Positions 1 through 54,162 of a stretch of DNA of 54,162 nt are shown piece after piece. Both the position numbers and the translations under genes were made by a program. The stretch comes from a virus. Lineage: Duplodnaviria > Caudoviricetes. The notes below the pieces were generated by a model that did not search any database, was not told where the DNA came from, and was given only the letters and a program-made list of their open reading frames with translations. How positions within the stretch are numbered: position 1 is the stretch's first letter; the number at the start of each line of letters is the position of its first letter. The stretch spans positions 1 to 54,162 of IMG/VR virus record IMGVR_UViG_3300022827_000011. One strand, given 5' to 3'.

Positions 1-49
1 TTAGCATTACTACAGTTTTATAGGAAAGTCAAGATAAAAATTATATATT

Positions 50-410
50 AAAGCAGGGATTGTGGCTTTACACTAGGAGAGCCGCAGCTTGTCCTATTCC
101 CCTATACACCTCTACAGCGATCAACCTATATTATCCTGTAACATTCAGGAATTGCCTTTTCAGGTGGTTTACGATAATTCTTGTGCGGGTCTCTCCCCGC
201 TAGTCACGATTTCACTCGTCGGCCCAGTCGCGATCTGGTGCTTTTCTTAAATTCTAGACCTTGAAAAATTACTAGAGGAATCGAACCCCTCATCTCGGCC
301 TATCCCGATGTTCTACCACTAAACTAAGTAACCTACTATAAAACAATCGGCAAATTACAATATAGTATTTCAAGGTCTTGGGCGATTGCCGCCACCCAAA
401 GTTTGCTATT
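50..410 (-). ncRNA. candidate large structured ncRNA (GOLLD/ROOL-like) with a nested tRNA-like domain
   Basis: ORF-free and GC-richer than its flanks. Multiple hairpins, an 11-bp long-range helix (256-266 with 368-378) and a 3' hairpin AAAGC-CACAAUCCCU-GCUUU (50-69). Lies at the distal end of the tRNA array. Confidence 0.55.
267..333 (-). pseudogene. tRNA-like element without canonical anticodon loop or CCA
   Basis: D-arm GTTTAGTGGTAGAAC, T-arm AGGGG-TTCGATT-CCTCT, acceptor GGTTACT/AGTAATT, 6-nt anticodon loop. Confidence 0.55.
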
Positions 411-506
411 ATGTATTTAAACACAAAAGGGGTTACCTTTATCGCAAACTATTCTATGTCATCGTTGTTGTCATAAATTACTATCATATAACAATTCTGT
501 TTTTAT

Positions 507-535
507 ACAGTACAACAAACTTATTAGTATGTCAA
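507..535 (-). promoter_or_regulatory. sigma70-type promoter
   Basis: TTGACA-17 nt-TACTGT, pointing into the ncRNA at 50-410. Confidence 0.55.
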
Positions 536-544
536 CTTAAATTT

Positions 545-620
545 TGATGAACCGTCTCAAGATCGAACCGAGGACCTTAAAATTAAGAGTTTTGCGCTCT
601 ACCAACTGAGCTAACGGTAC
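545..620 (-). tRNA. tRNA-Lys(CTT), degenerate copy
   Basis: Cloverleaf with CTCTTAA loop; stem mismatches and 3' end ATCA instead of ACCA. Confidence 0.6.
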
Positions 621-624
621 ATAT

Positions 625-795
625 TTATTCAGGATCTATTGATCCGTATTTGTTTATTAATCCTTTAATAAACTTCTTGTCTGCTGCACGTTTGACCTTA
701 TTAGGCTTATCATGTACTCCGGCGCCACTGCGTACTACTGCAAACCCAACTACTGGATTACGTGGTTTAGGTACCGGCACTTGTTTTTGTTTCAT
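625..795 (-). CDS. small basic hypothetical protein (56 aa)
   Basis: Hand-translated MKQKQVPVPKPRNPVVGFAVVRSGAGVHDKPNKVKR...; GGAAG upstream; below the ORF-track cutoff. Confidence 0.65.
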   Translation of the reverse strand: MKQKQVPVPKPRNPVVGFAVVRSGAGVHDKPNKVKRAADKKFIKGLINKYGSIDPE

Positions 796-870
796 ATTTT
801 TGCTTCCAAAATGTAATATACGCTAGTTAGTTTACTATAGTAATATCTACAAGAGTTGCGTTTTTATTAT

Positions 871-946
871 TGGTGTCCAGGATCTGAATCGAACAGACAT
901 CCTTGGTTTTTCAAACCAATGCTAAGACCACATCAGCTACCTGGAC
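871..946 (-). tRNA. tRNA-Phe(GAA)
   Basis: Full cloverleaf, TTGGT-TTGAAAA-ACCAA anticodon arm, encoded CCA. Confidence 0.9.
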
Positions 947-955
947 AGATTAATT

Positions 956-1032
956 TGGTGCTTCCAGTAGGACTCGAACCCACAACCTTCGCGTTCGAAG
1001 CGCGACACTCTCTCCAGTTGAGCTATGGAAGC
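956..1032 (-). tRNA. tRNA-Arg(TCG)
   Basis: TCGCG-CTTCGAA-CGCGA anticodon arm, TTCGAGT T-loop, CCA. Confidence 0.92.
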
Positions 1033-1051
1033 ATATTATTTTATTGCAATA

Positions 1052-1387
1052 TTATAGATTGTCTATACGTTTTTGATAACGCATACGTTCTAAATTACCG
1101 ACTTCATGAGACCCGGTTCCGCACCAGTCGACTTCGTTTATAAGCTCGTTGATGATCAGTTTAATCTCTCTCTTGAAATCCTCTGCTTCTGTAATTGCTA
1201 TTTCTAAAGCAGTTTCTGCTTTTTCTACACGTTGCTCCCAATGCTGTATATACTCGCTAACAGCTTGATTACGGATGGCAACTTCAATTACCCCTCCTGT
1301 TTTCATCAGGTGTAGTTCATCTGCAATAAGTTCTTGCGGAGTTCTAGGAAGATTTGTACTTACGATATTATGTTCTGTATTGATCAT
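1052..1387 (-). CDS. hypothetical protein (coiled-coil)
   Basis: 111-aa ORF with AAGG SD and an upstream TTGACA-17-CATAAT promoter. Confidence 0.7.
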   Translation of the reverse strand: MINTEHNIVSTNLPRTPQELIADELHLMKTGGVIEVAIRNQAVSEYIQHWEQRVEKAETALEIAITEAEDFKREIKLIINELINEVDWCGTGSHEVGNLERMRYQKRIDNL

Positions 1388-1495
1388 TTTACTACCTTGA
1401 TTAACATACTTTTATTATGCACAGATATCCTAATGATGTCAACGATTAATTTAGTAGTCGTAGTAGGTTCTTGTCCTACTGCATTTAAGTAATTT

Positions 1496-1570
1496 TGGTG
1501 CTACAGGAAGGTACCGCTCCTTCTACCACTCAGTTATCAACTGAGGCCCTCACTTTTCGGACTCTGTAAC
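1496..1570 (-). tRNA. tRNA-Ile(GAT), atypical D- and T-loops
   Basis: CTCAG-TTGATAA-CTGAG arm, paired acceptor stem, CCA; T-loop lacks TTC. Confidence 0.7.
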
Positions 1571-1695
1571 AATTTTCTATATTCTTCATTGAGATCAGCT
1601 TGATACTCTTACACTTGATCTACACAACTGTATTCATTACTTAGAAGATATGCTTTATAGAGTCAATTCATCTCGCAAGTGTATTTCCTAAATAA

Positions 1696-1770
1696 TGGTG
1701 AACCGGGGGAATTTTGAAATCCCGACACGAAGATTAAAAGCCTCCTGCTCTGCCTCTGAGCTACCGGTAC
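1696..1770 (-). tRNA. tRNA-Lys(TTT)
   Basis: CTTTTAA anticodon loop, cloverleaf, CCA. Confidence 0.85.
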
Positions 1771-1781
1771 ATGTTTGTGTT

Positions 1782-1865
1782 TGGTGGGAGTGGTCGGATT
1801 TGAACCAACTCACTTTACGAACTGATTTACAGTCAGCCACGCCTCTCCAACTGCGTCGCACTCCC
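1782..1865 (-). tRNA. tRNA-Tyr(GTA) copy 1
   Basis: CTGTAAA loop, long variable region, CCA. Confidence 0.9.
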
Positions 1866-1870
1866 CTATT

Positions 1871-1947
1871 TGGTGCTCTTGGTAGGACTCGAACCTACAA
1901 CCAACGGATTCGAAATCTGGTACTCTATCCAGTTGAGCTACCGAAGC
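1871..1947 (-). tRNA. tRNA-Arg(TCG) second copy, weak anticodon stem
   Basis: TTTCGAA loop; D- and T-arms intact; CCA; mismatched anticodon stem. Confidence 0.65.
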
Positions 1948-2166
1948 TTATTCGTGTGATGATTGTCGTGTCATCACATTTACGTCGCCTAACATAGTTA
2001 AGCAGACAATGTTAAAATCGCCTGCTATAACAGTTTTATCATAAATCCATATACAACTACAGATGCTGCCAACAACATCTTTTACCAACATATTAGGGCC
2101 GCCACTATTCAACATAACTGCTGCCCCTGGTATAATAGGTAAACTGGGCTCTATTCGTTTTTGCAC
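1948..2166 (-). CDS. YodC/DUF2158-like small protein
   Basis: VMLNSGGPNMLV...CIW matches the VxLKSGGPxMTV...CxW signature. Confidence 0.7.
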   Translation of the reverse strand: MQKRIEPSLPIIPGAAVMLNSGGPNMLVKDVVGSICSCIWIYDKTVIAGDFNIVCLTMLGDVNVMTRQSSHE

Positions 2167-2326
2167 CAGTCTAAGGTCGTTCTTGTTAAATTGTATTTGG
2201 ATTCTTTTACCTAGTTTGGGTGTGTAGTTGGCTCAACGCTACAGCGGCGCGATTTAACCAGTCAGCTATAACCGGTACCGTTATTCAGCCAGAAAATTCT
2301 TGTATGCGCCCGGATTCGCATATAGT

Positions 2327-2396
2327 TGGTAGTCAATGAAGGTTCTGACCCTACGTCTTTGAAATCCGGTACTCTATCCAGTTGAGCTAATCGGCC
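2327..2396 (-). pseudogene. chimeric pseudo-tRNA (Arg-like 5' half, TTTCAAA loop, unrelated 3' half)
   Basis: 5' half nearly identical to the Arg D-arm; 3' anticodon-stem strand missing; ends in CCA. Confidence 0.6.
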
Positions 2397-2419
2397 ATAA
2401 TATTTCTTTTTGTTATCTC

Positions 2420-2600
2420 ACATTGTTTAGAAGTGTTTAGCCGTAAACATCGGTAAGTTCCTAGGATTATCGATTCTCATTGTTGACTTATCTTGCATTT
2501 AGGTGGCCAAACCTGGTTGCTGCTAGAGTCGATTTAAGAACGTTCGCCATCTGTTCAGATAGAAACTGATCACAACTGACTAAACACATCTAAATAATGT
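2420..2600 (-). ncRNA. candidate 181-nt rod-shaped RNA (6S-like)
   Basis: 23-nt imperfect terminal inverted repeat, nested helices and a central bubble. Confidence 0.5.
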
Positions 2601-2675
2601 TGGTGTGCCGGGTGGGGGTTGAACCCACGACCTTGAGATTAAGAGTCCCTTGCTCTTCCACTGAGCTACCGGCGC
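2601..2675 (-). tRNA. tRNA-Lys(CTT)
   Basis: CTCTTAA loop, cloverleaf, CCA. Confidence 0.88.
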
Positions 2676-2743
2676 ATCGTTTGTCGGTTTCGTCTGTGTT
2701 ATGTTTTCGTTTCATTGTTTTCTTTCCTTTGTTATAGATGTAT

Positions 2744-2821
2744 TGGTCCAACTAACGGGTCCCGAACCTGTATTGATCTCATTGAAAGTAAGGGGTCCTA
2801 GGACATTTAGAAGATAGTTAG
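2744..2821 (-). pseudogene. degenerate tRNA-Glu(TTC)
   Basis: CTTTCAA loop and CCA, but many stem mismatches. Confidence 0.55.
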
Positions 2822-2880
2822 ATTGTGTGGTTGGCTGTCGACTTTCGTCCATTTAACCAGCAAGCTGGCACCGAAATTAA

Positions 2881-2943
2881 ACTCCTAGTAGGGATCGAAC
2901 CTACGCACATTTACTCGAATAAATATGAACCTTTCTTAGGAGC
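2881..2943 (-). pseudogene. D-armless tRNA-like element
   Basis: Acceptor GCTCCTA/TAGGAGT and T-arm GTAGG-TTCGATC-CCTAC; no D-stem, no CCA. Confidence 0.5.
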
Positions 2944-2980
2944 GGGCGGCATGACTTTCGAGATCATTGCCACTTGACTT

Positions 2981-3072
2981 TGGTGAGTTCCGGTGGAGTC
3001 GACCCACGTGCCGTTGTCAGGATGAAGACTGGGCTCCATCACTCTTACGCAAGAGCCTTACTTGCAGAACCC
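2981..3072 (-). ncRNA. tRNA-like RNA with acceptor stem, T-arm and CCA but non-canonical central domain
   Basis: GGGTTCT/GGAACTC-A-CCA acceptor and GTGG-GTCGACT-CCAC arm. Confidence 0.5.
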
Positions 3073-3088
3073 ATATTCTGCATTATTA

Positions 3089-3172
3089 TGGTGGGAGTGG
3101 ATGGATTTGAACCAACTCACTTTACGAACTGATTTACAGTCAGCCACGCCTCTCCAACTGCGCCGCACTCCC
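3089..3172 (-). tRNA. tRNA-Tyr(GTA) copy 2
   Basis: Near-identical to 1782-1865. Confidence 0.9.
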
Positions 3173-3265
3173 GTTATAGTATTCCTAGTAGATAATAATC
3201 ATTTGATATCTATGTTTAAGAGAAGTCTTGTCTACTGCGGATATCCTATAGAGTTGACTTGTTCT

Positions 3266-3342
3266 TGGTACAGCGTATGGGTATCGAACCCATCATCTCT
3301 AGGGTGAAAACCTAGCGACCACCCCGTCTAGTCCGACGCTGC
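3266..3342 (-). tRNA. tRNA-Glu(TTC)
   Basis: CTAGG-TTTTCAC-CCTAG arm, CCA. Confidence 0.88.
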
Positions 3343-3350
3343 ATTGTGTT

Positions 3351-3427
3351 TGGTGATGCTTCTTGGAGTTGAACCAAGGACCTTACCATTATGAGTGGTA
3401 TGCTCTTACCAACTGAGCTAAAACATC
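3351..3427 (-). tRNA. tRNA with CAT anticodon (elongator Met or Ile2)
   Basis: TACCA-CTCATAA-TGGTA arm, paired 1-72, CCA; lacks the initiator GGG/CCC stem. Confidence 0.88.
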
Positions 3428-3435
3428 AAATTTAT

Positions 3436-3519
3436 TGGACGACGGTACGTGAATCGAACACGTTACTTGTTAGTGCTATGGGTTTGCAATCCATCCCCTT
3501 ACCATCCAGGCCACCGTCG
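3436..3519 (-). tRNA. tRNA-Cys(GCA) with extended variable region
   Basis: TTGCAAA loop, U73 discriminator, CCA. Confidence 0.8.
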
Positions 3520-3769
3520 TATTATTCTCTTTCTTGGGTCTTTTGTTGTTGCGAAATATATTCTCGGACACGATCGAGGTTTCCGCAAGATGGACATTAC
3601 CCATCACATGTATTCTCTTTGAGTCAATTCAAAGTTTATCCACATGCACAGCATACATTCATCACAACCTAATGTCAACTACCATTTTTCTCTATACGAG
3701 ACTTTGCTTCCGCAAAACCTACAAATGTAGGAGGAAGGTATACTCTTCCTGTTGTCTACTTTAATCATT

Positions 3770-3804
3770 AAAAAAGCCTCCTAGTATTGCTACTGGAGGC
3801 TTTT
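3770..3804 (-). terminator. intrinsic terminator
   Basis: AAAAGCCTCC...GGAGGCTTTTTT hairpin with U-tract. Confidence 0.8.
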
Positions 3805-3826
3805 AACACTTTTGATGTATGTTACA

Positions 3827-3916
3827 TCATCCGTGATATTCCTCTAAGATACCAATACGATACTCGCGGCATTTTTCAATGCTAACCATAAACTTGTGTT
3901 TCATGTTGCTTGTCAT
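3827..3916 (-). CDS. 29-aa putative leader peptide
   Basis: MTSNMKHKFMVSIEKCREYRIGILEEYHG, between a promoter and a terminator. Confidence 0.45.
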   Translation of the reverse strand: MTSNMKHKFMVSIEKCREYRIGILEEYHG

Positions 3917-3953
3917 CTCTATTGCTTCTCTTTATGTTCTACTTTGTACGTTA

Positions 3954-3982
3954 ACTATACAATACTATTTATACTGTGTCAA
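3954..3982 (-). promoter_or_regulatory. sigma70 promoter with overlapping TATAAATA late-type box
   Basis: TTGACA-17-TATAGT; the spacer contains TATAAATA. Confidence 0.7.
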
Positions 3983-4007
3983 CTGTTTTATTTATCATCT
4001 TGATGTT

Positions 4008-4175
4008 TTATTTAAGGTTAACACCGATTTTAGTTAACATCTCAATTGCTAGATCATTTGTAACGTTTTGTACTTGCGGTCTCGATTCAAAAGCATTGAT
4101 CTCACTCAATGCGTTCATCCATTTTTTGAATTCGTCAGCATCAAAACTCTTATCGTAATTAACCTCTTTGCCCAT
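4008..4175 (-). CDS. hypothetical protein (55 aa)
   Basis: Hand-translated MGKEVNYDKSFDADEFKKW...; AAGGGA SD. Confidence 0.6.
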   Translation of the reverse strand: MGKEVNYDKSFDADEFKKWMNALSEINAFESRPQVQNVTNDLAIEMLTKIGVNLK

Positions 4176-4186
4176 GTTATGTTCCC

Positions 4187-4384
4187 TTATTGAAGTGTTG
4201 TTACACCAAAGTGTGTTTGTGTTTTATTAGCTATCGCATCATAAAAAACATCAGCAGCAGCATCGAGCTCGTCTTCAGTAGCAAATTGCTCTGACATTGC
4301 ATTATCTAATGATTTTTGTACACGTTGCCAATCGTCGACTTTAAGTGTTTCTCTTAGTGGATGATACATCATAAACTTTTTCAT
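4187..4384 (-). CDS. hypothetical protein
   Basis: ORF with GAGG SD in a co-directional operon. Confidence 0.7.
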   Translation of the reverse strand: MKKFMMYHPLRETLKVDDWQRVQKSLDNAMSEQFATEDELDAAADVFYDAIANKTQTHFGVTTLQ

Positions 4385-4410
4385 ATTACCTCGCTTTTAT
4401 AACATTACAA

Positions 4411-4671
4411 CTATTTGATCTGAGTGTCAAGCTGTTTTTGTAGTTCTAACACAAAATTTTCAACAAGTAATTTGGTTATTGTAGACATCATAACAATTTC
4501 TCGTTGATCGGGTGGCACATTATGCATTTGATCAATTACACTATTTGCCATCAGTTGGTAAGAATCTACTTCCTTAATAGACAGCATGCCCCAATCGATT
4601 GGGTCTCTATGTTCTGCTAACTGTGCTAATTCTACAATCTGATCTACGTATTCCTGACGACTAATCTTCAT
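4411..4671 (-). CDS. hypothetical protein
   Basis: ATGA overlap with the upstream gene. Confidence 0.75.
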   Translation of the reverse strand: MKISRQEYVDQIVELAQLAEHRDPIDWGMLSIKEVDSYQLMANSVIDQMHNVPPDQREIVMMSTITKLLVENFVLELQKQLDTQIK

Positions 4672-5384
4672 AACAATTCAATCTCAGTTAAAGGTCCTGG
4701 AGAATATACATAAAAGTCGTATCCGTTAATATTTTCAATCCTGCTATACTCACTGTTAAACTTGATTAATCCTGGATGTTTAACTATAAACTTCCATGCA
4801 CTGTTCCCAATGTTATTAGACGGAACCGAGACTCGTAACAGCTCCTGCTCCGGTGTTTTAAAATAATAAAGGTCAAATATTTGTAGTTTAGCTCTGCGTT
4901 CAATCCTGGTAATAAATTTTACAGTATTTACAGCATTATATATAACATGTTTCAACGGTAACTTAACACTGTTATAACTTTTAGTTAGAAAATCAAGTTC
5001 TAAGTTTTCGTGATAAAATCTAACAAGTGTCACAAGTACTGGTAAGTGTACAGGATCAATTATTAATGGATTCTCGCATAGCTGGTCAATTATTAGCATC
5101 CATTCACTAACAAATTTATCCTGCATTCGACGCATGGTATTTTTATTAGAAAAGTACTTGTAAATTTTACTAGCTAGTTGTTGATGGGCATCTGTAACAA
5201 TTACAGTTGAGTAAGATCCATTAACTGCTAGTGATTGTACAATATCACTAGCATTAGTTCCCAAATCCATCATAGCACAAATTATACTTAATGGAGATTG
5301 TTTAAAAGTTATAAGTGTAGGATTATTGGAGCTCTTCCATGTAGGCACTTGATTAGTAATATTGTTTGAGATTGATGTAAACAT
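4668..5384 (-). CDS. hypothetical protein
   Basis: 238-aa ORF, AAGGA SD. Confidence 0.8.
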   Translation of the reverse strand: MFTSISNNITNQVPTWKSSNNPTLITFKQSPLSIICAMMDLGTNASDIVQSLAVNGSYSTVIVTDAHQQLASKIYKYFSNKNTMRRMQDKFVSEWMLIIDQLCENPLIIDPVHLPVLVTLVRFYHENLELDFLTKSYNSVKLPLKHVIYNAVNTVKFITRIERRAKLQIFDLYYFKTPEQELLRVSVPSNNIGNSAWKFIVKHPGLIKFNSEYSRIENINGYDFYVYSPGPLTEIELL

Positions 5385-5499
5385 AGTAATCCTTATTGAT
5401 TAATGCAACTGCTAGTTATATAAATGTTAAGTACGAAGTTGCTTTACAAGCAACTACTCTTTGGCTATCGCCAATTCGTATTTTCTTCTTCTTTAAATA

Positions 5500-5850
5500 A
5501 TCTAATATGACATATTCATCTAGATTGTTTTTGGTTAGACGGAACCTTTTTACAGGTTCCGTCTAAGACTTTTCATCTGAGATGAACCGGCCTGACATTG
5601 GAAACAGGTATTTTTGCATCTCCATGGGCTCTGATCTTTCCCAACCTGCATCGACTACAAGAAAACTATTCTTGTTCTACAACCTCGTTCCTGTGTTGTA
5701 GTTTTTAGGAGATGTTTGCAATTGCAAACTAGTGAACACGCTACGCCACCGGCTACGAGCTTGACCTCGGCTGATTCTCAACGGATCGAGCTGCCCCGAT
5801 CAAATAAAGTTCTATATTGCCTATGTGTTGCCTAGAGTGCCTTAGTATAG
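5500..5850 (-). ncRNA. candidate large structured ncRNA or structured DNA element
   Basis: ORF-free interval with a perfect 13-bp stem (5535-5566), several hairpins and long-range complementarity. Strand inferred from flanking genes. Confidence 0.5.
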
Positions 5851-5860
5851 TGTGTGGAAG

Positions 5861-6577
5861 TTAGGTCCACAAACCTTCGTAATATTTTCCAAATAGTATA
5901 AACCCTTTGGAAATTCTGGCTTGATACAATTCTATTCCATCAAAGTCTGTTTTGCTAGTATCGTCTTCGCCGCGAATCATTTCGCTGTTACCGGACTCTA
6001 ACTTTTTCATTTGAAAGTTATAATTTCCGCTATAAAACTGATCTTTCCATCCGTCGTCGAGATTGCTTTCAAATGCAAAAATCATTTCTTTTAATACATA
6101 TTCCCACCTTAGATGAAAGTAATCGTCGGTGCTCCATTCGTCTTCTTTCTTAGGAGCACTAGTACTCCTAAGATGTTCTGGAACGTCGGAGTCGTCGACT
6201 AACGGTGATCCTTGTTTCTCTATTTGCAATCTTTTAAGCAACGGAAGAATAATATGAGAAAGAGTATTGTCGGCACTCCAGGTATCCCATCTGTCAATAT
6301 GTACTTTTATGGTTCGAGATTTCTTTGAATGAATCCATGTTAACAAGTTATAAAGACGGGTAGTTTTTCGAGTTTCATCAAACAATACAGTAATATCGCC
6401 AACTTTAGACTCGGGTTCAACGTTTCCGTGAGCAAGCCACTCACCAAAATTGTGTACCCAATCCGGTTCGCTTTTGAACCCATACTCATCTGCAACTGGC
6501 TTTGCCCAAAAGCACAATACACTTGCTAATTGATATGGTCCAAACCAAGAGGTATAGTTACCAATTTTTACACGCAT
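5861..6577 (-). CDS. conserved phage hypothetical protein
   Basis: 238 aa with DRWDTWSADxTLxxIIxP and LFGKY motifs recalled from T4-like/jumbo phages. Confidence 0.8.
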   Translation of the reverse strand: MRVKIGNYTSWFGPYQLASVLCFWAKPVADEYGFKSEPDWVHNFGEWLAHGNVEPESKVGDITVLFDETRKTTRLYNLLTWIHSKKSRTIKVHIDRWDTWSADNTLSHIILPLLKRLQIEKQGSPLVDDSDVPEHLRSTSAPKKEDEWSTDDYFHLRWEYVLKEMIFAFESNLDDGWKDQFYSGNYNFQMKKLESGNSEMIRGEDDTSKTDFDGIELYQARISKGFILFGKYYEGLWT

Positions 6578-6984
6578 TAACTTAATCCTGCTATCATTTT
6601 ATAATTATTCCATGCACGTTCGGCACCGGGTGTAGATTTTACTACATCGTTTGTTAAAATTACATCGTACCAATGATGAGGCATTCTTGAAGGAAATGCA
6701 CCAAACTGCCGGGGTTGATGCAATTTTCCTTGCGAATGCAATTCAATAAAAACGTCCCGTAGCTTTTGCTCGTCGCATGCCGGCACGGTCCTCCATTCTG
6801 GATGAATTGAAGAAGAAAAATACAGTTTATTACCGCCAGCATACCCATCCCACAACGATCTCCATGCGGCATCGTCAGAAGGATCGCAGTTTGTGCGAGA
6901 AATAACAACTAACACATCTTTCATAAGTACTTTTCCTTGATAAATCTCAAGTATACAACGACTTAATGAAGTTCCAACACGCAT
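6577..6984 (-). CDS. hypothetical protein
   Basis: 135-aa ORF, TAATG coupling to the downstream gene. Confidence 0.8.
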   Translation of the reverse strand: MRVGTSLSRCILEIYQGKVLMKDVLVVISRTNCDPSDDAAWRSLWDGYAGGNKLYFSSSIHPEWRTVPACDEQKLRDVFIELHSQGKLHQPRQFGAFPSRMPHHWYDVILTNDVVKSTPGAERAWNNYKMIAGLS

Positions 6985-7019
6985 TAATAGATCCTTTATT
7001 TTAGTAGTTTAATACAATT

Positions 7020-7373
7020 TTATTGTTTAGTCAACTTTAATTTCTCTGCAATTTTAAAATTGCTTACATCATTTACTGCACTGTTAAGAGCAGCAGCATA
7101 ATTTATAGCGGTTTGCTCTTTCATAACAATAGTGCTTTGCATTTCGGCTACACCAGTTGTAAGTATTTGCCAAATTTGCTTCCAACGATTTTTCTCCCAC
7201 CAATGTGTATGTACAGAAAGATGTGTATGTACTTGGATCATAAAGTCGTCTGCTTCAATTTCTAAAGAGTGCGCGTGAAGATCATCGCCGCATTCGCAAC
7301 GAATGTAATACCACATCGAGTCGCCAAAATCGTGTGTTTTTAAGATACCTTCGGCGGGTAATTGAGAATTCAT
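7020..7373 (-). CDS. hypothetical protein (CxC..H motif)
   Basis: 117-aa ORF with AAGGA SD. Confidence 0.75.
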   Translation of the reverse strand: MNSQLPAEGILKTHDFGDSMWYYIRCECGDDLHAHSLEIEADDFMIQVHTHLSVHTHWWEKNRWKQIWQILTTGVAEMQSTIVMKEQTAINYAAALNSAVNDVSNFKIAEKLKLTKQ

Positions 7374-7391
7374 TATATTTTTATTCCTTTT

Positions 7392-7793
7392 CTATTGATG
7401 TAATGGGTATAATTGCATGTAGGAGATTTCTTCTGCCTCAACTGTAAATGCCCACATGCAGGTAACTTCTACAGAAGTAAATGTCTTTCCGTACCAGTTT
7501 TTCCAAGGATAAGTAGGATCTATAGTCATTCCGTGGTGTAAAACATTCATAGAGATAACTTGCATAGCTGCTTTAGTAGCACTAAGTACTAGTGTAGTAC
7601 CAAACGATCTATCATCTTTCCAAGAACGCACACTATTCCAGAGTTCGTAATTTTTTTTATATTCCATACCACACTGATGGTTTACAAATTCGTCAAAGTC
7701 TGATTGAGCATGGGCAGCCTGTGCCATAGCTTTACCTGGATTCATATCCGGCAAGTCTTCTCTCATAATAATGTATAATCTTGGCTCAACCAT
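7392..7793 (-). CDS. peptidyl-tRNA hydrolase, PTH2 family
   Basis: YIIMREDL..MNPGKAMAQAAHA signature. Confidence 0.85.
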   Translation of the reverse strand: MVEPRLYIIMREDLPDMNPGKAMAQAAHAQSDFDEFVNHQCGMEYKKNYELWNSVRSWKDDRSFGTTLVLSATKAAMQVISMNVLHHGMTIDPTYPWKNWYGKTFTSVEVTCMWAFTVEAEEISYMQLYPLHQ

Positions 7794-8183
7794 TTTTTGT
7801 ACCCACTGCTATTCCGAGGGCTACCCATCCTACTAGTTTATCTGGCGTACTATTGAACACATAAGCAAGTACATATACTAGTGTTACAGCAATTGTGATA
7901 TTTACAACAGAAAATAGAATATTATTCAACTGGTTTCATTCCTTTTTTTGTAAAACTCTTTGCACGTCTAATCTGCTCTTCGGGAGAAAGTCTACTATTA
8001 CTAAGGTATTGCTTCCATTGCTTAAACAAGGTAGCCTTAGGATTTTTCTTTGCCATGGGTATCCTACGCAATCTTCAAAATATTTACATACAAGTTCTTG
8101 ATTGAGATACTTCTTATAAGTGCCCACATGAGAGAATTCTCAAAAATCTGCATTTCTAACTATCAAGAGGATCTATAAATATA

Positions 8184-8402
8184 TTAGGCAAGGTTTAGCT
8201 CTAATAGTTTTTCTCTTAGTAGACTTTTAATATACAACATACTGTCACAGTTGTCAAGTAAATTCAGCAGCAACCTAACTTCTTCTCGACTAATGTTGTC
8301 GCCGTTTAGTATGTTGTACCCTCGACTTTTCATTTCGTCAACAAGTATCTTATCGCTAAACTCGGCTAAGTCGACGTCGACGCTAATAGTTCGGTGTGTC
8401 AT
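8184..8402 (-). CDS. hypothetical protein
   Basis: Small ORF, AAGGA SD. Confidence 0.7.
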   Translation of the reverse strand: MTHRTISVDVDLAEFSDKILVDEMKSRGYNILNGDNISREEVRLLLNLLDNCDSMLYIKSLLREKLLELNLA

Positions 8403-8404
8403 GA

Positions 8405-8905
8405 TTATTCCTTCTCTTTTAAGGTTTCAAAATTACGGTATTTTTCTAGTTGTGTATGGTATTCGTCGGCTGCTTTTTTTAGATTAGGATACTGGTTTTC
8501 TAAACTAAAGTTTCGATTTATTACAACACCTAAACTGTTTACTATATCTTCGAGAGTTTTTTGGTAAGCCAAAAAAGGAGATAATTCTTCATGTAGCGAG
8601 TCAACTAATTTGTAGCGAGGATCATTAATAGGATGCCCACTTCCGGCTGGAACAACTCCGGAATCAATCCAGTTATTTTTTGCCTTTACTATTCCTTTAT
8701 GTTTAATAAGCATTGTGTAGTTGTCTGTATGGTGCCGGGACCCGCAACTACATTGATAAAATCGTTGTTCCCAATGCTCGATCTTTCTAGTGTTAGCGTC
8801 TTTGCTATGGTATTCATCGTTTGTAGCAATTAGATGCCACACATGTTCGTGATTAGTAACTGTTTGCTGTTGTGGTGATTTGTGTTTTTTAAATATATTA
8901 AACAT
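8405..8905 (-). CDS. hypothetical protein
   Basis: 166-aa ORF in operon. Confidence 0.75.
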   Translation of the reverse strand: MFNIFKKHKSPQQQTVTNHEHVWHLIATNDEYHSKDANTRKIEHWEQRFYQCSCGSRHHTDNYTMLIKHKGIVKAKNNWIDSGVVPAGSGHPINDPRYKLVDSLHEELSPFLAYQKTLEDIVNSLGVVINRNFSLENQYPNLKKAADEYHTQLEKYRNFETLKEKE

Positions 8906-9208
8906 TTAACTCTTCTTAACAATCGCTGTTACTATTTCGAGATTATGTTTGGCCTTTGCTACAGCCGGGTACTCTCGTTCGAGATGACTGGTACCCTTGC
9001 GATACTTCAGCACAGAGTTGCCATCTTGCATTCCAATATAGTATTCGTATCCTTTATCAAACCGGTTAAGTATCCTGTTTAACATTTGAGAATTTTCTTC
9101 AACTATTCGTTGCATAATACTTGCATTTTTATAATATTTTGTAAATTCGTCAAGTAATAATTTTTCTTCACGAATTGCATCTAGCAGTGAATAAAGTTCC
9201 TTGCTCAT
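8906..9208 (-). CDS. hypothetical protein
   Basis: 100-aa ORF, AAGGA SD. Confidence 0.7.
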   Translation of the reverse strand: MSKELYSLLDAIREEKLLLDEFTKYYKNASIMQRIVEENSQMLNRILNRFDKGYEYYIGMQDGNSVLKYRKGTSHLEREYPAVAKAKHNLEIVTAIVKKS

Positions 9209-9210
9209 GA

Positions 9211-9825
9211 TTATTCCTTCTCTTCATCAAGATAATCGTTGTTAATTTTTTTTGCGATAGTTTTATGAATGCCCGGATTGACTCTTAATACATGCGGCAT
9301 CATCTCGTGTCTAATATAGTTTCTAGTATAACACGTATCGGCATTGCTGTCATCCTCAATCCATGGCACTGTATTAAGTTCTGCCCATAGTGTCAAATCT
9401 CTTTTTCGATTAAGACGAAACGGTCGAATAACATGATTTCTGCGATAAGGAACCCATTTTCCAGTGCCGTTTAAACTACTCCAGATCCAAGTTTCTACAC
9501 AATCGTCTAGGTGGTGACATGTAATTACTGGTACTGTGCTAAACTTATCAAAGAACTCGTAACGCTTTTCTCGCCACCATTCTTCTCGGCTAAGTCCCGG
9601 CGGCACCGTTCCATGACATGTTCCTACAGTAATTGGAATCATCTTCTCATTGCAATATTTTTGTAAGAAATTGCTTGCTGTTTTTCCGTGCGTAGTACCG
9701 TGATCAAAATGTAATACATGCACTCGATGATTACGTCGCAAGAAGTCTAATGCTGCCATACTGTCGACTCCTCCGCTACATGCAATCCATACATTACGAG
9801 GTAGTTTTCCTTGTACTTTAATCAT
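9211..9825 (-). CDS. tilS: tRNA(Ile)-lysidine synthase, minimal PP-loop domain
   Basis: SGGVDSM PP-loop, HFDHG, R..RY.FF, HHLDD..ET, IRP, EDDSN and RNYIRH motifs. Confidence 0.88.
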   Translation of the reverse strand: MIKVQGKLPRNVWIACSGGVDSMAALDFLRRNHRVHVLHFDHGTTHGKTASNFLQKYCNEKMIPITVGTCHGTVPPGLSREEWWREKRYEFFDKFSTVPVITCHHLDDCVETWIWSSLNGTGKWVPYRRNHVIRPFRLNRKRDLTLWAELNTVPWIEDDSNADTCYTRNYIRHEMMPHVLRVNPGIHKTIAKKINNDYLDEEKE

Positions 9826-10571
9826 TGTGGTCCTTGCTGTTTTCCGTATTCAAATTTATGAGAAAACTTTTCAATACTTTTACCTGCTATTATATTAAGC
9901 GTATTGCGTTTAGCCAATGCAGTAACATCTCGATTGTATCCATCAATTAATCCTGGCCAATCTTCTAAGAACATTTTACATTCGTAGCCGTATAGTAATT
10001 TTCCTCCTCGACTGCCGCCGCCGCCGGTGTTAATGCCTGTGCCTTTTGTCACATCGCTTCCGAACCCTGTGTTGTGACTAAGTTGATACTCGATCTTTCC
10101 TGACCATCCAGGAAATCCCCTCGGTACCAATGTTACGCCGTCTGCTTCTGTGCTCGTGCCGCCCCATTGGGTACGCTTTCCGCGCGGACTACTGTGAGTA
10201 TTACTTACGCAATCGCTGTAATTTAAACTAAGAAATGTAATCTTAAACCAAAAATCTTCTCTATTTGGAATATCTTTATGTAATAAAGAGTTATAAATCC
10301 TGTCATAAAAAAATTCAGGATTCATCTCAACCCAATTTACAATACTAATAAAGTTGGGTTGATTAATAAGATTATTAAACTTAAGATTATTAATTTTATT
10401 ACGAGCTGCCTTATGCATACGACTTGTACGCAAATTTGCAAGATGTTTAATATAAGACGGCTTAGTAACAAACAGCCTTGCTGTCCACGGACATTGATAT
10501 GCTTTTGTTAATTTTGCATCGTTAACCGGAATGATAGTACCATTGGATTTATAAACTGCAATTTTTGGCAT
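9822..10571 (-). CDS. hypothetical protein
   Basis: 249-aa ORF. Confidence 0.8.
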   Translation of the reverse strand: MPKIAVYKSNGTIIPVNDAKLTKAYQCPWTARLFVTKPSYIKHLANLRTSRMHKAARNKINNLKFNNLINQPNFISIVNWVEMNPEFFYDRIYNSLLHKDIPNREDFWFKITFLSLNYSDCVSNTHSSPRGKRTQWGGTSTEADGVTLVPRGFPGWSGKIEYQLSHNTGFGSDVTKGTGINTGGGGSRGGKLLYGYECKMFLEDWPGLIDGYNRDVTALAKRNTLNIIAGKSIEKFSHKFEYGKQQGPQ

Positions 10572-10626
10572 TTTATTCTCTTCTAGAGTTTCTATTAATC
10601 TAATATAGCATCTTATCTATCAGTAG

Positions 10627-11331
10627 TCAAGCGAACTTCTTAGTAATAGCATCTTGTATCTGATCGTCATCATCTAACTCTATGTCAATATAATCTAATT
10701 CGTTTAGGCATACATAAGTAGTTTTTCCCCGAACATACATCATACTTTTATGCCAATGTCCAAAGAAGTGAAAGGCGGGTTGGTGAATTTCACTCATTGA
10801 TTGCAATGCTTGCGCTGTACGAGTAGGATACTCGGGACCTTTTATAAACCCAGTCTTAAAAAACATCTCGCTAGCAACTTGTCTTGGACAATCATGAGTA
10901 ATCATTATTCTTGGCAACACTGCTGAATATTCGTTAACTACTTCGATTAATTCTGCTACAGAGCATTCTTCGTCTGGCCACCAATTTACTCCTTCGGTGC
11001 GCGCCCACCATCCAGGAGGAGCATTTGGGTTATCAATACTCCACGCGCCGTTTACTGCAAAGCAATCGTTAAAACATAATCCATTGTCAATATAGTTAGA
11101 CATGTGTAGTTTACACGTATCGGGGTGATCGTGATTTCCTCTAATAAAATAAGAGTTAGTGTTGATCATATTTTGGTTAAGACTCTCTTGCCAGTAGTCG
11201 CTTTGACCAAATCCTACACCCATGTCTCCAAGTTGTATAGTTTTAAAAACGTTGCTAGGACGCTGATTAATAAGCCGACGATAATCATTTGCTAACCCAT
11301 GCACATCGCCTATGATTCTAGTTAGTTCCAT
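10627..11331 (-). CDS. calcineurin-like metallophosphoesterase
   Basis: GDVHG, QLGD, RGNHD, ITHDCP and FGHWH motifs. Confidence 0.9.
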   Translation of the reverse strand: MELTRIIGDVHGLANDYRRLINQRPSNVFKTIQLGDMGVGFGQSDYWQESLNQNMINTNSYFIRGNHDHPDTCKLHMSNYIDNGLCFNDCFAVNGAWSIDNPNAPPGWWARTEGVNWWPDEECSVAELIEVVNEYSAVLPRIMITHDCPRQVASEMFFKTGFIKGPEYPTRTAQALQSMSEIHQPAFHFFGHWHKSMMYVRGKTTYVCLNELDYIDIELDDDDQIQDAITKKFA

Positions 11332-11364
11332 ATTGCTTTCCTTATAAAAACTTACGTATTTAAT

Positions 11365-11387
11365 GGAAAGGAGCCTAGGCTCCTTTC
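11365..11387. terminator. hairpin/terminator
   Basis: GAAAGGAGC-CTAG-GCTCCTTTC. Confidence 0.55.
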
Positions 11388-11401
11388 TGTAGTATGTACT
11401 A

Positions 11402-12256
11402 TTATTTCATGTTCATAAACGGAATAGTACTATTAGGAATCATAGTAGTCGGTAACTGTCCATTCCATCGTTCGGCTTGCACAAGTCCAATCAAGTTTGG
11501 ATTTTGATTAAGTGCATCACCTCGCGCTCGGATTGCCTCGGCTTCTGCGTTACCCTGAAGTTTAATAGCCTCTGCTTCGGCAGTAGCCTGTGCAACCCTT
11601 GAATCAGCGTCGGCCTGGGCTTGAATTACTTTAATCTCGGCTTGTATCTTTTCTCGTTCGGCATTTTGCATTACACGCTGCACTTCTACTTCGGCTTGCA
11701 TCCGCTGCTCGATACTTTGTTCGTAACTTTCACTAAAATCGATATTCTCTAATTGGACGCTTTCAATAATAATTGGTCCAACTACGCTATCTTGAATTGC
11801 CATTTGAATTTCGGCAACCAGTCTGCTACGATCTTGAATAGCAGTTGCAGCATTAAATCTTCCAAATACGTTCTTACTTTCGTCCATAACTTGCCGATCT
11901 AGCAGCCTCGATGAAAGTGCATCTACTGATCCGTAGTTCTTATATACCAATTCAACTTGGTCAATCGGGACCCGGAAATTTACTGATATAGTCAAACTAG
12001 CCGTTTGTTGGTCTCTAGAGTATGCTAAGATATTTTCGTAGATCTTAGCTTGACTCCGAACGTCGATGTCTATTACTTTATCAATTATCGGCATCTTAAA
12101 TCCAAGGCCTGGTTCGGCAACCCCGGTAATTGCTCCATTGCGCAGAATTACACCGCGGTCGCCTTGGTCAACTGTGTACCAACTGCCGCCTAATAATATT
12201 AATACAAAGAGCGCAATAAATACGTTTATACACAAAATAGTAATGGGTCTGTTCAT
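11402..12256 (-). CDS. SPFH/band-7 (prohibitin-like) membrane protein
   Basis: N-terminal TM, YTVDQGDRGV..GL.FK.P, AEAEA coiled coil, WNGQLP end. Confidence 0.9.
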   Translation of the reverse strand: MNRPITILCINVFIALFVLILLGGSWYTVDQGDRGVILRNGAITGVAEPGLGFKMPIIDKVIDIDVRSQAKIYENILAYSRDQQTASLTISVNFRVPIDQVELVYKNYGSVDALSSRLLDRQVMDESKNVFGRFNAATAIQDRSRLVAEIQMAIQDSVVGPIIIESVQLENIDFSESYEQSIEQRMQAEVEVQRVMQNAEREKIQAEIKVIQAQADADSRVAQATAEAEAIKLQGNAEAEAIRARGDALNQNPNLIGLVQAERWNGQLPTTMIPNSTIPFMNMK

Positions 12257-12565
12257 TTGGGTTTCCTTTAAATATTTAAGAGGTTATTCGTCGCTGTCTT
12301 TTTTGTCTTTGAACGATACATTATAGTAAATATAATGTAATCCAAATACAATAACTATACCGATGGTAATTAGTCCTAATAACGCAAATGCTATCATTTT
12401 TTAATAAGTCTTTCTCGAGGGTGCGTGGTCGCGGTTAAGTCTGTCCTAGCTTGAATGCCTATCCACATTAAGAAAGGAAGATACGCAAATACCATAGCAA
12501 TAGCAAGATTCATGTTGTTATCCTTGTGTTCTATAATTATAATGTACTTGATATTATACAATGTG

Positions 12566-12949
12566 TCAAGCGTTATTTGCTAGTTCAACTTTATGCCCTT
12601 TTATTCGTAATAGAGTAACATGTTTAGGTTTAAGCCATTTTGTTTCGTGCATCGGCGGATAGGTTACTTTAATATTTGGATAATATCCTGGCCCTATATT
12701 AAAAATTGTACCAGCTTTGATTCCATTAGATACACTATATTGTCCGTATTGAATACTAGACGCTACGTCAACGGAGTTTTCAATTACTGGGTATACATTA
12801 TAACTTTTAAACCCAAGAAACGGCATTCTAACCGAATCAATTGCTACTTTTCTCTGCTCTATCCTTTTTTTAAATCCAATAATATAACGAGACATTACAT
12901 TTCTCTTTAAATAATCAAAAGTCTTTAAAGTAGAGTTTTTCATATACAT
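12566..12949 (-). CDS. hypothetical protein
   Basis: ORF with C-terminal TLLRIKG motif. Confidence 0.65.
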   Translation of the reverse strand: MYMKNSTLKTFDYLKRNVMSRYIIGFKKRIEQRKVAIDSVRMPFLGFKSYNVYPVIENSVDVASSIQYGQYSVSNGIKAGTIFNIGPGYYPNIKVTYPPMHETKWLKPKHVTLLRIKGHKVELANNA

Positions 12950-13003
12950 TTATTCCTTTGTAAAAAATTTCTATATTGTGTTGCTGATACTACAGTAAAC
13001 AAT

Positions 13004-13318
13004 TTACAAGTAAACAGTATGAGCTTTATCGTTATCGTATGCCGGAACAGCAAGTATCAATGCAGTATAATTTTTGTCTCCGCGTAAATAGATACGGTTA
13101 AAATACTCGCCACGAGTCGTGCGAATCATAATACCGACTGCCCAATTGCCATTCTGATAGGAACAATTATTACGGTATATAAATTGTGACTTAAACAATT
13201 TTCTGCATGTATGTCTATAACGATTAAAATCGTCCCAGTCTGCTGATTCAAAATTTAAATAACAATTAAATCCAAATTTATAAAGGTTAAATCGGTTATC
13301 TGTTTTTTTCAAATTCAT
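13004..13318 (-). CDS. hypothetical protein
   Basis: 104-aa ORF. Confidence 0.65.
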   Translation of the reverse strand: MNLKKTDNRFNLYKFGFNCYLNFESADWDDFNRYRHTCRKLFKSQFIYRNNCSYQNGNWAVGIMIRTTRGEYFNRIYLRGDKNYTALILAVPAYDNDKAHTVYL

Positions 13319-13437
13319 TATATTATATTCCTAAGTTTAAAATACAGATTAGCTTGCAGCCATCTTAATGTTATTAAAGAACTATGTTTTCTTCGACGCA
13401 AGGAAGTACAAGATGTGATTAGTTGTTTTATAAATGA

Positions 13438-13770
13438 CTACTGAATTACATTATTTTGTGGAGCACTATGATAAAGCGACGATCCATTTTTTCTAATCAT
13501 ATCCACTAGTAATTGAGGCGATTGCACAGCAAGATCCCAGAGCTGATCCTCGTTAACGTCGTCACTGGTATTAAATATCCACATTTCTGGACTACGTTGC
13601 GGATTAAATCTTGCTCGCATTAGCATAGTATTAACGTTAATTGGCGGAAGGGTAAGATCCTTACCTGCAATAGTGTTTATAAGACTATCGCGCTCCCACC
13701 GGGTCATGTCTACAATAGCTTCAAACCCGTTGCAATCCCAGTAACAAACAAAAATTTTATTTTTTGACAT
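13438..13770 (-). CDS. conserved phage hypothetical protein
   Basis: 110 aa with WDCxGxE and RARxNPQR motifs. Confidence 0.75.
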   Translation of the reverse strand: MSKNKIFVCYWDCNGFEAIVDMTRWERDSLINTIAGKDLTLPPINVNTMLMRARFNPQRSPEMWIFNTSDDVNEDQLWDLAVQSPQLLVDMIRKNGSSLYHSAPQNNVIQ

Positions 13771-13815
13771 TGAATTTCTTTCGTTTACTATTCATTTAAT
13801 TATAAGTAGTCAATG

Positions 13816-14043
13816 TTACCATTGGCTATATTTAAGTAATGCAAAGGTTAGATCCTTTGGTAATATACTACAATAAGGGCTGTTGATCCATGATTTAAAG
13901 TCGAGATTGACTCCGTTGATATAATAGGTTGCAGTACGATCTCTAGAATTCCAAACTGCCGGGCCATCTGTTCTATGTAACTTCTTATTATTCATCCATA
14001 TTTCGCTACCATTGCTTAATTTAATGCATGTACTATTTGACAC
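13816..14043 (-). CDS. single LHRxDGPA-repeat protein
   Basis: WMNNKKLHRTDGPA; distant paralog of the array at 50241-53138. Confidence 0.75.
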   Translation of the reverse strand: MSNSTCIKLSNGSEIWMNNKKLHRTDGPAVWNSRDRTATYYINGVNLDFKSWINSPYCSILPKDLTFALLKYSQW

Positions 14044-14053
14044 TTATTATTTC

Positions 14054-14302
14054 CTAACTGAAATATTCACTATATTTTACAAGAAAAAAAGTTCTCTTTT
14101 TTTCTGAATAAAAGTCTAACATTATACAATTTTTACGATATTTCTGGCAGGATTTATCCCAGTCTTTGTACTCTCGAATAGTAAATCCTAGTTTGGTCTT
14201 CATCTTTTCACGTATCAAAAATATACTTGCAGGATAGTCTTGTTTTAATTTATCTAGTAACTTACACCATTGCGTTATACTAAGTTCAACTGGCTTATTC
14301 AT
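14054..14302 (-). CDS. hypothetical protein
   Basis: 82 aa, ends TFFLVKYSEYFS. Confidence 0.75.
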   Translation of the reverse strand: MNKPVELSITQWCKLLDKLKQDYPASIFLIREKMKTKLGFTIREYKDWDKSCQKYRKNCIMLDFYSEKKRTFFLVKYSEYFS

Positions 14303-14507
14303 TGTCCCATTCTTGCCATCTGATAATTTCTAGATCTTTACCAGTACCAGTAGTTTTAAGATACCCGTCATCTATCAACTTATCAATTGTAGCAGCCACT
14401 ACTTTCTGTGTATTTGTTGTTGTTGCCATAAACCACCCGGTTACAGTAAAAGCTATCGCTGTTAGGAAAATAGTAATAGTAGTTGCACTCAGTAACAGAT
14501 CAATCAT
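14295..14507 (-). CDS. small membrane protein
   Basis: N-terminal TM helix. Confidence 0.7.
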   Translation of the reverse strand: MIDLLLSATTITIFLTAIAFTVTGWFMATTTNTQKVVAATIDKLIDDGYLKTTGTGKDLEIIRWQEWDNE

Positions 14508-14770
14508 GTTGGGGTCCTTTAATATCTCTCATTATTTTTTTATTTTCTTCTGCTATTTCTTTTTTGGAAGATTGATAAACTTCACGTAACATAAAAATTA
14601 CTATAGGAAGTAACCAGAATACAAAGATACCAACGATCGATGCAATTTCTGGATTGATGTGGTACGATTCTTATACTACCGCTTTGGTCCAAAGCGGTAG
14701 TGATTAAATATACTAGTACTGCTATTGTACTTGAAATTTTCCTTAAAAAGCGTTTCCATACTCGAATCAT
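14500..14770 (-). pseudogene. two-TM membrane protein gene frameshifted at a perfect palindrome
   Basis: The N-half (MIRVWKR...LVYLITTAL) and C-half (...IVGIFVFWLLPIVIFML...GPQHD) lie in different frames, meeting at the inverted repeat 14675-14701. Confidence 0.6.
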
Positions 14771-14782
14771 ACTCGAATCATA

Positions 14783-15493
14783 TTAGTTGTCCATCCTTAC
14801 AAGTCTTACATAGTTAAGTTTATTCACAATTAAACCGGTATCGTTACACATTACTTGTGATTTAACATTGGCACTAAATCCGTATACCTGCGATATTGGC
14901 ATTTCAAACTGATTGCTAAACATTACCAAGTTTTCTTTAAATCCTGCAGTGTAGAAAAATGTATTGTATGTTTCACTGCGAATACATTTAAGTAACGTTA
15001 GCTCGCCAATAACTTTTTTACAGTTAATTGCAGCACTTTTGCTAAATTCTAATTTAAGTTTTTGTTTGTAAACCAGTTGGGCAAGTTCTCGTTCTACAAA
15101 AGTAGGAAAGTATGCTAGCACACCTATTAAGGAAGTTGGGATTTTTTCTTGTGCATATGTTGAAAACATATCGGACTGAAAGTCAGACAAATTGCCTAAT
15201 GCCAATATAGTATACCGTTTCATATGATGATTTGCGGTAGCCAACGCTGTTCGATCTTGAGCAGTAACGATCATCGGTAAAAAACTACTAGTTATATAAG
15301 AATGAGATTGGAGATATGTATTATAACTAATCACGTTGGATTTGATTAATTCTTTGTTTGCAAATATTGCAGGGCGCTTACTTGTAGCTTCTTGCGTCTG
15401 TTTGATATATCCCCGGTTGGTACGTTGCGCCGCAAAAGCCAACTCGAGAACCCGAGTAGTACAATATTCTTTTAATTCTACTCGATCTGACAT
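14783..15493 (-). CDS. hypothetical protein
   Basis: Long ORF; likely start MSDRVELKE. Confidence 0.75.
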   Translation of the reverse strand: MSDRVELKEYCTTRVLELAFAAQRTNRGYIKQTQEATSKRPAIFANKELIKSNVISYNTYLQSHSYITSSFLPMIVTAQDRTALATANHHMKRYTILALGNLSDFQSDMFSTYAQEKIPTSLIGVLAYFPTFVERELAQLVYKQKLKLEFSKSAAINCKKVIGELTLLKCIRSETYNTFFYTAGFKENLVMFSNQFEMPISQVYGFSANVKSQVMCNDTGLIVNKLNYVRLVRMDN

Positions 15494-15557
15494 TTTGCTC
15501 TCTTTATTAATACGTATGTGCTTTTGTAGCATGTGTGTATTAGAATGTCAACAATTA

Positions 15558-15707
15558 TTACAACGGTCGCAACCCGCTAATTTTAACATCGCTTCCGTAT
15601 TGTGCCTCGAGTAATGCCTTTGCTTGCGCACCTGCAATAGCCTGAACTGTTACCTTTGTAGGTCCGTTGTGCAGTAGAATAATTGCTTCATAGGTTCTCG
15701 TGTTCAT
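15558..15707 (-). CDS. small hypothetical protein (49 aa)
   Basis: Hand-translated MNTRTYEAII...AKALLEAQYG. Confidence 0.6.
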   Translation of the reverse strand: MNTRTYEAIILLHNGPTKVTVQAIAGAQAKALLEAQYGSDVKISGLRPL

Positions 15708-15790
15708 CTTGTTTCCATTTTTTAACGTAGTCTCGTTGTACTACACTATAATAGTAGTAGTATAGTAGTATAGTATTATGTACATGTCAA

Positions 15791-16009
15791 CTATATTCTG
15801 TAGGTGATCCTACCCTTGTCAAGATCGTAAGGAGTCATTTCAATTTTAACTCTGTCTCCTTGTACTAGTCTAATCCTAAACTGACGCATTTTACCGCCGG
15901 TATAGCATGTAACCACATGCTTATTATCTAGTTCTACCTTAAACATCTGACTAGGCAGGACATCGACTATAATGCCTTCTAGTTCAATAGTTTCATTATT
16001 CTTTACCAT
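15791..16009 (-). CDS. infA: translation initiation factor IF-1
   Basis: IELEG.I...LP..MF.VEL.N...GKMR..RIR...GDRV..EMTPYDL.KGRI.YR. Confidence 0.95.
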   Translation of the reverse strand: MVKNNETIELEGIIVDVLPSQMFKVELDNKHVVTCYTGGKMRQFRIRLVQGDRVKIEMTPYDLDKGRITYRI

Positions 16010-16193
16010 CAGTTACCTTTGTAATTGATAGTTCGCCACTTTTTAATATTTGAATTAACAAGTTGTCTCCTGGATTCCATCCTAATTTTTCTACAATTTC
16101 TGGAGGAATATTCATTAATACATTCTCCGGATCGCCGTCTATTTCTGTAAACACTTCGTCAACAGAATATGTTTTATTTATACCTTTGGTCAT
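15996..16193 (-). CDS. AbrB/MazE-like DNA-binding protein
   Basis: IPPEIVEKLGWNPGDNL swapped-hairpin motif. Confidence 0.75.
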   Translation of the reverse strand: MTKGINKTYSVDEVFTEIDGDPENVLMNIPPEIVEKLGWNPGDNLLIQILKSGELSITKVTDGKE

Positions 16194-16414
16194 AATAGTT
16201 CCTTTAACCGTCTATTTAATGCCTGCATGTTGCTAAATACATGTAGCAGAGCGTGAGGGCGTCTTTGTAACGCAAGTTAATACAATGTTATCCTCCTCTT
16301 TAGAATAAACTAATTTGTAGCAAGTATGCGTTACTTCTATGTAATTCATATCCTAAGGTGGCCACTATATTAATTTTCCATAGCAATGATGGAGAATTAT
16401 TTCTTTCAATTTAT

Positions 16415-17416
16415 TTATGCTGAAATAGATCCTAGTTGTTTGAATAAAGAGCCGGTTTCTACAACCAGTCTATGTCGTTCTGCTCGGAGTTTACCGTCGC
16501 TTCCGAGTCTTTGTGGACTATGTGTATAGCGAATTTGACACAAAATATTTGACGGATTGTTGCGTTGTTGAATACGAATCCGAGGCTTGCCTATTTGATC
16601 ATAAATTACTTCAATATCAACCGACGTCAACATTGCAGCTAATTTACGAATAGACTGTACTGAATGTCTACAATTTTTAATATTTATTATGTCGATACGC
16701 GAATCTTGTTTAGTTGCGTGTTCGGTTATAAATCTGATTAGATTATGCATTAAAACCGATTTATCTTGAGATTCTAATGCATATGCAGCTTGCTTTAAAA
16801 TGTTTTTAATATTAGATTTTGGATTATCATTATAACCGTCTATCGGTGTTAACTTGATTCCTAAAAAACTAACAAAATCTTGCATGTTCTCAAATGTACG
16901 AGGCGATGCTTGCCCTATTCGATTACTATTGTTTTTAAGGCTCCAGCCTTTTAGCACTTTTTCTGTATTACATGGTCCTACATGAGTTAACAAGATATCT
17001 GCTTTTGTACTCTTTTGTGATTCTTCGCCGATTGCTTTAATTTTAATATAATTTTTAGAATTATTATTAAAAAATAAATTACTGTATTGTAATATAGAAT
17101 TGTCGGTATTTACAAATGCAATAATTGCTTGCATTTCGGTTGACATTGCATTACATGTATGCTGCCATTCTTTTGCATCTGCAATATTCTTTACATTGTT
17201 AATAATATTTATAAATTCAATATTATTGCCATTGTTGTCAACAAAGACAGATACTAGATCATCCGATAAGGAAGTAATACTGAGTATGTTGGTAACATCT
17301 TCTTTGTTAATTAGCTCGGGTCCTTTAACAAACTTAGCAGTGATCGCAGCACCTAATAAGTATTCTGCTAGATGCCCCTTAGACGATCCAAATTTCAGTT
17401 TTGTTGTATTAGTCAT
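16415..17416 (-). CDS. hypothetical protein, possible PD-(D/E)XK nuclease fold
   Basis: 333 aa; E..KADI...SLK pattern. Confidence 0.55.
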   Translation of the reverse strand: MTNTTKLKFGSSKGHLAEYLLGAAITAKFVKGPELINKEDVTNILSITSLSDDLVSVFVDNNGNNIEFINIINNVKNIADAKEWQHTCNAMSTEMQAIIAFVNTDNSILQYSNLFFNNNSKNYIKIKAIGEESQKSTKADILLTHVGPCNTEKVLKGWSLKNNSNRIGQASPRTFENMQDFVSFLGIKLTPIDGYNDNPKSNIKNILKQAAYALESQDKSVLMHNLIRFITEHATKQDSRIDIINIKNCRHSVQSIRKLAAMLTSVDIEVIYDQIGKPRIRIQQRNNPSNILCQIRYTHSPQRLGSDGKLRAERHRLVVETGSLFKQLGSISA

Positions 17417-17425
17417 ATTAGCCTT

Positions 17426-18109
17426 TTAAATTTCTGGAAATAAACATTTTTGAATAAAAATATCCACATCAACGGAACTAAGTCCAAGACTTACCATTGT
17501 TCGTGGGGTATGAGGATTTTGTTTTTGAAAATATGCATATCGATTTTGTGCAGCGCGATTTATATTTTCATTGCCTGTATGATTATAGATGCCTACTAAT
17601 GAAAGATAGTCGTCTACATTAGCTAGACTTAAATCCACAATTTGAGCTAGTTCGTCTTCTTTGCTTACATTGCCTGCTGCTATCATGTGTGACGAAAAAA
17701 TAGCCTTAGCCCATTCGGGCAGGTCTCGAGACTTGCGCCACTCTAGCCGAGCTGATTCAGATCCAAACGCCTGAATCATTTCATGAGACGGATCGCTACT
17801 AGCAGAGTAATCGTGAAAAAACCCTGTAATTTTGTTTTTACCAGCAATAACATCTAGCCCAAATATAGGAGCAGAATTATGTAAATGCGGGAATATGCAA
17901 CAATGCATCATCCACAGCCCTCGAGTTTCGCGCGCATCAACTACATCAACATGTGCTCGACGAAACGTATTACTAGTCCACACTCGATTGACCCATCCTG
18001 GACGATTAAATTGTTCCATACCGGGTTCAAATACTTCAGAGCCAACAGTGTTAAACTGTTTAATTAAATGCTCTTGTATTTGAATTAGCGCCTTCCATAC
18101 TTCACTCAT
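17426..18109 (-). CDS. pcyX: ferredoxin-dependent bilin reductase (PcyA/PcyX family)
   Basis: RRAHVDVVD, HCCIFP..PIFGLDV, FHDYS, R.LPEWA.IFS and Q..Y..QKQNPHT motifs; adjacent to heme oxygenase. Confidence 0.82.
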   Translation of the reverse strand: MSEVWKALIQIQEHLIKQFNTVGSEVFEPGMEQFNRPGWVNRVWTSNTFRRAHVDVVDARETRGLWMMHCCIFPHLHNSAPIFGLDVIAGKNKITGFFHDYSASSDPSHEMIQAFGSESARLEWRKSRDLPEWAKAIFSSHMIAAGNVSKEDELAQIVDLSLANVDDYLSLVGIYNHTGNENINRAAQNRYAYFQKQNPHTPRTMVSLGLSSVDVDIFIQKCLFPEI

Positions 18110-18785
18110 TTGTTTTATCTCTATAAATGTAATATAGTTTCAAGGCTCGATTATAAAGAACATTGCACCCTTGATCTTTTTCAATTTGGTCTACATATAG
18201 CTGCAATGCTATTGCAATAATTCCGTTATCGGTATCTAATACAGATTCGTTAATTTCTAATTCCTTAAATAATGTCATAGCAAATTCAAAACATATATTT
18301 GCTTCTGGTGCCATTTCGTCGGATAACATATTACGTATTGTAGATTTCAATACTTCCAAATTGTCAAAATCATACATAGTACCGGACCCTGGATTGCGTT
18401 TGCGAATCATTTGTCCGCCGTACATATCGCCAAAATGTCTTACATAAATATGTGCTAACAACCTATTTTTGTCTTGCATCTGCATTACATAGTCTATATA
18501 TTCAGCAACAACACTACATAAGGATATACTGTTAGGTTTGATATCATATTCGGTTTCTATCTCGGAAATATCTGCAAAAATTCGTTGTGCTCTTGCAACA
18601 TGCTCTATTCCAACGAGAACATTGCAAACAGTTGCTTGATTTTCTAACGCTTGATATATTGCATGTTGATTGCTTAAATATCTGTGATATTCTTTTGCAG
18701 ACATACCGTTTAACAACTTACGAGCATGAGTAGTGCGTTCTGCACGTTGATGATTAGCCCATGTTAGCTCTTTTAATGTACTCAC
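18102..18785 (-). CDS. hemO: heme oxygenase
   Basis: LKELT..H..AE (proximal His), AHIYVRHFGDMYGGQMI, EA..F.FA. Confidence 0.92.
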   Translation of the reverse strand: MSTLKELTWANHQRAERTTHARKLLNGMSAKEYHRYLSNQHAIYQALENQATVCNVLVGIEHVARAQRIFADISEIETEYDIKPNSISLCSVVAEYIDYVMQMQDKNRLLAHIYVRHFGDMYGGQMIRKRNPGSGTMYDFDNLEVLKSTIRNMLSDEMAPEANICFEFAMTLFKELEINESVLDTDNGIIAIALQLYVDQIEKDQGCNVLYNRALKLYYIYRDKTNE

Positions 18786-19090
18786 TTGTCTTCTTCGATC
18801 TTTAGTCGAAGAGGAAATCCGTTTTCTTGTGCAGCGCGAGTTGCTTCTCCAACTTTTTGCTCGGCAATCTCGTGACTGTAAACTCCTACTACTCCAGCAC
18901 CGTTATCGTGTATTTCTGTAGTAATAACAGTTGCACTTTGTTCACTATGTTTAAACAAGTCAACTAATAAAGATACTACAAAGTCCATCGGAGTTTGGTC
19001 ATCATTAATCATAATAACTTTATATCGTCTGGGTTCTTTTTTATTTAATTTAGTTTTTTCGTCAACAGCTATTTTAGTTTTCGTGCTCAT
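18782..19090 (-). CDS. clpS: ATP-dependent Clp protease adaptor ClpS
   Basis: YKVIMINDD.TPMDFVV, IH..G.GVVGVY..EIAE.K, FPL. Confidence 0.95.
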   Translation of the reverse strand: MSTKTKIAVDEKTKLNKKEPRRYKVIMINDDQTPMDFVVSLLVDLFKHSEQSATVITTEIHDNGAGVVGVYSHEIAEQKVGEATRAAQENGFPLRLKIEEDK

Positions 19091-19210
19091 TATATTTCCT
19101 ATGAGTTATGTAAGTAGTGGGTAATCACTACTTACATTTATCAATGATAGATTGTTTTAATTTAATTTTTGAATGTACTTACATTACATTATAAAATGTA
19201 AGTAATAGTC

Positions 19211-19229
19211 AGTGATAAAGTTTATCACT
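19211..19229. promoter_or_regulatory. perfect palindromic operator candidate
   Basis: AGTGATAAA-G-TTTATCACT upstream of clpS-hemO-pcyX. Confidence 0.4.
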
Positions 19230-19238
19230 AATTGAGTA

Positions 19239-19469
19239 TTAAATACTCTGATCTTTAATCAGTTGCTTTTTAAACCGTCGATTTGCAGCAAGTTTAGCCT
19301 TACGTGCTTTGGTTCCTTTACTTTCAAAAAATTCTCTAGTACGCATTTCTTGAAATAGTCCGTCGTCTGCTAACCGCTTTTTTAACTTGCGTAAAGCCTT
19401 GGGTAGATCGTTATTATAAACTTCAACTTTACTGCCTCTAACAGATTGTTCTTTAGCGTGTTTACTCAT
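19239..19469 (-). CDS. rpsU: 30S ribosomal protein bS21
   Basis: V.V..NDL.KALRKLKK...G.F.EMR.REFFE...ARK.K.AA.RR. Confidence 0.92.
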   Translation of the reverse strand: MSKHAKEQSVRGSKVEVYNNDLPKALRKLKKRLADDGLFQEMRTREFFESKGTKARKAKLAANRRFKKQLIKDQSI

Positions 19470-19860
19470 TAGTTCCTCTAATTATGTTTTCAAGCATTAC
19501 AAAATCATATATCCGATTGTTGCTTATTAAATTATACAATAAAGTCCCGTCATTTGTCAAGTAAAAAGTATTAGGCTGTGCAATAAAATAAGAAATAAAA
19601 GGTCTAACTTTAGTATCACAGTTGTCGACATCAACAATCACCATATCAACTTTTTTAATTAAGTTAATAAGCCACCCTACATTATCAAATTCACTATCGT
19701 ATAGATATAAATTTAAATAAAGAGTTGACTCACCGAGAACTTGATTGAGCTGGTGCTTTCTGTCAACTGATGGACATATTAGCAATATGCTATATACATC
19801 GTTATTTAGAGTATCAGGCGGGGTGATTAATGATATATTATTCAATTTACTCGGTTTCAA
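19462..19860 (-). CDS. hypothetical protein
   Basis: 132-aa ORF. Confidence 0.75.
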   Translation of the reverse strand: MKPSKLNNISLITPPDTLNNDVYSILLICPSVDRKHQLNQVLGESTLYLNLYLYDSEFDNVGWLINLIKKVDMVIVDVDNCDTKVRPFISYFIAQPNTFYLTNDGTLLYNLISNNRIYDFVMLENIIRGTNE

Positions 19861-21490
19861 TAGACGGAGATGCTATAACATCCCAGGGAAGACTAGTAAT
19901 CTTCCCTTTTATATACTGGTCTTTCCAGAATTTTATATTTTGAGTTGGATTTTCTAATTTCCAAGTATTTTTAGATGTTTTATAAGTATCGTCTTGCTCG
20001 TTGATAACTAACTGAGTGTACCGGGCAAGTTGAAATTCGTCCATTCTTTCGGAAGAGTCTCCTCCATAATCACTGGTTCTATCTGTGTCACGCATCTCAG
20101 TGGGGCTAGTTTGGTTGATTGTTGTATAGGGTTCGCTAACAGGGGTGCAAATAGAAGGTGAGGTATTAGAGACATATTGGTTGTGACTTTCTGTACAAGG
20201 CTGATAACGATTTAGTATTTCCTGAGTTTGGAAATTGAACTGATTATTTTGTAAAGTTATGCGATCTTGTTCGGTAGCCGCTAACTCTTTTTCTGTAGCT
20301 AATTTTTCAGCATAATAAGTTTTAAAAGTAGTTTGACTGGCTATTAGCAATAACACGGCTAATGGATCAAATACAAATATTATAAGTAATATTACCCATT
20401 GAACTGATTTTTCTAAAAGATCGGCATCAGCAGTACCTCCGTACACAAATTCAGCAAGATATTTAATAGGACCGACTTCGGCTTCTAACTTTCTGTACTC
20501 AATTTGTAACACACTTTTCTGTTCAATTAGGTTTTCAATTACATTATTTGCATTATTAATTTTTATTTGTTGCAGATCAACCATATTGTCAATTTTATTA
20601 GTATCCTCGATTCCTAACTGCAAGCGAACTCTTGAAATTAGTCGATTGCTATCTTCAATTTGAGTTTCAGATAAGCTCCTTAGTCTAGAGATTTCATCTC
20701 TAGCTGCTACGATCTCCGGACGAGGCGCAGACCTAATAGCATCAACTTGTAATAATACTGCGTTACGAGCTGTTTCTTGTGTTTCTCGATAAGATTGTAT
20801 TCGGCTACTAGTATTTGATCCTAATTTGCCATCCTGAACTGCTCCTGCAATTCCTTGCGCGATCTGGATGTCGTTGTTAGATAGTGCTGTTGCCAACGCA
20901 GAAATGTTAGCATTTATACTTGCTACTTGATCTAACAACGGAGTTATTCTATTTTCTAAAGTTAAATTGGAGTTTGAAATTAATGCCAACTGTTCGTCAA
21001 TGGCAGGTTTCATACGCAAATACGTACTATCTATCCTTGACTGCTCTATTTCAATCTTAGACTGGATTTCTGCATCGGCGTTTGTTCCGGATGATCGAAT
21101 GGTAGATATCGTCTGTTCAGCAAGTTGAATAACATTGGATTGACGTTGTAAATCATCTTCAATGCGAGCAATTTGTGCTATGCTATCTTGTGCTTTGGAA
21201 GTTTGTTCAATATGTGCCGAACTTAAGAATCCAAAAATTCCAAGACTGGTGATTAGCATTAGTACAATAATTGCTGCACTAAGATATCCTTTTAACCACC
21301 AAACGGTTTTATTCCAATAACGATGCAACCATACTGCGGTAACTAATTTTGCAATTTCAAGAGTGCTTCCCATAATTATAATAGGAATTGCTGCGCCAGC
21401 AAAGATGGCAACTAATCCTGCTACGCTGTAGAAGATTGCAACAGCACTAATAGCCAGTGCTGTAATTAAAACTAATATACCTAGTATCAT
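19847..21490 (-). CDS. membrane-anchored coiled-coil protein with possible peptidoglycan-binding motif
   Basis: N-terminal TMs, long coiled coil, DGKLGSNT, and a C-terminal TM IIFVFDPLAVLLLIA. Confidence 0.8.
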   Translation of the reverse strand: MILGILVLITALAISAVAIFYSVAGLVAIFAGAAIPIIIMGSTLEIAKLVTAVWLHRYWNKTVWWLKGYLSAAIIVLMLITSLGIFGFLSSAHIEQTSKAQDSIAQIARIEDDLQRQSNVIQLAEQTISTIRSSGTNADAEIQSKIEIEQSRIDSTYLRMKPAIDEQLALISNSNLTLENRITPLLDQVASINANISALATALSNNDIQIAQGIAGAVQDGKLGSNTSSRIQSYRETQETARNAVLLQVDAIRSAPRPEIVAARDEISRLRSLSETQIEDSNRLISRVRLQLGIEDTNKIDNMVDLQQIKINNANNVIENLIEQKSVLQIEYRKLEAEVGPIKYLAEFVYGGTADADLLEKSVQWVILLIIFVFDPLAVLLLIASQTTFKTYYAEKLATEKELAATEQDRITLQNNQFNFQTQEILNRYQPCTESHNQYVSNTSPSICTPVSEPYTTINQTSPTEMRDTDRTSDYGGDSSERMDEFQLARYTQLVINEQDDTYKTSKNTWKLENPTQNIKFWKDQYIKGKITSLPWDVIASPSIETE

Positions 21491-21514
21491 ACCAAGTTAT
21501 TTATCGTCTTTAAA

Positions 21515-21883
21515 TTAGTTACGGCGCATCTGTGCAATATCTATCGCATCCTGTTTTTTATCTGCAAAAACCGGAACCATATTTGATTTGTGCATTGTTG
21601 CTATTCCTAGCAACTTACGTTCGCCGCTGTAAATATTCGGGGCCTTTGCAGCGCCATGCCCGGCAACCTTGTTACTTAAACTTACACTAGGCTTAGTAGA
21701 TCGATAAGGAGTAGTATCGCTAACTACTATAGTCAAATTCTTTTTGTCATTTTTAGTTTTGCCTACTCCTATGGCCTTAAGCCATGCTTCGTGGTTTTGT
21801 TTGGCTTGTATTAATCTCTTGCTGTTAGACTTCTTAACTTTAGATTTAAATTGTACTGTAATCTTTTCAAGATGCATACTCAT
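21515..21883 (-). CDS. conserved T4-like hypothetical protein
   Basis: GIATMHKSNxVPV motif. Confidence 0.8.
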   Translation of the reverse strand: MSMHLEKITVQFKSKVKKSNSKRLIQAKQNHEAWLKAIGVGKTKNDKKNLTIVVSDTTPYRSTKPSVSLSNKVAGHGAAKAPNIYSGERKLLGIATMHKSNMVPVFADKKQDAIDIAQMRRN

Positions 21884-21935
21884 AGTAAAGTTCCTGCTAT
21901 ATTAAAATGTTAGCAGGAACCCTGCTAGTAGTCGA

Positions 21936-22181
21936 CTATGCTGCACGTTTCCAAACTTGCTTGGCAGGAACACGAACAAAGCGCTTGTTAGTTTCGCTAG
22001 CGTTAGGATTAGGCATTGTAATCATAACGTTCTTACCGGCATCAAATGCACGACGCTGATTAATTACTCTCTCGCCGCTTGCAAGGTAGTCGGCTCGAAT
22101 AGCAAGTGTAATATTCCTTGCCACACTGCTGTGGATTCCGGACGATACATTGCCTTTGCTTTTGCCGCCTTTTTTAGCCAT
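21936..22181 (-). CDS. conserved basic phage protein
   Basis: TxPNPNxxETNKRFxRV motif; own TTGACA-17-TATAGT promoter (22218-22246). Confidence 0.75.
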   Translation of the reverse strand: MAKKGGKSKGNVSSGIHSSVARNITLAIRADYLASGERVINQRRAFDAGKNVMITMPNPNASETNKRFVRVPAKQVWKRAA

Positions 22182-22248
22182 TTTGTAGATTCCTTATGTT
22201 ATGTTGTTAATATAGTTACTATATACGAGACTGACGAAAGTGTCAATA

Positions 22249-22275
22249 CAAAAGGCCGCAAGTTGCGGCCTTTTG
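22249..22275 (-). terminator. intrinsic terminator
   Basis: CAAAAGGCCGCAA...TGCGGCCTTTTG hairpin. Confidence 0.75.
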
Positions 22276-22292
22276 TTACCAGTTATAATTAC

Positions 22293-22907
22293 TTAGAATC
22301 GAAAAGCTACACCAATATGTGCCTGTGTGGTGTCAATGCTATCATCAAAACTGCGCACAATTGCCGGAGTAACTGTCAGTTTATCGGCTAATGCCATGTC
22401 TAGACCTAACTTAACACTGCCGCCATTGCGAGCAAAGTCGTTGGACATGTTCCAACTATACGTTACTTCTCCAAATCCTGTGAAAACTTCACTAACTTGA
22501 TATTCTACACCGATAATTGGTGTAGTAAAAAAGTCGCCATTTTTAATGGTGCCCTCGGCAACAACATATTCTGCATTCAAAACACCGTATAGCGACATTG
22601 CATCAGCATTATAAGTAACAGTATAATCTAAACCAAGCCCTACTGTTTCTGCAGAACGAAGATGTTCTGCATACACGCCAACTGTACTAGTAACACTATC
22701 AGTAAGGACGTAAGTTAGCAATTCGGCGCCGACTGTTGCCGAAGTGTACCCGATGTTTTCAGTACCGACGACTTCGAGGTTATAGCGACCAAACTCGACA
22801 GTAACACTTGCAACAGTGTTATCAAAATTTTCAGTAGAAGACTGAGCAAATGCAGATCCGGTAGTCAGTGCAAGTGATGTAATCATTGCAATCATTGTAG
22901 TTTTCAT
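22293..22907 (-). CDS. outer-membrane beta-barrel protein
   Basis: Sec signal peptide ending AFA, alternating amphipathic strands, C-terminal IGVAFRF beta-signal. Confidence 0.8.
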   Translation of the reverse strand: MKTTMIAMITSLALTTGSAFAQSSTENFDNTVASVTVEFGRYNLEVVGTENIGYTSATVGAELLTYVLTDSVTSTVGVYAEHLRSAETVGLGLDYTVTYNADAMSLYGVLNAEYVVAEGTIKNGDFFTTPIIGVEYQVSEVFTGFGEVTYSWNMSNDFARNGGSVKLGLDMALADKLTVTPAIVRSFDDSIDTTQAHIGVAFRF

Positions 22908-22947
22908 GTTAATTCCTTTTGTTGTTTAACAGTTATAATTATAGCTT

Positions 22948-23157
22948 CTATTTACGTGTAGTCAATCGTTTTAACCGGAGACCCTCCGGTTCTAATAATA
23001 TTGCTGTTTTGTTGTTGCGATTTTGCAACGGAATGATAGCAGTTTCGGCTTGCCTACGGTCCCACCCAAACTTCTTCATAGCATCCTTATACATGTGTTC
23101 TTCATCCATAGTGCGAATGAGTGTATACAAATACTGGTCAATTTCAATCCAGTTCAT
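22948..23157 (-). CDS. hypothetical protein
   Basis: Start MNWIEID overlaps the upstream stop (ATGA). Confidence 0.6.
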   Translation of the reverse strand: MNWIEIDQYLYTLIRTMDEEHMYKDAMKKFGWDRRQAETAIIPLQNRNNKTAILLEPEGLRLKRLTTRK

Positions 23158-23333
23158 TTCTTTTTGCAATCTTTTTCAGCTTTAGTAAGCTTTTGATTCC
23201 ATGTATAGTTGCTAATACCCAATTCGCTTGCCATAGGACGAGTTTTTCCTACAGTAACAGCACCTCCTCGGCTTAAGAATTCCTGTATCAAGTCAGCATC
23301 TAGATTTTTCTTAGGTAACGGAGTCATTGCCAT
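23154..23333 (-). CDS. small protein with SutA-like motif (59 aa)
   Basis: Hand-translated MAMTPLPKKNLDADLIQEFLSRGGAVTV...; AAGGA SD. Confidence 0.6.
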   Translation of the reverse strand: MAMTPLPKKNLDADLIQEFLSRGGAVTVGKTRPMASELGISNYTWNQKLTKAEKDCKKK

Positions 23334-23590
23334 GTTGTGTTCCTTTGTTACTATTATCAGTGCTACACTAATACATTAGCACAAAGTCATGTTAGTGTCA
23401 ATACAACTGTATTATACTTTTCTGATTGAAAATTCGTTAGTATGATTAACATCACCGTTTTGGAGTAGAGCGTTTTGTATACTACTATTTAAACATCGCG
23501 AATGTGTGATTAACACAACACTAAGTAATCAGCCAATACAACTATGTTATATCTTTTTTCCGTTGGTGACATACAATACAGTTAGCCTAA

Positions 23591-23915
23591 GCAAGGGTAC
23601 AGCATGAAACACACTGTACCCTTGCAACTTTTCTGTTTCTAGGTAAGTTGCCAACCCAAGTAGCTTATGCCGCTAGGGCAAAGCTCTCAATAGATGCGTT
23701 AGTATTTGCATTTATCAAATTTATTGCGTTAACCGAGCTTTCGCCGGATATTAATCAAATATGTGTTTTAATCCACGTCGATCCTATTTATCGCCCATAG
23801 CGTTTATCATTTAGTTGTTTACAAGCACTACCTTGAAGATGTCAATCACCCGTCTAAACTAATGGTGGACGATCTGGGTACCGCCCCCAGGTCCGTTAAA
23901 TCTATTACATATTAT
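23591..23915 (-). ncRNA. ssrA: two-piece (circularly permuted) tmRNA
   Basis: Acceptor piece ending ATCGTCCACCA at 23863, intervening segment, coding piece starting GGGCGAT at 23796 (G3:U70 pair). Tag 23665-23709 = ANTNASIESFALAA*; closing hairpin 23591-23625. Confidence 0.92.
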
Positions 23916-23952
23916 CTAGGACAACAGCCAATATATCTCTGCTGAACATACT

Positions 23953-23983
23953 TATTTATAACATTACTCGGCGGAAGTGTCAA
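23953..23983 (-). promoter_or_regulatory. tmRNA promoter (sigma70 plus TATAAATA)
   Basis: TTGACA-17-TATAAA(TA). Confidence 0.7.
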
Positions 23984-24123
23984 GATAAATTTTATAAGCA
24001 TTATTACAATGCTCACAGTCTTTACCGTCTACTTTTCCATGCCCGCCGTTGCATGTGTTGTTACCACAAGATCCGCATATGACTACATCTCGATCGCAAT
24101 GGGTGCAATACATCCATTTATGC

Positions 24124-24402
24124 TCAATCGGTGTCATTTTCTAATCCTGCTTTTCCGGTGCCGCGCACTTTGTCTAAATTTTGCATAATGCAATGATCGC
24201 ATATAGCAACATCAAGAGATTTTCCATTGCCCATTGGGTCAAAAATAGTAGAGCCGTAATGTCCATAGGTGCGAAAGTGTAATCCCTTCATTGGATATAC
24301 TTCTACGGGTCCGTGCTTGCCCACGTAGTTTATATTATCGAGATCTTTATTACATACAATGCAGGGTATAATGGTATATGTCTTCGAGGTTAATATGTTC
24401 AT
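24124..24402 (-). CDS. Zn-finger-like hypothetical protein
   Basis: CxxC ... GHYGSTIFD ... CDxC. Confidence 0.7.
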   Translation of the reverse strand: MNILTSKTYTIIPCIVCNKDLDNINYVGKHGPVEVYPMKGLHFRTYGHYGSTIFDPMGNGKSLDVAICDHCIMQNLDKVRGTGKAGLENDTD

Positions 24403-24610
24403 ATTTCTTATAATACTCCAAAAGGTCAGTTTCTTCGATACGTAGAAATATTAGATCAGGGTATCTAATATATGCCATAGTAAGTTGCACACCAGTAAGC
24501 CATACTATAGTGCCGTTGACAATTGAGAATCCTAATACGTTATAACAATATTTACGGTGCTTGACCTTGGGTGTTTGAGGAATAACTGAATTCCAAGATT
24601 TAGTTTTCAT
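24350..24610 (-). CDS. hypothetical protein
   Basis: Overlap-coupled ORF. Confidence 0.55.
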   Translation of the reverse strand: MKTKSWNSVIPQTPKVKHRKYCYNVLGFSIVNGTIVWLTGVQLTMAYIRYPDLIFLRIEETDLLEYYKKYEHINLEDIYHYTLHCM

Positions 24611-24836
24611 AACAACTTTCCCTAGAAACCCATGTGCCGTCTAAATCAAGCGACTCGGTAACATTAAACACATCGAACCCTTGTAACCGTAACAACGTTA
24701 TGTACTTAGGTTCCATTAAGATTGGATCAGGAGGCAGATGTATTTCTCCACAAGGATTTTTTACTTGCGTACTTGTGCGTTGGCGATCGATTATAACTAA
24801 ATGCGCAAATACCAGATTTTTATCAGGATGATTCAT
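24600..24836 (-). CDS. hypothetical protein
   Basis: Contains KYITLLRLQG motif. Confidence 0.6.
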   Translation of the reverse strand: MNHPDKNLVFAHLVIIDRQRTSTQVKNPCGEIHLPPDPILMEPKYITLLRLQGFDVFNVTESLDLDGTWVSRESCYEN

Positions 24837-25272
24837 AATTGTTTTCTTTTAATTTACTATTATCGGTAATATCTATATACCCTTCTAATAATTTAACAGA
24901 TATCTTGCCTGTTGAACAGAAATATTCTCTATAACCTGATGTAGTTATCTTACGTTCAATGGTTCCATTAACAATGTTTCCAATAGTTGATCTGCTAATT
25001 TTTACTACAGACTTACGAGATAGTAAGTTTCTTCCTGATATCTTTCTAAGCATTAATTCGGACAATATTTCGTCTGCATTATCTAGAACTATCTGTCGTG
25101 CTTGTACGGCTGAATTTGCAATTACAGTATACCCTTGAAATCTATAGTTATGATATCTGCCACTATAATAGTTGTTTCCTATGTAAACATGCCAACTAGT
25201 CATGTTAGCAAGCAGAAGCAATACAGATTTGTGATCTAGATTTTTAATAGCTTCTGTATTATGCAAGCGCAT
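24823..25272 (-). CDS. hypothetical protein
   Basis: 149-aa ORF. Confidence 0.7.
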   Translation of the reverse strand: MRLHNTEAIKNLDHKSVLLLLANMTSWHVYIGNNYYSGRYHNYRFQGYTVIANSAVQARQIVLDNADEILSELMLRKISGRNLLSRKSVVKISRSTIGNIVNGTIERKITTSGYREYFCSTGKISVKLLEGYIDITDNSKLKENNYESS

Positions 25273-25648
25273 ATCCTGTGTTTTGCAATTCTTCTAACAA
25301 TTTTCGAACAGTTTCTTCAGGCCAAACACCAGATATAACGCTTACTCCGCGATCGGCTTCGTCGATTACATCCTTGGATTCTTTAAGTCCGTAACCAGTT
25401 GCTATTCGAATGGCCTTAATAGCAGAAATTTTCTGTTTCACATTACCCGTTAATGCACGAATTGCTATAGTATTACTATGTTGACCTGCTATTAACTTTA
25501 TTAATACCTGCCGTTTCAGGCTAGGGTCAAATGCATCTAGCATTGCTTCAACTTTTTCTTGACCTTGGTCGACACCAATTTCTGTAATAGCAACACGCAT
25601 TAAATCAATAACGTGCCAGATTAACTTGTTAGAGTATACAGTTTTCAT
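25259..25648 (-). CDS. protein with ribosomal L7/L12 C-terminal-like domain
   Basis: KISAIKAIRIATGYGLKESKDVID matches the bL12 CTD motif KI.VIK.VR..TGLGLKEAKD.V. Confidence 0.75.
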   Translation of the reverse strand: MKTVYSNKLIWHVIDLMRVAITEIGVDQGQEKVEAMLDAFDPSLKRQVLIKLIAGQHSNTIAIRALTGNVKQKISAIKAIRIATGYGLKESKDVIDEADRGVSVISGVWPEETVRKLLEELQNTGYALA

Positions 25649-25818
25649 GTCTTTTCGTCCCAAACAATGCAACGTTCTTTAAACCATGCACGACGGACTG
25701 CTTTTTCTTGTTGGGTTTTTGCAAAATATATCCAACTTTTATATCCATTTACAAACATAATTGCATCGGCAATCATAGTTCCTACAAATAGTACAACGAA
25801 TGTTAATCCAAACATTAT

Positions 25819-26145
25819 TTAGATTCCTTTATAGATGTGTGAAGTGTGTTGTCCACGACTTGAAAGATGCTGTTCAAGCTGGGTAATACATTCTTTTGCC
25901 AATGTTGTTGCACATTCATTGCTTTTGCAACGAATAACCTTCAACGGGTTACCATTGGGGCCAATTATCTTTACCGTAGCCGGGTATGCACCAATACTAG
26001 TTCCATTGTTGCGCCATGCTAGGAATTTCCATTTTCTTTGATGTAGTTTTAGATAGTACGGGTGCCACTGCCCGTACCTTTTAAATCTAGTCGCAATTAT
26101 CTTACTAATAAAAAACGGATTAATTCCCTGAATTAACTCTTTCAA
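25819..26145 (-). CDS. hypothetical protein
   Basis: 108-aa ORF. Confidence 0.6.
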   Translation of the reverse strand: MKELIQGINPFFISKIIATRFKRYGQWHPYYLKLHQRKWKFLAWRNNGTSIGAYPATVKIIGPNGNPLKVIRCKSNECATTLAKECITQLEQHLSSRGQHTSHIYKGI

Positions 26146-26211
26146 ACTATTTCCTATCTTACCTTATGTTACTAACTATACACATTCAGTAATTAGTTGT
26201 CAAGTAGAATA

Positions 26212-26535
26212 TTAGATAAAGCTATCAACCGCTTCGTCGAGGATTGCGTGAAGTGGCATATTAATATGACTATCTGGTAATATTAGTGCATTATCTAATA
26301 GATTCCCGCCGATTGCAGTTATTCCAAAAAAGATATTTAAGTCATCTTCGGACAATACGGCATGAATTTGTTTTGAAGCCCAAACTGCACTAATTAATAT
26401 AATACTTACGCAGAGTTGTTTATGCCTAGACAACTTATAATCGTGTACATATGCAATTGCCTGATTTTTAATCTCGTAATAATACTGTGCTTTAGTAGCC
26501 AAGTCTGTTAAATATTGTATGTTTTCATTGTCCAT
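26212..26535 (-). CDS. hypothetical protein
   Basis: AAGGAG SD. Confidence 0.7.
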   Translation of the reverse strand: MDNENIQYLTDLATKAQYYYEIKNQAIAYVHDYKLSRHKQLCVSIILISAVWASKQIHAVLSEDDLNIFFGITAIGGNLLDNALILPDSHINMPLHAILDEAVDSFI

Positions 26536-26658
26536 TATAGTCTCCTTTGGATATACGATAATAAATTAAGCAATAGTATTCAAACTCTGCATATAGAAAA
26601 AATATGTTTTTAATTAATTTAAAACTTTATGCGGAAATCCTTTAACTCAACGTATTTA

Positions 26659-26859
26659 TCACTGGTTGACTTTTGTTTGTTGTATCTCTTTGCGGCGCGC
26701 AGTTATTAACGGAGTCATGTCATGTAACGCTTGCCGGGCACGAACAGCACTAGCCTTAACACCGTTTGTTTCAAACTTTTCATGCTCTCGGATATATAAC
26801 AACCACGATAGTTTTAGTTGCTCATGTATCGAGTCTTCAGCTGTCGATAATATGTTCAT
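26659..26859 (-). CDS. small histone H1/Hc1-like nucleoid protein
   Basis: EKF..GVKASAVRARQAL...RRKEIQ motif. Confidence 0.65.
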   Translation of the reverse strand: MNILSTAEDSIHEQLKLSWLLYIREHEKFETNGVKASAVRARQALHDMTPLITARRKEIQQTKVNQ

Positions 26860-27439
26860 AAATCTCTTTCCAAGATGTTACTTTAATCATTCCATCAGGA
26901 ATTACCTCATGAGTATTATAACCATGTTCAAAAAGAATAGGGCGCATTCCTAACTTTTGTCCGGCAATTGCATTTTTAAGTAGATCTTCGATCCAAAAGA
27001 ATCCAGTATCTTGATATTTACTTAGTGCTGCATCTTTGGGCAAATGATATTCTAGACATTCAACATATGTAAATGCAGATGTTCCAAACAATTTTTCTAC
27101 GTTCATTTTACGCAGTTTACTAGCAGAAGGATCTTTTCCTAAACTAGTAATACAATGAAATACGTACCCGTGTTCTTCGTGCAATCGTTTAATATAATGC
27201 ACCGAATCTCGAAAAGCTGGAAGGAATCCGATAGCAGCACTTTTGTTAAACTCTTTTATTTTTTCTATAGCAAGCTCACTGCTAATCAAAAATCGTTCTG
27301 CCATGCTGTATACGTTATTTCCGTTTGGTACTTGAGTGAACCCGTTTTGCTCCATCCATACACAAAATGCGTATTCCCAATTACCACAGCATCCGTCAAA
27401 GTCGGTAACAATTATTTTATCATTAGTGCCGAAATGCAT
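26837..27439 (-). CDS. HAD-family 5'(3')-nucleotidase-like protein
   Basis: TDFDG motif I, ITS, K and WIED motifs. Confidence 0.8.
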   Translation of the reverse strand: MHFGTNDKIIVTDFDGCCGNWEYAFCVWMEQNGFTQVPNGNNVYSMAERFLISSELAIEKIKEFNKSAAIGFLPAFRDSVHYIKRLHEEHGYVFHCITSLGKDPSASKLRKMNVEKLFGTSAFTYVECLEYHLPKDAALSKYQDTGFFWIEDLLKNAIAGQKLGMRPILFEHGYNTHEVIPDGMIKVTSWKEIYEHIIDS

Positions 27440-27453
27440 ATTATTCTTTCTTT

Positions 27454-27744
27454 TTAAACTAATCGAAGTCCACTAGTACTTTGCACATACTGTTTGGCCA
27501 TATCTGCATCTGTCTTTACAATAAACAGTATCGATTCTTTTCGCAAGGATATCTTTGCATCTGCGCTAGCACTAAATGTAAACGGACCCAGCCCTAATCC
27601 CTGCTGACTTACTATTAATGCCAGTGGTTTTTGAATAGTAATAGTTTTTTCAGTTTCTTCTACAAAGCGTGCAAGTAGTTCTTCTCCTGCACTAGTACGA
27701 ATAGTAATTGTGTCGTGTGTTTTATATGGAGTTTCAATAATCAT
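27454..27744 (-). CDS. Sm-like fold phage protein
   Basis: TIRTSAGEELLARF.EE....I.KP pattern; YxQxTSG end. Confidence 0.6.
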   Translation of the reverse strand: MIIETPYKTHDTITIRTSAGEELLARFVEETEKTITIQKPLALIVSQQGLGLGPFTFSASADAKISLRKESILFIVKTDADMAKQYVQSTSGLRLV

Positions 27745-27992
27745 AAGGTTAATCCTGTTCCGTTGTATCCCGTTTGTTCGATATATTCTACTAATTGCGT
27801 ATACCCGCCGATTTCGCTACGGTTAATTCTAATTTGCGGAAAGGTCTTAGCATTTGGAAATTGTTCCAACAGTTCCTCTCGATTAAAGTCGGTGCCCAAC
27901 TGAAAGTACACATACTTTAAATGCCGATCCTTGCATAGTTGTGTAGCTTGTTCGCAGTAAGTGCAATCATTTCTGCCGTAAATTTCAATCAT
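27741..27992 (-). CDS. glutaredoxin
   Basis: CTYC, TFPQI, IGGY. Confidence 0.92.
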   Translation of the reverse strand: MIEIYGRNDCTYCEQATQLCKDRHLKYVYFQLGTDFNREELLEQFPNAKTFPQIRINRSEIGGYTQLVEYIEQTGYNGTGLTL

Positions 27993-29116
27993 AGTGAAAA
28001 TCCCTTAAATGTATCGTCGGTTACGTCTTGCTTACTACCTCCGGAAATATAACTGGAAATTTCTGATTCCTGAGGAGCTACTTGTACGTCTGCTCCAGAA
28101 ATCCAAGATTGTGTCCATGGTAACGGATTACTTTTTACACTATAAGGACTCTTGAGATTAACATTATTCATACGACGAGTGCAAATCCATTCAATATAGT
28201 CACTCAACAAAGCAGTGTTGAGTCCAATCATGCTACCATCTTTGAATAGATATTTTGCCCATGCCTTTTCTTGGTCAACTGCATCTACGAACATCTGAAT
28301 ACATTCGGATTCAGTTTCTTGTGCAATTTTTACATAATCAGGATCGTCTGTTTTGAGAATTTTTAGCATTAATTGGGTACTAGCTAAATGAAGATTTTCG
28401 TCTCGGGCAATTAGTTTAATAATCTTTGCATTGCCTTCCATTTTTTTCATTTCAGCAAACGCCCATGAACATGCAAACGAGGTATAGAACCGCACTCCTT
28501 CGAGAATATTTACACTCATTAATGTAAGCCACAGCAATTTCTTTAATTTATACAGGTCAACTACTACTGTTTCGCCGTTTACTATATGGGTGCCTACACC
28601 TAACAAGTTGTAATATCGACTAGTTTGTATAAGGTCGTCGTAATACTTGCTGATGTCGCCGGCGCAATCAACGATTTCTGCAATATCCATCATCTCGTCA
28701 AAAATTTTGCTAGGATTGCTATATACGTTACGTATGATATGAGTGTAACTACGACTGTGTATAGTTTCACTAAACGTCCACGTCTGTATCCAGTTTTCAA
28801 TTTCTGGTAAACTTACAATAGGCGAAAATGCCTCTACTGGTGCTCGACCCTGTACGCTATCTAATAGTATTTGACGTTTAAGATTACTAGTAAAAATGTG
28901 TCGCTCGTGATCAGAAAGTTCCTTGAAGTCCTTGGCATCGTTATAAATATCAATTTCTTGAGGTTGCCAGAAAAACCCCAGTTGTTTTTCAGTTAACTGA
29001 TCAAAACTTTTGTACTTTAGCGTATCGTACCTTTGAATAGTAGGTCCGCCACTAGGGTCAAGAAAAGCTAAAACTTTAGTATGATCGGTTTTGTTTGTAA
29101 TATCAAATACACTCAT
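27989..29116 (-). CDS. nrdB: ribonucleotide reductase class Ia beta subunit
   Basis: FFWQPQE, QILLDSVQGR, ETIHSRSY, LEGVRFY, RDENLH, VAPQE.EI..Y. Confidence 0.97.
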   Translation of the reverse strand: MSVFDITNKTDHTKVLAFLDPSGGPTIQRYDTLKYKSFDQLTEKQLGFFWQPQEIDIYNDAKDFKELSDHERHIFTSNLKRQILLDSVQGRAPVEAFSPIVSLPEIENWIQTWTFSETIHSRSYTHIIRNVYSNPSKIFDEMMDIAEIVDCAGDISKYYDDLIQTSRYYNLLGVGTHIVNGETVVVDLYKLKKLLWLTLMSVNILEGVRFYTSFACSWAFAEMKKMEGNAKIIKLIARDENLHLASTQLMLKILKTDDPDYVKIAQETESECIQMFVDAVDQEKAWAKYLFKDGSMIGLNTALLSDYIEWICTRRMNNVNLKSPYSVKSNPLPWTQSWISGADVQVAPQESEISSYISGGSKQDVTDDTFKGFSL

Positions 29117-29179
29117 TGGTAGTCCTTTTTATTATTCTGTTAACTGTAACACGCTAGTTAAAGCGTGTCAACGTTTATA

Positions 29180-30274
29180 TCAAATAGCACAAGATTCGCA
29201 TATTCCGTCATCGCTGTCTTCCGATGGCAATGTTGGAAGGCCTGCTAATTTGTTAACATCTAATTCGCCCTGACCGTCATTGGTTTGGAAGTAGTAAAGC
29301 TGCTTTCCTCCAAATTTGTAAAACATTAATAATTCTTGTAACATTACGCTCATTGGGATCTTTTCATCTTCGTAGAATGCCGGATTATGACTAGTATTTG
29401 TGCTTATACCTTGATCGATATATTTTTGTAATACTGCCATAATCTTCAAATATCCCTGCGGCGACTTTTGATCCCACAGTAAATCGTATTTGTTTTTTAA
29501 TCTTTTGTATTCGGGAACAACTTGTTTTAGAACCCCGTGTTTGCTTTGCTTAACGCTAATTAAACTACGAGGCGGTTCGATACCATTTGTGGCGTTAGCT
29601 ACCTGCGCTGATGTTTCTGCCGGCATTAAACAAGAAGTAGTTGCATTACGAATACCAGTTGCTTTGAGTTGTTTACGTAATCCTACCCAGTCTTGACGCT
29701 CGACATGAGGAACTAGTTCGTCAACTGCTTTTTTATAAGTTTGATTTGGAGTGATTCCTTGTCCGTATTTAGTTTGATCGACTCTTGTACATGCGCCTTT
29801 TTCTACAGCTAGATCTGCACTGGCTTTAATAAGCCAATAACTCCAAGCTTCGGCCCATTCGTCTACGAGTGCAAGTCCGTTAGCATTGATATGTTGATAA
29901 GTTAGATCGTTCTTTGCTAACCAGTAAGCAAAATTAATAATACCCACTCCTAATGGTCTAAATTCTTCGGTACTTAGTCGTGCAGCAAGAACTGGATAAT
30001 TTTGATAATCTAGTAATGCATCTAATCCACGAATTGCAAGTCTACATACTCTCTCAAAATCGTCTGTAGTCTTGATATTACCCCAATTTATTGCACTAAG
30101 AGTACATAAAGATATACGACCATCGGGGTCATTTAGGTCATTAAGTGGGCGAGTCGGAAGGTCAATTTCTGAGCAATTGTGAACCAGTATGCCATTTGCA
30201 TAAAAGTTTTCATTTCCTTCTACAGTGATGTCATATACCGGCTCGATTGTAGCTAATTTTGTTATTGTTATCAT
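29180..30274 (-). CDS. nrdA: NrdA C-terminal fragment fused to split-intein C-half (33 aa)
   Basis: MITIT...VYDITV...NFYANGILVHN|CSEI, then RPLGVG, ANATNGIEP, KYIDQGIS, KQLYY and C-terminal CESC; AGAGG SD. Confidence 0.93.
   Translation of the reverse strand: MITITKLATIEPVYDITVEGNENFYANGILVHNCSEIDLPTRPLNDLNDPDGRISLCTLSAINWGNIKTTDDFERVCRLAIRGLDALLDYQNYPVLAARLSTEEFRPLGVGIINFAYWLAKNDLTYQHINANGLALVDEWAEAWSYWLIKASADLAVEKGACTRVDQTKYGQGITPNQTYKKAVDELVPHVERQDWVGLRKQLKATGIRNATTSCLMPAETSAQVANATNGIEPPRSLISVKQSKHGVLKQVVPEYKRLKNKYDLLWDQKSPQGYLKIMAVLQKYIDQGISTNTSHNPAFYEDEKIPMSVMLQELLMFYKFGGKQLYYFQTNDGQGELDVNKLAGLPTLPSEDSDDGICESCAI
30176..30274 (-). mobile_element. split intein C-fragment (IntC)
   Basis: Blocks F (VYDITV) and G (VHN) followed by +1 Cys. 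Confidence 0.9.
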
Positions 30275-30354
30275 AATATTCTTCCTCTGTTCCAATTCCT
30301 AATAATCGGATGTGTTGCTTTAATATGTTTATTTTCTCGCCGCCTGTAATTCAT
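30271..30354 (-). pseudogene. 27-aa mini-ORF, possible homing endonuclease remnant
   Basis: MNYRRRENKHIKATHPIIRNWNRGRIL*; its stop overlaps the IntC ATG; AATAAATA upstream. Confidence 0.4.
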
Positions 30355-30399
30355 ATTTGCATTCCAGACTTATTTATTCATGTATGTACGGAGAAATTA

Positions 30400-32472
30400 T
30401 TACTTACAAATTAACAACACGTCGGTTTCTGTTAAGTCAACTGCCATCACATAACCGCGATTCTTAGTATAGATTAGATGATCGCCTGTACATTTAATCC
30501 TGACTCCTGCTGCATTATCTACAATTTCATATAATTCTGCTGCTGGGTTCATTAATGCAAAATTGGTAATTTTCTTGTATTCGGTTACATCTGTTTCAAT
30601 ATTATATGACCGTACAGCGACGCTATTATGTAACTTCATTAAGTTACCCAAGTCTTCGATGTTGATGCGTAACTTGTTATCGTCGGCAATAATGTCAATC
30701 TTTGTATCACCAGTAACACATAAATTTGACATCTTGATGGGTGCAAACTCTGGTAGGAAGCTGCCTTGTTCGTTGGCGTTGTCCACGTTCTGCAAATAGA
30801 TTCTGCCTGTAGACTTGCGTTCTTCCATGAATGCACTAAACAGATCAATTGCTTTAACCGACTTTTTGCGTACAGTTGGGTTGTGTTCTGCTGCTTCGTA
30901 TAGCTCACGGAATCGCGGTTGGTCTGCAAAGAATGCATCGTATAATCCCGGTACGTCACTAGGCGAAAATAATGTAATGTTACCGCCTTGAATTAATCTC
31001 TCGTACATTAGCTTATTAAATTGTACACCGTAATCTAAATGCCGAATTCGATTTTCTTCTGTGCCTTTGTTGTTCTTAAGCACCAGCATATCTTCTACTT
31101 CTAGATGCCATAGCGGATAGTATGCTGTAGCAGCACCGCCTCTTACCGAACCCTGGCTGTTATGAGTTAACACCATCGAGTCAGACACCGACGAACTTGC
31201 AAAGAATGTATTAGTGTCTTCTACTGTAATGTCAACATACCCTGTTGGATTTTGTTGTCCAACTGTAATCGAATATAAATGTACAATGCCATTTTCTGAA
31301 ATAACGTTGTCAAATTCTGTAAGTTCTTGTGGATATTTTTGTGTTACAACATCGTTATCTACAATCATAATTGGATGATTTACACTACAATTTATTACTG
31401 TTCCGTTTGTAAATTCTAGTCTAACCTGCCGGTCTTCTGTTACTAGTGTATCCCATTTGTTAACAACTTTTCGATATACAATATTTCCGTCTTGATATGA
31501 TTTAATTTTCATTCCGGTATTAAGATCTGCAATACGGATTTTTTTTGTGTTTGGATCAATAATATCTTCGTTGATTATTTCAACAATAGTATCCGGAGTT
31601 AGGCAGCAACTCTTTACAGCCGACTGGAACAACTTATAAAAGGGAATTACTCCTGTATGATATGCATCTCCCTTGCGAATTGGAGAACCGATAGCACGGA
31701 TACTGCCAGCGCCAATTCCAATACCAGCTTTTTGACTTACATACTTTACAATGGCACTGGAAGTAGCATTAATACTGTCTAAGCTATCTCCGGCTTCAAT
31801 TAGCACACAACTACTGAATTGGCGTTGTGGTGTACGTACACCTGCCATAACAGGCGTGGGTAAGCTAATATCGTGTTGACTAATTGCATCATAATATTCT
31901 TTAACCCATTTAATCCTAGTTTCAATGGGGTATTCCTGAAATAATGTAGCAGCAATCAATATGTAACACATTTGTGGTGTTTCAAAGATGTCTCCGGTGG
32001 CACGATTTTGTACCAGATACTTTCCACGTAATTGTTCCATTGCAACATAGGTAAGAGTTTCGTCGCGCTCGTGCTTAATAAAACTATTGATCTTTTCCCA
32101 TTCAAGATCACTGTATTTTGTAGTTAATTCGGGATCGTAGAATCCTGTAGCAGTATTACGGTCAACTAGTTGCTTGACAGTACAAGGAGTAAAACTACCG
32201 TATACTTCCTTACGTAGTGCATAATTAATTAGCCTGCCGCCAACATATTGATAATTCGGAGTATCTTCGTTGATAAGGTCGGCCGCAGCTTTAATTAACG
32301 TTTCTTGAATTTCTTTCGTAGTCATTCCATTATAAAACTGAATTTGACTCTTAATTTCTACTTCGCTTGGGCTCACTCCTGTTATACCTTCACATGCAAA
32401 AAATACCACTTGGTGGATTTTTTCAATATTTAGAGGTTCTTTCGTGCCGCCACGCTTAGTAACTTGAATCAT
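30400..32472 (-). CDS. nrdA: NrdA N-terminal fragment with cis mini-intein and terminal split-intein N-half
   Basis: ATP cone (VTKRGG..E), PTPVMAG, QFSSC, AGIGI, KSC|intein|SQG.VRGG, and SNL|CVTGDT... Confidence 0.95.
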   Translation of the reverse strand: MIQVTKRGGTKEPLNIEKIHQVVFFACEGITGVSPSEVEIKSQIQFYNGMTTKEIQETLIKAAADLINEDTPNYQYVGGRLINYALRKEVYGSFTPCTVKQLVDRNTATGFYDPELTTKYSDLEWEKINSFIKHERDETLTYVAMEQLRGKYLVQNRATGDIFETPQMCYILIAATLFQEYPIETRIKWVKEYYDAISQHDISLPTPVMAGVRTPQRQFSSCVLIEAGDSLDSINATSSAIVKYVSQKAGIGIGAGSIRAIGSPIRKGDAYHTGVIPFYKLFQSAVKSCCLTPDTIVEIINEDIIDPNTKKIRIADLNTGMKIKSYQDGNIVYRKVVNKWDTLVTEDRQVRLEFTNGTVINCSVNHPIMIVDNDVVTQKYPQELTEFDNVISENGIVHLYSITVGQQNPTGYVDITVEDTNTFFASSSVSDSMVLTHNSQGSVRGGAATAYYPLWHLEVEDMLVLKNNKGTEENRIRHLDYGVQFNKLMYERLIQGGNITLFSPSDVPGLYDAFFADQPRFRELYEAAEHNPTVRKKSVKAIDLFSAFMEERKSTGRIYLQNVDNANEQGSFLPEFAPIKMSNLCVTGDTKIDIIADDNKLRINIEDLGNLMKLHNSVAVRSYNIETDVTEYKKITNFALMNPAAELYEIVDNAAGVRIKCTGDHLIYTKNRGYVMAVDLTETDVLLICK
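30403..30720 (-). mobile_element. split intein N-fragment (IntN, 106 aa)
   Basis: Block A CVTGDTKI, block B CTGDH; ends RGYVMAVDLTETDVLL then stop. Confidence 0.9.
31159..31605 (-). mobile_element. contiguous mini-intein (149 aa, no endonuclease)
   Basis: CLTPDT start, CSVNHP block B, YVDITVEDTNTF block F, THN|S end. Confidence 0.9.
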
Positions 32473-32517
32473 AGTGCTGTCCTTTTAATTTTTTTAGTAA
32501 CTGGATATTTATAGTAT

Positions 32518-32934
32518 TCAGTTCATAGTATATATTGTTTCGATTAATATAGTAGTGGGCAAGTCACTGCAATTTATAGCAGTTTTACGATCGTATCCGA
32601 TAATCATATTATCTATATGCAATAGATACAACGATTCTGAAGATGCAGTGTCTTTACAAATATGTATCTCGGCGGCAGTTTCTGCAAATCGATCAGTTAA
32701 TTTCAATGTGTAAAACATACCCAACAATAGTGCAAACTTACAATATTGGTTTTCATTAAGTAGCTGCCATGGAGTTGGCCAAGATTTTCTATCATAGGGG
32801 TCAACTTGAAAGTTTACAATTGGTGCCCGGTTATAAAACGTTATTGTGTCTTGTATTGGATTAGGTGCCGTTTCTAAACTATTTCTAAAATCTAGCCATG
32901 CCTGTAGCCGCGTTAGTTCTTTTTTATCAAACAT
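32518..32934 (-). CDS. conserved phage hypothetical protein
   Basis: WPTPWxLLxxNxYC motif. Confidence 0.75.
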   Translation of the reverse strand: MFDKKELTRLQAWLDFRNSLETAPNPIQDTITFYNRAPIVNFQVDPYDRKSWPTPWQLLNENQYCKFALLLGMFYTLKLTDRFAETAAEIHICKDTASSESLYLLHIDNMIIGYDRKTAINCSDLPTTILIETIYTMN

Positions 32935-34550
32935 TAAGTTTTAACTCTAATAGTGTATGTAAATTTATCATTAACCGTGGTGTTGGTATTAATTACGGCT
33001 AAACTTATAGTGTCGTTGACAGTGTTTATAGTATCTAAACTAGCAGTAAATTGCATTGCAGTGCTATAAGTTACAACGTTTAATGACGGTTTTACCATAA
33101 ATGCATACTCGTCGTTGAGTTGTACTGCAGGCGACCCTGCTCGTGTATCTACTAACATTGTTAATGTGCCGTTCCTAACTATACCATTAAAGTCTTCGGT
33201 ATAAAGATAGTCAACAATTATTGTACCGGTATGAAGTGCAGGAAACTTTAATAACGAAGATATTGTTAATCTTTCTCCAACCGGAATTTCGTTTGCATAT
33301 CTATTATTGTACAACGTTCTTCCGGATACCTCTGGAACATATCTTACATTGTATCCAGCATCGTTGATAGAGTTTGGTGTTAGAAATTGAGTACGCTCAA
33401 AATAATCCTGCTCGCTAAGATTAGTAATACTAGTAAAACTAATACAAGGCACAATATTTACTATACTTGCACCGCCTCCATTTCCTACACCAAAGAACTT
33501 ATTACCTTTACTAGTATTATACTCGCCGCTTGTAATTAATATGCCTTGGTTATCTATCATATCAAATGTACAATTTTCTATGGTGTTGAATACCGGTCCG
33601 GTATTCATTCCTACCGTTCCTATACTACTGTTTGTACCAAATGCTATACCGTATTTACACATATATATTTTAGAACCATTCCACGTGTTTTCTCTTATGT
33701 CATAATCACTATACACTGGATAATGGAATCCGTCAATCTCTATATTCTTAAAAGTATTACGCTTCGTTTCTACTGTACCTGCACTAGTATTTCGGTTATT
33801 TAGTAATATACCAATTAGACCGGGATCATTGCCACCAGTAGTCCATGTTCCTACAAACTTAATATTTTCAAATTTACTGTAGACGCAATCAACGACGTTG
33901 AGAGCAATGTTACTACCGGTAACTCTCAACGTAAAATCTGACATGTCTATATAACGTGGTTGATTGGGGGTAGCATCGTTATACGGAGTAGTAGTGTCTA
34001 TGTCGTTGGTACTGTTTACTGTTTTAAATATATCACTGTTGTCACTAACAAATATAGTTTTTTCTTTTCCTGCGCCGCGAATGGTAGCATACGGAGGCAA
34101 CATAATAGTTTCACTAATAACATAAACTCCGGGAGGAAAGTATAGTATTACTCTATTAGTTACCTCGGCATTGAGAAACAAACTAGATACTGCGGTTTGT
34201 ATTGCAACTGTTTGATCAGTTCCGTCGCCGGTTGCTCCGAAGCTAGTAATACTGATAAAATCATCTAGTCTTGATTGCAAACTTCTTGAAAATGGAACAG
34301 TACTTCCCCAAAGAACACTATTTGGTTTGTAAGTATATTGTTCTACAAGATCAAAAATGTTATCGTGCTCGGTTAGTATCTTTGTATTACCTACTGCTGG
34401 AGCACCTTCACTTACACTGCCATTACCAATATACATTTCTTGAGTATCTATTGCCCACCCGAGTTCGCCGGATGCTAGCTGCGGCATTCCTGTTGACGTT
34501 AGCTTGCGTCCTCTACGATTTTGAATTTTGGAGATTTGTAAAATAGCCAT
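32934..34550 (-). CDS. tail fiber/spike-like protein with beta-helix (pectate lyase 3-like) domain
   Basis: N-terminal IQxRRG..LASGELGW..D..YIGNG anchor motif; FGATGDG.DQT.AIQ...LYFPPGVY; Asn-rich beta-helix. Confidence 0.8.
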   Translation of the reverse strand: MAILQISKIQNRRGRKLTSTGMPQLASGELGWAIDTQEMYIGNGSVSEGAPAVGNTKILTEHDNIFDLVEQYTYKPNSVLWGSTVPFSRSLQSRLDDFISITSFGATGDGTDQTVAIQTAVSSLFLNAEVTNRVILYFPPGVYVISETIMLPPYATIRGAGKEKTIFVSDNSDIFKTVNSTNDIDTTTPYNDATPNQPRYIDMSDFTLRVTGSNIALNVVDCVYSKFENIKFVGTWTTGGNDPGLIGILLNNRNTSAGTVETKRNTFKNIEIDGFHYPVYSDYDIRENTWNGSKIYMCKYGIAFGTNSSIGTVGMNTGPVFNTIENCTFDMIDNQGILITSGEYNTSKGNKFFGVGNGGGASIVNIVPCISFTSITNLSEQDYFERTQFLTPNSINDAGYNVRYVPEVSGRTLYNNRYANEIPVGERLTISSLLKFPALHTGTIIVDYLYTEDFNGIVRNGTLTMLVDTRAGSPAVQLNDEYAFMVKPSLNVVTYSTAMQFTASLDTINTVNDTISLAVINTNTTVNDKFTYTIRVKT

Positions 34551-34746
34551 CTCTTACCCCTACATTAATTTATTATTAGTATTTATCGTATTGAGTATGT
34601 TTGATATTCGGCTGTACATCATTGCGGAAATTGAAACCTACTAATGATTTTGATTGCACCTTGTTTTTTATTTTCTTATCTAATTATATAAGCTTGATCT
34701 TATTTTGTATGTTTTAACTTGGTATCAACTTTAGTCCCCAAATTAA

Positions 34747-35430
34747 TTATACAAACTTACTATAATAGTCGTGAACGCGATCCCAAGCTTTGTAACACCA
34801 GTCGTTCCATTCGCTAGGCCAAATGTCAAATTGTTGATACTCTAAATCTCTTGAACACATAAACACATGCCCTTCTTGTATATCAGTGCCATGTACTGCA
34901 TTGTGGGCCATTCCGTACATTGCTAACTGCAAGTAATAATCTTCAACCCATTCGTCCTTCTTGGGTTTATTTGTTTGTTTAAAATCAAGAATTGCAGGGT
35001 TACCTTTATATTGTCCAACTAGATCAGTTGTACCGGCATAGATACCTGGTACATAAAGAGGAACTTCGCTTCCCCATATCTCGTCGACGTTACACATTGC
35101 ACGATCTCGTATCACTTCTGCCATGCTATATGCCTTTTGCGCATAAGGATTGCTTCCTGGACTGTTGGGCCATACTCCGTTATCTACATAATACTCGAGG
35201 TATTTGTGCATCCGAGTTCCGATGCCGCCTGCTTCGACTGTAATCTCTTGAGCTTTTGCATGTCCTACTCTATTACGCCAGGCCATGAGATGTGTCTGGT
35301 CTTTGGTAGCTGATAGTATAGTTGTTACACTTGCCACCGGCGGTCCTCCTGGTACAGCATATCTACGTTTGCCGTCCACTTCGACTCGCTTTAATTTTTC
35401 ATAAATGTATCTGGGTTTAATTAATGTCAT
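34747..35430 (-). CDS. PD-(D/E)XK exonuclease
   Basis: SVTTIL, GTRMH, E..L...AGTTD....DFK, Y.LQL..Y. Confidence 0.85.
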   Translation of the reverse strand: MTLIKPRYIYEKLKRVEVDGKRRYAVPGGPPVASVTTILSATKDQTHLMAWRNRVGHAKAQEITVEAGGIGTRMHKYLEYYVDNGVWPNSPGSNPYAQKAYSMAEVIRDRAMCNVDEIWGSEVPLYVPGIYAGTTDLVGQYKGNPAILDFKQTNKPKKDEWVEDYYLQLAMYGMAHNAVHGTDIQEGHVFMCSRDLEYQQFDIWPSEWNDWCYKAWDRVHDYYSKFV

Positions 35431-35465
35431 AACAAATTATATAATAAAATTAAACAACTGTCAAG

Positions 35466-35780
35466 TTATAACTTACTGCCTAGATCGGTTGCACGTTTTG
35501 CCATTTGGTTAACTGTTGTTCTAGAGGTTGTAGGAGCTGAATTAATATCATCAATTTCGCTAGTCTTAAGGGTAATTAAGTTTTGTGTAAAATCGCTAAT
35601 TAGTTCGGCTATACGAGGATCGCTATCAAATGCAAGCTTTAACGTGTCGTAGTTAAATTGCGGCGATCCCATGTTTGACATGTATTTGTTTAATTGGTTA
35701 AAAGGAACCTCTATCATGTTACGATCTTTTAAAAGATTTAGCACACGATAGAGTTTATTTGTTTCAGTACCTTCGGTTAC
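35466..35780 (-). CDS. late protein, probably the -1 frameshift extension of the upstream gene
   Basis: Frame is open from the A9G run at the upstream stop; no SD-led ATG at its 5' end. Confidence 0.6.
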   Translation of the reverse strand, partial: VTEGTETNKLYRVLNLLKDRNMIEVPFNQLNKYMSNMGSPQFNYDTLKLAFDSDPRIAELISDFTQNLITLKTSEIDDINSAPTTSRTTVNQMAKRATDLGSKL

Positions 35781-36568
35781 TTTTTTTTTGAAAGTACGCG
35801 AGTTAATCGTGCGCCATTGACCGATTCTTTCTTAACTGATTTAACAATACGGTCGATACGGTCGATACTTTCGCGCTTGGCACGATCGGCTGTCATATTC
35901 CCGCCGCTTGCTGCGGCAGCACTGCCGAAGTCGTCGTCCATTCCGAAGTCTCCATCAAGCTCTCCGTCGACTGTAGGTTCCATAGGCATGTCGTCTGTAC
36001 CCATTGTATCCGCTATGTCTCCTTCGCCGGTTAAATGTCCAACTCCTGCTATTAGTGCAATACGGGTCAATTCTAATGACGAATAAAGACTTTCGAGACT
36101 AGGCTTAACACTAAGTGTAAACAACTCGGCTGCTTCCTGTCCCATTTCGGCGCGGATTGCATCTGCTAATTCCAGCATACTTTCTGTTTGCATTTCAGCA
36201 GTATCTTCCATCCAACCTGTAACACGGTCTACCATTTCCTTGGCAGCCATTACTAATTCGGCTTTGTCTTCAGCACCTTCGTATAATGTGCTTTCTTCCA
36301 GTGACTCGTCTTCAATGTCTCCGCGCTCGCTAATGGCTGCATTTAGCACATCTAACATCATTTTTGATTTTTGGTATGTGGCATTTTGTACACTGTCAAA
36401 ACTTTCGTTAGTTTCAACTTGACTAAGCTTGGTACGAACTTTATTGCGAACATCTTGCAGTTGTTCGAGCGTAAAGCTATCCAGGTTAATTCGTTGTCCA
36501 AATCGTGCTGCTAAACTTTCATTTAGACTTTTAGAAGTTACTGGCTTTGAAAATTCTCTTACTTGCAT
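35777..36568 (-). CDS. acidic prohead core/scaffold-like protein
   Basis: Acidic and helical, multiple L/I-x-E sites, GATAAATA upstream. Confidence 0.6.
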   Translation of the reverse strand: MQVREFSKPVTSKSLNESLAARFGQRINLDSFTLEQLQDVRNKVRTKLSQVETNESFDSVQNATYQKSKMMLDVLNAAISERGDIEDESLEESTLYEGAEDKAELVMAAKEMVDRVTGWMEDTAEMQTESMLELADAIRAEMGQEAAELFTLSVKPSLESLYSSLELTRIALIAGVGHLTGEGDIADTMGTDDMPMEPTVDGELDGDFGMDDDFGSAAAASGGNMTADRAKRESIDRIDRIVKSVKKESVNGARLTRVLSKKK

Positions 36569-36600
36569 GTTTATGTTCCCTGATAGGTTGTTATTTTTAT

Positions 36601-37032
36601 TTATCTAAATCGAGACAGGATATAACTGTCTAACGATTCCTTAGCACTTTGAATATTTTGTTGTGCAATTTCCAGTCGAGAACTTAGAATATCTTGTCTA
36701 AATTTGTCAGTTGATCTAATAATGCTGTTTACATAAAAATAACTGTCGTTTGTATTTTTATTAATAATGTTGTCATATCGTCTGATATTTATAGTAGAAG
36801 TATCTCTAATATGTGCGTTTGCTAACGCAACAGCACCGTATTTACTATGTGCATTACCAACAGTTTTACTAGTGGCTATATCAACTATTACATATCCAAA
36901 CCGTTTACTATTACGTATTATTAAACTACCAATTCTAATGGAGTTTCCTTTTACAACTGGAAAATTATAATTAGACATCTCGTTATCAACAATTTCTTCT
37001 AACTCTCTTAGTGCTGTTTTAAGATCTTTCAT
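36601..37032 (-). CDS. hypothetical late protein
   Basis: Likely start MKDLK, overlapping the upstream gene. Confidence 0.7.
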   Translation of the reverse strand: MKDLKTALRELEEIVDNEMSNYNFPVVKGNSIRIGSLIIRNSKRFGYVIVDIATSKTVGNAHSKYGAVALANAHIRDTSTINIRRYDNIINKNTNDSYFYVNSIIRSTDKFRQDILSSRLEIAQQNIQSAKESLDSYILSRFR

Positions 37033-37225
37033 TAGGAATAAACACCACACTACCTTTATAATTAACTTTTGTTAATAGACTTTTCCGAATTAGGTTCTGA
37101 GCAACCATTAATTCGCGTTCGGATAATGTTTCACTATAACAGGCAGAATTGATACTGTCAAGTAATGTCTGTTCTTCATTGCTTGTAAATATTTCAAAAG
37201 TTTTTAGGATGTCATCTAATTTCAT
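37019..37225 (-). CDS. hypothetical late protein
   Basis: ATGA-coupled ORF. Confidence 0.7.
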   Translation of the reverse strand: MKLDDILKTFEIFTSNEEQTLLDSINSACYSETLSERELMVAQNLIRKSLLTKVNYKGSVVFIPNERS

Positions 37226-37695
37226 ATTACAATAGACTTTTTAAGATCATCACGACTATACGTTAATTTATTTGGCTGACTAGGATCTTTAGCGCCTAAT
37301 GGGTTTTCAATTTCCACTTCATTTCCTGTAACTCGAGTAATTTTAAAATTAGTTGGAGTACCGCTTGCAGTAGGCAAAGGAATAATTTTTCCAGGTGCAA
37401 TAGCTTTATCGAGCTCTATTTCTGCCTGAGTAACTGTTCCTTGGTTAGATACTTGCTGTTTTACTCCTCCGTTTGCCGGTGTAGGAGTTGTAGGAGTTGT
37501 CATTCCACTTTGCGATCGTGGCTGGGTTCCTACAGTTTGATTAGGTCCAACAGTGCCTGATGATTTGATAGTAGACATACTTGATCCTGTTTGTACTGTT
37601 CCGCGCCTTGCTTGTGCTACGCTGTTATTTCGAGGCATTAAGGGTGCTAACTCGCTCAAGTGCTGTTTAATGGTAATAAATTCATTTGCTCTCAT
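37222..37695 (-). CDS. hypothetical virion-associated protein
   Basis: MRANEF N-terminus, low-complexity linker. Confidence 0.7.
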   Translation of the reverse strand: MRANEFITIKQHLSELAPLMPRNNSVAQARRGTVQTGSSMSTIKSSGTVGPNQTVGTQPRSQSGMTTPTTPTPANGGVKQQVSNQGTVTQAEIELDKAIAPGKIIPLPTASGTPTNFKITRVTGNEVEIENPLGAKDPSQPNKLTYSRDDLKKSIVI

Positions 37696-37967
37696 TTATT
37701 CAATGCCTGAACTCTTTTGCTTGCTGGATTTACACGTTTGGTTTTTTTACTACGTCTTGCCATTCGATTTCCTAATCTTGCTTTGACTTTTTTAAAACTT
37801 GCACTTTGCTTGAAATCCAATGGAGCAAAACATTGTTGTGCTTTGCTTACAATTCTTCCGTGTCGTCGTCCGCCAGAACATCGATACTTTCTGACTACCT
37901 TACTACCATTTCGGCCCCAGATAAGCTTTTCTTCTAAATCTATATCAAATAATTCACGTAATAACAT
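37692..37967 (-). CDS. basic virion-associated protein
   Basis: MLLRELF..EE; KYRC.GG.R.GR.V...C motif. Confidence 0.75.
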   Translation of the reverse strand: MLLRELFDIDLEEKLIWGRNGSKVVRKYRCSGGRRHGRIVSKAQQCFAPLDFKQSASFKKVKARLGNRMARRSKKTKRVNPASKRVQALNK

Positions 37968-37992
37968 AATAATATTTATCGCTATGTATTGA

Positions 37993-38226
37993 TCACTGCA
38001 TTAAGAGCACAATTACAATTGATAGCAAGCTTGCTGAAATTGTACTAGCAGAGCCTATGATAACCTTTGAAAGACTATTTTGACCATGTTTCATATCTTG
38101 CGATATACTATCAATTTTATCTTCAACTGTATTCAATCGCCTTCCTAATTCGTCGTATCTTAATGCACATAAATCTACGTGCGCCTCTAAACTTTCTCTT
38201 TCTAATTTAGTCGGTCCAATTGACAT
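37993..38226 (-). CDS. coiled-coil plus C-terminal TM protein (holin-like)
   Basis: LEAHVDLCALRY coil, hydrophobic tail, AAGGAG SD. Confidence 0.65.
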   Translation of the reverse strand: MSIGPTKLERESLEAHVDLCALRYDELGRRLNTVEDKIDSISQDMKHGQNSLSKVIIGSASTISASLLSIVIVLLMQ

Positions 38227-38308
38227 CTATATCTCCTTGATTGTGTCTATAAGATAGCGGTTGATATGATGCCTAAAGAATGCCTACGAAGATACCTTCT
38301 AGTACTAT

Positions 38309-38713
38309 TTAGCTGTTTAATACACTTTCTTTAATAAGTATAGTGTTTTTTATATTTAAATCAACTGGATCAAATATTGCAAACTTAAATATTGCTGTTT
38401 CGTTTAGATTAGGAATAAACGGTACTAATTCTAAATCTGCAATTAATAAATCAAGGATATTATCCGAATGTTGTTCGTACTCGACCCAAAATTTCCATAT
38501 ACGGTGTTTGCCTGTGAACTCTGTACCAAACTTGTATAATGCAATATCATCAACAAACTGTACAGGAGAATTGTGTATAGTAGGGTTACTACGTAGACTT
38601 AGCGATTGAGATATGGTTAAAAAGTTTTGTTGTTGATGTTGTGCAAACAAGTTATCTGCGCGGCGGGCGCCGGTTTGCGTGATGTCTATCAGGGTTAATA
38701 TTTGTATTTTCAT
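38309..38713 (-). CDS. conserved phage hypothetical protein
   Basis: TLIDITxTG, QQxNFxT motifs. Confidence 0.7.
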   Translation of the reverse strand: MKIQILTLIDITQTGARRADNLFAQHQQQNFLTISQSLSLRSNPTIHNSPVQFVDDIALYKFGTEFTGKHRIWKFWVEYEQHSDNILDLLIADLELVPFIPNLNETAIFKFAIFDPVDLNIKNTILIKESVLNS

Positions 38714-38731
38714 ATCGTATTTAACAGTCAT

Positions 38732-38764
38732 AAAAAAAGGGCTCGTAAAATACGAACCCTTTTT
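38732..38764 (-). terminator. intrinsic terminator
   Basis: AAAAAGGG..CGTA..TACG..CCCTTTTTTT after a probable structural gene. Confidence 0.75.
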
Positions 38765-38783
38765 AACATTAAGTTAACTACTA

Positions 38784-39152
38784 TTATCTACGTGGTGCAA
38801 ATACAGCAACAATAGTTACAGTCGGTGTTCCGGTTAATGCTTCAACAGTTGCATCGGTGAACTCGCCGGTTCCTTGAAGGCGCATAAACACAATGTCAGT
38901 TGTTCCGGCAACAAATGCCGATCCATCAGCTGTACCAAACGCTGCTACAGTAAATGCACTATCGCCTACACCGTTAGTTCCGTGTGATGTGGTCAGATAC
39001 TTGATCCAACCGTTTACTTCCGCATCGGTCATGTTGGTCTTTGCAAAGCTTACAACCAATTCACGTCCTGCATCCGATTGTGAGTTAGAATGTTTTAGAT
39101 AGTTAGCACCAACTGTGGTGCTACCAATTACTAAGTTTGTTACGTCTGCCAT
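38784..39152 (-). CDS. probable virion structural protein
   Basis: GAGGAG SD, GATAAATA promoter, own terminator, Thr/Ala/Val/Gly-rich. Confidence 0.65.
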   Translation of the reverse strand: MADVTNLVIGSTTVGANYLKHSNSQSDAGRELVVSFAKTNMTDAEVNGWIKYLTTSHGTNGVGDSAFTVAAFGTADGSAFVAGTTDIVFMRLQGTGEFTDATVEALTGTPTVTIVAVFAPRR

Positions 39153-39244
39153 TTTATTTCTCCTCGATCTGTAAATGGACACTTCACGCTCAGTGAAGCT
39201 ATATAATATTATTTATCATCTTGGAGTAATTTTAGTAAATTAGG

Positions 39245-40333
39245 TCAGGACGGAGTCCATCTGTGTCGCGGCACCAGTTTAATTTTGCTTTTTTGTGCAA
39301 TATATCCTTCGCCGCCGAGAATTGTTCCTGTATGAGACGTAATAATAGTTAATGTACTATCATATTGCGCAATAATAGCATTTTTAATTGCCATTATTTG
39401 ATTAATTGATAGAAATATCATAGGAAGTCCAACTTGATTATGTTTGTGCAGTTGAATTATACGAGCCTGTTTGCTTTTAGTTACTTTACTGTGCTCAAGC
39501 CATTCGAGAAACCCTTCTAGATTAATATTTTCAATCGTTGCACCTTTTGTTTGCTGATTAACAAACGTGTAAATAATGTTACTGAGATCAGATAACCCTT
39601 TGATTGGGGTTATAATTTCGTCAATCAAAACGGAAGCAGCTCTTACATATCTGCGAAGATTAATAACTTGCTTGAGATTAACTACAGGGTTACTACTAAC
39701 ATAAATTGGACCTAATGATAACACAGTATCTGAGAGTACTGGCATATCGGTAATAGGAAGTGCATCTTTACTACCAAACTCGTTAAAATACGAATGTACT
39801 GCAATTCCAACTTGACTATTGGTAATAGATTTACCGATGTCGCTTCTAGCTGCAACGGAATATGTAACTTTGTTAGGAGTAAATTTTATAAAATCATTAG
39901 TGTGTACAATACTCTTTTTAGGGTAATACAATAAATCTCCGTATATGTATCCACGAAAATCCGCAGGCATACTTTTTTCAACAATATCAAACATATCAGA
40001 CATTTCGTCAGCAAATTGATGCCGCCACGGTTCGTTGTTGCCTGTAGTTAGAATAAATTCCTTTAACTCACTACTACTAGTGCTTTTATTACGTCCCCAG
40101 CCGTTTTTACCTACTAATACGAATGTCCCAGATGGGTCTCTGCCAAAGTAAATTACAGGAGCACCGTCGAACTTAACAGAAACATCACTGCTGTCTTTAC
40201 TTAGTTGAGTTATTACGTCTAGTGCGTACATAGCGCCGCGGCTTCCGTGTACAAATACTAGATCTTCTAAATGTTGATATTCTCGGCCAACTCGAGTATT
40301 ATTCATCTCTTCTTTAAATGCCTTATAATTCAT
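39245..40333 (-). CDS. ligase-like nucleotidyltransferase (DUF6267-like)
   Basis: HLEDL, SVKFDG (ligase motif I-like), GDLLY, PNxVTY, GEGY, KLV. Confidence 0.6.
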   Translation of the reverse strand: MNYKAFKEEMNNTRVGREYQHLEDLVFVHGSRGAMYALDVITQLSKDSSDVSVKFDGAPVIYFGRDPSGTFVLVGKNGWGRNKSTSSSELKEFILTTGNNEPWRHQFADEMSDMFDIVEKSMPADFRGYIYGDLLYYPKKSIVHTNDFIKFTPNKVTYSVAARSDIGKSITNSQVGIAVHSYFNEFGSKDALPITDMPVLSDTVLSLGPIYVSSNPVVNLKQVINLRRYVRAASVLIDEIITPIKGLSDLSNIIYTFVNQQTKGATIENINLEGFLEWLEHSKVTKSKQARIIQLHKHNQVGLPMIFLSINQIMAIKNAIIAQYDSTLTIITSHTGTILGGEGYIAQKSKIKLVPRHRWTPS

Positions 40334-41010
40334 GACAATTCTTTCCACGATTTAAGAGTTTTAAGTTGATTCAATAATTCGTATGCTTGAGTAGCAGACA
40401 TAGATTTCATAATCGATTCAAGACTATCGAGGCTCGACACAGACGAGTCGGATCCTAGCAGCAGATATGCAACTTGGTCAATATCATTGGTGATTAATTC
40501 TCCTCTCTTGCCTTCTAGATTACGTCGGCATAATCCTCTAAATGCATCCCACAGTAGTCCTTTACTGTTTGCTATTAGCATTATTGCTAAATGCTTGTTA
40601 ACACCTTTATAAGGACTGTCTTGCGGAATGTTGTGTAAATGAAATTTGCTTATTTGCAATGCATGTGGAGTTACTAGCAAGTCAACTTGATAATGATGCC
40701 CGCTGACTTCTACATTTAAATGTACAGCAATACCATTTAATTTAGTTGTTGCACCGTTCTGGTCAAATACTTGTTTTAATCTTCGCCGCACCTGCTTTGG
40801 ATTTTTTTCTCTAAACACATTTTCTAATGCAGTTTGATCAATTAGTACATCATAGTCGCCGCTGGTCTTTCCGACTGTAGGAGTTGCAGTACTACCGATA
40901 GGAATAGTTAATATCCCAAGAGGTGACAGTATGTTATCTAAGTATTGTTGTATTGCAGGAATTTTATCATAATTAAAAGGTTCAGTGTTTAAAAAAACAT
41001 TACCGCCCAT
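40330..41010 (-). CDS. Pol-beta-family nucleotidyltransferase-like protein
   Basis: GS...SGDYDVL and QVDL motifs; SPYKG. Confidence 0.65.
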   Translation of the reverse strand: MGGNVFLNTEPFNYDKIPAIQQYLDNILSPLGILTIPIGSTATPTVGKTSGDYDVLIDQTALENVFREKNPKQVRRRLKQVFDQNGATTKLNGIAVHLNVEVSGHHYQVDLLVTPHALQISKFHLHNIPQDSPYKGVNKHLAIMLIANSKGLLWDAFRGLCRRNLEGKRGELITNDIDQVAYLLLGSDSSVSSLDSLESIMKSMSATQAYELLNQLKTLKSWKELS

Positions 41011-41261
41011 TACTTCTTACTTTCAATTATCTTATCTATACCAGTTTTAAACTTGCGAGGATTGTTGGATTTAATAGCATTAATGAATCGTCGTTCTAAA
41101 TCAATTGCTACTTCTGAGTCGTATGTTTCATGTATCTTTGATAGTAAATTAATGGCACTTTCAATAATATTACTTCCTGTTGATTGAAGAAATTCTTCTA
41201 CTCGATCGGTTCTTCCGATGGCGCTAAGTTCTTCTAAAATACTTCTAGTGCGTTTTTTCAT
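41010..41261 (-). CDS. conserved phage hypothetical protein
   Basis: Likely start MKKRTRSILEEL, following TATAAATA and a GGGGA SD. Confidence 0.75.
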   Translation of the reverse strand: MKKRTRSILEELSAIGRTDRVEEFLQSTGSNIIESAINLLSKIHETYDSEVAIDLERRFINAIKSNNPRKFKTGIDKIIESKK

Positions 41262-41417
41262 AATAGATATTCCCCTTAAAGTATTTATACGCAATGTAAC
41301 AGCTAGATATAATAGTGTCAACGATATTCTATCCATGCAATATATGCATATCGGGTTTGCGATAAGTTTGGCATAATATGCTTGTATTGTTGCGGTTTTT
41401 ATGTTAAATATAGTTAA

Positions 41418-41432
41418 TGCTGCAATGCAGCA
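41418..41432. promoter_or_regulatory. palindrome TGCTGCAATGCAGCA (PhaR-box-like)
   Basis: CTGC-N3-GCAG core upstream of the small-protein operon. Confidence 0.4.
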
Positions 41433-41457
41433 CACGGATACACCGATAGGATAAAAT

Positions 41458-41616
41458 ATGTTAACACTTTTTCGAGAGCTTTGTAACTCCTTTATAGGGG
41501 CTTATGATCGTGACTTACGTCAATGGGCCAGCATGGAATACAAACACGATGCCGAATATGCTTACAATTACGTTATACAATACAAATTAGCGCCAAGATT
41601 AGGATTACCAAAATGA
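41458..41616 (+). CDS. small hypothetical protein (52 aa)
   Basis: Hand-translated MLTLFREL...WASMEYKHDAEYAY; AGGA SD; ATGA coupling. Confidence 0.65.
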   Translation: MLTLFRELCNSFIGAYDRDLRQWASMEYKHDAEYAYNYVIQYKLAPRLGLPK

Positions 41617-41774
41617 TTGCAACTATTAAACTATGGTTTGCCAGACGGCAACTTTATAACACTACACACCGAGAATTAGACCGACTGACCAATCGCGAAT
41701 TACTAGATATTGGCATCGATCGCAAAATGATTACTCGAGTGGCATTAGAAACAGCATACGGATATCGCAGATGA
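41613..41774 (+). CDS. DUF1127 (YjiS-like) small protein
   Basis: W..RR....T.REL..LT.REL.DIGI.R..I. Confidence 0.88.
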   Translation: MIATIKLWFARRQLYNTTHRELDRLTNRELLDIGIDRKMITRVALETAYGYRR

Positions 41775-41953
41775 AAAAGTTTTTCAAATCTATATTAAAT
41801 TCGTCGCTTTTTCCTACTGAAAAACAAAAAATTTATACATGGCTAAGTGAAAGCAGCGATATAGTAGAATTAGAGCGGCGCCAAAGAATAATTGACCGAG
41901 GCGATGCACCTTGGCAAGTTGCTGCAAATTATAAATTGAAAGGATGGTCTTAA
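41771..41953 (+). CDS. DUF3563-like small protein
   Basis: WLSESSDIVELERRQR.IDRG. Confidence 0.7.
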   Translation: MKKFFKSILNSSLFPTEKQKIYTWLSESSDIVELERRQRIIDRGDAPWQVAANYKLKGWS

Positions 41954-42141
41954 TGGATGTATATCATGCAGTAACAGTATCCTACTGTGCGCTTTGTGAA
42001 ATAATGCAGCGATTAGCAAAATATATTGTGTATGTATTTGAAGATATTGGCTATGCCCGGGCTACTAGCGAACTAAGCAGAATGGGATATCATAAAGAAG
42101 CAGCTACATTAAGAGAAATGCGCCGCAAATTAAAAAATTAG
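41953..42141 (+). CDS. small hypothetical protein
   Basis: GYARATSELSRMGY motif; TAATG coupling. Confidence 0.65.
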   Translation: MDVYHAVTVSYCALCEIMQRLAKYIVYVFEDIGYARATSELSRMGYHKEAATLREMRRKLKN

Positions 42142-42213
42142 TTGACAATAATAAATTAATATGCTACAGTAGCTTACTACCGTAGTAAACACACACACAC
42201 AAAGGAATACATA

Positions 42214-42513
42214 ATGAACGATATGAACAAACAATTTGAGCAATTTGCTGAAATGATTAAAGTAGCAATGCCTACTATGCCCACTGTTACTACTTCAAAA
42301 AACGGGTACGAAATTAGAACCAAGGTTCTTGAAATGGCTCAATCTCAAACATGGAATGACTATAATGCTAAACTATGTGCGTTTGAGACTAGCATTACCA
42401 AGGAAGGTGATGAAATTGTTACTAAAGTGACTATGCCCACTGTACCAGGTATAGATGCGGTATTAGAAGCCGCACAGAAGTTTTATGATTTTGTAAGTGG
42501 CAACAAAAAATAA
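42214..42513 (+). CDS. conserved phage hypothetical protein
   Basis: KNGYEIR..VLEMA ... A.KFY.FV; own TTGACA-17-TACAGT promoter at 42142-42170. Confidence 0.8.
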   Translation: MNDMNKQFEQFAEMIKVAMPTMPTVTTSKNGYEIRTKVLEMAQSQTWNDYNAKLCAFETSITKEGDEIVTKVTMPTVPGIDAVLEAAQKFYDFVSGNKK

Positions 42514-42555
42514 TATATTAACTATTAGAGTATAGCTCTCACTAATTAATTAATT

Positions 42556-42589
42556 AAAAAGCCTTCTGGTATATCATGCCAGAAGGCTT
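42556..42589. terminator. terminator between convergent genes
   Basis: AAAAAGCCTTCTGG...CCAGAAGGCTT. Confidence 0.7.
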
Positions 42590-42628
42590 AACCATCTAAT
42601 CCTAGCTACTGTTGATAGCTTCTCCAAC

Positions 42629-43951
42629 TTAACGAACTCCGTCCCATTGCGGTATCGCCTTGTAGCCATTTAATCCCAGCTGCTGTTGATAGTTTTTCCA
42701 ACTCGGCGGACTCTGTCTGATTGCGTCCTCGCCTGGTACCCATCTAGATTTTAAAATTTTTGTAGCATACATCAATGATGCAAATGCGTCAGTTGCGATT
42801 GCAGGCTCTCCTTCTTTAAATGGTTTCATGCCTAATGACCGAGACGCATATTGATACGAACTCCTAGCAGATTGAGCAATAAGAGTTTCGAGAGCAGGTA
42901 CTGGACCTTTGTAAAACGATTGTGCTATTTTCACTGCGCGTTCCGGCGAGCCTTTTACATAACTTTTAATAAATTCCTGTTCTTTATTATCGTCGGATTT
43001 TAAAATTCTTCTTATATCCATTGTTAATTCGTCTGGCGCGCGTTGAAAATAATACGCTAACTCTTTACCGGAGAACGGGTGTAACAAGAAATCAAAATTT
43101 GCCTCAGTGGCCATTTCTCCTAAATTGTCGTCGTCGTCGTCTTCGTAGTCAGGCGAAGTCTGATCTGCTTCACGCTGCACAAAGTTAACTAACTGGTCTA
43201 ACACTTCATACATAGCATCTAACTTACTTTTAAATAAATTTGACGTTATTGGGTTTTGATCTATAAAATATTCTGCATCAACTGAGCTTAATGGCAAATC
43301 TTGTGAATCCATAAACTGTCCAGTTTCAAAATGAAACTGAAATTTACCTTTACGTTTTTTATCATACCATATGTATAATGATCCGTATTTGTTATAAAAG
43401 TTAAATTGGTTTTTCTTTTTGGCCGCTGTACACCATTTGGTACCACTACCGAGTATACAACTAGCCTCTTTGGTTTTAGGAACACTGAGTATCCCTAGTG
43501 GTCCATTATACAAAACATTAACATCGTCAACTGCTTCGTCACTAGGTGCTGCAAGTTCGGTATTATCAAGTTTGCGAGAAAGTTCGGCTAGCGTATTCCA
43601 GTTGTATTGATTAATATCGCTATTGATTTCTAGTCGTTTATGCTGTCCTTTAGTTTTTGTAAATATCGTTAACTCGTCCTCTAGTTTGTATAAATCTTCG
43701 TACTTCATTGCGTTTTTAGTAAATTGTTTAATTATCCATACTACAAATTGTTTATTAACTGTAGGGTCGGCATCTTCTGCAGCAGATATCACAGTTAATA
43801 CAATTTCTTCGTCACTTTTATTATTGGTTATACTTTTAAGATACGTATCGGATTTTGCACGGGTTACTATAGCCGAAGTTGTTGCTAACACGGTTTTTGT
43901 TCTATCGTATTCAAATAGTGTAGTTTCTGTAATAAATTCTATGTATCTCAT
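42629..43951 (-). CDS. large hypothetical protein with ASC..G.GT.WCT motif and C-terminal helical repeats
   Basis: 440 aa; shares a domain with 48222-49592. Confidence 0.8.
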   Translation of the reverse strand: MRYIEFITETTLFEYDRTKTVLATTSAIVTRAKSDTYLKSITNNKSDEEIVLTVISAAEDADPTVNKQFVVWIIKQFTKNAMKYEDLYKLEDELTIFTKTKGQHKRLEINSDINQYNWNTLAELSRKLDNTELAAPSDEAVDDVNVLYNGPLGILSVPKTKEASCILGSGTKWCTAAKKKNQFNFYNKYGSLYIWYDKKRKGKFQFHFETGQFMDSQDLPLSSVDAEYFIDQNPITSNLFKSKLDAMYEVLDQLVNFVQREADQTSPDYEDDDDDNLGEMATEANFDFLLHPFSGKELAYYFQRAPDELTMDIRRILKSDDNKEQEFIKSYVKGSPERAVKIAQSFYKGPVPALETLIAQSARSSYQYASRSLGMKPFKEGEPAIATDAFASLMYATKILKSRWVPGEDAIRQSPPSWKNYQQQLGLNGYKAIPQWDGVR

Positions 43952-44017
43952 ATAACTTCCTTGACTGCTATTTTTTAATATTTATCGTTGCTTACTGTAT
44001 TAACTAATAAATACTGT

Positions 44018-45217
44018 ATGATAGACCCTGATCCATTTCGAGCAATACTAACTGAATATCGCGGTACAGGAAAATACCGAGTATTCAATGATATTAATAG
44101 ACAACAAGGCAGCTTTCCTAATGCAGTCTGGAATAATAACAATACTCCTAAACCGGTTATCAATTGGTGTTCAAACGATTACCTAGGAATGGGACAACAC
44201 CCGTTGGTGTTAGCAGCAATGCATTCTGCGTTGGATCACGCAGGAGCAGGATCAGGCGGTACTAGGAACATAGGAGGTACTGGTCAATATCATATTGCAC
44301 TTGAAAAAGAGCTAGCAAGTTTACATAATAAACATGCTGCATTGCTGTTTTCAAGTGCATATGTTGCAAATGAATGGAGTCTAATCGCATTAAGCAAAAT
44401 CATTCCCGACATTGTGTTTTTAAGTGATTCCAAGAATCATGCAAGCCTCATACAGGGTATCCGACACAGTGGTGCTATCTATAAGATATGGCAGCACAAT
44501 GACATAAGCGATCTAGAAGCAAAATTGGTAGAAGTCGTTGCATCAAATCAAACTCCTTGCATTGTATTTGAATCTGTGTATAGCATGGACGGAGACGTTA
44601 GCCCAATTGAGCACATTTGCAATCTTGCCGAGCGTTATGGCGCTATTACTTACATAGACGAGGTTCATGCGGTAGGATTGTATGGAGAGCATGGAGCAGG
44701 GTACCTAGAACACCTAGGAATTCAACATCGTGTAGATATAGTCAACGGAACGCTCGGCAAGGCAATAGGCATTAGTGGCGGATATATTGCTGCGGACAGG
44801 GATGTTATAGACGCAATTCGCAGTATAGCCAGTGGTTTTATTTTCACAACATCTATGCCACCGGTATTGTGTGCAGGAGCATTGGCTAGCATAAAATATC
44901 TAAAGACACATTATAGCCTTCGGCAACAACATCAGCTAAACACGGAAAACTTTAAACAACAATTACAATATGCAAATATTGAATATTTAAAAGAATCGTG
45001 TACTCATATTGTTCCTGTAATGATAAGAGATGCAAAACGAGCTAAGTTGATCAGCGATGTATTGTTGGACAAATACGGAATATTTGTCCAACCTATTGTT
45101 TGGCCAACTGTAGCAGTAGGCACAGAAAGATTAAGGTTTGCTCCTACTCCGTTACACACAGACATTATGATAGAGCATTGTGTAAAATCATTAAAGGAAG
45201 CATTAAATGAATATTAA
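44018..45217 (+). CDS. hemA: 5-aminolevulinate synthase
   Basis: [50 protein letters not shown] (PLP Lys), ERLR. Confidence 0.95.
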
Positions 45218-45623
45218 AAAATTACTATGGCTAGTTACAGGATTCTTTTGCTTAGGAATGACTTATGTTGGAATTGTTGTTCCTGGTATTCCATTTAGCA
45301 TCTTCTTAGTAATGGCTGCATATTGTTTTAGCAAGAGTAGTGAACGTATGCACAACTGGATATACAATCACAAATATTTTGGACCATTCCTAACTAACTG
45401 GACACAAAAAAAAGTATTTCCGACTTACGGAAAGTATGCCATGGTGCTAATGATGACAAGTAGCTTAATAATACTCTGGGTTACTACAGAAAATATTAAA
45501 GCAGTAATGTGGAGTGGTGGATTTATGATTTTAGTCGCTATATGGGCTGCTCGGTATCCAGGAAGTGTTGCAGAACAAGAACGTAGAATTGCAGCAGGCG
45601 AAAAAATAGCGTGGATTAAATAA
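45207..45623 (+). CDS. YbaN/DUF454 inner membrane protein
   Basis: G..VPGIP..F...AAYCF.KSSER.H.W...H..FGP...W. Confidence 0.88.
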
Positions 45624-45648
45624 ATAAAGCGCCGTTAGGCGCTTTATT
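45622..45648. terminator. bidirectional terminator
   Basis: AAATAAAGCGCC-GTTA-GGCGCTTTATTT between convergent genes. Confidence 0.8.
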
Positions 45649-46176
45649 TTACACATCATCCAATGCCAACCAAGGCACCCAACTCGGATGTCGGATTTCT
45701 ACACCCATTTGTTTGCGTTTCCTTACTAGTTCATAGTATCCTGGTGCGTGTGGTTTATAAGTTGGCCGAATTAACTTGTTATTGCCTTTACTATGGTTAC
45801 AAGGAGCACAAGCAGTGACAATATTAGTCCAATTAGTTCTGCCGCCGTGGCTAACGGGTAATACATGATCCATTGTAGCAGTAGTATGATTAACTGTGTC
45901 GCCGCAATACATGCACGAATACATATCGCGTAAGTATAAGTTGCTCTTACTAAAACGAGGATTCCGTGATTTCTGCATATATTCCTTTAGCATAATAACA
46001 GACGGAACTTTAGTTTCCCAAGTAGGCGACCTTACCATCCAATTGTCGTACCAATCAAGTACAGTAACTTTGTCATGGTACATGTAAAGGATAGCTTCTT
46101 TCCATTGGATAGCGCTCAACGGTAAAAAGTTAACCGGTTGACCGTCTGCATTAAGTAATAGAACATCGCCTGACAT
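45649..46176 (-). CDS. HNH endonuclease
   Basis: RD..C.YC, T.DHV.P.S.GG..W.N.V.AC..CN..KG. Confidence 0.92.
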   Translation of the reverse strand: MSGDVLLLNADGQPVNFLPLSAIQWKEAILYMYHDKVTVLDWYDNWMVRSPTWETKVPSVIMLKEYMQKSRNPRFSKSNLYLRDMYSCMYCGDTVNHTTATMDHVLPVSHGGRTNWTNIVTACAPCNHSKGNNKLIRPTYKPHAPGYYELVRKRKQMGVEIRHPSWVPWLALDDV

Positions 46177-46209
46177 CTTGCATTTTCCTTAGAATTTTGT
46201 AATAGTAAT

Positions 46210-46542
46210 TTATTGGGAATAAGGTTCAAACTCGGTGCCAGCGGCTAACAAGCAGCTTGTACCATTTTTATAAACCTGTACCACCGAATATGTACCAGTA
46301 AGTTGATTTACCCGAACTTCAATTACATACATAGTTGTATGAATGTCGTTATCGCGATTGAACCAGTCTTGTGACGCTACTCCTTTAAACAGGGTAAGTT
46401 CGTTGTACTTGCTAGTAAGCTCAATTGATTTTTCATATGTTTCGCAAGGAATTGGAGTAATATTTAAATATTGTTGTGCGGTTGCAGTCGACACACTTGC
46501 AAATAGTGCAATTGCACTAAGTATGTTACGGGGGTTGTTCAT
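46210..46542 (-). CDS. secreted/periplasmic hypothetical protein
   Basis: Signal peptide ending ATA; two Cys; AAGGAG SD. Confidence 0.7.
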   Translation of the reverse strand: MNNPRNILSAIALFASVSTATAQQYLNITPIPCETYEKSIELTSKYNELTLFKGVASQDWFNRDNDIHTTMYVIEVRVNQLTGTYSVVQVYKNGTSCLLAAGTEFEPYSQ

Positions 46543-46602
46543 TTGTATTCTCCTTGTACTTTTATAGTATACGACATTGAGACAACATGCAACCGGTATC
46601 TG

Positions 46603-46851
46603 TTAAGAATAATCTGGAAGACTGCCTCCGTATTGTTTTCCTTTTTGCTTACCTACAATTTTTCTACGTTTTTTACTGCCGCCATACTTGGCTTTAACTT
46701 TGCTGTCACGACCTCTTAACCCTTGACTCTTACATGAACTTAATGCACTGGCTCCTAGGCTGTTGTCACTCCGCGTACTCTTGCAAAGTTCTTTGCTAGC
46801 TTTCCATTCTTCGATATGATCATCTTGTGTTAGTACTTCGTCTATACGCAT
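46603..46851 (-). CDS. small basic virion-associated protein
   Basis: MRIDEV..IEE; LGAS.LSSCKSQGLR; YGG.LPDYS. Confidence 0.7.
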   Translation of the reverse strand: MRIDEVLTQDDHIEEWKASKELCKSTRSDNSLGASALSSCKSQGLRGRDSKVKAKYGGSKKRRKIVGKQKGKQYGGSLPDYS

Positions 46852-46868
46852 AGCATTGCTCCGTTTTA

Positions 46869-48158
46869 TTATTTATCAAGCTTTGGATATACAACGCGCC
46901 CGATTGGTGATTCTATTTTGAGTATACGAGTCTTGCCGGAAAACTTTACATCTCGGTCGATGCGACGAGTATTTGCTCCTTCGCCTCTAGTATCGGGAGA
47001 AACTTGCCTCATTAATTTTCCAAGTAATTCTTCCATGTTTTCTCTGATAGAATCAAACGCGTCAAACCCAACTGCATTCCATCGATCTCGAGGATCGCTG
47101 TACGTACTTGCGCGTTTTAATAATAGTATGGCCATTTGTTTAATAATATCAAAGGCCGCCTGTCTAGGAGTGCTATGCTTTTTTAATATTACTATAGTTT
47201 CTGTCGCTATACTATTCGATGCCTTGTCAAGGTTTGCTATCATTTCATCAATTGCCCATCCTTCGTCTGGATAATTCATTCCGTCGTACGGCGATTTTTC
47301 TTTTGCAAATTTTCTTTCAAAGTCTCGAGGTATTATATTGCTGGATCGATTTGGAGCCTTTTGTGCTAGGGTACGCATGACTTTTTTAGCAGCATCTGAT
47401 ATGGACGCTGCAATTCCGTCTTCGTCGGTGTCGGAGCTGCCTTTTACATATTGTAGCGTTATCAATGCCGGATATCCTCCATGAGTGCCTATTGCATCAT
47501 TTGCAATTTCCTTGGCAAACTCTACATTGTCGGCTACGTATACTCCGCCCATACTAGCTGTGCTTGCACCGTAGGTGTCGGTGTCGTATGTTTTCTTAGG
47601 AGGTCGAGCCAATAGTCCATTTTTAAGTATACTAGGCACCAATGCACTACTAGTTCCGTGATACATTATTTGAGTGCGCTGTTGCTGACGTTCGTATATC
47701 TTTGTAGATTCAAGTAATACATCGAACTTTAATCGTAAATATGTTTTAAACTTTTCAAAATTAACAGTGTTGTCAAATATATAAAGTTGCGAATACGAAA
47801 GCTTTCTCCGACGAGAATCTGGATAAGTTTTATCATTGCTAAACGTATAATTGTTGCTTGTAATTTTTTCTAACACTGCCTGCGACGCATTACCTAGTAT
47901 ATGCAATTGGCCAGTGGCATCTAACATTAAGAACATGTAATCGTAAGCATTTCCAATTTGTGCATCTTTGATTGCTAGTGTTTGTAATTTTTCTAAAATT
48001 TTAATACTCTTTTGATCAACTGATTCGCAAAGTGTAACTCCTATCAATTCTGCTTCAACTAAGTCAAGGTACAACGAGTAATCTTGTATGCCATTAAAAT
48101 CTTCTAATATTAACGGATAGTGATCTATAGAAAAGTTGTGATATCTCATAATAGTCAT
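46869..48158 (-). CDS. protein with ADP-ribosyltransferase-like domain
   Basis: MYHGTS...ILKNGL...GVY motif. Confidence 0.55.
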   Translation of the reverse strand: MTIMRYHNFSIDHYPLILEDFNGIQDYSLYLDLVEAELIGVTLCESVDQKSIKILEKLQTLAIKDAQIGNAYDYMFLMLDATGQLHILGNASQAVLEKITSNNYTFSNDKTYPDSRRRKLSYSQLYIFDNTVNFEKFKTYLRLKFDVLLESTKIYERQQQRTQIMYHGTSSALVPSILKNGLLARPPKKTYDTDTYGASTASMGGVYVADNVEFAKEIANDAIGTHGGYPALITLQYVKGSSDTDEDGIAASISDAAKKVMRTLAQKAPNRSSNIIPRDFERKFAKEKSPYDGMNYPDEGWAIDEMIANLDKASNSIATETIVILKKHSTPRQAAFDIIKQMAILLLKRASTYSDPRDRWNAVGFDAFDSIRENMEELLGKLMRQVSPDTRGEGANTRRIDRDVKFSGKTRILKIESPIGRVVYPKLDK

Positions 48159-48221
48159 TAATCCTTGAGTTGCATGTATATTGTAATTACATCGCCTATT
48201 TTCATGTTAATTCATCTCTAA

Positions 48222-49592
48222 TCATTCCGGGCGGATCATTCCAGCCAGCCAGGCATACTTAGGATCCATTGCTATTAGTTCCCTTGCAATTTTGTTGTTG
48301 ATGATATTTCCATTGGCCATAAAATGAACAGCAATTTGACGGGCACCGCGATCGCCGTACAAGTCTATGAACCATCGATAAAACTCATAGTCCAACGAAA
48401 TTCTATTGTAGACAAATTGATCTAGCCAGCTAGAAATTGCTCCAAATGTGATTGTTCCGTCTGGGCGTCGATCTGGACCGCCGTCGTCTTCGTCCATTTC
48501 TAAATACGACGTGGTAGCACGTATAATAGTTTTTGTCGAGACCGGGCCATTAACATTAAAGATTATATAAGGGCTACCTTCTAATGCATAATTTACTATT
48601 TCGTCACTAGGATTAGCAATATCTCTTATCAAAAACGGATCTTGGTCAATTACTATGCGCTGCACATCTTCGCTAGGATTGCGTATATATTGCAGAGCCG
48701 CTGACGATTTTTTAACAGCTTGCAAGGTACTACGGTCAGTTAGATTACTAATATATTTTAGCATAAATAATGCGTGATTTACGACCAATGTTTGCATGTT
48801 TTGATCTAATTCTATCATATTCTCGTCATTAATTAAAACATACATATAAGCTCTAGTGAATACTGGATCTTTTACAGATAGTAACGATGTTTCAATACTC
48901 GGATCTCTTTGAGGGTTGTCCACTCTTTGATTTTTATTACGAAATTCTTCTATTACCCGCTCTAATTCTTCTTTGTCATATCTCATATTACTTCTTGCAG
49001 TATTTACTTTGCCATAGGCTTCTGTACCACTGGACACCATTTGAACATACTTGTCACTGTCTATGCCGGTTTGTCTGTCAAATTCCTGTTTGGTTAAGGT
49101 TCTATCATTTTTGTCAAAATACTCCATTTCGTCATGTACTGCAATTGCCCATTTGTTGCCTGTTTGTTTTTGTAAGAAGTAAATTAAAGTAACACCTGTG
49201 TCTCTGAAATATTGTTCAAAATTACTTTGAGTTTGCTTAGTAGTACACCAGTCTGTATCTTTTCCATGAAAGCAACTAGCATCTTTGTTCAATGGAACTA
49301 CTATTAACCATTGGTCGTTTTCAGCTAGAATATGACTGTCGCCTTTTCCTACAGCTTTCTTTTGCTGAGTTTGACTCTTTTGTTGACTTTTTGCTGTGAC
49401 AAATTGTTGAAAACGAGACCAGTCTTGTTTTCCCCACCAATCGATATTACGCTCATTTCCTCGAACTTGATTTCTATTAACTAGTTCTTTGTAAGATGCT
49501 ATGATTTTATTTACAGCATCCGGATCTGCCGACTGTGCAAACTTCTGTGCTACTTCTTTATAACCTTCGACTATTATTTCGTAAACTTTCAT
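48222..49592 (-). CDS. large hypothetical protein with WCT domain and DUF4116-like repeats
   Basis: ASCFHG.DT.WCT; ALQYIRNPSEDVQ-type repeats. Confidence 0.8.
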   Translation of the reverse strand: MKVYEIIVEGYKEVAQKFAQSADPDAVNKIIASYKELVNRNQVRGNERNIDWWGKQDWSRFQQFVTAKSQQKSQTQQKKAVGKGDSHILAENDQWLIVVPLNKDASCFHGKDTDWCTTKQTQSNFEQYFRDTGVTLIYFLQKQTGNKWAIAVHDEMEYFDKNDRTLTKQEFDRQTGIDSDKYVQMVSSGTEAYGKVNTARSNMRYDKEELERVIEEFRNKNQRVDNPQRDPSIETSLLSVKDPVFTRAYMYVLINDENMIELDQNMQTLVVNHALFMLKYISNLTDRSTLQAVKKSSAALQYIRNPSEDVQRIVIDQDPFLIRDIANPSDEIVNYALEGSPYIIFNVNGPVSTKTIIRATTSYLEMDEDDGGPDRRPDGTITFGAISSWLDQFVYNRISLDYEFYRWFIDLYGDRGARQIAVHFMANGNIINNKIARELIAMDPKYAWLAGMIRPE

Positions 49593-49819
49593 AGTATCCT
49601 CTTAGTTATATGTTTACCACGTATGCGTTGATGCCAAAATATTCCCTTACTAGGAGCAGCAATCCATGCAGCATATAATGCTTTGTTAACATTTTGAACT
49701 CGAAATCTCCGTCCGTTACTCAATGCCATTACTACGCTCTGATTGGGATTTAATGTAATGTTAGTTATCCAGCTACTAACTACTGGCGCTTCGCACATAA
49801 TGATTTCAAATATCTTCAT
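49589..49819 (-). CDS. KTSC domain protein
   Basis: V.SSWI..I....NV...Y...I.APSKG.F....IRG. Confidence 0.8.
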   Translation of the reverse strand: MKIFEIIMCEAPVVSSWITNITLNPNQSVVMALSNGRRFRVQNVNKALYAAWIAAPSKGIFWHQRIRGKHITKRIL

Positions 49820-49838
49820 ATAAGTATTTATAACTTGG

Positions 49839-49867
49839 TTGACAATGTTGACAAAAAGTTATACATT
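49839..49867 (+). promoter_or_regulatory. sigma70 promoter for the first half of the repeat-gene array
   Basis: TTGACA-17-TACATT. Confidence 0.6.
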
Positions 49868-49920
49868 CACACAATTCAATTAGAAAGTAACAGAGCAGAT
49901 TTAATGAAAGCAACATATTA

Positions 49921-50244
49921 ATGAGAGTTACTACACTCGAAACTGCAAATAAAAACTGTAGAGTATATCAACTAGGCTGGTGTTATCCTATATATATCCA
50001 GAATTTTTACCATTTTGAAAAATCTAAGAGCGTACTGATCCGGACATTCGGCGATCCGGCTTTTAAATATCAGTTTAATAAATGCAGTCTTTCTGTAAAG
50101 GATAGGTACACCTACTACTATCCGAAACAACGACGTTGGTTTGCTGGTAATCGCCTGTGGAACAACACTTCGCCGCGTGACTATTGGCTAGTTTTTAGAA
50201 GCAATGCCGATAGAACACTGGCGCTATTGATGCTGCCTTTATGA
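49921..50244 (+). CDS. hypothetical protein
   Basis: Ends DRTLALLMLPL; ATGA-coupled to the array. Confidence 0.7.
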   Translation: MRVTTLETANKNCRVYQLGWCYPIYIQNFYHFEKSKSVLIRTFGDPAFKYQFNKCSLSVKDRYTYYYPKQRRWFAGNRLWNNTSPRDYWLVFRSNADRTLALLMLPL

Positions 50245-50666
50245 ATCCAGAAGTTGACGCATATGGCACACAAAGATGGTATGAGAACGGCAAACTACAT
50301 AGGATTGATGCACCTGCTTTAATATATGCAAATGGTGATCAATCTTGGTACAAGAACGGCAAACTGCATAGGATTGATGGCCCTGCAGTAATAAGAGATG
50401 GCACACAATCTTGGTACAAAAAAGGTGTACTGCATAGAACAGATGGTGCTGCTGCGATTTATGCAGGTGGTGATCAATTTTGGTACAGAGACGATGTACT
50501 GCATAGAACAGATGGTCCGGCTGTAATTTATGCAGATGGCACACAAGAATGGTACTTAGATAATATTCGTTACAAATTTGCCCAATGGATCGAGTTGACA
50601 CCACTCAACAATAATGCTAAGTTGTTGTTGCAAATCCAATGGAGCAACAATGAATCCAGTAGTTGA
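50241..50666 (+). CDS. LHRxDGPA (MORN-like) repeat protein 1, 4 repeats
   Basis: ~23-aa repeats of the form WYxNGxLHRxDGPAxIxAxG. Confidence 0.88.
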   Translation: MNPEVDAYGTQRWYENGKLHRIDAPALIYANGDQSWYKNGKLHRIDGPAVIRDGTQSWYKKGVLHRTDGAAAIYAGGDQFWYRDDVLHRTDGPAVIYADGTQEWYLDNIRYKFAQWIELTPLNNNAKLLLQIQWSNNESSS

Positions 50667-51066
50667 CAAATACGGAACACAACGGTGGTACACGAACGGT
50701 GTACTGCATAGGACTGATGGCCCTTCTGTAATATGGGCAGATGGTGATCAATTTTGGTACCTCAACGGCAAACTGCATAGAACAGATGCTCCTGCTGTAA
50801 TAGATGCAAGTGGTGATCAATATTGGTACAAGAACGGCAAACTGCATAGGACCAATGGCCCTGCTGTAATTTATGCGAATGGAGATCAACTTTGGTACAT
50901 GAACGATGTACTGCATAGGACCGATGGCCCTGCTGTAATATGTGCAAATGGCACACAACTTTGGTACCTAGACGATACTTTTTACAGTTTCGCCCAATGG
51001 CTCAAGTTGACACCACTCGATGATAATGCCAAGTTGTTGTTGCAAATCCAATGGAGTTCACAATGA
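50650..51066 (+). CDS. LHRxDGPA repeat protein 2, 4 repeats
   Basis: Start MNPVVD after GGAG. Confidence 0.88.
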   Translation: MNPVVDKYGTQRWYTNGVLHRTDGPSVIWADGDQFWYLNGKLHRTDAPAVIDASGDQYWYKNGKLHRTNGPAVIYANGDQLWYMNDVLHRTDGPAVICANGTQLWYLDDTFYSFAQWLKLTPLDDNAKLLLQIQWSSQ

Positions 51067-51254
51067 CTAATTATATTATTTGTATTATTAATTGGAACGT
51101 AAAGCATTTGCAGAAACAGTTACACGGGTGTCCTTATGCAATCGAATACAAATATAATAACGGTCGTGCATGTGATCATCGTATGGTTGTAAAATGCCGG
51201 GCATACAAATATCTAGTAGTCCGGCTCAGATTAGCCGGATTAATAAAGAATTAA
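51063..51254 (+). CDS. hypothetical protein
   Basis: ATGA-coupled, GGAG SD. Confidence 0.6.
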   Translation: MTNYIICIINWNVKHLQKQLHGCPYAIEYKYNNGRACDHRMVVKCRAYKYLVVRLRLAGLIKN

Positions 51255-51375
51255 TAGTTACAAGTATTTCTCATCAATGGTTTATAGGAGCAAACCTGTC
51301 ACATCGTAATAATAAAACTTATATTATTGCTTTTGTTAATCTTAATCACAGAAATTGGGCTTGTTTATTGTAAGG

Positions 51376-51558
51376 TTACTTAACAATCGGTAGTCGAAAG
51401 GTTAACACACTTCTAGGACCGCGAGTGGTATTAATTTTAATTTCGCCAGTTTTGTCAAAATATTCAATTTTAGTAATAACTGCTGATTGATTATTAGGAC
51501 CTACTAAAATTGTTTGACCTAGTTCCAGTTCTACGTTCACACGAGTAAGGGTGCTCAT
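51376..51558 (-). CDS. small hypothetical late protein
   Basis: AAGGAG SD and AATAAATA upstream. Confidence 0.7.
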   Translation of the reverse strand: MSTLTRVNVELELGQTILVGPNNQSAVITKIEYFDKTGEIKINTTRGPRSVLTFRLPIVK

Positions 51559-51595
51559 TATATTCTCCTTGACTTACTTGGTATTTATTCCTTGG

Positions 51596-51624
51596 TTGAC
51601 ATTGGTGTGTTAAAGTTGTATATA
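51596..51624 (+). promoter_or_regulatory. sigma70 promoter for the second half of the repeat-gene array
   Basis: TTGACA-17-TATATA. Confidence 0.6.
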
Positions 51625-51764
51625 ACAGTAGTATCTAAGCAATCAACTTTAATACAAAATACGTCTACTACAGTCTATGCATATAGATAACCGATACTAT
51701 CTGGTCCTTGAATTGATAGCATCTGTTCTAATTTTAAATAATGATAAATTTCAGTGGTGCAAAA

Positions 51765-52193
51765 ATGAATCCAATAATTGACAAATTTGGTACAAAGCGA
51801 TGGTACAAGAACGAGCTGTTACATAAAGACCACGGTCCGGCTATAATTTATGCAAATGGCTCACAAGAATGGTACAACAACGGTGTACTGCATAGAATGG
51901 ATGGGCCTGCTGTGATCGACGCGGATGGAGATCGATTTTGGTTCAGAGACGGCAACCTGCATAGGACCGATGGCCCTGCTGCAATTTATGCAAGTGGTGA
52001 TCAATTTTGGTTCAGGGACGGTGTACGTCATAGAATCGATGGTCCTGCTATAACATATGCAAGTGGTGATCAAGAATGGTACAAGGACGGCAAACAATAC
52101 AGTTTCACCCAATGGCTCGAGTTGACACCACTCAACAATAATGCTAAGTTGTTGTTGCAAATCCAATGGAGCGATCATGAATCCAGTAGTTGA
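51765..52193 (+). CDS. LHRxDGPA repeat protein 3, 4 repeats
   Basis: Start MNPIID. Confidence 0.88.
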   Translation: MNPIIDKFGTKRWYKNELLHKDHGPAIIYANGSQEWYNNGVLHRMDGPAVIDADGDRFWFRDGNLHRTDGPAAIYASGDQFWFRDGVRHRIDGPAITYASGDQEWYKDGKQYSFTQWLELTPLNNNAKLLLQIQWSDHESSS

Positions 52194-52536
52194 CGCACAT
52201 GGCACACAACGATGGTACATCAACGATGTACTGCATAGGACTAATGGTGCTGCTGTAATACTTGCAAGTGGCAAACAATATTGGTACAAGAACGGCAAAC
52301 TGCATAGGACCGATGGCCCTGCTGCAATTTATGCAAGTGGCACACAAGAATGGTACATGAACGGAGAACTGCATAGAACCAACGGTCCTGCTATAATTTA
52401 TGCAAGTGGCACACAATATTGGTACTTAGATAATATTCGTTACAGGTTCAACCAATGGATCGAGTTGACACCACTTGATGACAATGCCAAACTGTTGTTG
52501 CAAATCCAGTGGAGCAACAATGAATCCAGTAGTTGA
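52177..52536 (+). CDS. LHRxDGPA repeat protein 4, 3 repeats
   Basis: Start MNPVVD after GGAG. Confidence 0.88.
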   Translation: MNPVVDAHGTQRWYINDVLHRTNGAAVILASGKQYWYKNGKLHRTDGPAAIYASGTQEWYMNGELHRTNGPAIIYASGTQYWYLDNIRYRFNQWIELTPLDDNAKLLLQIQWSNNESSS

Positions 52537-52879
52537 CAAAGATGGCACACACGAATGGTACCTCAACGGAGATCTGCATAGGACCGATGGGCCTGCTGTA
52601 ATACATGCAAATGGTGATCAAATTTGGTATGAGAACGGAGATCTGCATAGAACGGATGGCCCTGCTGCAACTTACGCAGACGGCACACAAAGATGGTATG
52701 AGAACGGCAAACTGCATAGAATCAATGGTCCTGCTGCGATTTATGCAAGTGGTGATCAAGAATGGTACAAGGACGGCAAACAATACAGTTTCACCCAATG
52801 GCTTGAGTTGACACCACTTGATAATAATGCTAAGTTGTTGCTGCAAATCCAATGGAGCGATCATGAATCCAGTAGTTGA
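52520..52879 (+). CDS. LHRxDGPA repeat protein 5, 3 repeats
   Basis: Start MNPVVD after GGAG. Confidence 0.88.
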   Translation: MNPVVDKDGTHEWYLNGDLHRTDGPAVIHANGDQIWYENGDLHRTDGPAATYADGTQRWYENGKLHRINGPAAIYASGDQEWYKDGKQYSFTQWLELTPLDNNAKLLLQIQWSDHESSS

Positions 52880-53138
52880 CGAATATGGCACACAAAGATG
52901 GTATGAGAACGGCAAACTGCATAGAATCAATGCACCTGCTGCAATTTATGCAAGTGGTGATCAATTTTGGTACAAGAACGGCAAACTGCATAGAATCAAT
53001 GCACCTGCTGTAATATGTGCAAATGGTGATCAATATTGGTGCCTAGACCACAAACAATACAGTTTTAACCAATGGCTCGAGTTGACACCCCTCGATGATA
53101 ATGCTAAGTTGTTGTTGCAACTCAAATACAGTACCTAA
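52863..53138 (+). CDS. LHRxDGPA repeat protein 6, 2 repeats
   Basis: Start MNPVVD; ends LLLQLKYST. Confidence 0.88.
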   Translation: MNPVVDEYGTQRWYENGKLHRINAPAAIYASGDQFWYKNGKLHRINAPAVICANGDQYWCLDHKQYSFNQWLELTPLDDNAKLLLQLKYST

Positions 53139-53397
53139 TCTCAAACCAATCTAATAAGGATACTGCTGTGCAATCTTCAATCTCAAACCACTCGCCTGAG
53201 GAATTTCTCCACACCCCTACTTCTAAATGTAACTGAGCTTCTAGAACCCTTACTTGAAGAGGATCGACTTTTAGTCGATGTAATAAGGTTAATGGAGTAC
53301 TACTACCGGTGCATAAACTGCGTAGTCTATTCACCGGATCCTTTGAGAACCCAAATTTTACTGCGCCTGCGCCGTTACTGATACAATACAAATACAT
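53122..53397 (-). CDS. GIY-YIG-like (T5orf172/MUG113) domain protein
   Basis: YLY.I...VKFG.S.DP..RL..L.TG...E..LH...GEWF. Confidence 0.85.
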   Translation of the reverse strand: MYLYCISNGAGAVKFGFSKDPVNRLRSLCTGSSTPLTLLHRLKVDPLQVRVLEAQLHLEVGVWRNSSGEWFEIEDCTAVSLLDWFEIRYCI

Positions 53398-53440
53398 GCT
53401 GTACTTAGCTGAGACAAACTGATCTGTATAAGATTATGAT

Positions 53441-53723
53441 AAGGCCCCGCTGCTAACATACGCAAGTAACACATACACATAACCCAATGACCCCGCTGCT
53501 AACATACGCAAGTAACACATACACACAAACAAAAGGCCCCGCTGCTATAACATACACATACACACAAACAAAAGGCCCCGCGTCTAACATACACAATTAA
53601 TACATACACATAACCCAATGACCCCGCTGCTAACATACGCAAGTAACACATACACACAAACAAAAGGCCCCGCTGCTAACATACGCAAGTAACACATACA
53701 CACAAACAAAAGGCCCCGCTGCT
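53441..53723. repeat. ~46-bp tandem repeat with 7 CCCCGC cores
   Basis: Unit CCCCGCTGCTAACATACGCAAGTAACACATACACACAAACAAAAGG and variants. Confidence 0.9.
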
Positions 53724-53934
53724 AGGGAACAGCTAAACACTGCAATGATACTAAAAGACCTGCTAGGAATATGCTGTAATAACATACTAACACATATACA
53801 AAACAATGTCAAATAATTAAAAATAATTATACTTGCATACAGTGAGAACTCTAGTAGTGTAGAGTACGCTCTTATCTATTAAAGAACACGCAGAAGAAAT
53901 GCTTAAAACTTTTAGAGAGTACACGGTACGAGAA

Positions 53935-54162
53935 TGCTGGAAAACGCATAAGGAGATTCTGGAGAACGCAAGAAAAGTAAAGAAAAGTAAAGAAAAGTAA
54001 AGGAAAGTAAAGGAGATTCTGGAGAACGCAAGAAAAGTAAAGGAGATTCTGGAGAACGCAAGAAAAGTAAAGGAGATTCTGGAGAACGCAAGAAAAGTAA
54101 AGGAAAGTAAAGGAGATTCTGGAGAACGCAAGAAAAGTAAAGGAAAGTAAAGGAGATTCAGG
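53935..54162. repeat. purine-rich nested 10/30-bp tandem repeat running off the window end
   Basis: AAGGAGATTCTGGAGAACGC interspersed with 1-4 copies of AAG(A/G)AAAGTA. Confidence 0.9.

Follow-up and report, generated by a model that had tools for sequence, protein, structure and literature searches.

The region and its setting

The window analysed here is the whole of an IMG/VR virus contig of 54,162 bp, which was estimated to be 15% complete. The region under study lies at the extreme end of this contig and forms the tail of a cluster of tRNA genes carried on the same strand; the features found there are collected in Table 1. Pfam-matched ORFs of the window included a PTH2-like hydrolase, a PP-loop ATPase and an L7/L12-like protein, together with ribonucleotide reductase pieces with intein parts, a heme oxygenase and a bilin reductase. 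A promoter-like site was read close to position 1. The exact 9-mer that opens it, TATCTTGAC, occurs at only two sites in the window, this one and 23979-23987 on the minus strand, the latter just 5' of the tmRNA gene; the promoter-like site was absent from the listing of the promoter scan.

Window sequence was present in 14 runs, all of them salt-lake or aquatic DNA metagenomes, and a protein-based search with a 238-aa ORF returned no relatives of the phage. On the position 1 side, the 84,924-bp metagenome contig L149 stops within 1 nt of the window's end, and Logan contigs extend past position 1. Two variant contigs are homologous to the window from position 1 to ~458-463 and diverge beyond. 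Strain variants among the salt-lake metagenome contigs were few, too few for testing the helices proposed in an earlier note on this DNA.

Table 1. Features of the studied region and of its surroundings in the window, with the evidence for each
Feature	Position	Strand	Evidence or description
Promoter-like site: TATCTTGAC, then 17 nt, then a -10-like hexamer	28-36, within 1..36	minus	hexamers read from sequence
3' stretch with four small hairpins	45..180	minus	z +0.42; 126/200 shuffles as good
Hairpin AAAGC/GCUUU	50-69	minus	
Hairpin UAGGGGA/UCUCCUA	74-104	minus	
Hairpin UCCUG/CAGGA	134-150	minus	
Hairpin CCU-GAAA-AGG	155-164	minus	
Conserved three-hairpin RNA motif	181..247	minus	model R1, 77.3 bits
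Tail ACAA	181-184	minus	
H3, GCGGG/CCCGC, loop GAGAGA	185-200	minus	
Linker GUGACUAG, overlapping H2 and H3	200-207	minus	
H2, ACGA-GUGAAA-UCGU	206-219	minus	
P1, 7-nt loop AUCGCGA	222-241	minus	
Clasped tRNA-like domain	254..380	minus	z -3.41; 1/200 shuffles as good
tRNA-like element	266..333	minus	Rfam tRNA, 41.6 bits (gathering score 29)
7-bp hairpin	361-367 with 334-340	minus	sequence
Perfect 11-bp helix	368-378 with 256-266	minus	sequence
5' hairpin, 8 pairs (two G-U), 6-nt loop	392-399 with 378-385	minus	sequence; z -2.35
Upstream tRNA cluster, 11 tRNAs	546..3519	minus	ARAGORN and Rfam
tmRNA, permuted, alpha-type	~23574-23987	minus	Rfam/ARAGORN scan of the window

Composition of the region

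The earlier note, made from the letters alone, had read the region as a single ornate RNA of ~360 nt, either a compact relative of GOLLD and ROOL or a new class. All of the helices that it named were located on the minus strand, in their places, by sequence inspection; the 7-bp hairpin and the P1 hairpin had both been missed. GOLLD and ROOL are large tRNA-associated phage RNAs of several hundred nt. The region resembles them in being phage-borne and near tRNA genes, but its conserved unit is ~67 nt as against several hundred, and a relationship was not borne out by cmscan of positions 1-900 against all 4227 Rfam families (E ≤ 10), in which neither family was matched and the output consisted of two tRNA matches and three chance-level matches. 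At gathering thresholds, scanning of the entire window with Rfam gave tRNA and tmRNA only.

Folding of the parts was compared with that of shuffled sequences. The entire 381 nt scored z -1.26, with 11 of 100 shuffles folding equally well, and whether folding exceeds chance depends on which part is taken: the clasped domain, the 5' hairpin and positions 181-247 (z -2.49) differ in this from the 3' stretch. The score of the 3' stretch (positions 45-180) is no better than that of shuffles and therefore leaves the four 3' hairpins unsupported, along with the pseudoknot that the loop of the terminal hairpin had been proposed to form. In a sensitive blastn comparison of window positions 1-470 with ~140 loci carrying the motif at 181-247, the only matches outside the motif were T-arm-sized ones of at most 15 nt and one 14-mer; the clasped element is thus lineage-specific, as are the 5' hairpin and the 3' stretch.

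These results bear on the possibility of one ornate noncoding RNA of at least 360 nt, in which the tRNA-like domain, the motif and the 3' hairpins would form a single unit, perhaps running beyond the contig end. The parts are adjacent on one strand with no notable ORF, the block from position 1 to ~458-463 was inherited together in the two variant contigs, positions 254-380 are unusually stable, and the Logan contigs continue beyond position 1, so that further RNA could follow. Against this stand the folding scores of the whole and of the 3' stretch, the recurrence of 181-247 alone among the other loci, the absence of a GOLLD, ROOL or other large-RNA match at E ≤ 10, and the occurrence of the motif by itself between genes or tRNAs in other phages. 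A single large RNA is accordingly quite improbable. The region is a composite of elements at the tail of a phage tRNA cluster.

The clasped tRNA-like element

In the clasped domain, the 11-bp helix, the 7-bp hairpin and the acceptor stem of the tRNA-like element meet in a three-way junction without unpaired bases. The minimum free energy fold of positions 254-380 differs from this arrangement in that the 3' strand of the acceptor lengthens the 11-bp helix instead of closing the cloverleaf. The tRNA-like element retains an intact D arm, T arm and 7-bp acceptor stem (two G-U pairs), and CCA is not encoded. Its anticodon arm is reduced to 4 bp and a 6-nt loop, compared with the 5-bp stem and 7-nt loop used for decoding. 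The tRNA-like character proposed previously is upheld by the Rfam match; ARAGORN run on the window did not call a tRNA at 266-333. A strain variant (minus-strand G299 to C) would convert the arm to 5 bp with a 4-nt loop, which confirms this "anticodon" arm as non-decoding. When the element was compared with each of the 11 tRNAs of the window, 39-43 of 68 bases were identical, so it has not been copied recently from any of them. In two variant contigs, a minus-strand G383 to A change converts a U-G pair of the 5' hairpin to U-A.

We infer that the clasped element is a separate, lineage-specific tRNA mimic that is unable to decode; it may serve as a processing handle. In YrlA RNA, a tRNA-like module with D and T arms and no decoding anticodon loop is closed by a helix of the flanking strands. 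Positions 254-380 were compared with YrlA and resemble it in the D and T arms, the non-decoding loop and the closing helix. The YrlA family model RF02553, however, had no match at 254-380, and on the ordinary tRNAs of the window it scored at most 18.5 bits, as in control genomes. No TROVE/Ro60 gene was found among the 45 window ORFs scanned, in a contig that represents only ~15% of its genome.

A conserved three-hairpin RNA motif

Positions 181-247 are matched by a covariance model (R1) built from 21 sequences, which has no other match in the window at E ≤ 1. All members share a core. It begins with H2, a hairpin in which the sequence and loop vary but the base is always A-C...G-U, and continues through the linker into H3. 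The linker, GUGACARG, is invariant and single-stranded, its GU being counted in H2 and its last G in H3; a strain variant of the window (minus-strand A201 to G) falls on the R. H3 has 5 bp and its top is always GG-GAGAGA-CC. Among the 127 instances listed, H3 is followed by A (103), C (94) and A (83), and then by A/T-rich sequence even in GC-rich contigs. A subclass that includes the window carries an extra 5' hairpin, P1, with a 7-nt GUCGCGC-type loop within a conserved GGUCGCGCC. The 5' boundary of the motif is variable in sequence and in length.

Compensatory changes were seen in the 21-sequence set at 6 of 6 pairs of P1 and 3 of 5 pairs of H3. In the same set 97.1% of pairing cells could pair, compared with 83.3% in shuffles, the covariation score was reached by none of 500 shuffles, and partners slid out of register paired in 26-51% of cases. 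In a set of 51 sequences, covariation was seen at both H3 positions that the search pattern did not fix: one was CG in 43, UA in 4, AU in 2, GC in 1 and UG in 1, and the other was GC in 34, CG in 8, AU in 4, GU in 4 and another combination in 1. Three positions of H2 showed 4-6 pair types each in this set, which had been picked for having the H2 stem, so that the high H2 pairing percentage is partly built in, and in whose alignment the rows of the window and of phage B1VFA are shifted in the H2 part. P1 contained 17 G-U or U-G cells and no A-C cells; G-U pairs without A-C pairs indicate that the constraint acts on RNA of the minus strand and not on duplex DNA or the opposite strand.

Neither in the window nor in seven other carriers (L018, L005, L022, L121, L100, L071 and L150) did a search of Rfam 15 at E ≤ 10 match the motif. 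Positions 181-247 thus belong to an uncatalogued family of structured phage RNAs. The earlier suggestion of a new class holds for the hairpins at 185-219, which are the core of this family, and fails as to its nature, since the family is ~45-70 nt long and modular rather than large and ornate. No description of the motif was found in literature searched by words and sequence strings; it may be among the 10,006 candidate viral RNAs of Fremin et al. (2023; PMC10690425), a source available to us in part.

Several known folds were compared with the motif by eye and rejected, their defining cores or partner strands being absent: the hammerhead, twister, hairpin and HDV ribozymes, a k-turn at the base of H2, the cobalamin and Mn2+ riboswitches, a CRISPR-repeat mimic and mimicry of an rRNA loop. 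Inspection by eye also led us to drop a pseudoknot joining the P1 loop to the linker, which never varies and so leaves nothing to covary.

Distribution of the motif

When positions 1-700 of the window were compared by blastn with 50,697 phage records, 25 were matched, 24 of them through ordinary tRNA-Lys similarity. The remaining record, Rhizobium phage B1VFA, showed 95.7% identity over 47 nt to window positions 181-227. Its element (276-342) is unannotated, begins 276 nt from the left end of the genome and lies one base 5' of a tRNA-Cys gene. Further instances were collected from IMG/VR with exact-pattern seeds, so the apparent breadth of the family and its variable positions are biased by the choice of seed. 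An 18-mer taken from the B1VFA match gave 22 stretches, 21 of them with the full motif; a 19-mer from the last hairpin gave 38; and a pattern degenerate at two H3 stem positions gave at least 119. After removal of duplicates, at least 127 distinct instances were obtained from all seeds, on phage contigs, in cultured phages and at a few prophage-like genome sites.

The motif is rare in cellular genomes. When 185,579 species genomes were searched for one exact variant, 7 stretches carried it, six from named Alphaproteobacteria and one from a "Proteobacteria bacterium". In the bacterial genus of one carrier, R1 matched 1 of 101 genomes, and so the motif moves with mobile DNA rather than being a feature of the host.

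Cultured carriers comprise B1VFA, Cronobacter phage CS01 and its relatives, and Planktothrix phage Pag-Yong1 (two copies) with related cyanophage records. Several diverged copies lie among the tRNAs of Caulobacter phages CcrColossus and CcrPW; in CcrColossus, an annotated ORF on the opposite strand overlaps two of them. By type, the carriers include N4-like phages, T7-like phages (judged by capsid, polymerase and primase families), T1-like phages, giant Caulobacter phages and jumbo phages. R1 detected a single copy in B1VFA (122 kb), as it did in each of three virus records (170, 310 and 330 kb); it detected none in a 446-kb record, yet the degenerate pattern locates one copy there (locus L098). 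In coliphage mEp390 a hairpin resembling H3, with the loop GAAAGA, lies downstream of the repressor gene.

Genomic context

The motif is often found in close register with tRNA genes. Among the 127 instances listed, a same-strand tRNA starts within 12 nt after H3 (0-8 nt after the ACA tail) in 15, no more than 75 nt separate GUGAC from the end of a preceding tRNA in 11, and tRNAs flank the motif on both sides in 7, where it exactly fills a tRNA-sized slot. Three of the upstream tRNAs end in CCA directly 5' of the motif. Within the arrays it occupies the middle or the end and not the start. No tRNA was present within the fetched locus for 92 of the 127 instances listed, and excision by tRNA enzymes therefore cannot be the general route. 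Away from tRNAs, the motif typically lies 0-17 nt past a same-strand stop codon and 11-60 nt before the next start.

Pfam scanning of 66 of 108 downstream ORFs (those left out being mostly the shortest ones and near-duplicates) assigned a family to 20, and these were diverse: DNA polymerase A, ribonucleotide reductase, primase-helicase, Prim-Pol, T7-type capsid, TerC, HNH, GcrA and others. A common neighbour protein was sought within 2.5 kb of the motif, and no family occurred in more than 9 loci. A U-rich tract directly follows H3 in 6 of the 127 instances listed and a terminator lies within 90 nt in 1, so most copies are without an obvious 3' end of their own. A link to tmRNA was considered and rejected, a tag-like reading frame after the motif being present only in Cronobacter phage CS01, 1 of the 127 instances listed.

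The diversity of the neighbours bears on the idea that the motif is a ligand-sensing riboswitch, or else a site acting at the DNA level (a promoter, attachment or recombination site). Either would be in keeping with the conservation of unpaired bases, with the three loci in which a TerC gene directly follows the motif and with the two in which the motif directly follows an integrase gene. The downstream genes, however, share no common pathway and some are tRNAs; the compensatory changes and the G-U pairs without A-C pairs favour RNA over duplex DNA; and the motif is not a host feature beside tRNA genes, as the single match among 101 genomes of one genus indicates. This explanation is very improbable.

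The strongest rival is a cis-acting element of processing or stability, a form of punctuation that would mark a cut in the 3' A/U-rich stretch (for example by RNase E) and protect the RNA upstream of it against 3' exonucleases, so that cistrons and tRNAs are separated. The spacing from the preceding stop and to the next gene, the A, C, A and A/T-rich sequence after H3, the diversity of downstream genes and the placement between tRNAs in arrays would all be expected of such an element. Protection of a 3' end, on the other hand, needs no invariant 8-nt linker and hexaloop kept across phages of distant hosts, and one copy per 120-330-kb genome is too few for general punctuation. On this evidence a role of this kind is unlikely.

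Comparison with known phage RNAs

The nearest precedent is provided by RNAC and RNAD (species 1 and 2 RNAs) of phage T4, small RNAs of the tRNA cluster described as having no known role (PMC3014915, PMC9697503). RNAD starts 1 nt past tRNA-Arg and RNAC 6 nt past RNAD; like these, the region studied here comes at the tail of a tRNA cluster and shares its strand. The T4 RNAs differ in being 119 and 139 nt long and in having no GUGACARG-GAGAGA core. The first hairpin of RNAD is led by GAGAA, and its 7-nt loop, GUCGCUA, is identical to that of P1 in two motif loci (L051 and L139); the stems are different yet complementary. On T4, R1 gave a local match of 7.7 bits to the first hairpin of RNAD only (E 0.16 in 5 kb), and no overall similarity of the motif to RNAD was found beyond that hairpin. 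A scan for the P1 hairpin by itself (GAGAA, a gap and GGTCGCTACC) matched at least 119 stretches. Of the 76 distinct matches listed, 3 had at least three further stem pairs and none had the core downstream, and the scan matches are therefore ascribed to chance. The likeness of the RNAD hairpin is a lead rather than homology and could itself be due to chance.

Small structured RNAs abutting phage tRNA genes are also known in the theta (minimal HDV-like) ribozymes, which have a nested double pseudoknot, a catalytic C and no P4 (PMC10879173). The motif shares their position beside tRNAs but differs in its consensus of three separate hairpins with no supported pseudoknot. In a by-eye fitting of the motif to a nested double pseudoknot with a catalytic C in J4/2, no P1 and P2 partners were found. 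A new class of small self-cleaving ribozyme, trimming tRNA or mRNA ends as the theta ribozymes do, could nevertheless be imagined. The motif comes within a few nt of tRNA ends, comparable to the ±5 nt given for theta ribozymes (PMC10879173), has unpaired nucleotides that never change although its stems do, and is dispersed among unrelated phages, at times beside integrase or HNH genes. Set against this are the lack of a supported pseudoknot or multi-helix junction, an arrangement of three hairpins in a row unlike known self-cleavers, a 5' boundary that varies in sequence and length, and the lack of a match to any known ribozyme family. With this specific evidence against it, such a ribozyme is quite improbable.

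A further comparison was made with the put sites of phage HK022, which are stem-loops of ~70 nt that act as RNA without a dedicated phage protein and are present in one or two copies per genome (PMC9378689). A put-like processive antiterminator would bind RNA polymerase as nascent RNA and carry it past terminators and Rho-dependent stops, a function of use in long untranslated tRNA arrays and early operons. The motif is of similar length and architecture and is likewise usually single-copy. At one locus (L050) a promoter-like site, TTGACG-17-TATAGA, ends ~5 nt 5' of the motif; the B1VFA copy, near the left end, precedes the first genes; the related mEp390 hairpin stands where the leftward early operon starts; and the wide host range suits a target as conserved as RNA polymerase. 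The put sites lie just after promoters, whereas the motif is often inside or at the end of tRNA arrays and not at their start. With filters off, R1 scored no more than 9.9 bits in the HK022 immunity region (22-34 kb), its best match lying inside IS903; nothing was found in the PL-nun region and no likeness was seen in the putL region. Moreover, the left-end genes of N4-like phages are transcribed by a virion polymerase rather than by the host enzyme. Antitermination has this specific evidence against it, and its probability is small.

Proposed function

The reading that we favour, at somewhat short of an even chance, is that the motif is a putative small stable RNA, excised by tRNA-processing enzymes and binding a conserved host factor. 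It is favoured because the unpaired bases are strictly conserved while the stems vary freely, because there is one copy per genome, and because spacing in the arrays is tRNA-like, no neighbour gene is common to the loci and the hosts are distant. The same features argue against a leader for a specific gene or a metabolite riboswitch.

Under this proposal the motif would be a discrete small stable RNA of ~45-75 nt and not the leader of any particular gene. In tRNA arrays it would take the place of a tRNA: the RNase P cut at the next tRNA would set its 3' end, and its 5' end would arise as nucleases trim the tRNA before it at the 3' end. Outside the arrays the RNA would travel on polycistronic mRNA. 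The invariant linker and hexaloop would bind a factor conserved across Proteobacteria and Cyanobacteria, candidates being a component of the host's machinery for RNA or translation, or else a widespread defence protein that targets RNA, and the RNA would work as a decoy, sponge or modulator. The tight fit of the motif after stops and before starts, and its A/U-rich tail, suit a cis-acting element equally well.

A more specific form of the favoured reading is tentative and rather doubtful: that the GUGACARG-GAGAGA RNA represents a new, horizontally mobile class of phage small RNA, matured by the host's tRNA enzymes in arrays, that is a putative binder of a conserved factor and a functional counterpart of RNAC and RNAD. 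The factor in question would span Alphaproteobacteria to Cyanobacteria, and the RNA may be, for example, a decoy for an RNA-targeting defence nuclease or a modulator of translation or RNA decay.

Significance

To our knowledge, the conserved small structured RNAs known from phages are few, and those that are understood are fewer still. The region described here pairs an unusual clasped tRNA mimic with a member of a phage RNA family that is compact, widespread and apparently undescribed. The family combines strict invariant nucleotides with clear covariation and has no entry in Rfam 15, and its cultured carriers B1VFA and CcrColossus, whose hosts are harmless, make the question of function directly testable. 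Its placement in arrays, like that of RNAC and RNAD of T4, offers a tractable and widely conserved handle on the non-tRNA RNAs of phage tRNA clusters.

The permuted tmRNA gene and the contig end

The tag encoded by the permuted tmRNA gene of the window (see table) was ANTNASIESFALAA. Immediately upstream of this gene lay the 9-mer TATCTTGAC, of which the whole window held a single further exact copy, at 28-36 (-), at the contig end beside the minus-strand region 50-410. An independent 84,924-bp metagenome contig (L149), related to this phage, terminated no more than 1 nt from this end at position 1, and Logan contigs (strain variants from salt-lake metagenomes) from other runs extended beyond it. 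Window position 1 may coincide with a genome terminus or with a repeat.

Elements adjoining the motif in other loci

In Cronobacter phage CS01 (L150), the stretch next to the motif, a conserved small phage RNA, scored 27.4 bits with tmRNA_permuted and 21.9 bits with alpha_tmRNA, both below the gathering threshold. It contained a tag-like frame (ANDDLMLMAA followed by a stop) and a hairpin ending in CCA; ARAGORN made no call in this stretch. A tag-like frame after the motif was found in CS01 only (1 of 127 motif instances) and was absent from the other motif loci. A second recurring element, UUCGCCC-GAAU-GGGCA, was located directly past the motif in L025, L030, L050, L060, L061, L067 and other carrier loci; in some loci it also preceded the motif or recurred ~200 nt further on, and it may form the boundary of small RNA units. 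The ORF following one motif copy in L047 (2875-3501) matched the Acb2/Tad1 hairpin domain, a domain of anti-defence sponges, at a sub-threshold 24.9 bits (cut-off 27).

As a lead and not as evidence of homology, the first hairpin of phage T4 RNAD (L162 1649-1672 (-); GAGAA lead, loop GUCGCUA) resembled the P1 hairpin of the motif in L051 and L139, and T4 RNAC carried two copies of GAGUAGCG, similar to the P1 loop variant GUAGCG.

Locations of tmRNA-related features and protein genes
Feature	Location	Strand	Remarks
Unannotated tmRNA-like stretch	L150 1237-1430		starts nine bases past motif
Permuted two-piece tmRNA gene	window 23574-23987	(-)	alpha_tmRNA 96.4 bits, tmRNA_permuted 95.8 bits
Heme oxygenase and ferredoxin-dependent bilin reductase genes	window 17426-18785	(-)	side by side
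PTH2-like peptidyl-tRNA hydrolase	window 7392-7793	(-)	translation-related
PP-loop (TilS-like) ATPase	window 9211-9825	(-)	translation-related
Protein with L7/L12 C-terminal domain	window 25259-25672	(-)	translation-related

Protein genes

The ribonucleotide reductase large subunit was divided over two ORFs (29180-32472 (-)). Of an intein splicing domain, the N-part stood at the end of the first ORF and the C-part at the start of the second, an arrangement that by its predicted domains resembles an intein that is split or interrupted. A heme oxygenase gene next to one for a ferredoxin-dependent bilin reductase is typical of cyanophages; this pair contrasts with the alpha-type tmRNA and the salt-lake metagenome origin of the phage, and the combination points to no one host.

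tRNA genes and partial tRNA mimics

Isoacceptors were repeated in the window tRNA cluster (1696-1947 and 2601-3172 (-); Lys three times, Tyr and Arg(tcg) twice each), which suggests tandem duplication within the array. T-arm-like hairpins with GGUUCGA-type loops, belonging to no full tRNA, were present amid tRNAs and motif copies in Caulobacter phage CcrColossus (L148 1700-1810) and in L025 (~13880-13920). Partial tRNA mimics comparable to the tRNA-like element at window 266-333 seem common in these arrays.

Follow-up and report, generated by a model that had tools for sequence, protein, structure and literature searches.

The window (the whole stretch of DNA that was analysed, 54,162 nucleotides) represents some 15% of a giant phage, uncultured and roughly 350 kb in size; it makes up the entire virus record, which is estimated to be 15% complete. 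The whole is quite probably best explained as the published phage trio of viral 5-aminolevulinate (ALA) synthase, heme oxygenase and bilin reductase in its split form, with a chemistry predicted from characterised homologues, with companion genes and, in the lineage, with a candidate CXRD-bearing bilin acceptor. The trio is not new, and neither is its split arrangement: the text of Wegner et al. (2024, Nat Commun 15:8783, PMC11480375) describes valaS, hemO and pcyA/X in aquatic phages, including a 'broken cassette', and the three genes (as ALAS, ho1 and pcyX-like) had been listed in a preprint inventory of large freshwater phages (Chen et al. 2020, 10.1101/2020.02.13.942896). The genes concerned are the following.

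17426..18109, minus strand: pcyX-type ferredoxin-dependent bilin reductase (FDBR), 227 aa (PF05996, 53.8 bits)
18102..18785, minus strand: hemO, heme oxygenase, 227 aa, GTG start (PF01126, 59 bits; cut-off 23)
18782..19090, minus strand: clpS, ClpAP protease adaptor, 102 aa (PF02617, 101.5 bits)
44018..45217, plus strand: valaS, viral 5-aminolevulinate synthase, 399 aa from ATG (TIGR01821, 550.4 bits; cut-off 338.55)
45207..45623, plus strand: small membrane protein of the DUF454/YbaN family, 138 aa (PF04304, 98.4 bits; cut-off 35.1)

The start of hemO overlaps the clpS stop by 4 nt, the FDBR and hemO genes overlap by 8 nt, and the DUF454 gene overlaps valaS by 11 nt (an in-frame TTG upstream, at 43988, would give a vAlaS of 409 aa). 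An earlier note on this DNA had described clpS-hemO-FDBR (17426-19090) and hemA-ybaN (44018-45623) as coupled; the genes are real and both couplings stand. Separated by 26 kb and carried on opposite strands, the two sets are not one transcription unit. The 'late-type box' that the same note placed before hemA does not survive: the sequence preceding the valaS ATG is TAATAAATA (44005-44013), not TATAAATA, and the frequency of such boxes in the window is that of chance (2 occurrences against 3.4 expected for TAATAAATA, 10 against 9.6 for TATAAATA).

The reductase is, by its sequence, a PcyX-type enzyme with the triad Asp55/His69/Asp86. In phmmer searches it scores 219.8 bits against PcyX 5OWG (E 3e-64, residues 4-225) and 50.3 bits against PcyA 2D1E, and on the NCBIfam PcyA equivalog it reaches 77.3, far under the cut-off of 206. 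In the alignment, Asp55 (in ...RRAHVDVVD...) corresponds to the Asp in 5OWG and to the Glu of the 2D1E stretch MHLEL, and the His69/Asp86 pair is retained (the PcyA counterparts of the triad are Glu76/His88/Asp105). Alignment thus agrees with what the earlier note had described, an Asp in RRAHVDV where PcyA has Glu, along with a preserved His/Asp pair, and the enzyme does not group with PcyA. All three residues are the same in every one of 82 aligned relatives, which comprise 56 unique sequences. According to the text of Wegner et al. 2024 (PMC11480375), Asp55 is a catalytic residue specific to PcyX, and phycoerythrobilin (PEB) is the product of PcyX enzymes.

HemO, when aligned to Synechocystis HO-1 (1WE1), retains the N-terminal His...E stretch and GDxxGGQ and classifies as a canonical-type heme oxygenase; a phage HemO has been reported to produce biliverdin (Wegner et al. 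2024, PMC11480375). vAlaS matches solved ALA synthases at 438 bits (7X98) and 423 bits (2BWN), keeps the PLP lysine (2BWN Lys248) and is, by its sequence, a complete PLP-dependent ALA synthase, an activity demonstrated for vAlaS by Wegner et al. 2024 (PMC11480375). It has Arg at the position of 2BWN His342 and no C-terminal Cys, and so, as judged from the alignment, is missing two residues that those authors tie to heme feedback. By analogy with characterised homologues, vAlaS would sustain the synthesis of ALA, and through it of heme, during infection; HemO would convert heme to biliverdin IXalpha with release of Fe and CO; and PcyX would carry out the four-electron reduction of biliverdin to the pink bilin phycoerythrobilin by way of host ferredoxin (the host's is proposed because the window shows no ferredoxin).

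Each set has a companion gene. The best solved match of ClpS is ClpS 3DNJ (71 bits), and its NDD.TPM.FV and H.NG stretches are retained. Of 80 related loci, 73 have clpS immediately upstream of hemO, and clpS still abuts hemO in the 5 loci with an insertion between hemO and pcyX; the synteny counts given here include near-duplicate contigs, and the loci belong to one phage clade, so that the conserved order may reflect shared descent. In one relative, 100% complete, hemO, pcyX, ALAS and DUF454 are all present and clpS is missing; clpS is therefore not required for the pathway. Co-transcribed with hemO-pcyX, clpS may serve to retarget host ClpAP.

Among viral loci, ALAS has a DUF454 homologue as its neighbour in 53 of 80 cases; among metagenome loci the figure is 69 of 80, with the homologue downstream in 38 and upstream in 31. 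Among 80 loci from a genome collection it stands beside ALAS in the 8 phage-like loci only, and beside none of the bacterial ALAS genes. Its presence among FDBR records also follows that of ALAS (10 of 12 ALAS-positive versus 11 of 38 ALAS-negative records). The protein might handle ALA, porphyrin or heme at the membrane. No prior description of clpS abutting hemO, or of the valaS-DUF454/YbaN pairing, was found in the literature searched: ClpS, YbaN, DUF454 and S21 have no occurrence in the main text of Wegner et al. 2024, nor has ClpS in the preprint text of Chen et al. 2020 (10.1101/2020.02.13.942896).

That ALAS feeds a conversion of heme to bilin and iron, as the earlier note proposed, does not advance beyond inference: the 26-kb opposite-strand layout, together with the finding that co-expressed phage HemO and FDBR bring no relief from vAlaS-caused porphyrin accumulation (PMC11480375), leaves a single flux pipeline unproven. 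The co-occurrence of hemA and pcyX that the note had suggested checking is borne out. Of 50 viral records with an FDBR, 12 have an ALAS above its cut-off, and so do 4 of the 6 that are at least 60% complete (including both that are at least 90% complete); conversely, 13 of 15 long records with ALAS also have FDBR. A serious competitor, to which we would give a substantial chance although short of an even one, dispenses with the pipeline: vAlaS and the DUF454 protein would maintain heme/tetrapyrrole cofactors for respiration while HemO-PcyX used existing host heme, as two independent helper modules merely sharing a genome. The separation of the sets argues for this, as does the absence of hemO and pcyX within 6 kb of vALAS in all 80 loci, and hemO and pcyX occur with neither ALAS nor DUF454 in two large relatives (71% and 61% complete). 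Likewise, hemO-pcyX is present in Pelagibacter phage Mosig, and no true ALAS is found among 50,697 deposited phage records. Maintenance of cofactors is also the role that Wegner et al. (PMC11480375) propose for vAlaS, and they describe the catabolic genes as enigmatic. On the other side stand the strong genome-level co-occurrence and the true three-gene cassettes that the same paper describes in other phages.

The function of the bilin we infer by analogy, from a candidate acceptor in relatives of this phage. The statement that the window has no recognisable bilin-binding apoprotein holds: Pfam on its 87 ORFs is negative, and so is a phycobiliprotein-like repeat profile run on every window ORF of 40 aa or more. 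The repeat itself, of ~155 aa, is found in giant ORFs of 6 of 6 FDBR records that are at least 60% complete (only FDBR-bearing phages were counted), in tandem arrays of up to 37 copies and proteins of up to 6382 aa. The Cys and Asp of its C-x-R-D motif are conserved in every one of 18 copies. Against the PDB the profile retrieves phycocyanin alpha chains only (28 of 28), with Cys84/Arg86/Asp87 aligned. A structure model of the domain (pLDDT 88.5) finds phycobiliproteins throughout among the Foldseek matches listed, and its best 8 VIA-align matches are phycobiliprotein-family chains with Z 11.1-12.8, where 12.8 is, according to the tool, still attainable for helical folds through common arrangement. 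E-values are marginal (0.008-1.8 for sequence, 0.017-0.07 for Foldseek), and the repeat falls under the Pfam Phycobilisome cut-off (16.9 versus 22.2 bits, in 1 of 5 records). CXRD is a covalent bilin site, and related bacterial globins self-attach bilins, as described by Rockwell et al. 2023 (PMC10151467). A search of 5 large records for bilin lyases of T or S type was negative. The giant tandem proteins, of which no prior description was found in the literature searched, are a plausible candidate acceptor, and in this lineage the bilin would most likely be attached covalently to the CXRD cysteines of their phycobiliprotein-fold domains.

Heme oxygenase chemistry liberates Fe, and the object of the pathway could instead be salvage of host-heme iron to supply iron enzymes of the phage (ribonucleotide reductase, for example), PcyX merely removing biliverdin and the bilin being a by-product with no acceptor. 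We consider this unlikely. The window does encode an iron-dependent class I ribonucleotide reductase small subunit, and iron supply is discussed as a possible role by Wegner et al. (PMC11480375). DUF454 is reported to be induced by iron restriction in Avibacterium (PMC7970244) and adjoins hemO in 2 of 20 Neisseriaceae loci. But heme that is made by vAlaS and then stripped yields no net iron, the invariant reductase triad argues for selection on a specific four-electron product, and the lineage has many CXRD phycobiliprotein-fold domains.

A bilin serving as light-sensor chromophore, in a phage or host phytochrome or small bilin-binding globin that tunes infection to light, is more doubtful still. 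Phycoerythrobilin is without the C15=C16 double bond that phytochrome photoconversion needs, GAF, PHY and phycobilisome families are absent from the 87 window ORFs scanned, and the phycobiliprotein-like domains occupy giant multi-repeat proteins rather than sensor architectures. This idea draws on a phage PcyA product that assembled a functional phytochrome in E. coli and on mention of bilin biosynthesis-associated globins as a possibility (Wegner et al., PMC11480375).

The window also encodes phage families, split ribonucleotide reductase genes, an HNH endonuclease, 11 (ARAGORN) or 12 (Rfam) tRNAs and an alpha-type permuted tmRNA (RF01849, 96.4 bits), the type of which is the sole basis for regarding the host as probably an alphaproteobacterium. 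That the metabolic genes are bacterial DNA misjoined to, or misbinned with, a phage contig is hardly credible: close ALAS relatives do occur in MAG bins of widely differing taxa, but mis-binned phage contigs fit that scatter better, the window is a single contig of uniform GC (0.33-0.42) with phage genes flanking both sets, and hundreds of viral contigs carry related genes, next to conserved phage neighbours.

Among known systems, the phages of Wegner et al. match the window in having the same three genes on one contig, hemO and reductase together and valaS elsewhere, and many of their vAlaS proteins likewise lack the heme-feedback residues; their characterised reductase (phage CB_2), in contrast, is without Asp55 and is a true PcyA. 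The giant phages of Chen et al. 2020 have the same three gene types, given as inventory only. The window reductase shares its triad with PcyX 5OWG ('PcyX_EBK42635', a phage four-electron bilin reductase). It is 47.8% identical to that of Pelagibacter phage Mosig EXVC030M, where hemO is also directly upstream; Mosig, however, is a 141-kb myovirus with no clpS adjoining hemO and a putative ferrochelatase nearby, whereas the phage of the window is of about 350 kb and has clpS joined to its hemO-pcyX operon. Cyanobacterial and cyanophage PcyA (2D1E; P-SSM4 pcyA) belong to the same FDBR fold family and have the His/Asp pair in common with it, but cyanophage PcyA is only 23-29% identical, and PcyA has Glu at the position of Asp55. 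Phycobiliproteins are single-domain subunits, unlike the relatives' candidate repeats, which are in tandem in giant proteins and under the Pfam cut-off. The globin-type phycobiliprotein fold and CXRD motif are nonetheless common to the repeat, phycobiliproteins and bilin biosynthesis-associated globins, and the latter, like the repeat, co-occur with heme oxygenase and a reductase of the PcyA/PcyX branch (PMC10151467).

Two units of overlapping genes in the window supply what the earlier note had called both ends of tetrapyrrole metabolism. The overlaps that couple these five genes are confirmed, and all five score above their Pfam cut-offs.

Genes of the two units and the adjoining gene p333 (coordinates, strand, feature)
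16415-17416, minus strand: p333, a 333-aa gene, 9 nt downstream of pcyX
17426-18109, minus strand: bilin reductase (pcyX-type), downstream of hemO
18102-18785, minus strand: hemO, 8-nt overlap with the bilin reductase gene
18782-19090, minus strand: clpS, 4-nt overlap with hemO
44018-45217, plus strand: ALA synthase (valaS), 11-nt overlap with the DUF454/YbaN gene
45207-45623, plus strand: DUF454/YbaN gene, overlapped by the ALA synthase gene

The ALA synthase (ALAS) scores 550.4 bits with the curated equivalog TIGR01821 (cut-off 338.55) and stays under the respective cut-offs of the paralogue models Kbl, BioF and serine palmitoyltransferase (the runner-up, Kbl, reaches 324.7 bits against a cut-off of 460). 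The PLP-binding lysine (Lys248 of the R. capsulatus enzyme) is kept, GTLGKAIG of the window aligning with GTLAKAYG of 2BWN. The heme-feedback residue His342 of 2BWN is replaced by Arg and the counterpart of Cys400 is lost: the alignment stops at residue 388 and the last 11 residues are without Cys. Both feedback residues are missing from many of the viral ALA synthases (vAlaS) described by Wegner et al. 2024 (PMC11480375). Deposited phage genomes (tblastn, 50,697 records) yield no true ALAS, only Kbl/BioF-like paralogues of at most 37% identity, mostly in records that resemble host DNA. An alignment query finds at least 519 viral contigs encoding an ALAS relative (a single-protein query gave none); one contig of 115 kb carries an ALAS identical to that of the window, and metagenome relatives have identities of up to 77%.

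The reductase belongs to the ferredoxin-dependent bilin reductase family (PF05996, 53.8 bits, cut-off 31). Compared with solved structures it scores 219.8 bits with PcyX (5OWG) and 50.3 bits with the best PcyA; all 12 of its PDB matches at E <= 0.01 are PcyX or PcyA, and no PebS, PebA or PebB entry is among them. The residue argument of the earlier note also holds: Asp55 aligns with the Asp of PcyX and the Glu of PcyA, and His69 and Asp86 are kept. None of the three residues varies across 82 aligned reductases (those of the window, of Pelagibacter phage Mosig and of 80 viral relatives), which comprise 56 distinct sequences. It is Asp55 that separates PcyX, which forms phycoerythrobilin (PEB), from the true PcyA of phage CB_2 (PMC11480375). 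On bit scores and residues, the window reductase is thus assigned to the PcyX type. The heme oxygenase (PF01126, 59 bits, cut-off 23) aligns WANHQRAE with KKSHSMAE of Synechocystis HO-1 (1WE1), and FGDMYGGQ with LGDLSGGQ, keeping GDxxGGQ; we take the N-terminal His stretch to be the heme-ligand site and the GDxxGGQ stretch to be the site on the distal helix.

Co-occurrence of the two units across phages, which the earlier note had put forward as a check, is found in both directions. Relatives of the reductase number 295 on viral contigs; the best 80 of the 295 are 59-69% identical, and 50 of these 80 records, longer ones favoured, were searched for ALAS. It is above cut-off in 12 of the 50, including both that are at least 90% complete and 4/6 of those at least 60% complete. 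Conversely, a bilin reductase is above cut-off in 13 of 15 long ALAS-bearing records, the two exceptions being 26% and 29% complete. Within 6 kb of ALAS, neither hemO nor pcyX occurs in any of 80 viral ALAS loci, so that separation of valaS from hemO-pcyX is the rule in this clade. A single pipeline that boosts heme and converts it is plausible but unproven; an explanation nearly as good is that the two modules are independent of each other.

The partner of valaS is a DUF454 protein (PF04304, 98.4 bits, cut-off 35.1). The label YbaN, proposed earlier, stands as regards membership of this family and falls as regards orthology to E. coli YbaN, whose equivalog (NCBIfam PRK10527) it matches with 62.8 bits against a cut-off of 163. 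A DUF454 homologue adjoins ALAS in 53/80 viral loci and in 69/80 metagenome loci, always on the same strand in the latter, directly downstream in 38 and directly upstream in 31; only 5 of the 80 metagenome loci are without DUF454 despite room on both sides. Because adjacency survives this swap of gene order, a functional pair is indicated and not just synteny that was frozen. Of the 50 reductase-bearing records, 10/12 with ALAS also have DUF454 (both misses have ALAS at a contig edge), as do 11/38 without ALAS; the two large ALAS-free relatives have no DUF454 either.

Bacteria show little of this pairing: in the bacterial genome collection DUF454 stands beside ALAS in only 8/80 loci, all in a group of 61-68% identity to the phage enzyme that probably represents phage contigs mis-binned as bacteria. 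In Neisseriaceae, Francisella and Pelagibacter, ALAS has no DUF454 neighbour; none was found at all in five bacterial genomes whose true ALAS comes closest, and deposited phage genomes provide DUF454 only in doubtful records. The ALAS genes of the collection that are most like the phage's (loci L175-L185, 61-68% identity) are in MAG bins that bear the labels of very different phyla, and one of them is on a 335-kb contig.

There are hints that the DUF454 family touches heme or iron. DUF454 is reported to be induced under iron restriction in Avibacterium (PMC7970244) and to co-occur with hemophore-secretion loci alongside heme oxygenase (10.1101/2024.09.26.615229). In a sample of Neisseriaceae (84/124 ORFs scanned, 20/30 loci), hemO is directly upstream of DUF454 on the same strand in 2/20 loci (L282:690-1845 and L288:724-1851, loci fetched from the genomes), and DUF454 is next to DUF1415 instead in 8/20. 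We infer that the protein may handle ALA, porphyrin or heme at the membrane. A predicted complex of vAlaS with DUF454 (score 0.00, mark 0.32) speaks neither for nor against the pairing.

A further linkage is that of clpS to hemO. The window ClpS scores 101.5 bits with PF02617 (cut-off 23) and is under the cut-off of all NCBIfam equivalogs (best 91 vs 149). Its NDDQTPMDFV and IHDNG align with NDDYTPMEFV and VHQNG of Caulobacter-type ClpS (3DNJ), stretches that presumably form the substrate pocket. Of 80 related loci, 73 have the gene upstream of hemO, 62 of them at a distance of up to 100 nt and 11 of up to 400 nt; in five loci where an insertion of 1.2-1.5 kb parts hemO from pcyX, clpS still abuts hemO. 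On the other hand, the relative G006 (100% complete, 208 kb) has no clpS and contains hemO, pcyX, ALAS and DUF454 dispersed, which argues against strict dependence on clpS. Mosig has no clpS beside hemO, and unrelated cultured giant phages carry clpS without bilin genes. The window clpS stands in a translation and proteostasis run with IF-1, S21 and tmRNA, and S21 with two neighbours (19462-21490) is syntenic with clpS-hemO-pcyX in 55-65 of the 80 related loci. ClpS may belong simply to that translation/proteostasis module.

No bilin-binding apoprotein is recognisable among the ORFs of the window, as had been said before; candidate acceptor domains come from its relatives. CpeT and CpeS bilin lyase families are absent from five large relatives. 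The Pfam family Phycobilisome gives a single sub-threshold match (16.9 bits, cut-off 22.2) in one of the five records, to a 2305-aa ORF of the related virus record G025; an hmmscan of that entire protein gives no match to Phycobilisome. The matching region is one copy of a ~155-aa module that recurs within giant ORFs of each of these five. Such ORFs are found in G025 (L265:7639-14556) and in the related records G004, G006, G017, G030 and G049, and measure 692-4416 aa in the records searched. Next after the giant ORF of G025 comes a gene whose N-terminal domain is of the tropism-determinant type.

A K-C-x-R-D-x-G motif marks the module, with Cys and Asp invariant in 18/18 aligned copies and Arg the consensus. 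All 28 matches of the module profile in the PDB are phycocyanin alpha chains, at marginal E values of 0.008-1.8, and the motif aligns to Cys84, Arg86 and Asp87 of phycocyanin alpha. According to Rockwell et al. 2023 (PMC10151467), CXRD is where bilins attach covalently, in self-attaching bacterial bilin-binding globins as well. The predicted structure of the module is confident (pLDDT 88.5, pTM 0.85). Every Foldseek match listed for the model is a phycobiliprotein (E 0.017-0.07, marginal; TM 0.41-0.64), and the top 8 chains in VIA-align are of the phycobiliprotein family (Z 11.1-12.8, with 109-139 residues aligned at rmsd 1.9-2.7). The runners-up are sensor globins at Z 11.0 and a photocobilin at Z 10.4, and helical folds can reach such Z by common arrangement. 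By these comparisons the repeat module of the relatives is predicted to have a globin fold of the phycobiliprotein type.

The module is present in 10/50 reductase-bearing records, including all six that are at least 60% complete, and in 8/14 long ALAS-bearing records, its occurrence having been counted only among records bearing one or other of these genes. The family as a whole numbers 1596 cluster representatives at E up to 0.001; its proteins reach 6382 aa, and the module is present in as many as 37 copies. It is possible, and we put it forward tentatively, that PEB made by HemO and PcyX would be covalently attached to the CXRD cysteines of these tandem phycobiliprotein-fold domains in giant phage proteins; vAlaS and its DUF454 membrane partner would then have been recruited to supply tetrapyrrole. 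If so, these phages would make pigmented and possibly light-absorbing proteins in a non-photosynthetic host, which would answer what viral hemO/pcyX is for. The gene p333 is rejected as an acceptor: only 5/80 related loci have it, and the proteins that neighbour it in the Atlas are from phages, HaeIII/HpaII restriction-endonuclease families being assigned to some of them. Probably the gene is a mobile insertion of nuclease type, outside the pathway.

A late-type promoter before valaS, proposed in the earlier note, is dismissed, since the motif counts are at chance level: the sequence is actually TAATAAATA, with 2 copies in the window vs 3.4 expected, and the T4-type TATAAATA occurs 10 times vs 9.6 expected. 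Sigma-70-like sites in the 42-47 kb region are also at chance (19 vs 17.9). The 148-nt spacer between the S21 gene and clpS has 4 copies of TACTTACA at 19109-19204, arranged as two inverted pairs. Copies of TACTTACA in the window number 8 (3.5 expected), and the inverted pairs may be a terminator or an operator ahead of the clpS-hemO-pcyX unit.

The window, which is an entire IMG/VR record, is put by CheckV at 15% completeness, implying a genome of roughly 350 kb. It reads as part of a giant phage by its gene content: tRNAs, tmRNA, class I ribonucleotide reductase genes (with intein pieces breaking up nrdA), several phage-only families, an HNH endonuclease and host-like translation genes.

Translation-related, host-like and ribonucleotide reductase features of the window (coordinates, strand, feature)
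266-3519, minus strand: tRNA cluster, 11 genes by ARAGORN (12 by Rfam), Lys, Arg and Tyr species duplicated
7392-7793, minus strand: PTH2-like peptidyl-tRNA hydrolase, host-like translation gene
9211-9825, minus strand: PP-loop (TilS-like) ATPase, host-like translation gene
15791-16009, minus strand: IF-1, host-like translation gene
19239-19469, minus strand: ribosomal protein S21, host-like translation gene
23621-23987, minus strand: permuted tmRNA of alphaproteobacterial type (RF01849 96.4 bits, gathering score 50; RF04321 95.8 bits)
25259-25672, minus strand: L7/L12 C-terminal domain protein, host-like translation gene
29180-32472, minus strand: ribonucleotide reductase large subunit as two ORFs (30400-32472 and 29180-30295), part of an intein splicing domain in each

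The type of the tmRNA (tag peptide ANTNASIESFALAA as read by ARAGORN) points to an alphaproteobacterial host and is the sole direct host pointer. The split nrdA would hold a split intein or else an intein that a stop interrupts. Encoded at 41523-41953 (plus strand) and 26659-26859 (minus strand) are small proteins of the DUF1127 and DUF3563 families, together with a histone-like protein (Hc1). Two large paralogous proteins of the minus strand, phrog_17056 and phrog_28193 (42629-43951 and 48222-49592), stand on either side of the valaS-DUF454-HNH block, with a third protein between them on the far side (46869-48158, minus strand) that has a weak PARP-like match.

The finding of the earlier note is accurate, and describes a published system. 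Viral alaS, hemO and pcyA/X are reported on contigs of marine and freshwater phages, either joined in a cassette of three, or in a 'broken cassette' with valaS near a hemO-reductase pair, or as genes alone; an ALA-auxotrophic E. coli is rescued by a phage vAlaS, and phage HemO yields biliverdin (PMC11480375). Genes for ho1, a pcyX-like reductase and ALAS in large freshwater phages were already mentioned in a 2020 preprint (10.1101/2020.02.13.942896). With all three genes on one contig, and valaS at a distance from the adjoining hemO and reductase genes, the window has the 'broken cassette' form and is a new member with a PcyX-type reductase. The trio alone merely adds one contig to the published class; the context in its relatives could matter, as the purpose that the catabolic viral genes hemO/pcyX serve when the host is non-photosynthetic is a recognised puzzle, termed 'enigmatic' in PMC11480375. 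The literature searched (subscription journals and supplements lie outside it) yields no phycobiliprotein in a jumbo phage, no DUF454 in phages and no ClpS with heme oxygenase in a phage. Three parts are undescribed relative to the published system: the pairing of valaS with DUF454, the linkage between clpS and hemO and, in relatives, the family of candidate acceptors. The near-obligate pairing offers a first way into the function of a widespread family of membrane proteins, and the CXRD giant-protein family, found in every near-complete relative, would be a concrete and cheaply testable candidate for the bilin acceptor.

Follow-up and report, generated by a model that had tools for sequence, protein, structure and literature searches.

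The DNA analyzed here, referred to below as the window, is a single stretch of 54,162 nt that makes up a virus record rated 15% complete, i.e., a fragment of a jumbo phage. It encodes 11 tRNA genes, one tmRNA gene and ribonucleotide reductase genes. The kinship of the window is distant (Salicola phage SCTP-2), and members of the gene family described below are also present in Agrobacterium phage Atu_ph07; a megablast search with positions 48000-54162 returned no match in the phage collection, which may leave out records of the window's own genome. The window sequence occurs in salt-lake metagenomes (seven listed runs, none of which is on record as RNA). ORF calling revealed, at 50241-53138, an array of six intact paralogs on the + strand, here named g1 to g6 and arranged in two blocks. 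The features of the locus, together with a dispersed seventh family member, are the following.

49839..49867, + strand: promoter-like site of block 1 (TTGACA-17-TACATT), listed by the promoter scan, inside a stretch of ~42 nt common to block 2
49921..50244, + strand: ORF of 107 aa that opens block 1, with its stop and the g1 start overlapping in ATGA
50241..50666, + strand: g1, with N-cap, four repeats (one of 22 aa), two-helix tail and the out-of-frame extension NNESSS
50650..51066, + strand: g2, with four repeats and the ending QIQWSSQ, preceded by GGAG at 50641-50644 and with no family gene after it
51376..51558, - strand: non-family ORF of 60 aa between the two blocks, of no known family
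51596..51624, + strand: promoter-like site of block 2 (TTGACA-17-TATATA), found by eye and by alignment, homologous to the block 1 site
51765..52193, + strand: g3, with four repeats; its leader has GGTG where the other junctions have GGAG
52177..52536, + strand: g4, with three repeats; its protein (119 aa) was used for the structure model
52520..52879, + strand: g5, with three repeats and a tail 96% identical in DNA to that of g3
52863..53138, + strand: g6, with two repeats and the ending QLKYST; its last 17 nt overlap a convergent gene at 53122-53397
13819..14043, - strand: seventh family member, with N-cap, one repeat and a related tail (E 5.5e-8)

All six array proteins (91-142 aa) are built to one plan, in which an N-cap is followed by 4, 4, 4, 3, 3 and 2 copies, respectively, of a 23-aa repeat and then by a conserved two-helix tail. 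The original prediction had named six paralogs with exactly these repeat counts, and all of the ORFs proved to be present and intact. The neighbours of the array are the 107-aa and 60-aa ORFs, a KTSC-domain gene and a small T5orf172/MUG113 gene. For the 107-aa ORF no match was obtained in Pfam, PHROG, NCBIfam or PADLOC, and for the 60-aa ORF none in Pfam, PHROG or NCBIfam; no toxin domain was found among the neighbours with Pfam, PHROG and PADLOC. A look-up in the protein collection placed the exact 107-aa protein on two contigs, while the g1-g5 proteins, with the starts chosen here, had no exact entry, perhaps because callers picked other starts. Antisense ORFs across the array, such as 52448-52930 on the - strand, were taken to be by-products of the repeats.

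The array is located about 1 kb from the contig end beside tandem repeats, which raises the question of whether it is a mis-join or an inflation of fewer genes during assembly. The metagenome unitigs break inside the array, at the tracts common to the paralogs, and none of the listed pieces spans a junction with 31 letters on each side. In addition, MORN-repeat proteins, to which the array proteins are compared below, are reported to be far commoner in long-read data sets than in assemblies (PMC9238414). On the other hand, unique pieces of g1, g2, g3, g4, and g6 were recovered letter for letter in two runs, possibly the source sample, and at flank-like depth: 19-30 in run X1 and 8-13 in run X2, compared with 28.9 and 13.4 for the flanking 47-kb and 33-kb contigs. 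The paralogs also differ at about one base in four, with 62 nt as their longest exact common tract, and the exact g6 protein was present on three contigs, the longest of 115173 nt. An artefact of assembly is considered highly improbable.

Protein and contig searches showed that the family is huge and mostly viral. In viral contigs, 658 stretches were confirmed and 76 loci were kept, of which 36 contained at least two adjacent family genes, 23 at least three and eight at least five; adjacent family genes in these loci mostly abut or overlap. The array is ordinary for its family, and such arrays are frequent in large viral contigs, the locus L010 containing a tandem series of at least nine genes whose repeat is related. 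Both sequence and model identify as direct homologs PHROG 3481/8175 and proteins of Celeribacter phage P12053L, Atu_ph07 and uncultured Caudovirales (BFVD entries), and the cap-repeats-tail plan was also seen in the homologs P0020, P0036, and P0042. Phage Atu_ph07 has family members at nine places, and at the one inspected the gene is solitary. A narrower search pattern retrieved cellular relatives at 27 loci of the genome collection, most of which lack the same tail. No neighbour family recurred among the 82 ORFs flanking 20 other arrays. Literature searches found neither a published function nor a description of such phage arrays, and no paper naming the domain DUF6745, a precomputed label that many homologs bear. 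The main text of a jumbo-phage review (PMC7824862) contains no mention of MORN.

The array comprises 20 repeat units, nineteen of 23 aa and one (g1 repeat 2) of 22 aa, and Tandem Repeats Finder reported periods of 69 nt within genes and 343/412 nt between genes. W1, H8, and G20 show no variation across the 20 units, nor does A18 in the 19 units having that position. Variability is highest at positions 3, 6, 23, 17, and 19, followed by 15, 21, and 10. The variation thus clusters at a few repeat positions, as had been claimed, and nine other arrays vary at these positions too. The entropy profiles correlated with Spearman coefficients of 0.41-0.68 (p<0.05 in eight of the nine), the invariance of positions 1, 8, 12-14 and largely 9 being partly forced in this comparison by the pattern used to pick the units. 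Per-position pN/pS values, a crude measure with 20 short and non-independent units, were noisy and mostly near or below 1-2. The repeat may be pictured as a frame whose residues are held (e.g., W1, L7, H8, R9, G12-A14, I16, A18, G20, and Q22), with some six to eight positions (chiefly 3, 6, 15, 17, 19, 21, and 23) that would be free to vary.

To get an idea of the fold, the g4 protein was modeled with AlphaFold2 from an 8-row alignment. The model (pLDDT 93.7, pTM 0.84) shows short paired strands and helices at residues 91-97 and 102-115, while the last three residues, encoded in the overlap, have a pLDDT <50. Together with the position profile, this confident model agrees with the prediction of beta-hairpin repeat proteins in which the frame is fixed and few positions are free. 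The Foldseek PDB list was led by MORN1, MORN4/Myo3a, junctophilin and radial-spoke MORN proteins, with a best E-value of 1.7e-3 and TM-scores of 0.25-0.45. The VIA Z-scores were at most 6.4, MORN4 reaching 6.3 over 99 residues and being tied with other single-layer sheets such as TarM, the TCP10 domain and OspA. BFVD yielded 48 matches at E<=1e-3, which comprised entries of uncultured Caudovirales and of Atu_ph07 as well as MORN proteins of giant viruses. As in MORN proteins, the units of about 23 residues stand in tandem (19 x 23 aa, 1 x 22 aa; 69-nt period). The cut-off of Pfam MORN_2 (PF07661) was missed, with a best score of 21.9 against 29.6 bits; sub-threshold matches were present in four of the six genes (E 1.7e-4 to 9.4e-3) and absent from two. 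DUF6745 (PF20530) likewise stayed below its cut-off (best 22.5 against 27 bits, over ~16-21 residues of the 206-position profile), and NCBIfam gave chance-level matches alone for the six genes, far under cut-off. In the model the array proteins thus weakly resemble MORN proteins, and in sequence their likeness lies below threshold.

Repeats of this type could also bind the cell wall or a membrane, as has been suggested for MORN repeats of certain endolysins and of membrane tethers, making the proteins accessories of the cell envelope or of lysis. Peptidoglycan hydrolase genes adjoin three of the 20 other arrays (L014, L029, and L074), and phage endolysins contain MORN repeats, as stated in PMC9238414. 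However, 17 of the 20 arrays are without a hydrolase neighbour and no lysis gene adjoins the present array. No signal peptide or membrane segment was seen by eye at the N-terminus, and in the study PMC7725318 MORN1 did not bind membranes. We consider an envelope or lysis role very unlikely.

Each of the junctions g1/g2, g3/g4, g4/g5, and g5/g6 contains an overlap of 17 nt, and a GGAG motif is located 5 nt upstream of the next ATG in every case (50641-44, 52168-71, 52511-14, and 52854-57). As in coupled operons, a stop overlapping the next start is combined at these four junctions with a Shine-Dalgarno motif in the upstream cistron. The claim that the QIQWS codons supply the GGAG and overlap onto the next start by 17 nt was borne out at the same four places. 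No Shine-Dalgarno motif was present for g1, the start of which is preceded by the ATGA overlap. The leader of g3 (about -18 to -1) is still similar to the tail-coding junction of the other genes.

Judging from its sequence, this design would couple each gene translationally to its successor. Within a unit each cistron stops 17 nt inside the next, in a different frame; the ribosome would finish over the next N-cap, and the last codons of the tail (..QIQWS) would provide the next gene with its GGAG. Each repeated unit includes its junction, so that whole coupled genes would be added or removed by unequal crossing-over among the paralogs. Fusion of adjacent genes via programmed frameshifting was rejected as unsupported: the next start is in the +1 frame, but no slippery motif was seen by eye in the 17 nt.

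Tight coupling is a habit across the whole family. In other viral arrays, an in-frame ATG was located -20 to +15 nt from the previous stop in 75 of 107 adjacent pairs, a count biased towards small gaps by taking the nearest ATG. The genes of such pairs overlap by 8 nt or 4 nt or are separated by 1-5 nt. The 17-nt overlap was found in none of the other viral arrays among the 76 related loci. A search of the viral contigs with the junction pattern gave no matches in either its strict or its degenerate form, and the single match in the metagenome contigs, in a GC-rich bacterial contig, was put down to chance.

The regions upstream of block 1 and block 2 align with each other, and the exact 10-mer TTGGTTGACA is present in the window at 49835 and 51592 only. 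The site at 51596-51624 was omitted by the promoter scan, as the rule of the scan requires T at the last -10 position. Of the two promoter-driven blocks in the original prediction, the blocks themselves and their near-identical sigma-70-like sites were found; the promoters are consensus matches only, and block 1 starts with the extra 107-aa ORF. The array would then consist of two polycistronic units, each behind a near-identical predicted sigma-70-like promoter. Early expression of the array, for which these motifs are the one line of evidence, is unproven.

In long self-alignments the paralogs are ~75-81% identical in DNA, and exact tracts of 62 nt (g3/g5), 56 nt (g1/g3), 46 nt (g5/g6), 41 nt (g3/g4), and 40 nt (g3/g5) are common to changing pairs of genes. 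Segments common to non-adjacent genes had been proposed for g3/g5 (the tail) and g1/g4 (WYLDNIRY); they are real, the tails of these two pairs being 96% and 88% identical in DNA, respectively. Recombination among the paralogs, a check named beforehand, was analyzed with two kinds of tests. In a PHI-type test (63 informative sites, 270 columns) the observed value was reached in none of 5000 permutations with any of three window sizes. In a longest-run test, three of the 15 pairs (g1-g3, g1-g6, and g3-g5) had pair-specific identical runs that were matched in none of 5000 permutations, and two further pairs were at about 0.02. The conclusion that the genes are mosaic through recombination between paralogs is thus supported. 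Short-tract gene conversion, in line with this statistical support, would move segments from gene to gene, and a crossover shifted by 69 nt would gain or lose whole repeats.

Some variation was seen in the metagenomes as well. A 268-nt contig of run X4, with a depth of 4, joins 52200 to 52682 and is compatible with a shorter array; owing to the 46-nt exact repeat, the join could just as well be to 52887, which would amount to the loss of 686 nt, i.e., two 343-nt gene units. In run X3 there was a divergent g6 allele; of its 40 differences, 35 were within g6. Change in copy number, the expandability of the original prediction, is suggested by the one low-depth X4 contig and the one divergent g6 allele and is unproven.

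As in gene accordions, the paralogs stand in tandem on one strand and recombination between the copies was detected. The array could be a non-adaptive by-product of unequal recombination, its variable positions being unconstrained surface and its copies redundant, perhaps affecting dosage only. To our knowledge, surface positions vary most in any repeat protein, which counts for such a by-product, as do the pN/pS values given above. The repeat families of giant viruses are likewise unstable, strain-specific tandem duplications, according to PMC5995976. Nevertheless, all six genes are intact, and the frame residues, caps, and coupling signals have been kept at this level of DNA identity; nine independent arrays show variation at the same positions, and arrays persist across many lineages. 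We regard a purely non-adaptive origin as distinctly unlikely.

Our preferred interpretation, held with moderate confidence, is that the array encodes cytoplasmic protein binders of a very large, mostly viral MORN-like family, as a repertoire whose genes recombine and are translationally coupled. Towards proteins of the host or of competitors each paralog would expose a surface of its own, and one tail would be common to all. Binding is the most likely function by analogy with MORN and from the pattern of variation; PMC7725318 describes MORN repeats as modules of protein-protein interaction. A bolder version of this interpretation, to which we give little weight, is that large phages keep recombining libraries of mini MORN-like binders. 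The ribosome-binding signal borne by the junction would make crossovers yield expressed chimeric binders at once, and a hypervariable face (15, 17, 21, and 23 plus hairpin-tip positions) would keep pace with rapidly changing proteins of host defence or of competitors. If true, poxvirus host-range gene accordions and the repeat-based receptors of jawless fish are its proposed counterparts.

YwqK, a MORN-variant immunity protein of bacterial polymorphic toxin systems, is small, cytoplasmic and of the MORN_2 type and acts by protein binding, and the immunity genes of such systems are also arranged in arrays. The sub-threshold similarity of the array proteins is to the same MORN_2 variant, and as a subset of the binder interpretation the array could be a counter-defence or immunity repertoire, each paralog neutralising a different host defence protein or toxin. 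A fixed frame, free surface positions, recombination, and arrays in many large phages together form a pattern that would be expected from an arms race, and the sigma-70-like promoters would permit early expression. However, the PADLOC models matched none of the six genes, and no NCBIfam antitoxin or immunity model, the YwqK family included, matched them at E<=0.1. A toxin gene is absent beside the array, the flanks of the 20 other arrays are diverse and without a recurrent partner, and the literature searches found no link between the family and defence. The array family is also viral rather than chromosomal, unlike YwqK (27 genome-collection loci with the narrower pattern), and had no NCBIfam or Pfam match at threshold. 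The anti-defence, antitoxin-like or host-takeover role that had been suggested is therefore unsupported (PADLOC 0/6, NCBIfam none above cut-off, no adjoining toxin gene), and a counter-defence repertoire appears unlikely.

As small MORN-like binders, the array proteins can be compared with several known systems. Eukaryotic MORN proteins (MORN1, 6t4d/6t69/6t68; MORN4-Myo3a, 6jle; junctophilin-2, 7rxe) have the same 23-residue period and W..NG..H core, and the elongated beta-hairpin sheet would be common to both according to the model, with weak structural matches. In contrast to them, the array repeat has its own LHRxDGPA loop and a sequence score under the Pfam cut-off, and the array proteins are tiny, with an N-cap and a two-helix tail unseen in the eukaryotic entries. 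The MORN, ankyrin, and F-box families of giant viruses (Pandoraviridae and others) likewise consist of repeat-protein genes duplicated in tandem within large viral genomes, and are described as strain-variable in PMC5995976 and PMC5753266. Unlike these, the array genes are without an F-box-like head, much shorter and packed as overlapping coupled cistrons, and the host is bacterial, as indicated by the Shine-Dalgarno motifs, sigma-70-like promoters, tRNA/tmRNA genes, and phage kin. The small repeat proteins of phages (Caudovirales BFVD entries, Atu_ph07, P12053L, PHROG 3481/8175, and DUF6745) have the same plan as the array proteins, none of them with a described function. Among the known viral repeat-protein multigene families, the array represents a phage variant.

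Such multigene families are a recognised and unexplained feature of giant viruses. The version described here belongs to bacterial viruses and is made up of very small proteins encoded by overlapping cistrons that recombine with one another, and it extends over hundreds of large viral contigs. Should the binder idea fail, the array remains a clean case of the growth of a tandem gene family with expression kept. If the proteins do bind host proteins, the family would rank among the largest sets of phage-host interaction modules still to be tested, and the cap-repeat-tail design of ~90-140 residues would be an attractive natural scaffold, including for binder engineering.

The original prediction had counted six repeat paralogs with 4, 4, 4, 3, 3 and 2 repeat copies, and all six were found as intact open reading frames on the + strand (6/6):

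50241-50666, + strand: g1, 141 aa, 4 repeats
50650-51066, + strand: g2, 138 aa, 4 repeats
51765-52193, + strand: g3, 142 aa, 4 repeats
52177-52536, + strand: g4, 119 aa, 3 repeats
52520-52879, + strand: g5, 119 aa, 3 repeats
52863-53138, + strand: g6, 91 aa, 2 repeats

The proteins share a 12-residue N-cap, MNPVVDxxGTQR, and a tail of the form W[YC]xDxxxY.F.QW[LI].LTPL..NAKLLLQIQWS, with repeat units of 23 aa (19 units) or 22 aa (one unit). Tandem Repeats Finder gave periods of 69 nt inside the genes and of 412 and 343 nt from gene to gene. The proposed 17-nt overlap with a GGAG motif ahead of it was seen at four junctions, where the upstream gene runs 17 nt into the next one in another frame; GGAG comes from the tail W-S codons and ends 5 nt 5' of the ATG. 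The ribosome-binding site and start of the next gene are embedded in the end of the previous one. The overlap adds the residues NNESSS or DHESSS, which are lacking in the two genes not followed by a family gene, g2 and g6. No Shine-Dalgarno motif was found before g1; its ATG shares the sequence ATGA with the stop codon of an ORF of 107 aa (49921-50244), which belongs to no known family and forms block 1 together with g1 and g2. At the head of block 2 (g3-g6), the g3 leader from about -18 resembles the tail-coding junction with GGTG for GGAG, which suggests that a family gene once stood upstream or that the duplicated unit extends that far.

Directly upstream of block 1 lies a divergent gene for a KTSC-domain protein (76 aa, 49589-49819, - strand). 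On the other side, a T5orf172/MUG113-domain gene (91 aa, 53122-53397, - strand) is convergent with g6, covers its last 17 nt and weakly matches the candidate defence model PDC-S57. Such nuclease-like genes reportedly occur where genetic exchange in phages has its boundaries (PMC10448857).

Two promoter-driven blocks had also been proposed, and similar motifs do stand 5' of both. One identical 10-mer, TTGGTTGACA, stands upstream of each block (49835 and 51592) and nowhere else in the window, and the two upstream regions can be aligned over ~40 nt, with TTGACA, a 17-nt spacer and then TACATT or TATATA. Only the block 1 site passed the scan rule for promoter-like sites, and the scanned stretch held 18 such sites vs 15.1 expected from shuffles, which is no excess. 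The same scan revealed no terminator-like sites after g2 or g6. Given the 10-mer, the alignment and the scan results, two promoter-driven blocks are a reasonable reading of the sequence, and the host-type promoter consensus would point to early expression.

The best Pfam scores of the array proteins were below threshold (MORN_2, 21.9 bits vs a cut-off of 29.6; DUF6745, 22.5 vs 27), NCBIfam and PADLOC searches gave nothing useful, and the PHROGs matches were only to families with no assigned function. AlphaFold2, given g4 and g5 aligned with six homologs, produced a model (pLDDT 93.7, pTM 0.84) with short paired strands at the repeat period, in agreement with the predicted beta-hairpin repeats, and with C-terminal helices at 91-97 and 102-115; the overlap-encoded residues were its sole low-confidence part. 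The top Foldseek matches in the PDB were MORN1, MORN4/Myo3a, junctophilin, radial-spoke and central-apparatus MORN proteins and SET7/9, all of them weak (E-values 1.7e-3 or worse). An exhaustive VIA search reached Z-scores of at most 6.4, with MORN4 (Z 6.3 over 99 residues) tied with other single-layer sheets, such as TarM, the TCP10 domain and OspA. Among predicted viral structures there were 48 matches at E<=1e-3, from uncultured Caudovirales, Atu_ph07, a Celeribacter phage and giant-virus proteins labelled MORN. We call the modeled fold MORN-like; in sequence, the proteins stay below the Pfam family thresholds.

The family is large. A word-indexed search retained 4027 of 4350 candidate proteins at E<=1e-3, and in a full profile search of 1.84 billion representatives 35593 clusters scored E<=1e-3, of which 3884 reached E<=1e-30. 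In the ESM Atlas, the closest clusters have viral shares of 93-100%, lengths of 94-120 aa and no names. A set of one genome per prokaryote species, for which the search pattern was narrower than for the viral contigs, yielded 27 loci, most of them without the same tail. The plan of cap, repeats and tail recurs in distant homologs such as P0017, P0020, P0036, P0042, P0070 and P0113.

Long self-alignments of the array show 75-81% identity, interrupted by exact tracts of 62 nt (g3/g5), 56 nt (g1/g3), 46 nt (g5/g6), 41 nt (g3/g4) and 40 nt (g3/g5). As had been noticed, segments are common to non-adjacent genes (tails of g3/g5, 96%; g1/g4, 88%), while the N-caps group g1 with g4 and g6 (92-94%) and the g3 tail is g5-like, g1-like and again g5-like in order. 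A PHI-type test was carried out on 270 alignable columns (N-cap and first repeat, last repeat and tail) with 63 informative sites; at three window sizes, none of 5000 shuffles came up to the observed statistic. In the longest-run test, the same was true (0/5000) for 3 of 15 gene pairs, with ~0.02 for two more. These tests thus give good support to crossing-over or gene conversion between the copies. The homolog P0059 (96 aa, on a 1011-nt metagenome contig) joins a g6-like head, a g2-like tail start and a g5-like end with DHESSS; it is a further shuffled member, of a relative or of this genome beyond the window.

Variation within the repeat clusters at a few positions, as had been seen. W1, H8 and G20 are invariant in the 20 units, as is A18 in all 19 units having that position, and Y2, L7, R9, P13, A14, I16 and Q22 are changed in one or two units; the most variable are 3, 6, 23, 17 and 19, then 15, 21 and 10. 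A crude pN/pS, from few and non-independent units, exceeded 1 at 6, 15, 19, 21 and 23. In nine other arrays, 23, 17, 21, 15 and 6 were likewise among the most variable, and the rank correlation with the window profile was 0.41-0.68 (p<0.05 in 8/9), the unit-picking pattern forcing positions 1, 8, 12-14 and largely 9. Positions 15/17 and 21/23 alternate with held residues on strands linked by the A18-x19-G20 turn, and we infer that 15, 17, 21 and 23 would lie on one face of each hairpin.

Such a repetitive array could be an assembly artefact. In two metagenome sequencing runs, X1 and X2, the unique parts of g1, g2, g3, g4 and g6 occur in contig pieces identical to the window, at depths similar to those of long flanking contigs (X1, 19-30 vs 28.9; X2, 8-13 vs 13.4), but as these runs are possibly the record's own source, they give no independent support. 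The pieces break at tracts common to paralogs and no listed piece spans a junction with 31 letters to both sides, so the gene order rests on the record as assembled. Against an artefact, ~1 base in 4 differs between paralogs and the longest exact common tract is 62 nt. In the protein collection, the g6 protein also occurs on three contigs, up to 115 kb long. We consider an artefact unlikely.

Other contigs hint that the array is changing faster than its flanks. In run X3, a 506-nt contig over 52928-53427 has 40 differences, 35 inside g6 and 5 in the neighbouring gene. In run X4, a 268-nt contig (depth 4) leaves g3, enters the g4 N-cap and at 52200 skips to 52682 or, because of the 46-nt exact repeat, equally to 52887; in the latter case 686 nt, i.e., two 343-nt gene units, would be lost in register. 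Further short contigs (50433-52780), at 1.6-2.3 times the phage depth, are patchworks of segments that resemble different paralogs; in one case a g5-like N-cap leads into a unit like g2 repeat 3. This suggests more family members beyond the window's 15% of the genome or in co-occurring relatives.

The window is a whole 54162-base IMG/VR record with a CheckV completeness of 15%, and thus a piece of a genome several hundred kilobases long. Its end carries non-coding tandem-repeat blocks at 53441-53724 (46-nt unit x6.3) and 53950-54162 (nested 10/30/40/60-nt units), from which metagenome contigs leave with several different continuations (loose ends 53452-54139); this is probably why the record stops there. 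It contains 11 tRNA genes, one tmRNA gene and ribonucleotide reductase genes, and all 7 sequencing runs with parts of it are labelled salt-lake metagenome. The window comes from a saline-habitat jumbo phage. The 456-aa protein adjoining the array matches Salicola phage SCTP-2 (440 kb) at 29% identity, and matches to the repeat proteins were found in Celeribacter phage P12053L, at 9 places in Agrobacterium phage Atu_ph07 (490 kb) and at one place in an uncultured phage record; by sequence, all named kin are distant. The tRNA cluster and tmRNA lie at 546-3519 and 23574-23955 (- strand), with Lys-CTT, Arg-TCG and Tyr-GTA each present twice and the tmRNA tag being ANTNASIESFALAA. The reductase large subunit is in two ORFs (690 and 371 aa; 29180-32472, - strand), the larger with a ~150-residue insertion that matches a PHROG labelled DNA helicase and may be an intein. 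Two large proteins (48222-49592 and 42629-43951, - strand) share PHROGs 17056 and 28193, both with no assigned function; SCTP-2 matches the first of these proteins in 6 places, and the two seem to belong to a second family with several copies in the lineage.

A profile-guided scan of viral contigs gave at least 658 confirmed stretches, and 76 loci were kept, many on 100-395 kb contigs. By a simple motif count, and with some loci near-duplicates, the matches listed contained at least two adjacent family genes in 36/76 loci, at least three in 23 and at least five in 8, the largest count being 16. The same design is present in many large viral contigs, and arrays are the rule in this family, not a rarity. 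Unit counts differ inside every array, e.g., 3,5,4,6,3,4,3,4,2 in locus L029 and 4,3,8,6,3,5,2,3,2 in L082. Junctions are tight and differ by lineage, with 8-nt overlaps (L019, L082, L069, L036), ATGA overlaps (L029, L059) or gaps of 1 nt (L045) and 4-5 nt (L053). An in-frame ATG lies -20 to +15 nt from the previous stop in 75/107 adjacent pairs (66 distinct loci listed) by a nearest-ATG rule biased toward small gaps. The median distance between a stop and the histidine that comes first in the opening repeat of the following gene is 74 nt, into which barely more than the N-cap fits. The 17-nt overlap was found in none of the other arrays compared. No family is common to the flanks of 20 arrays, three of which adjoin peptidoglycan hydrolases, confirming bacterial hosts. 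The last gene has two repeats in the window array, L019, L029, L082 and L036, which may be chance. An AT-rich viral contig (L010, 5125-10750) holds at least nine tandem genes with a conserved ~75-aa head (MFTLATDVQKII..) followed by 4-8 WYKNGxxHRDNDLPA repeats; it seems to be an array from a giant virus, with repeats of the same superfamily.

We propose that host polymerase would produce two polycistronic transcripts, with translational coupling within each. Unequal crossing-over would let the array grow or shrink, and a crossover shifted by 69 nt would change the repeat number. The repeat fold is modeled with confidence, and the repeat has a fixed frame with some free positions. The proteins are probably cytoplasmic, no signal peptide being seen by eye in the N-terminus, and by analogy to MORN repeats, presented in one source as protein-protein interaction modules (PMC7725318), they would be protein binders. 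The conserved tail may be a mere cap or a common handle of all paralogs for one partner. The proteins might also serve specifically in anti-defence or immunity.

Tandem MORN, ankyrin and F-box genes with strain-specific duplications are recorded for pandoraviruses (PMC5995976), and such duplications are a subject of a review on amoebal giant viruses (PMC5753266). According to a marine long-read study (PMC9238414), MORN-repeat proteins were 37-fold more frequent in the long reads than in assemblies. Our literature searches, together with a jumbo-phage review, gave no description of arrays of such small proteins in phages. Compared with the giant-virus duplications, the array is a phage form of a known viral theme, while the 17-nt junction is the window's own. 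The window thus provides a clear, well-resolved phage example of viral repeat-gene families.
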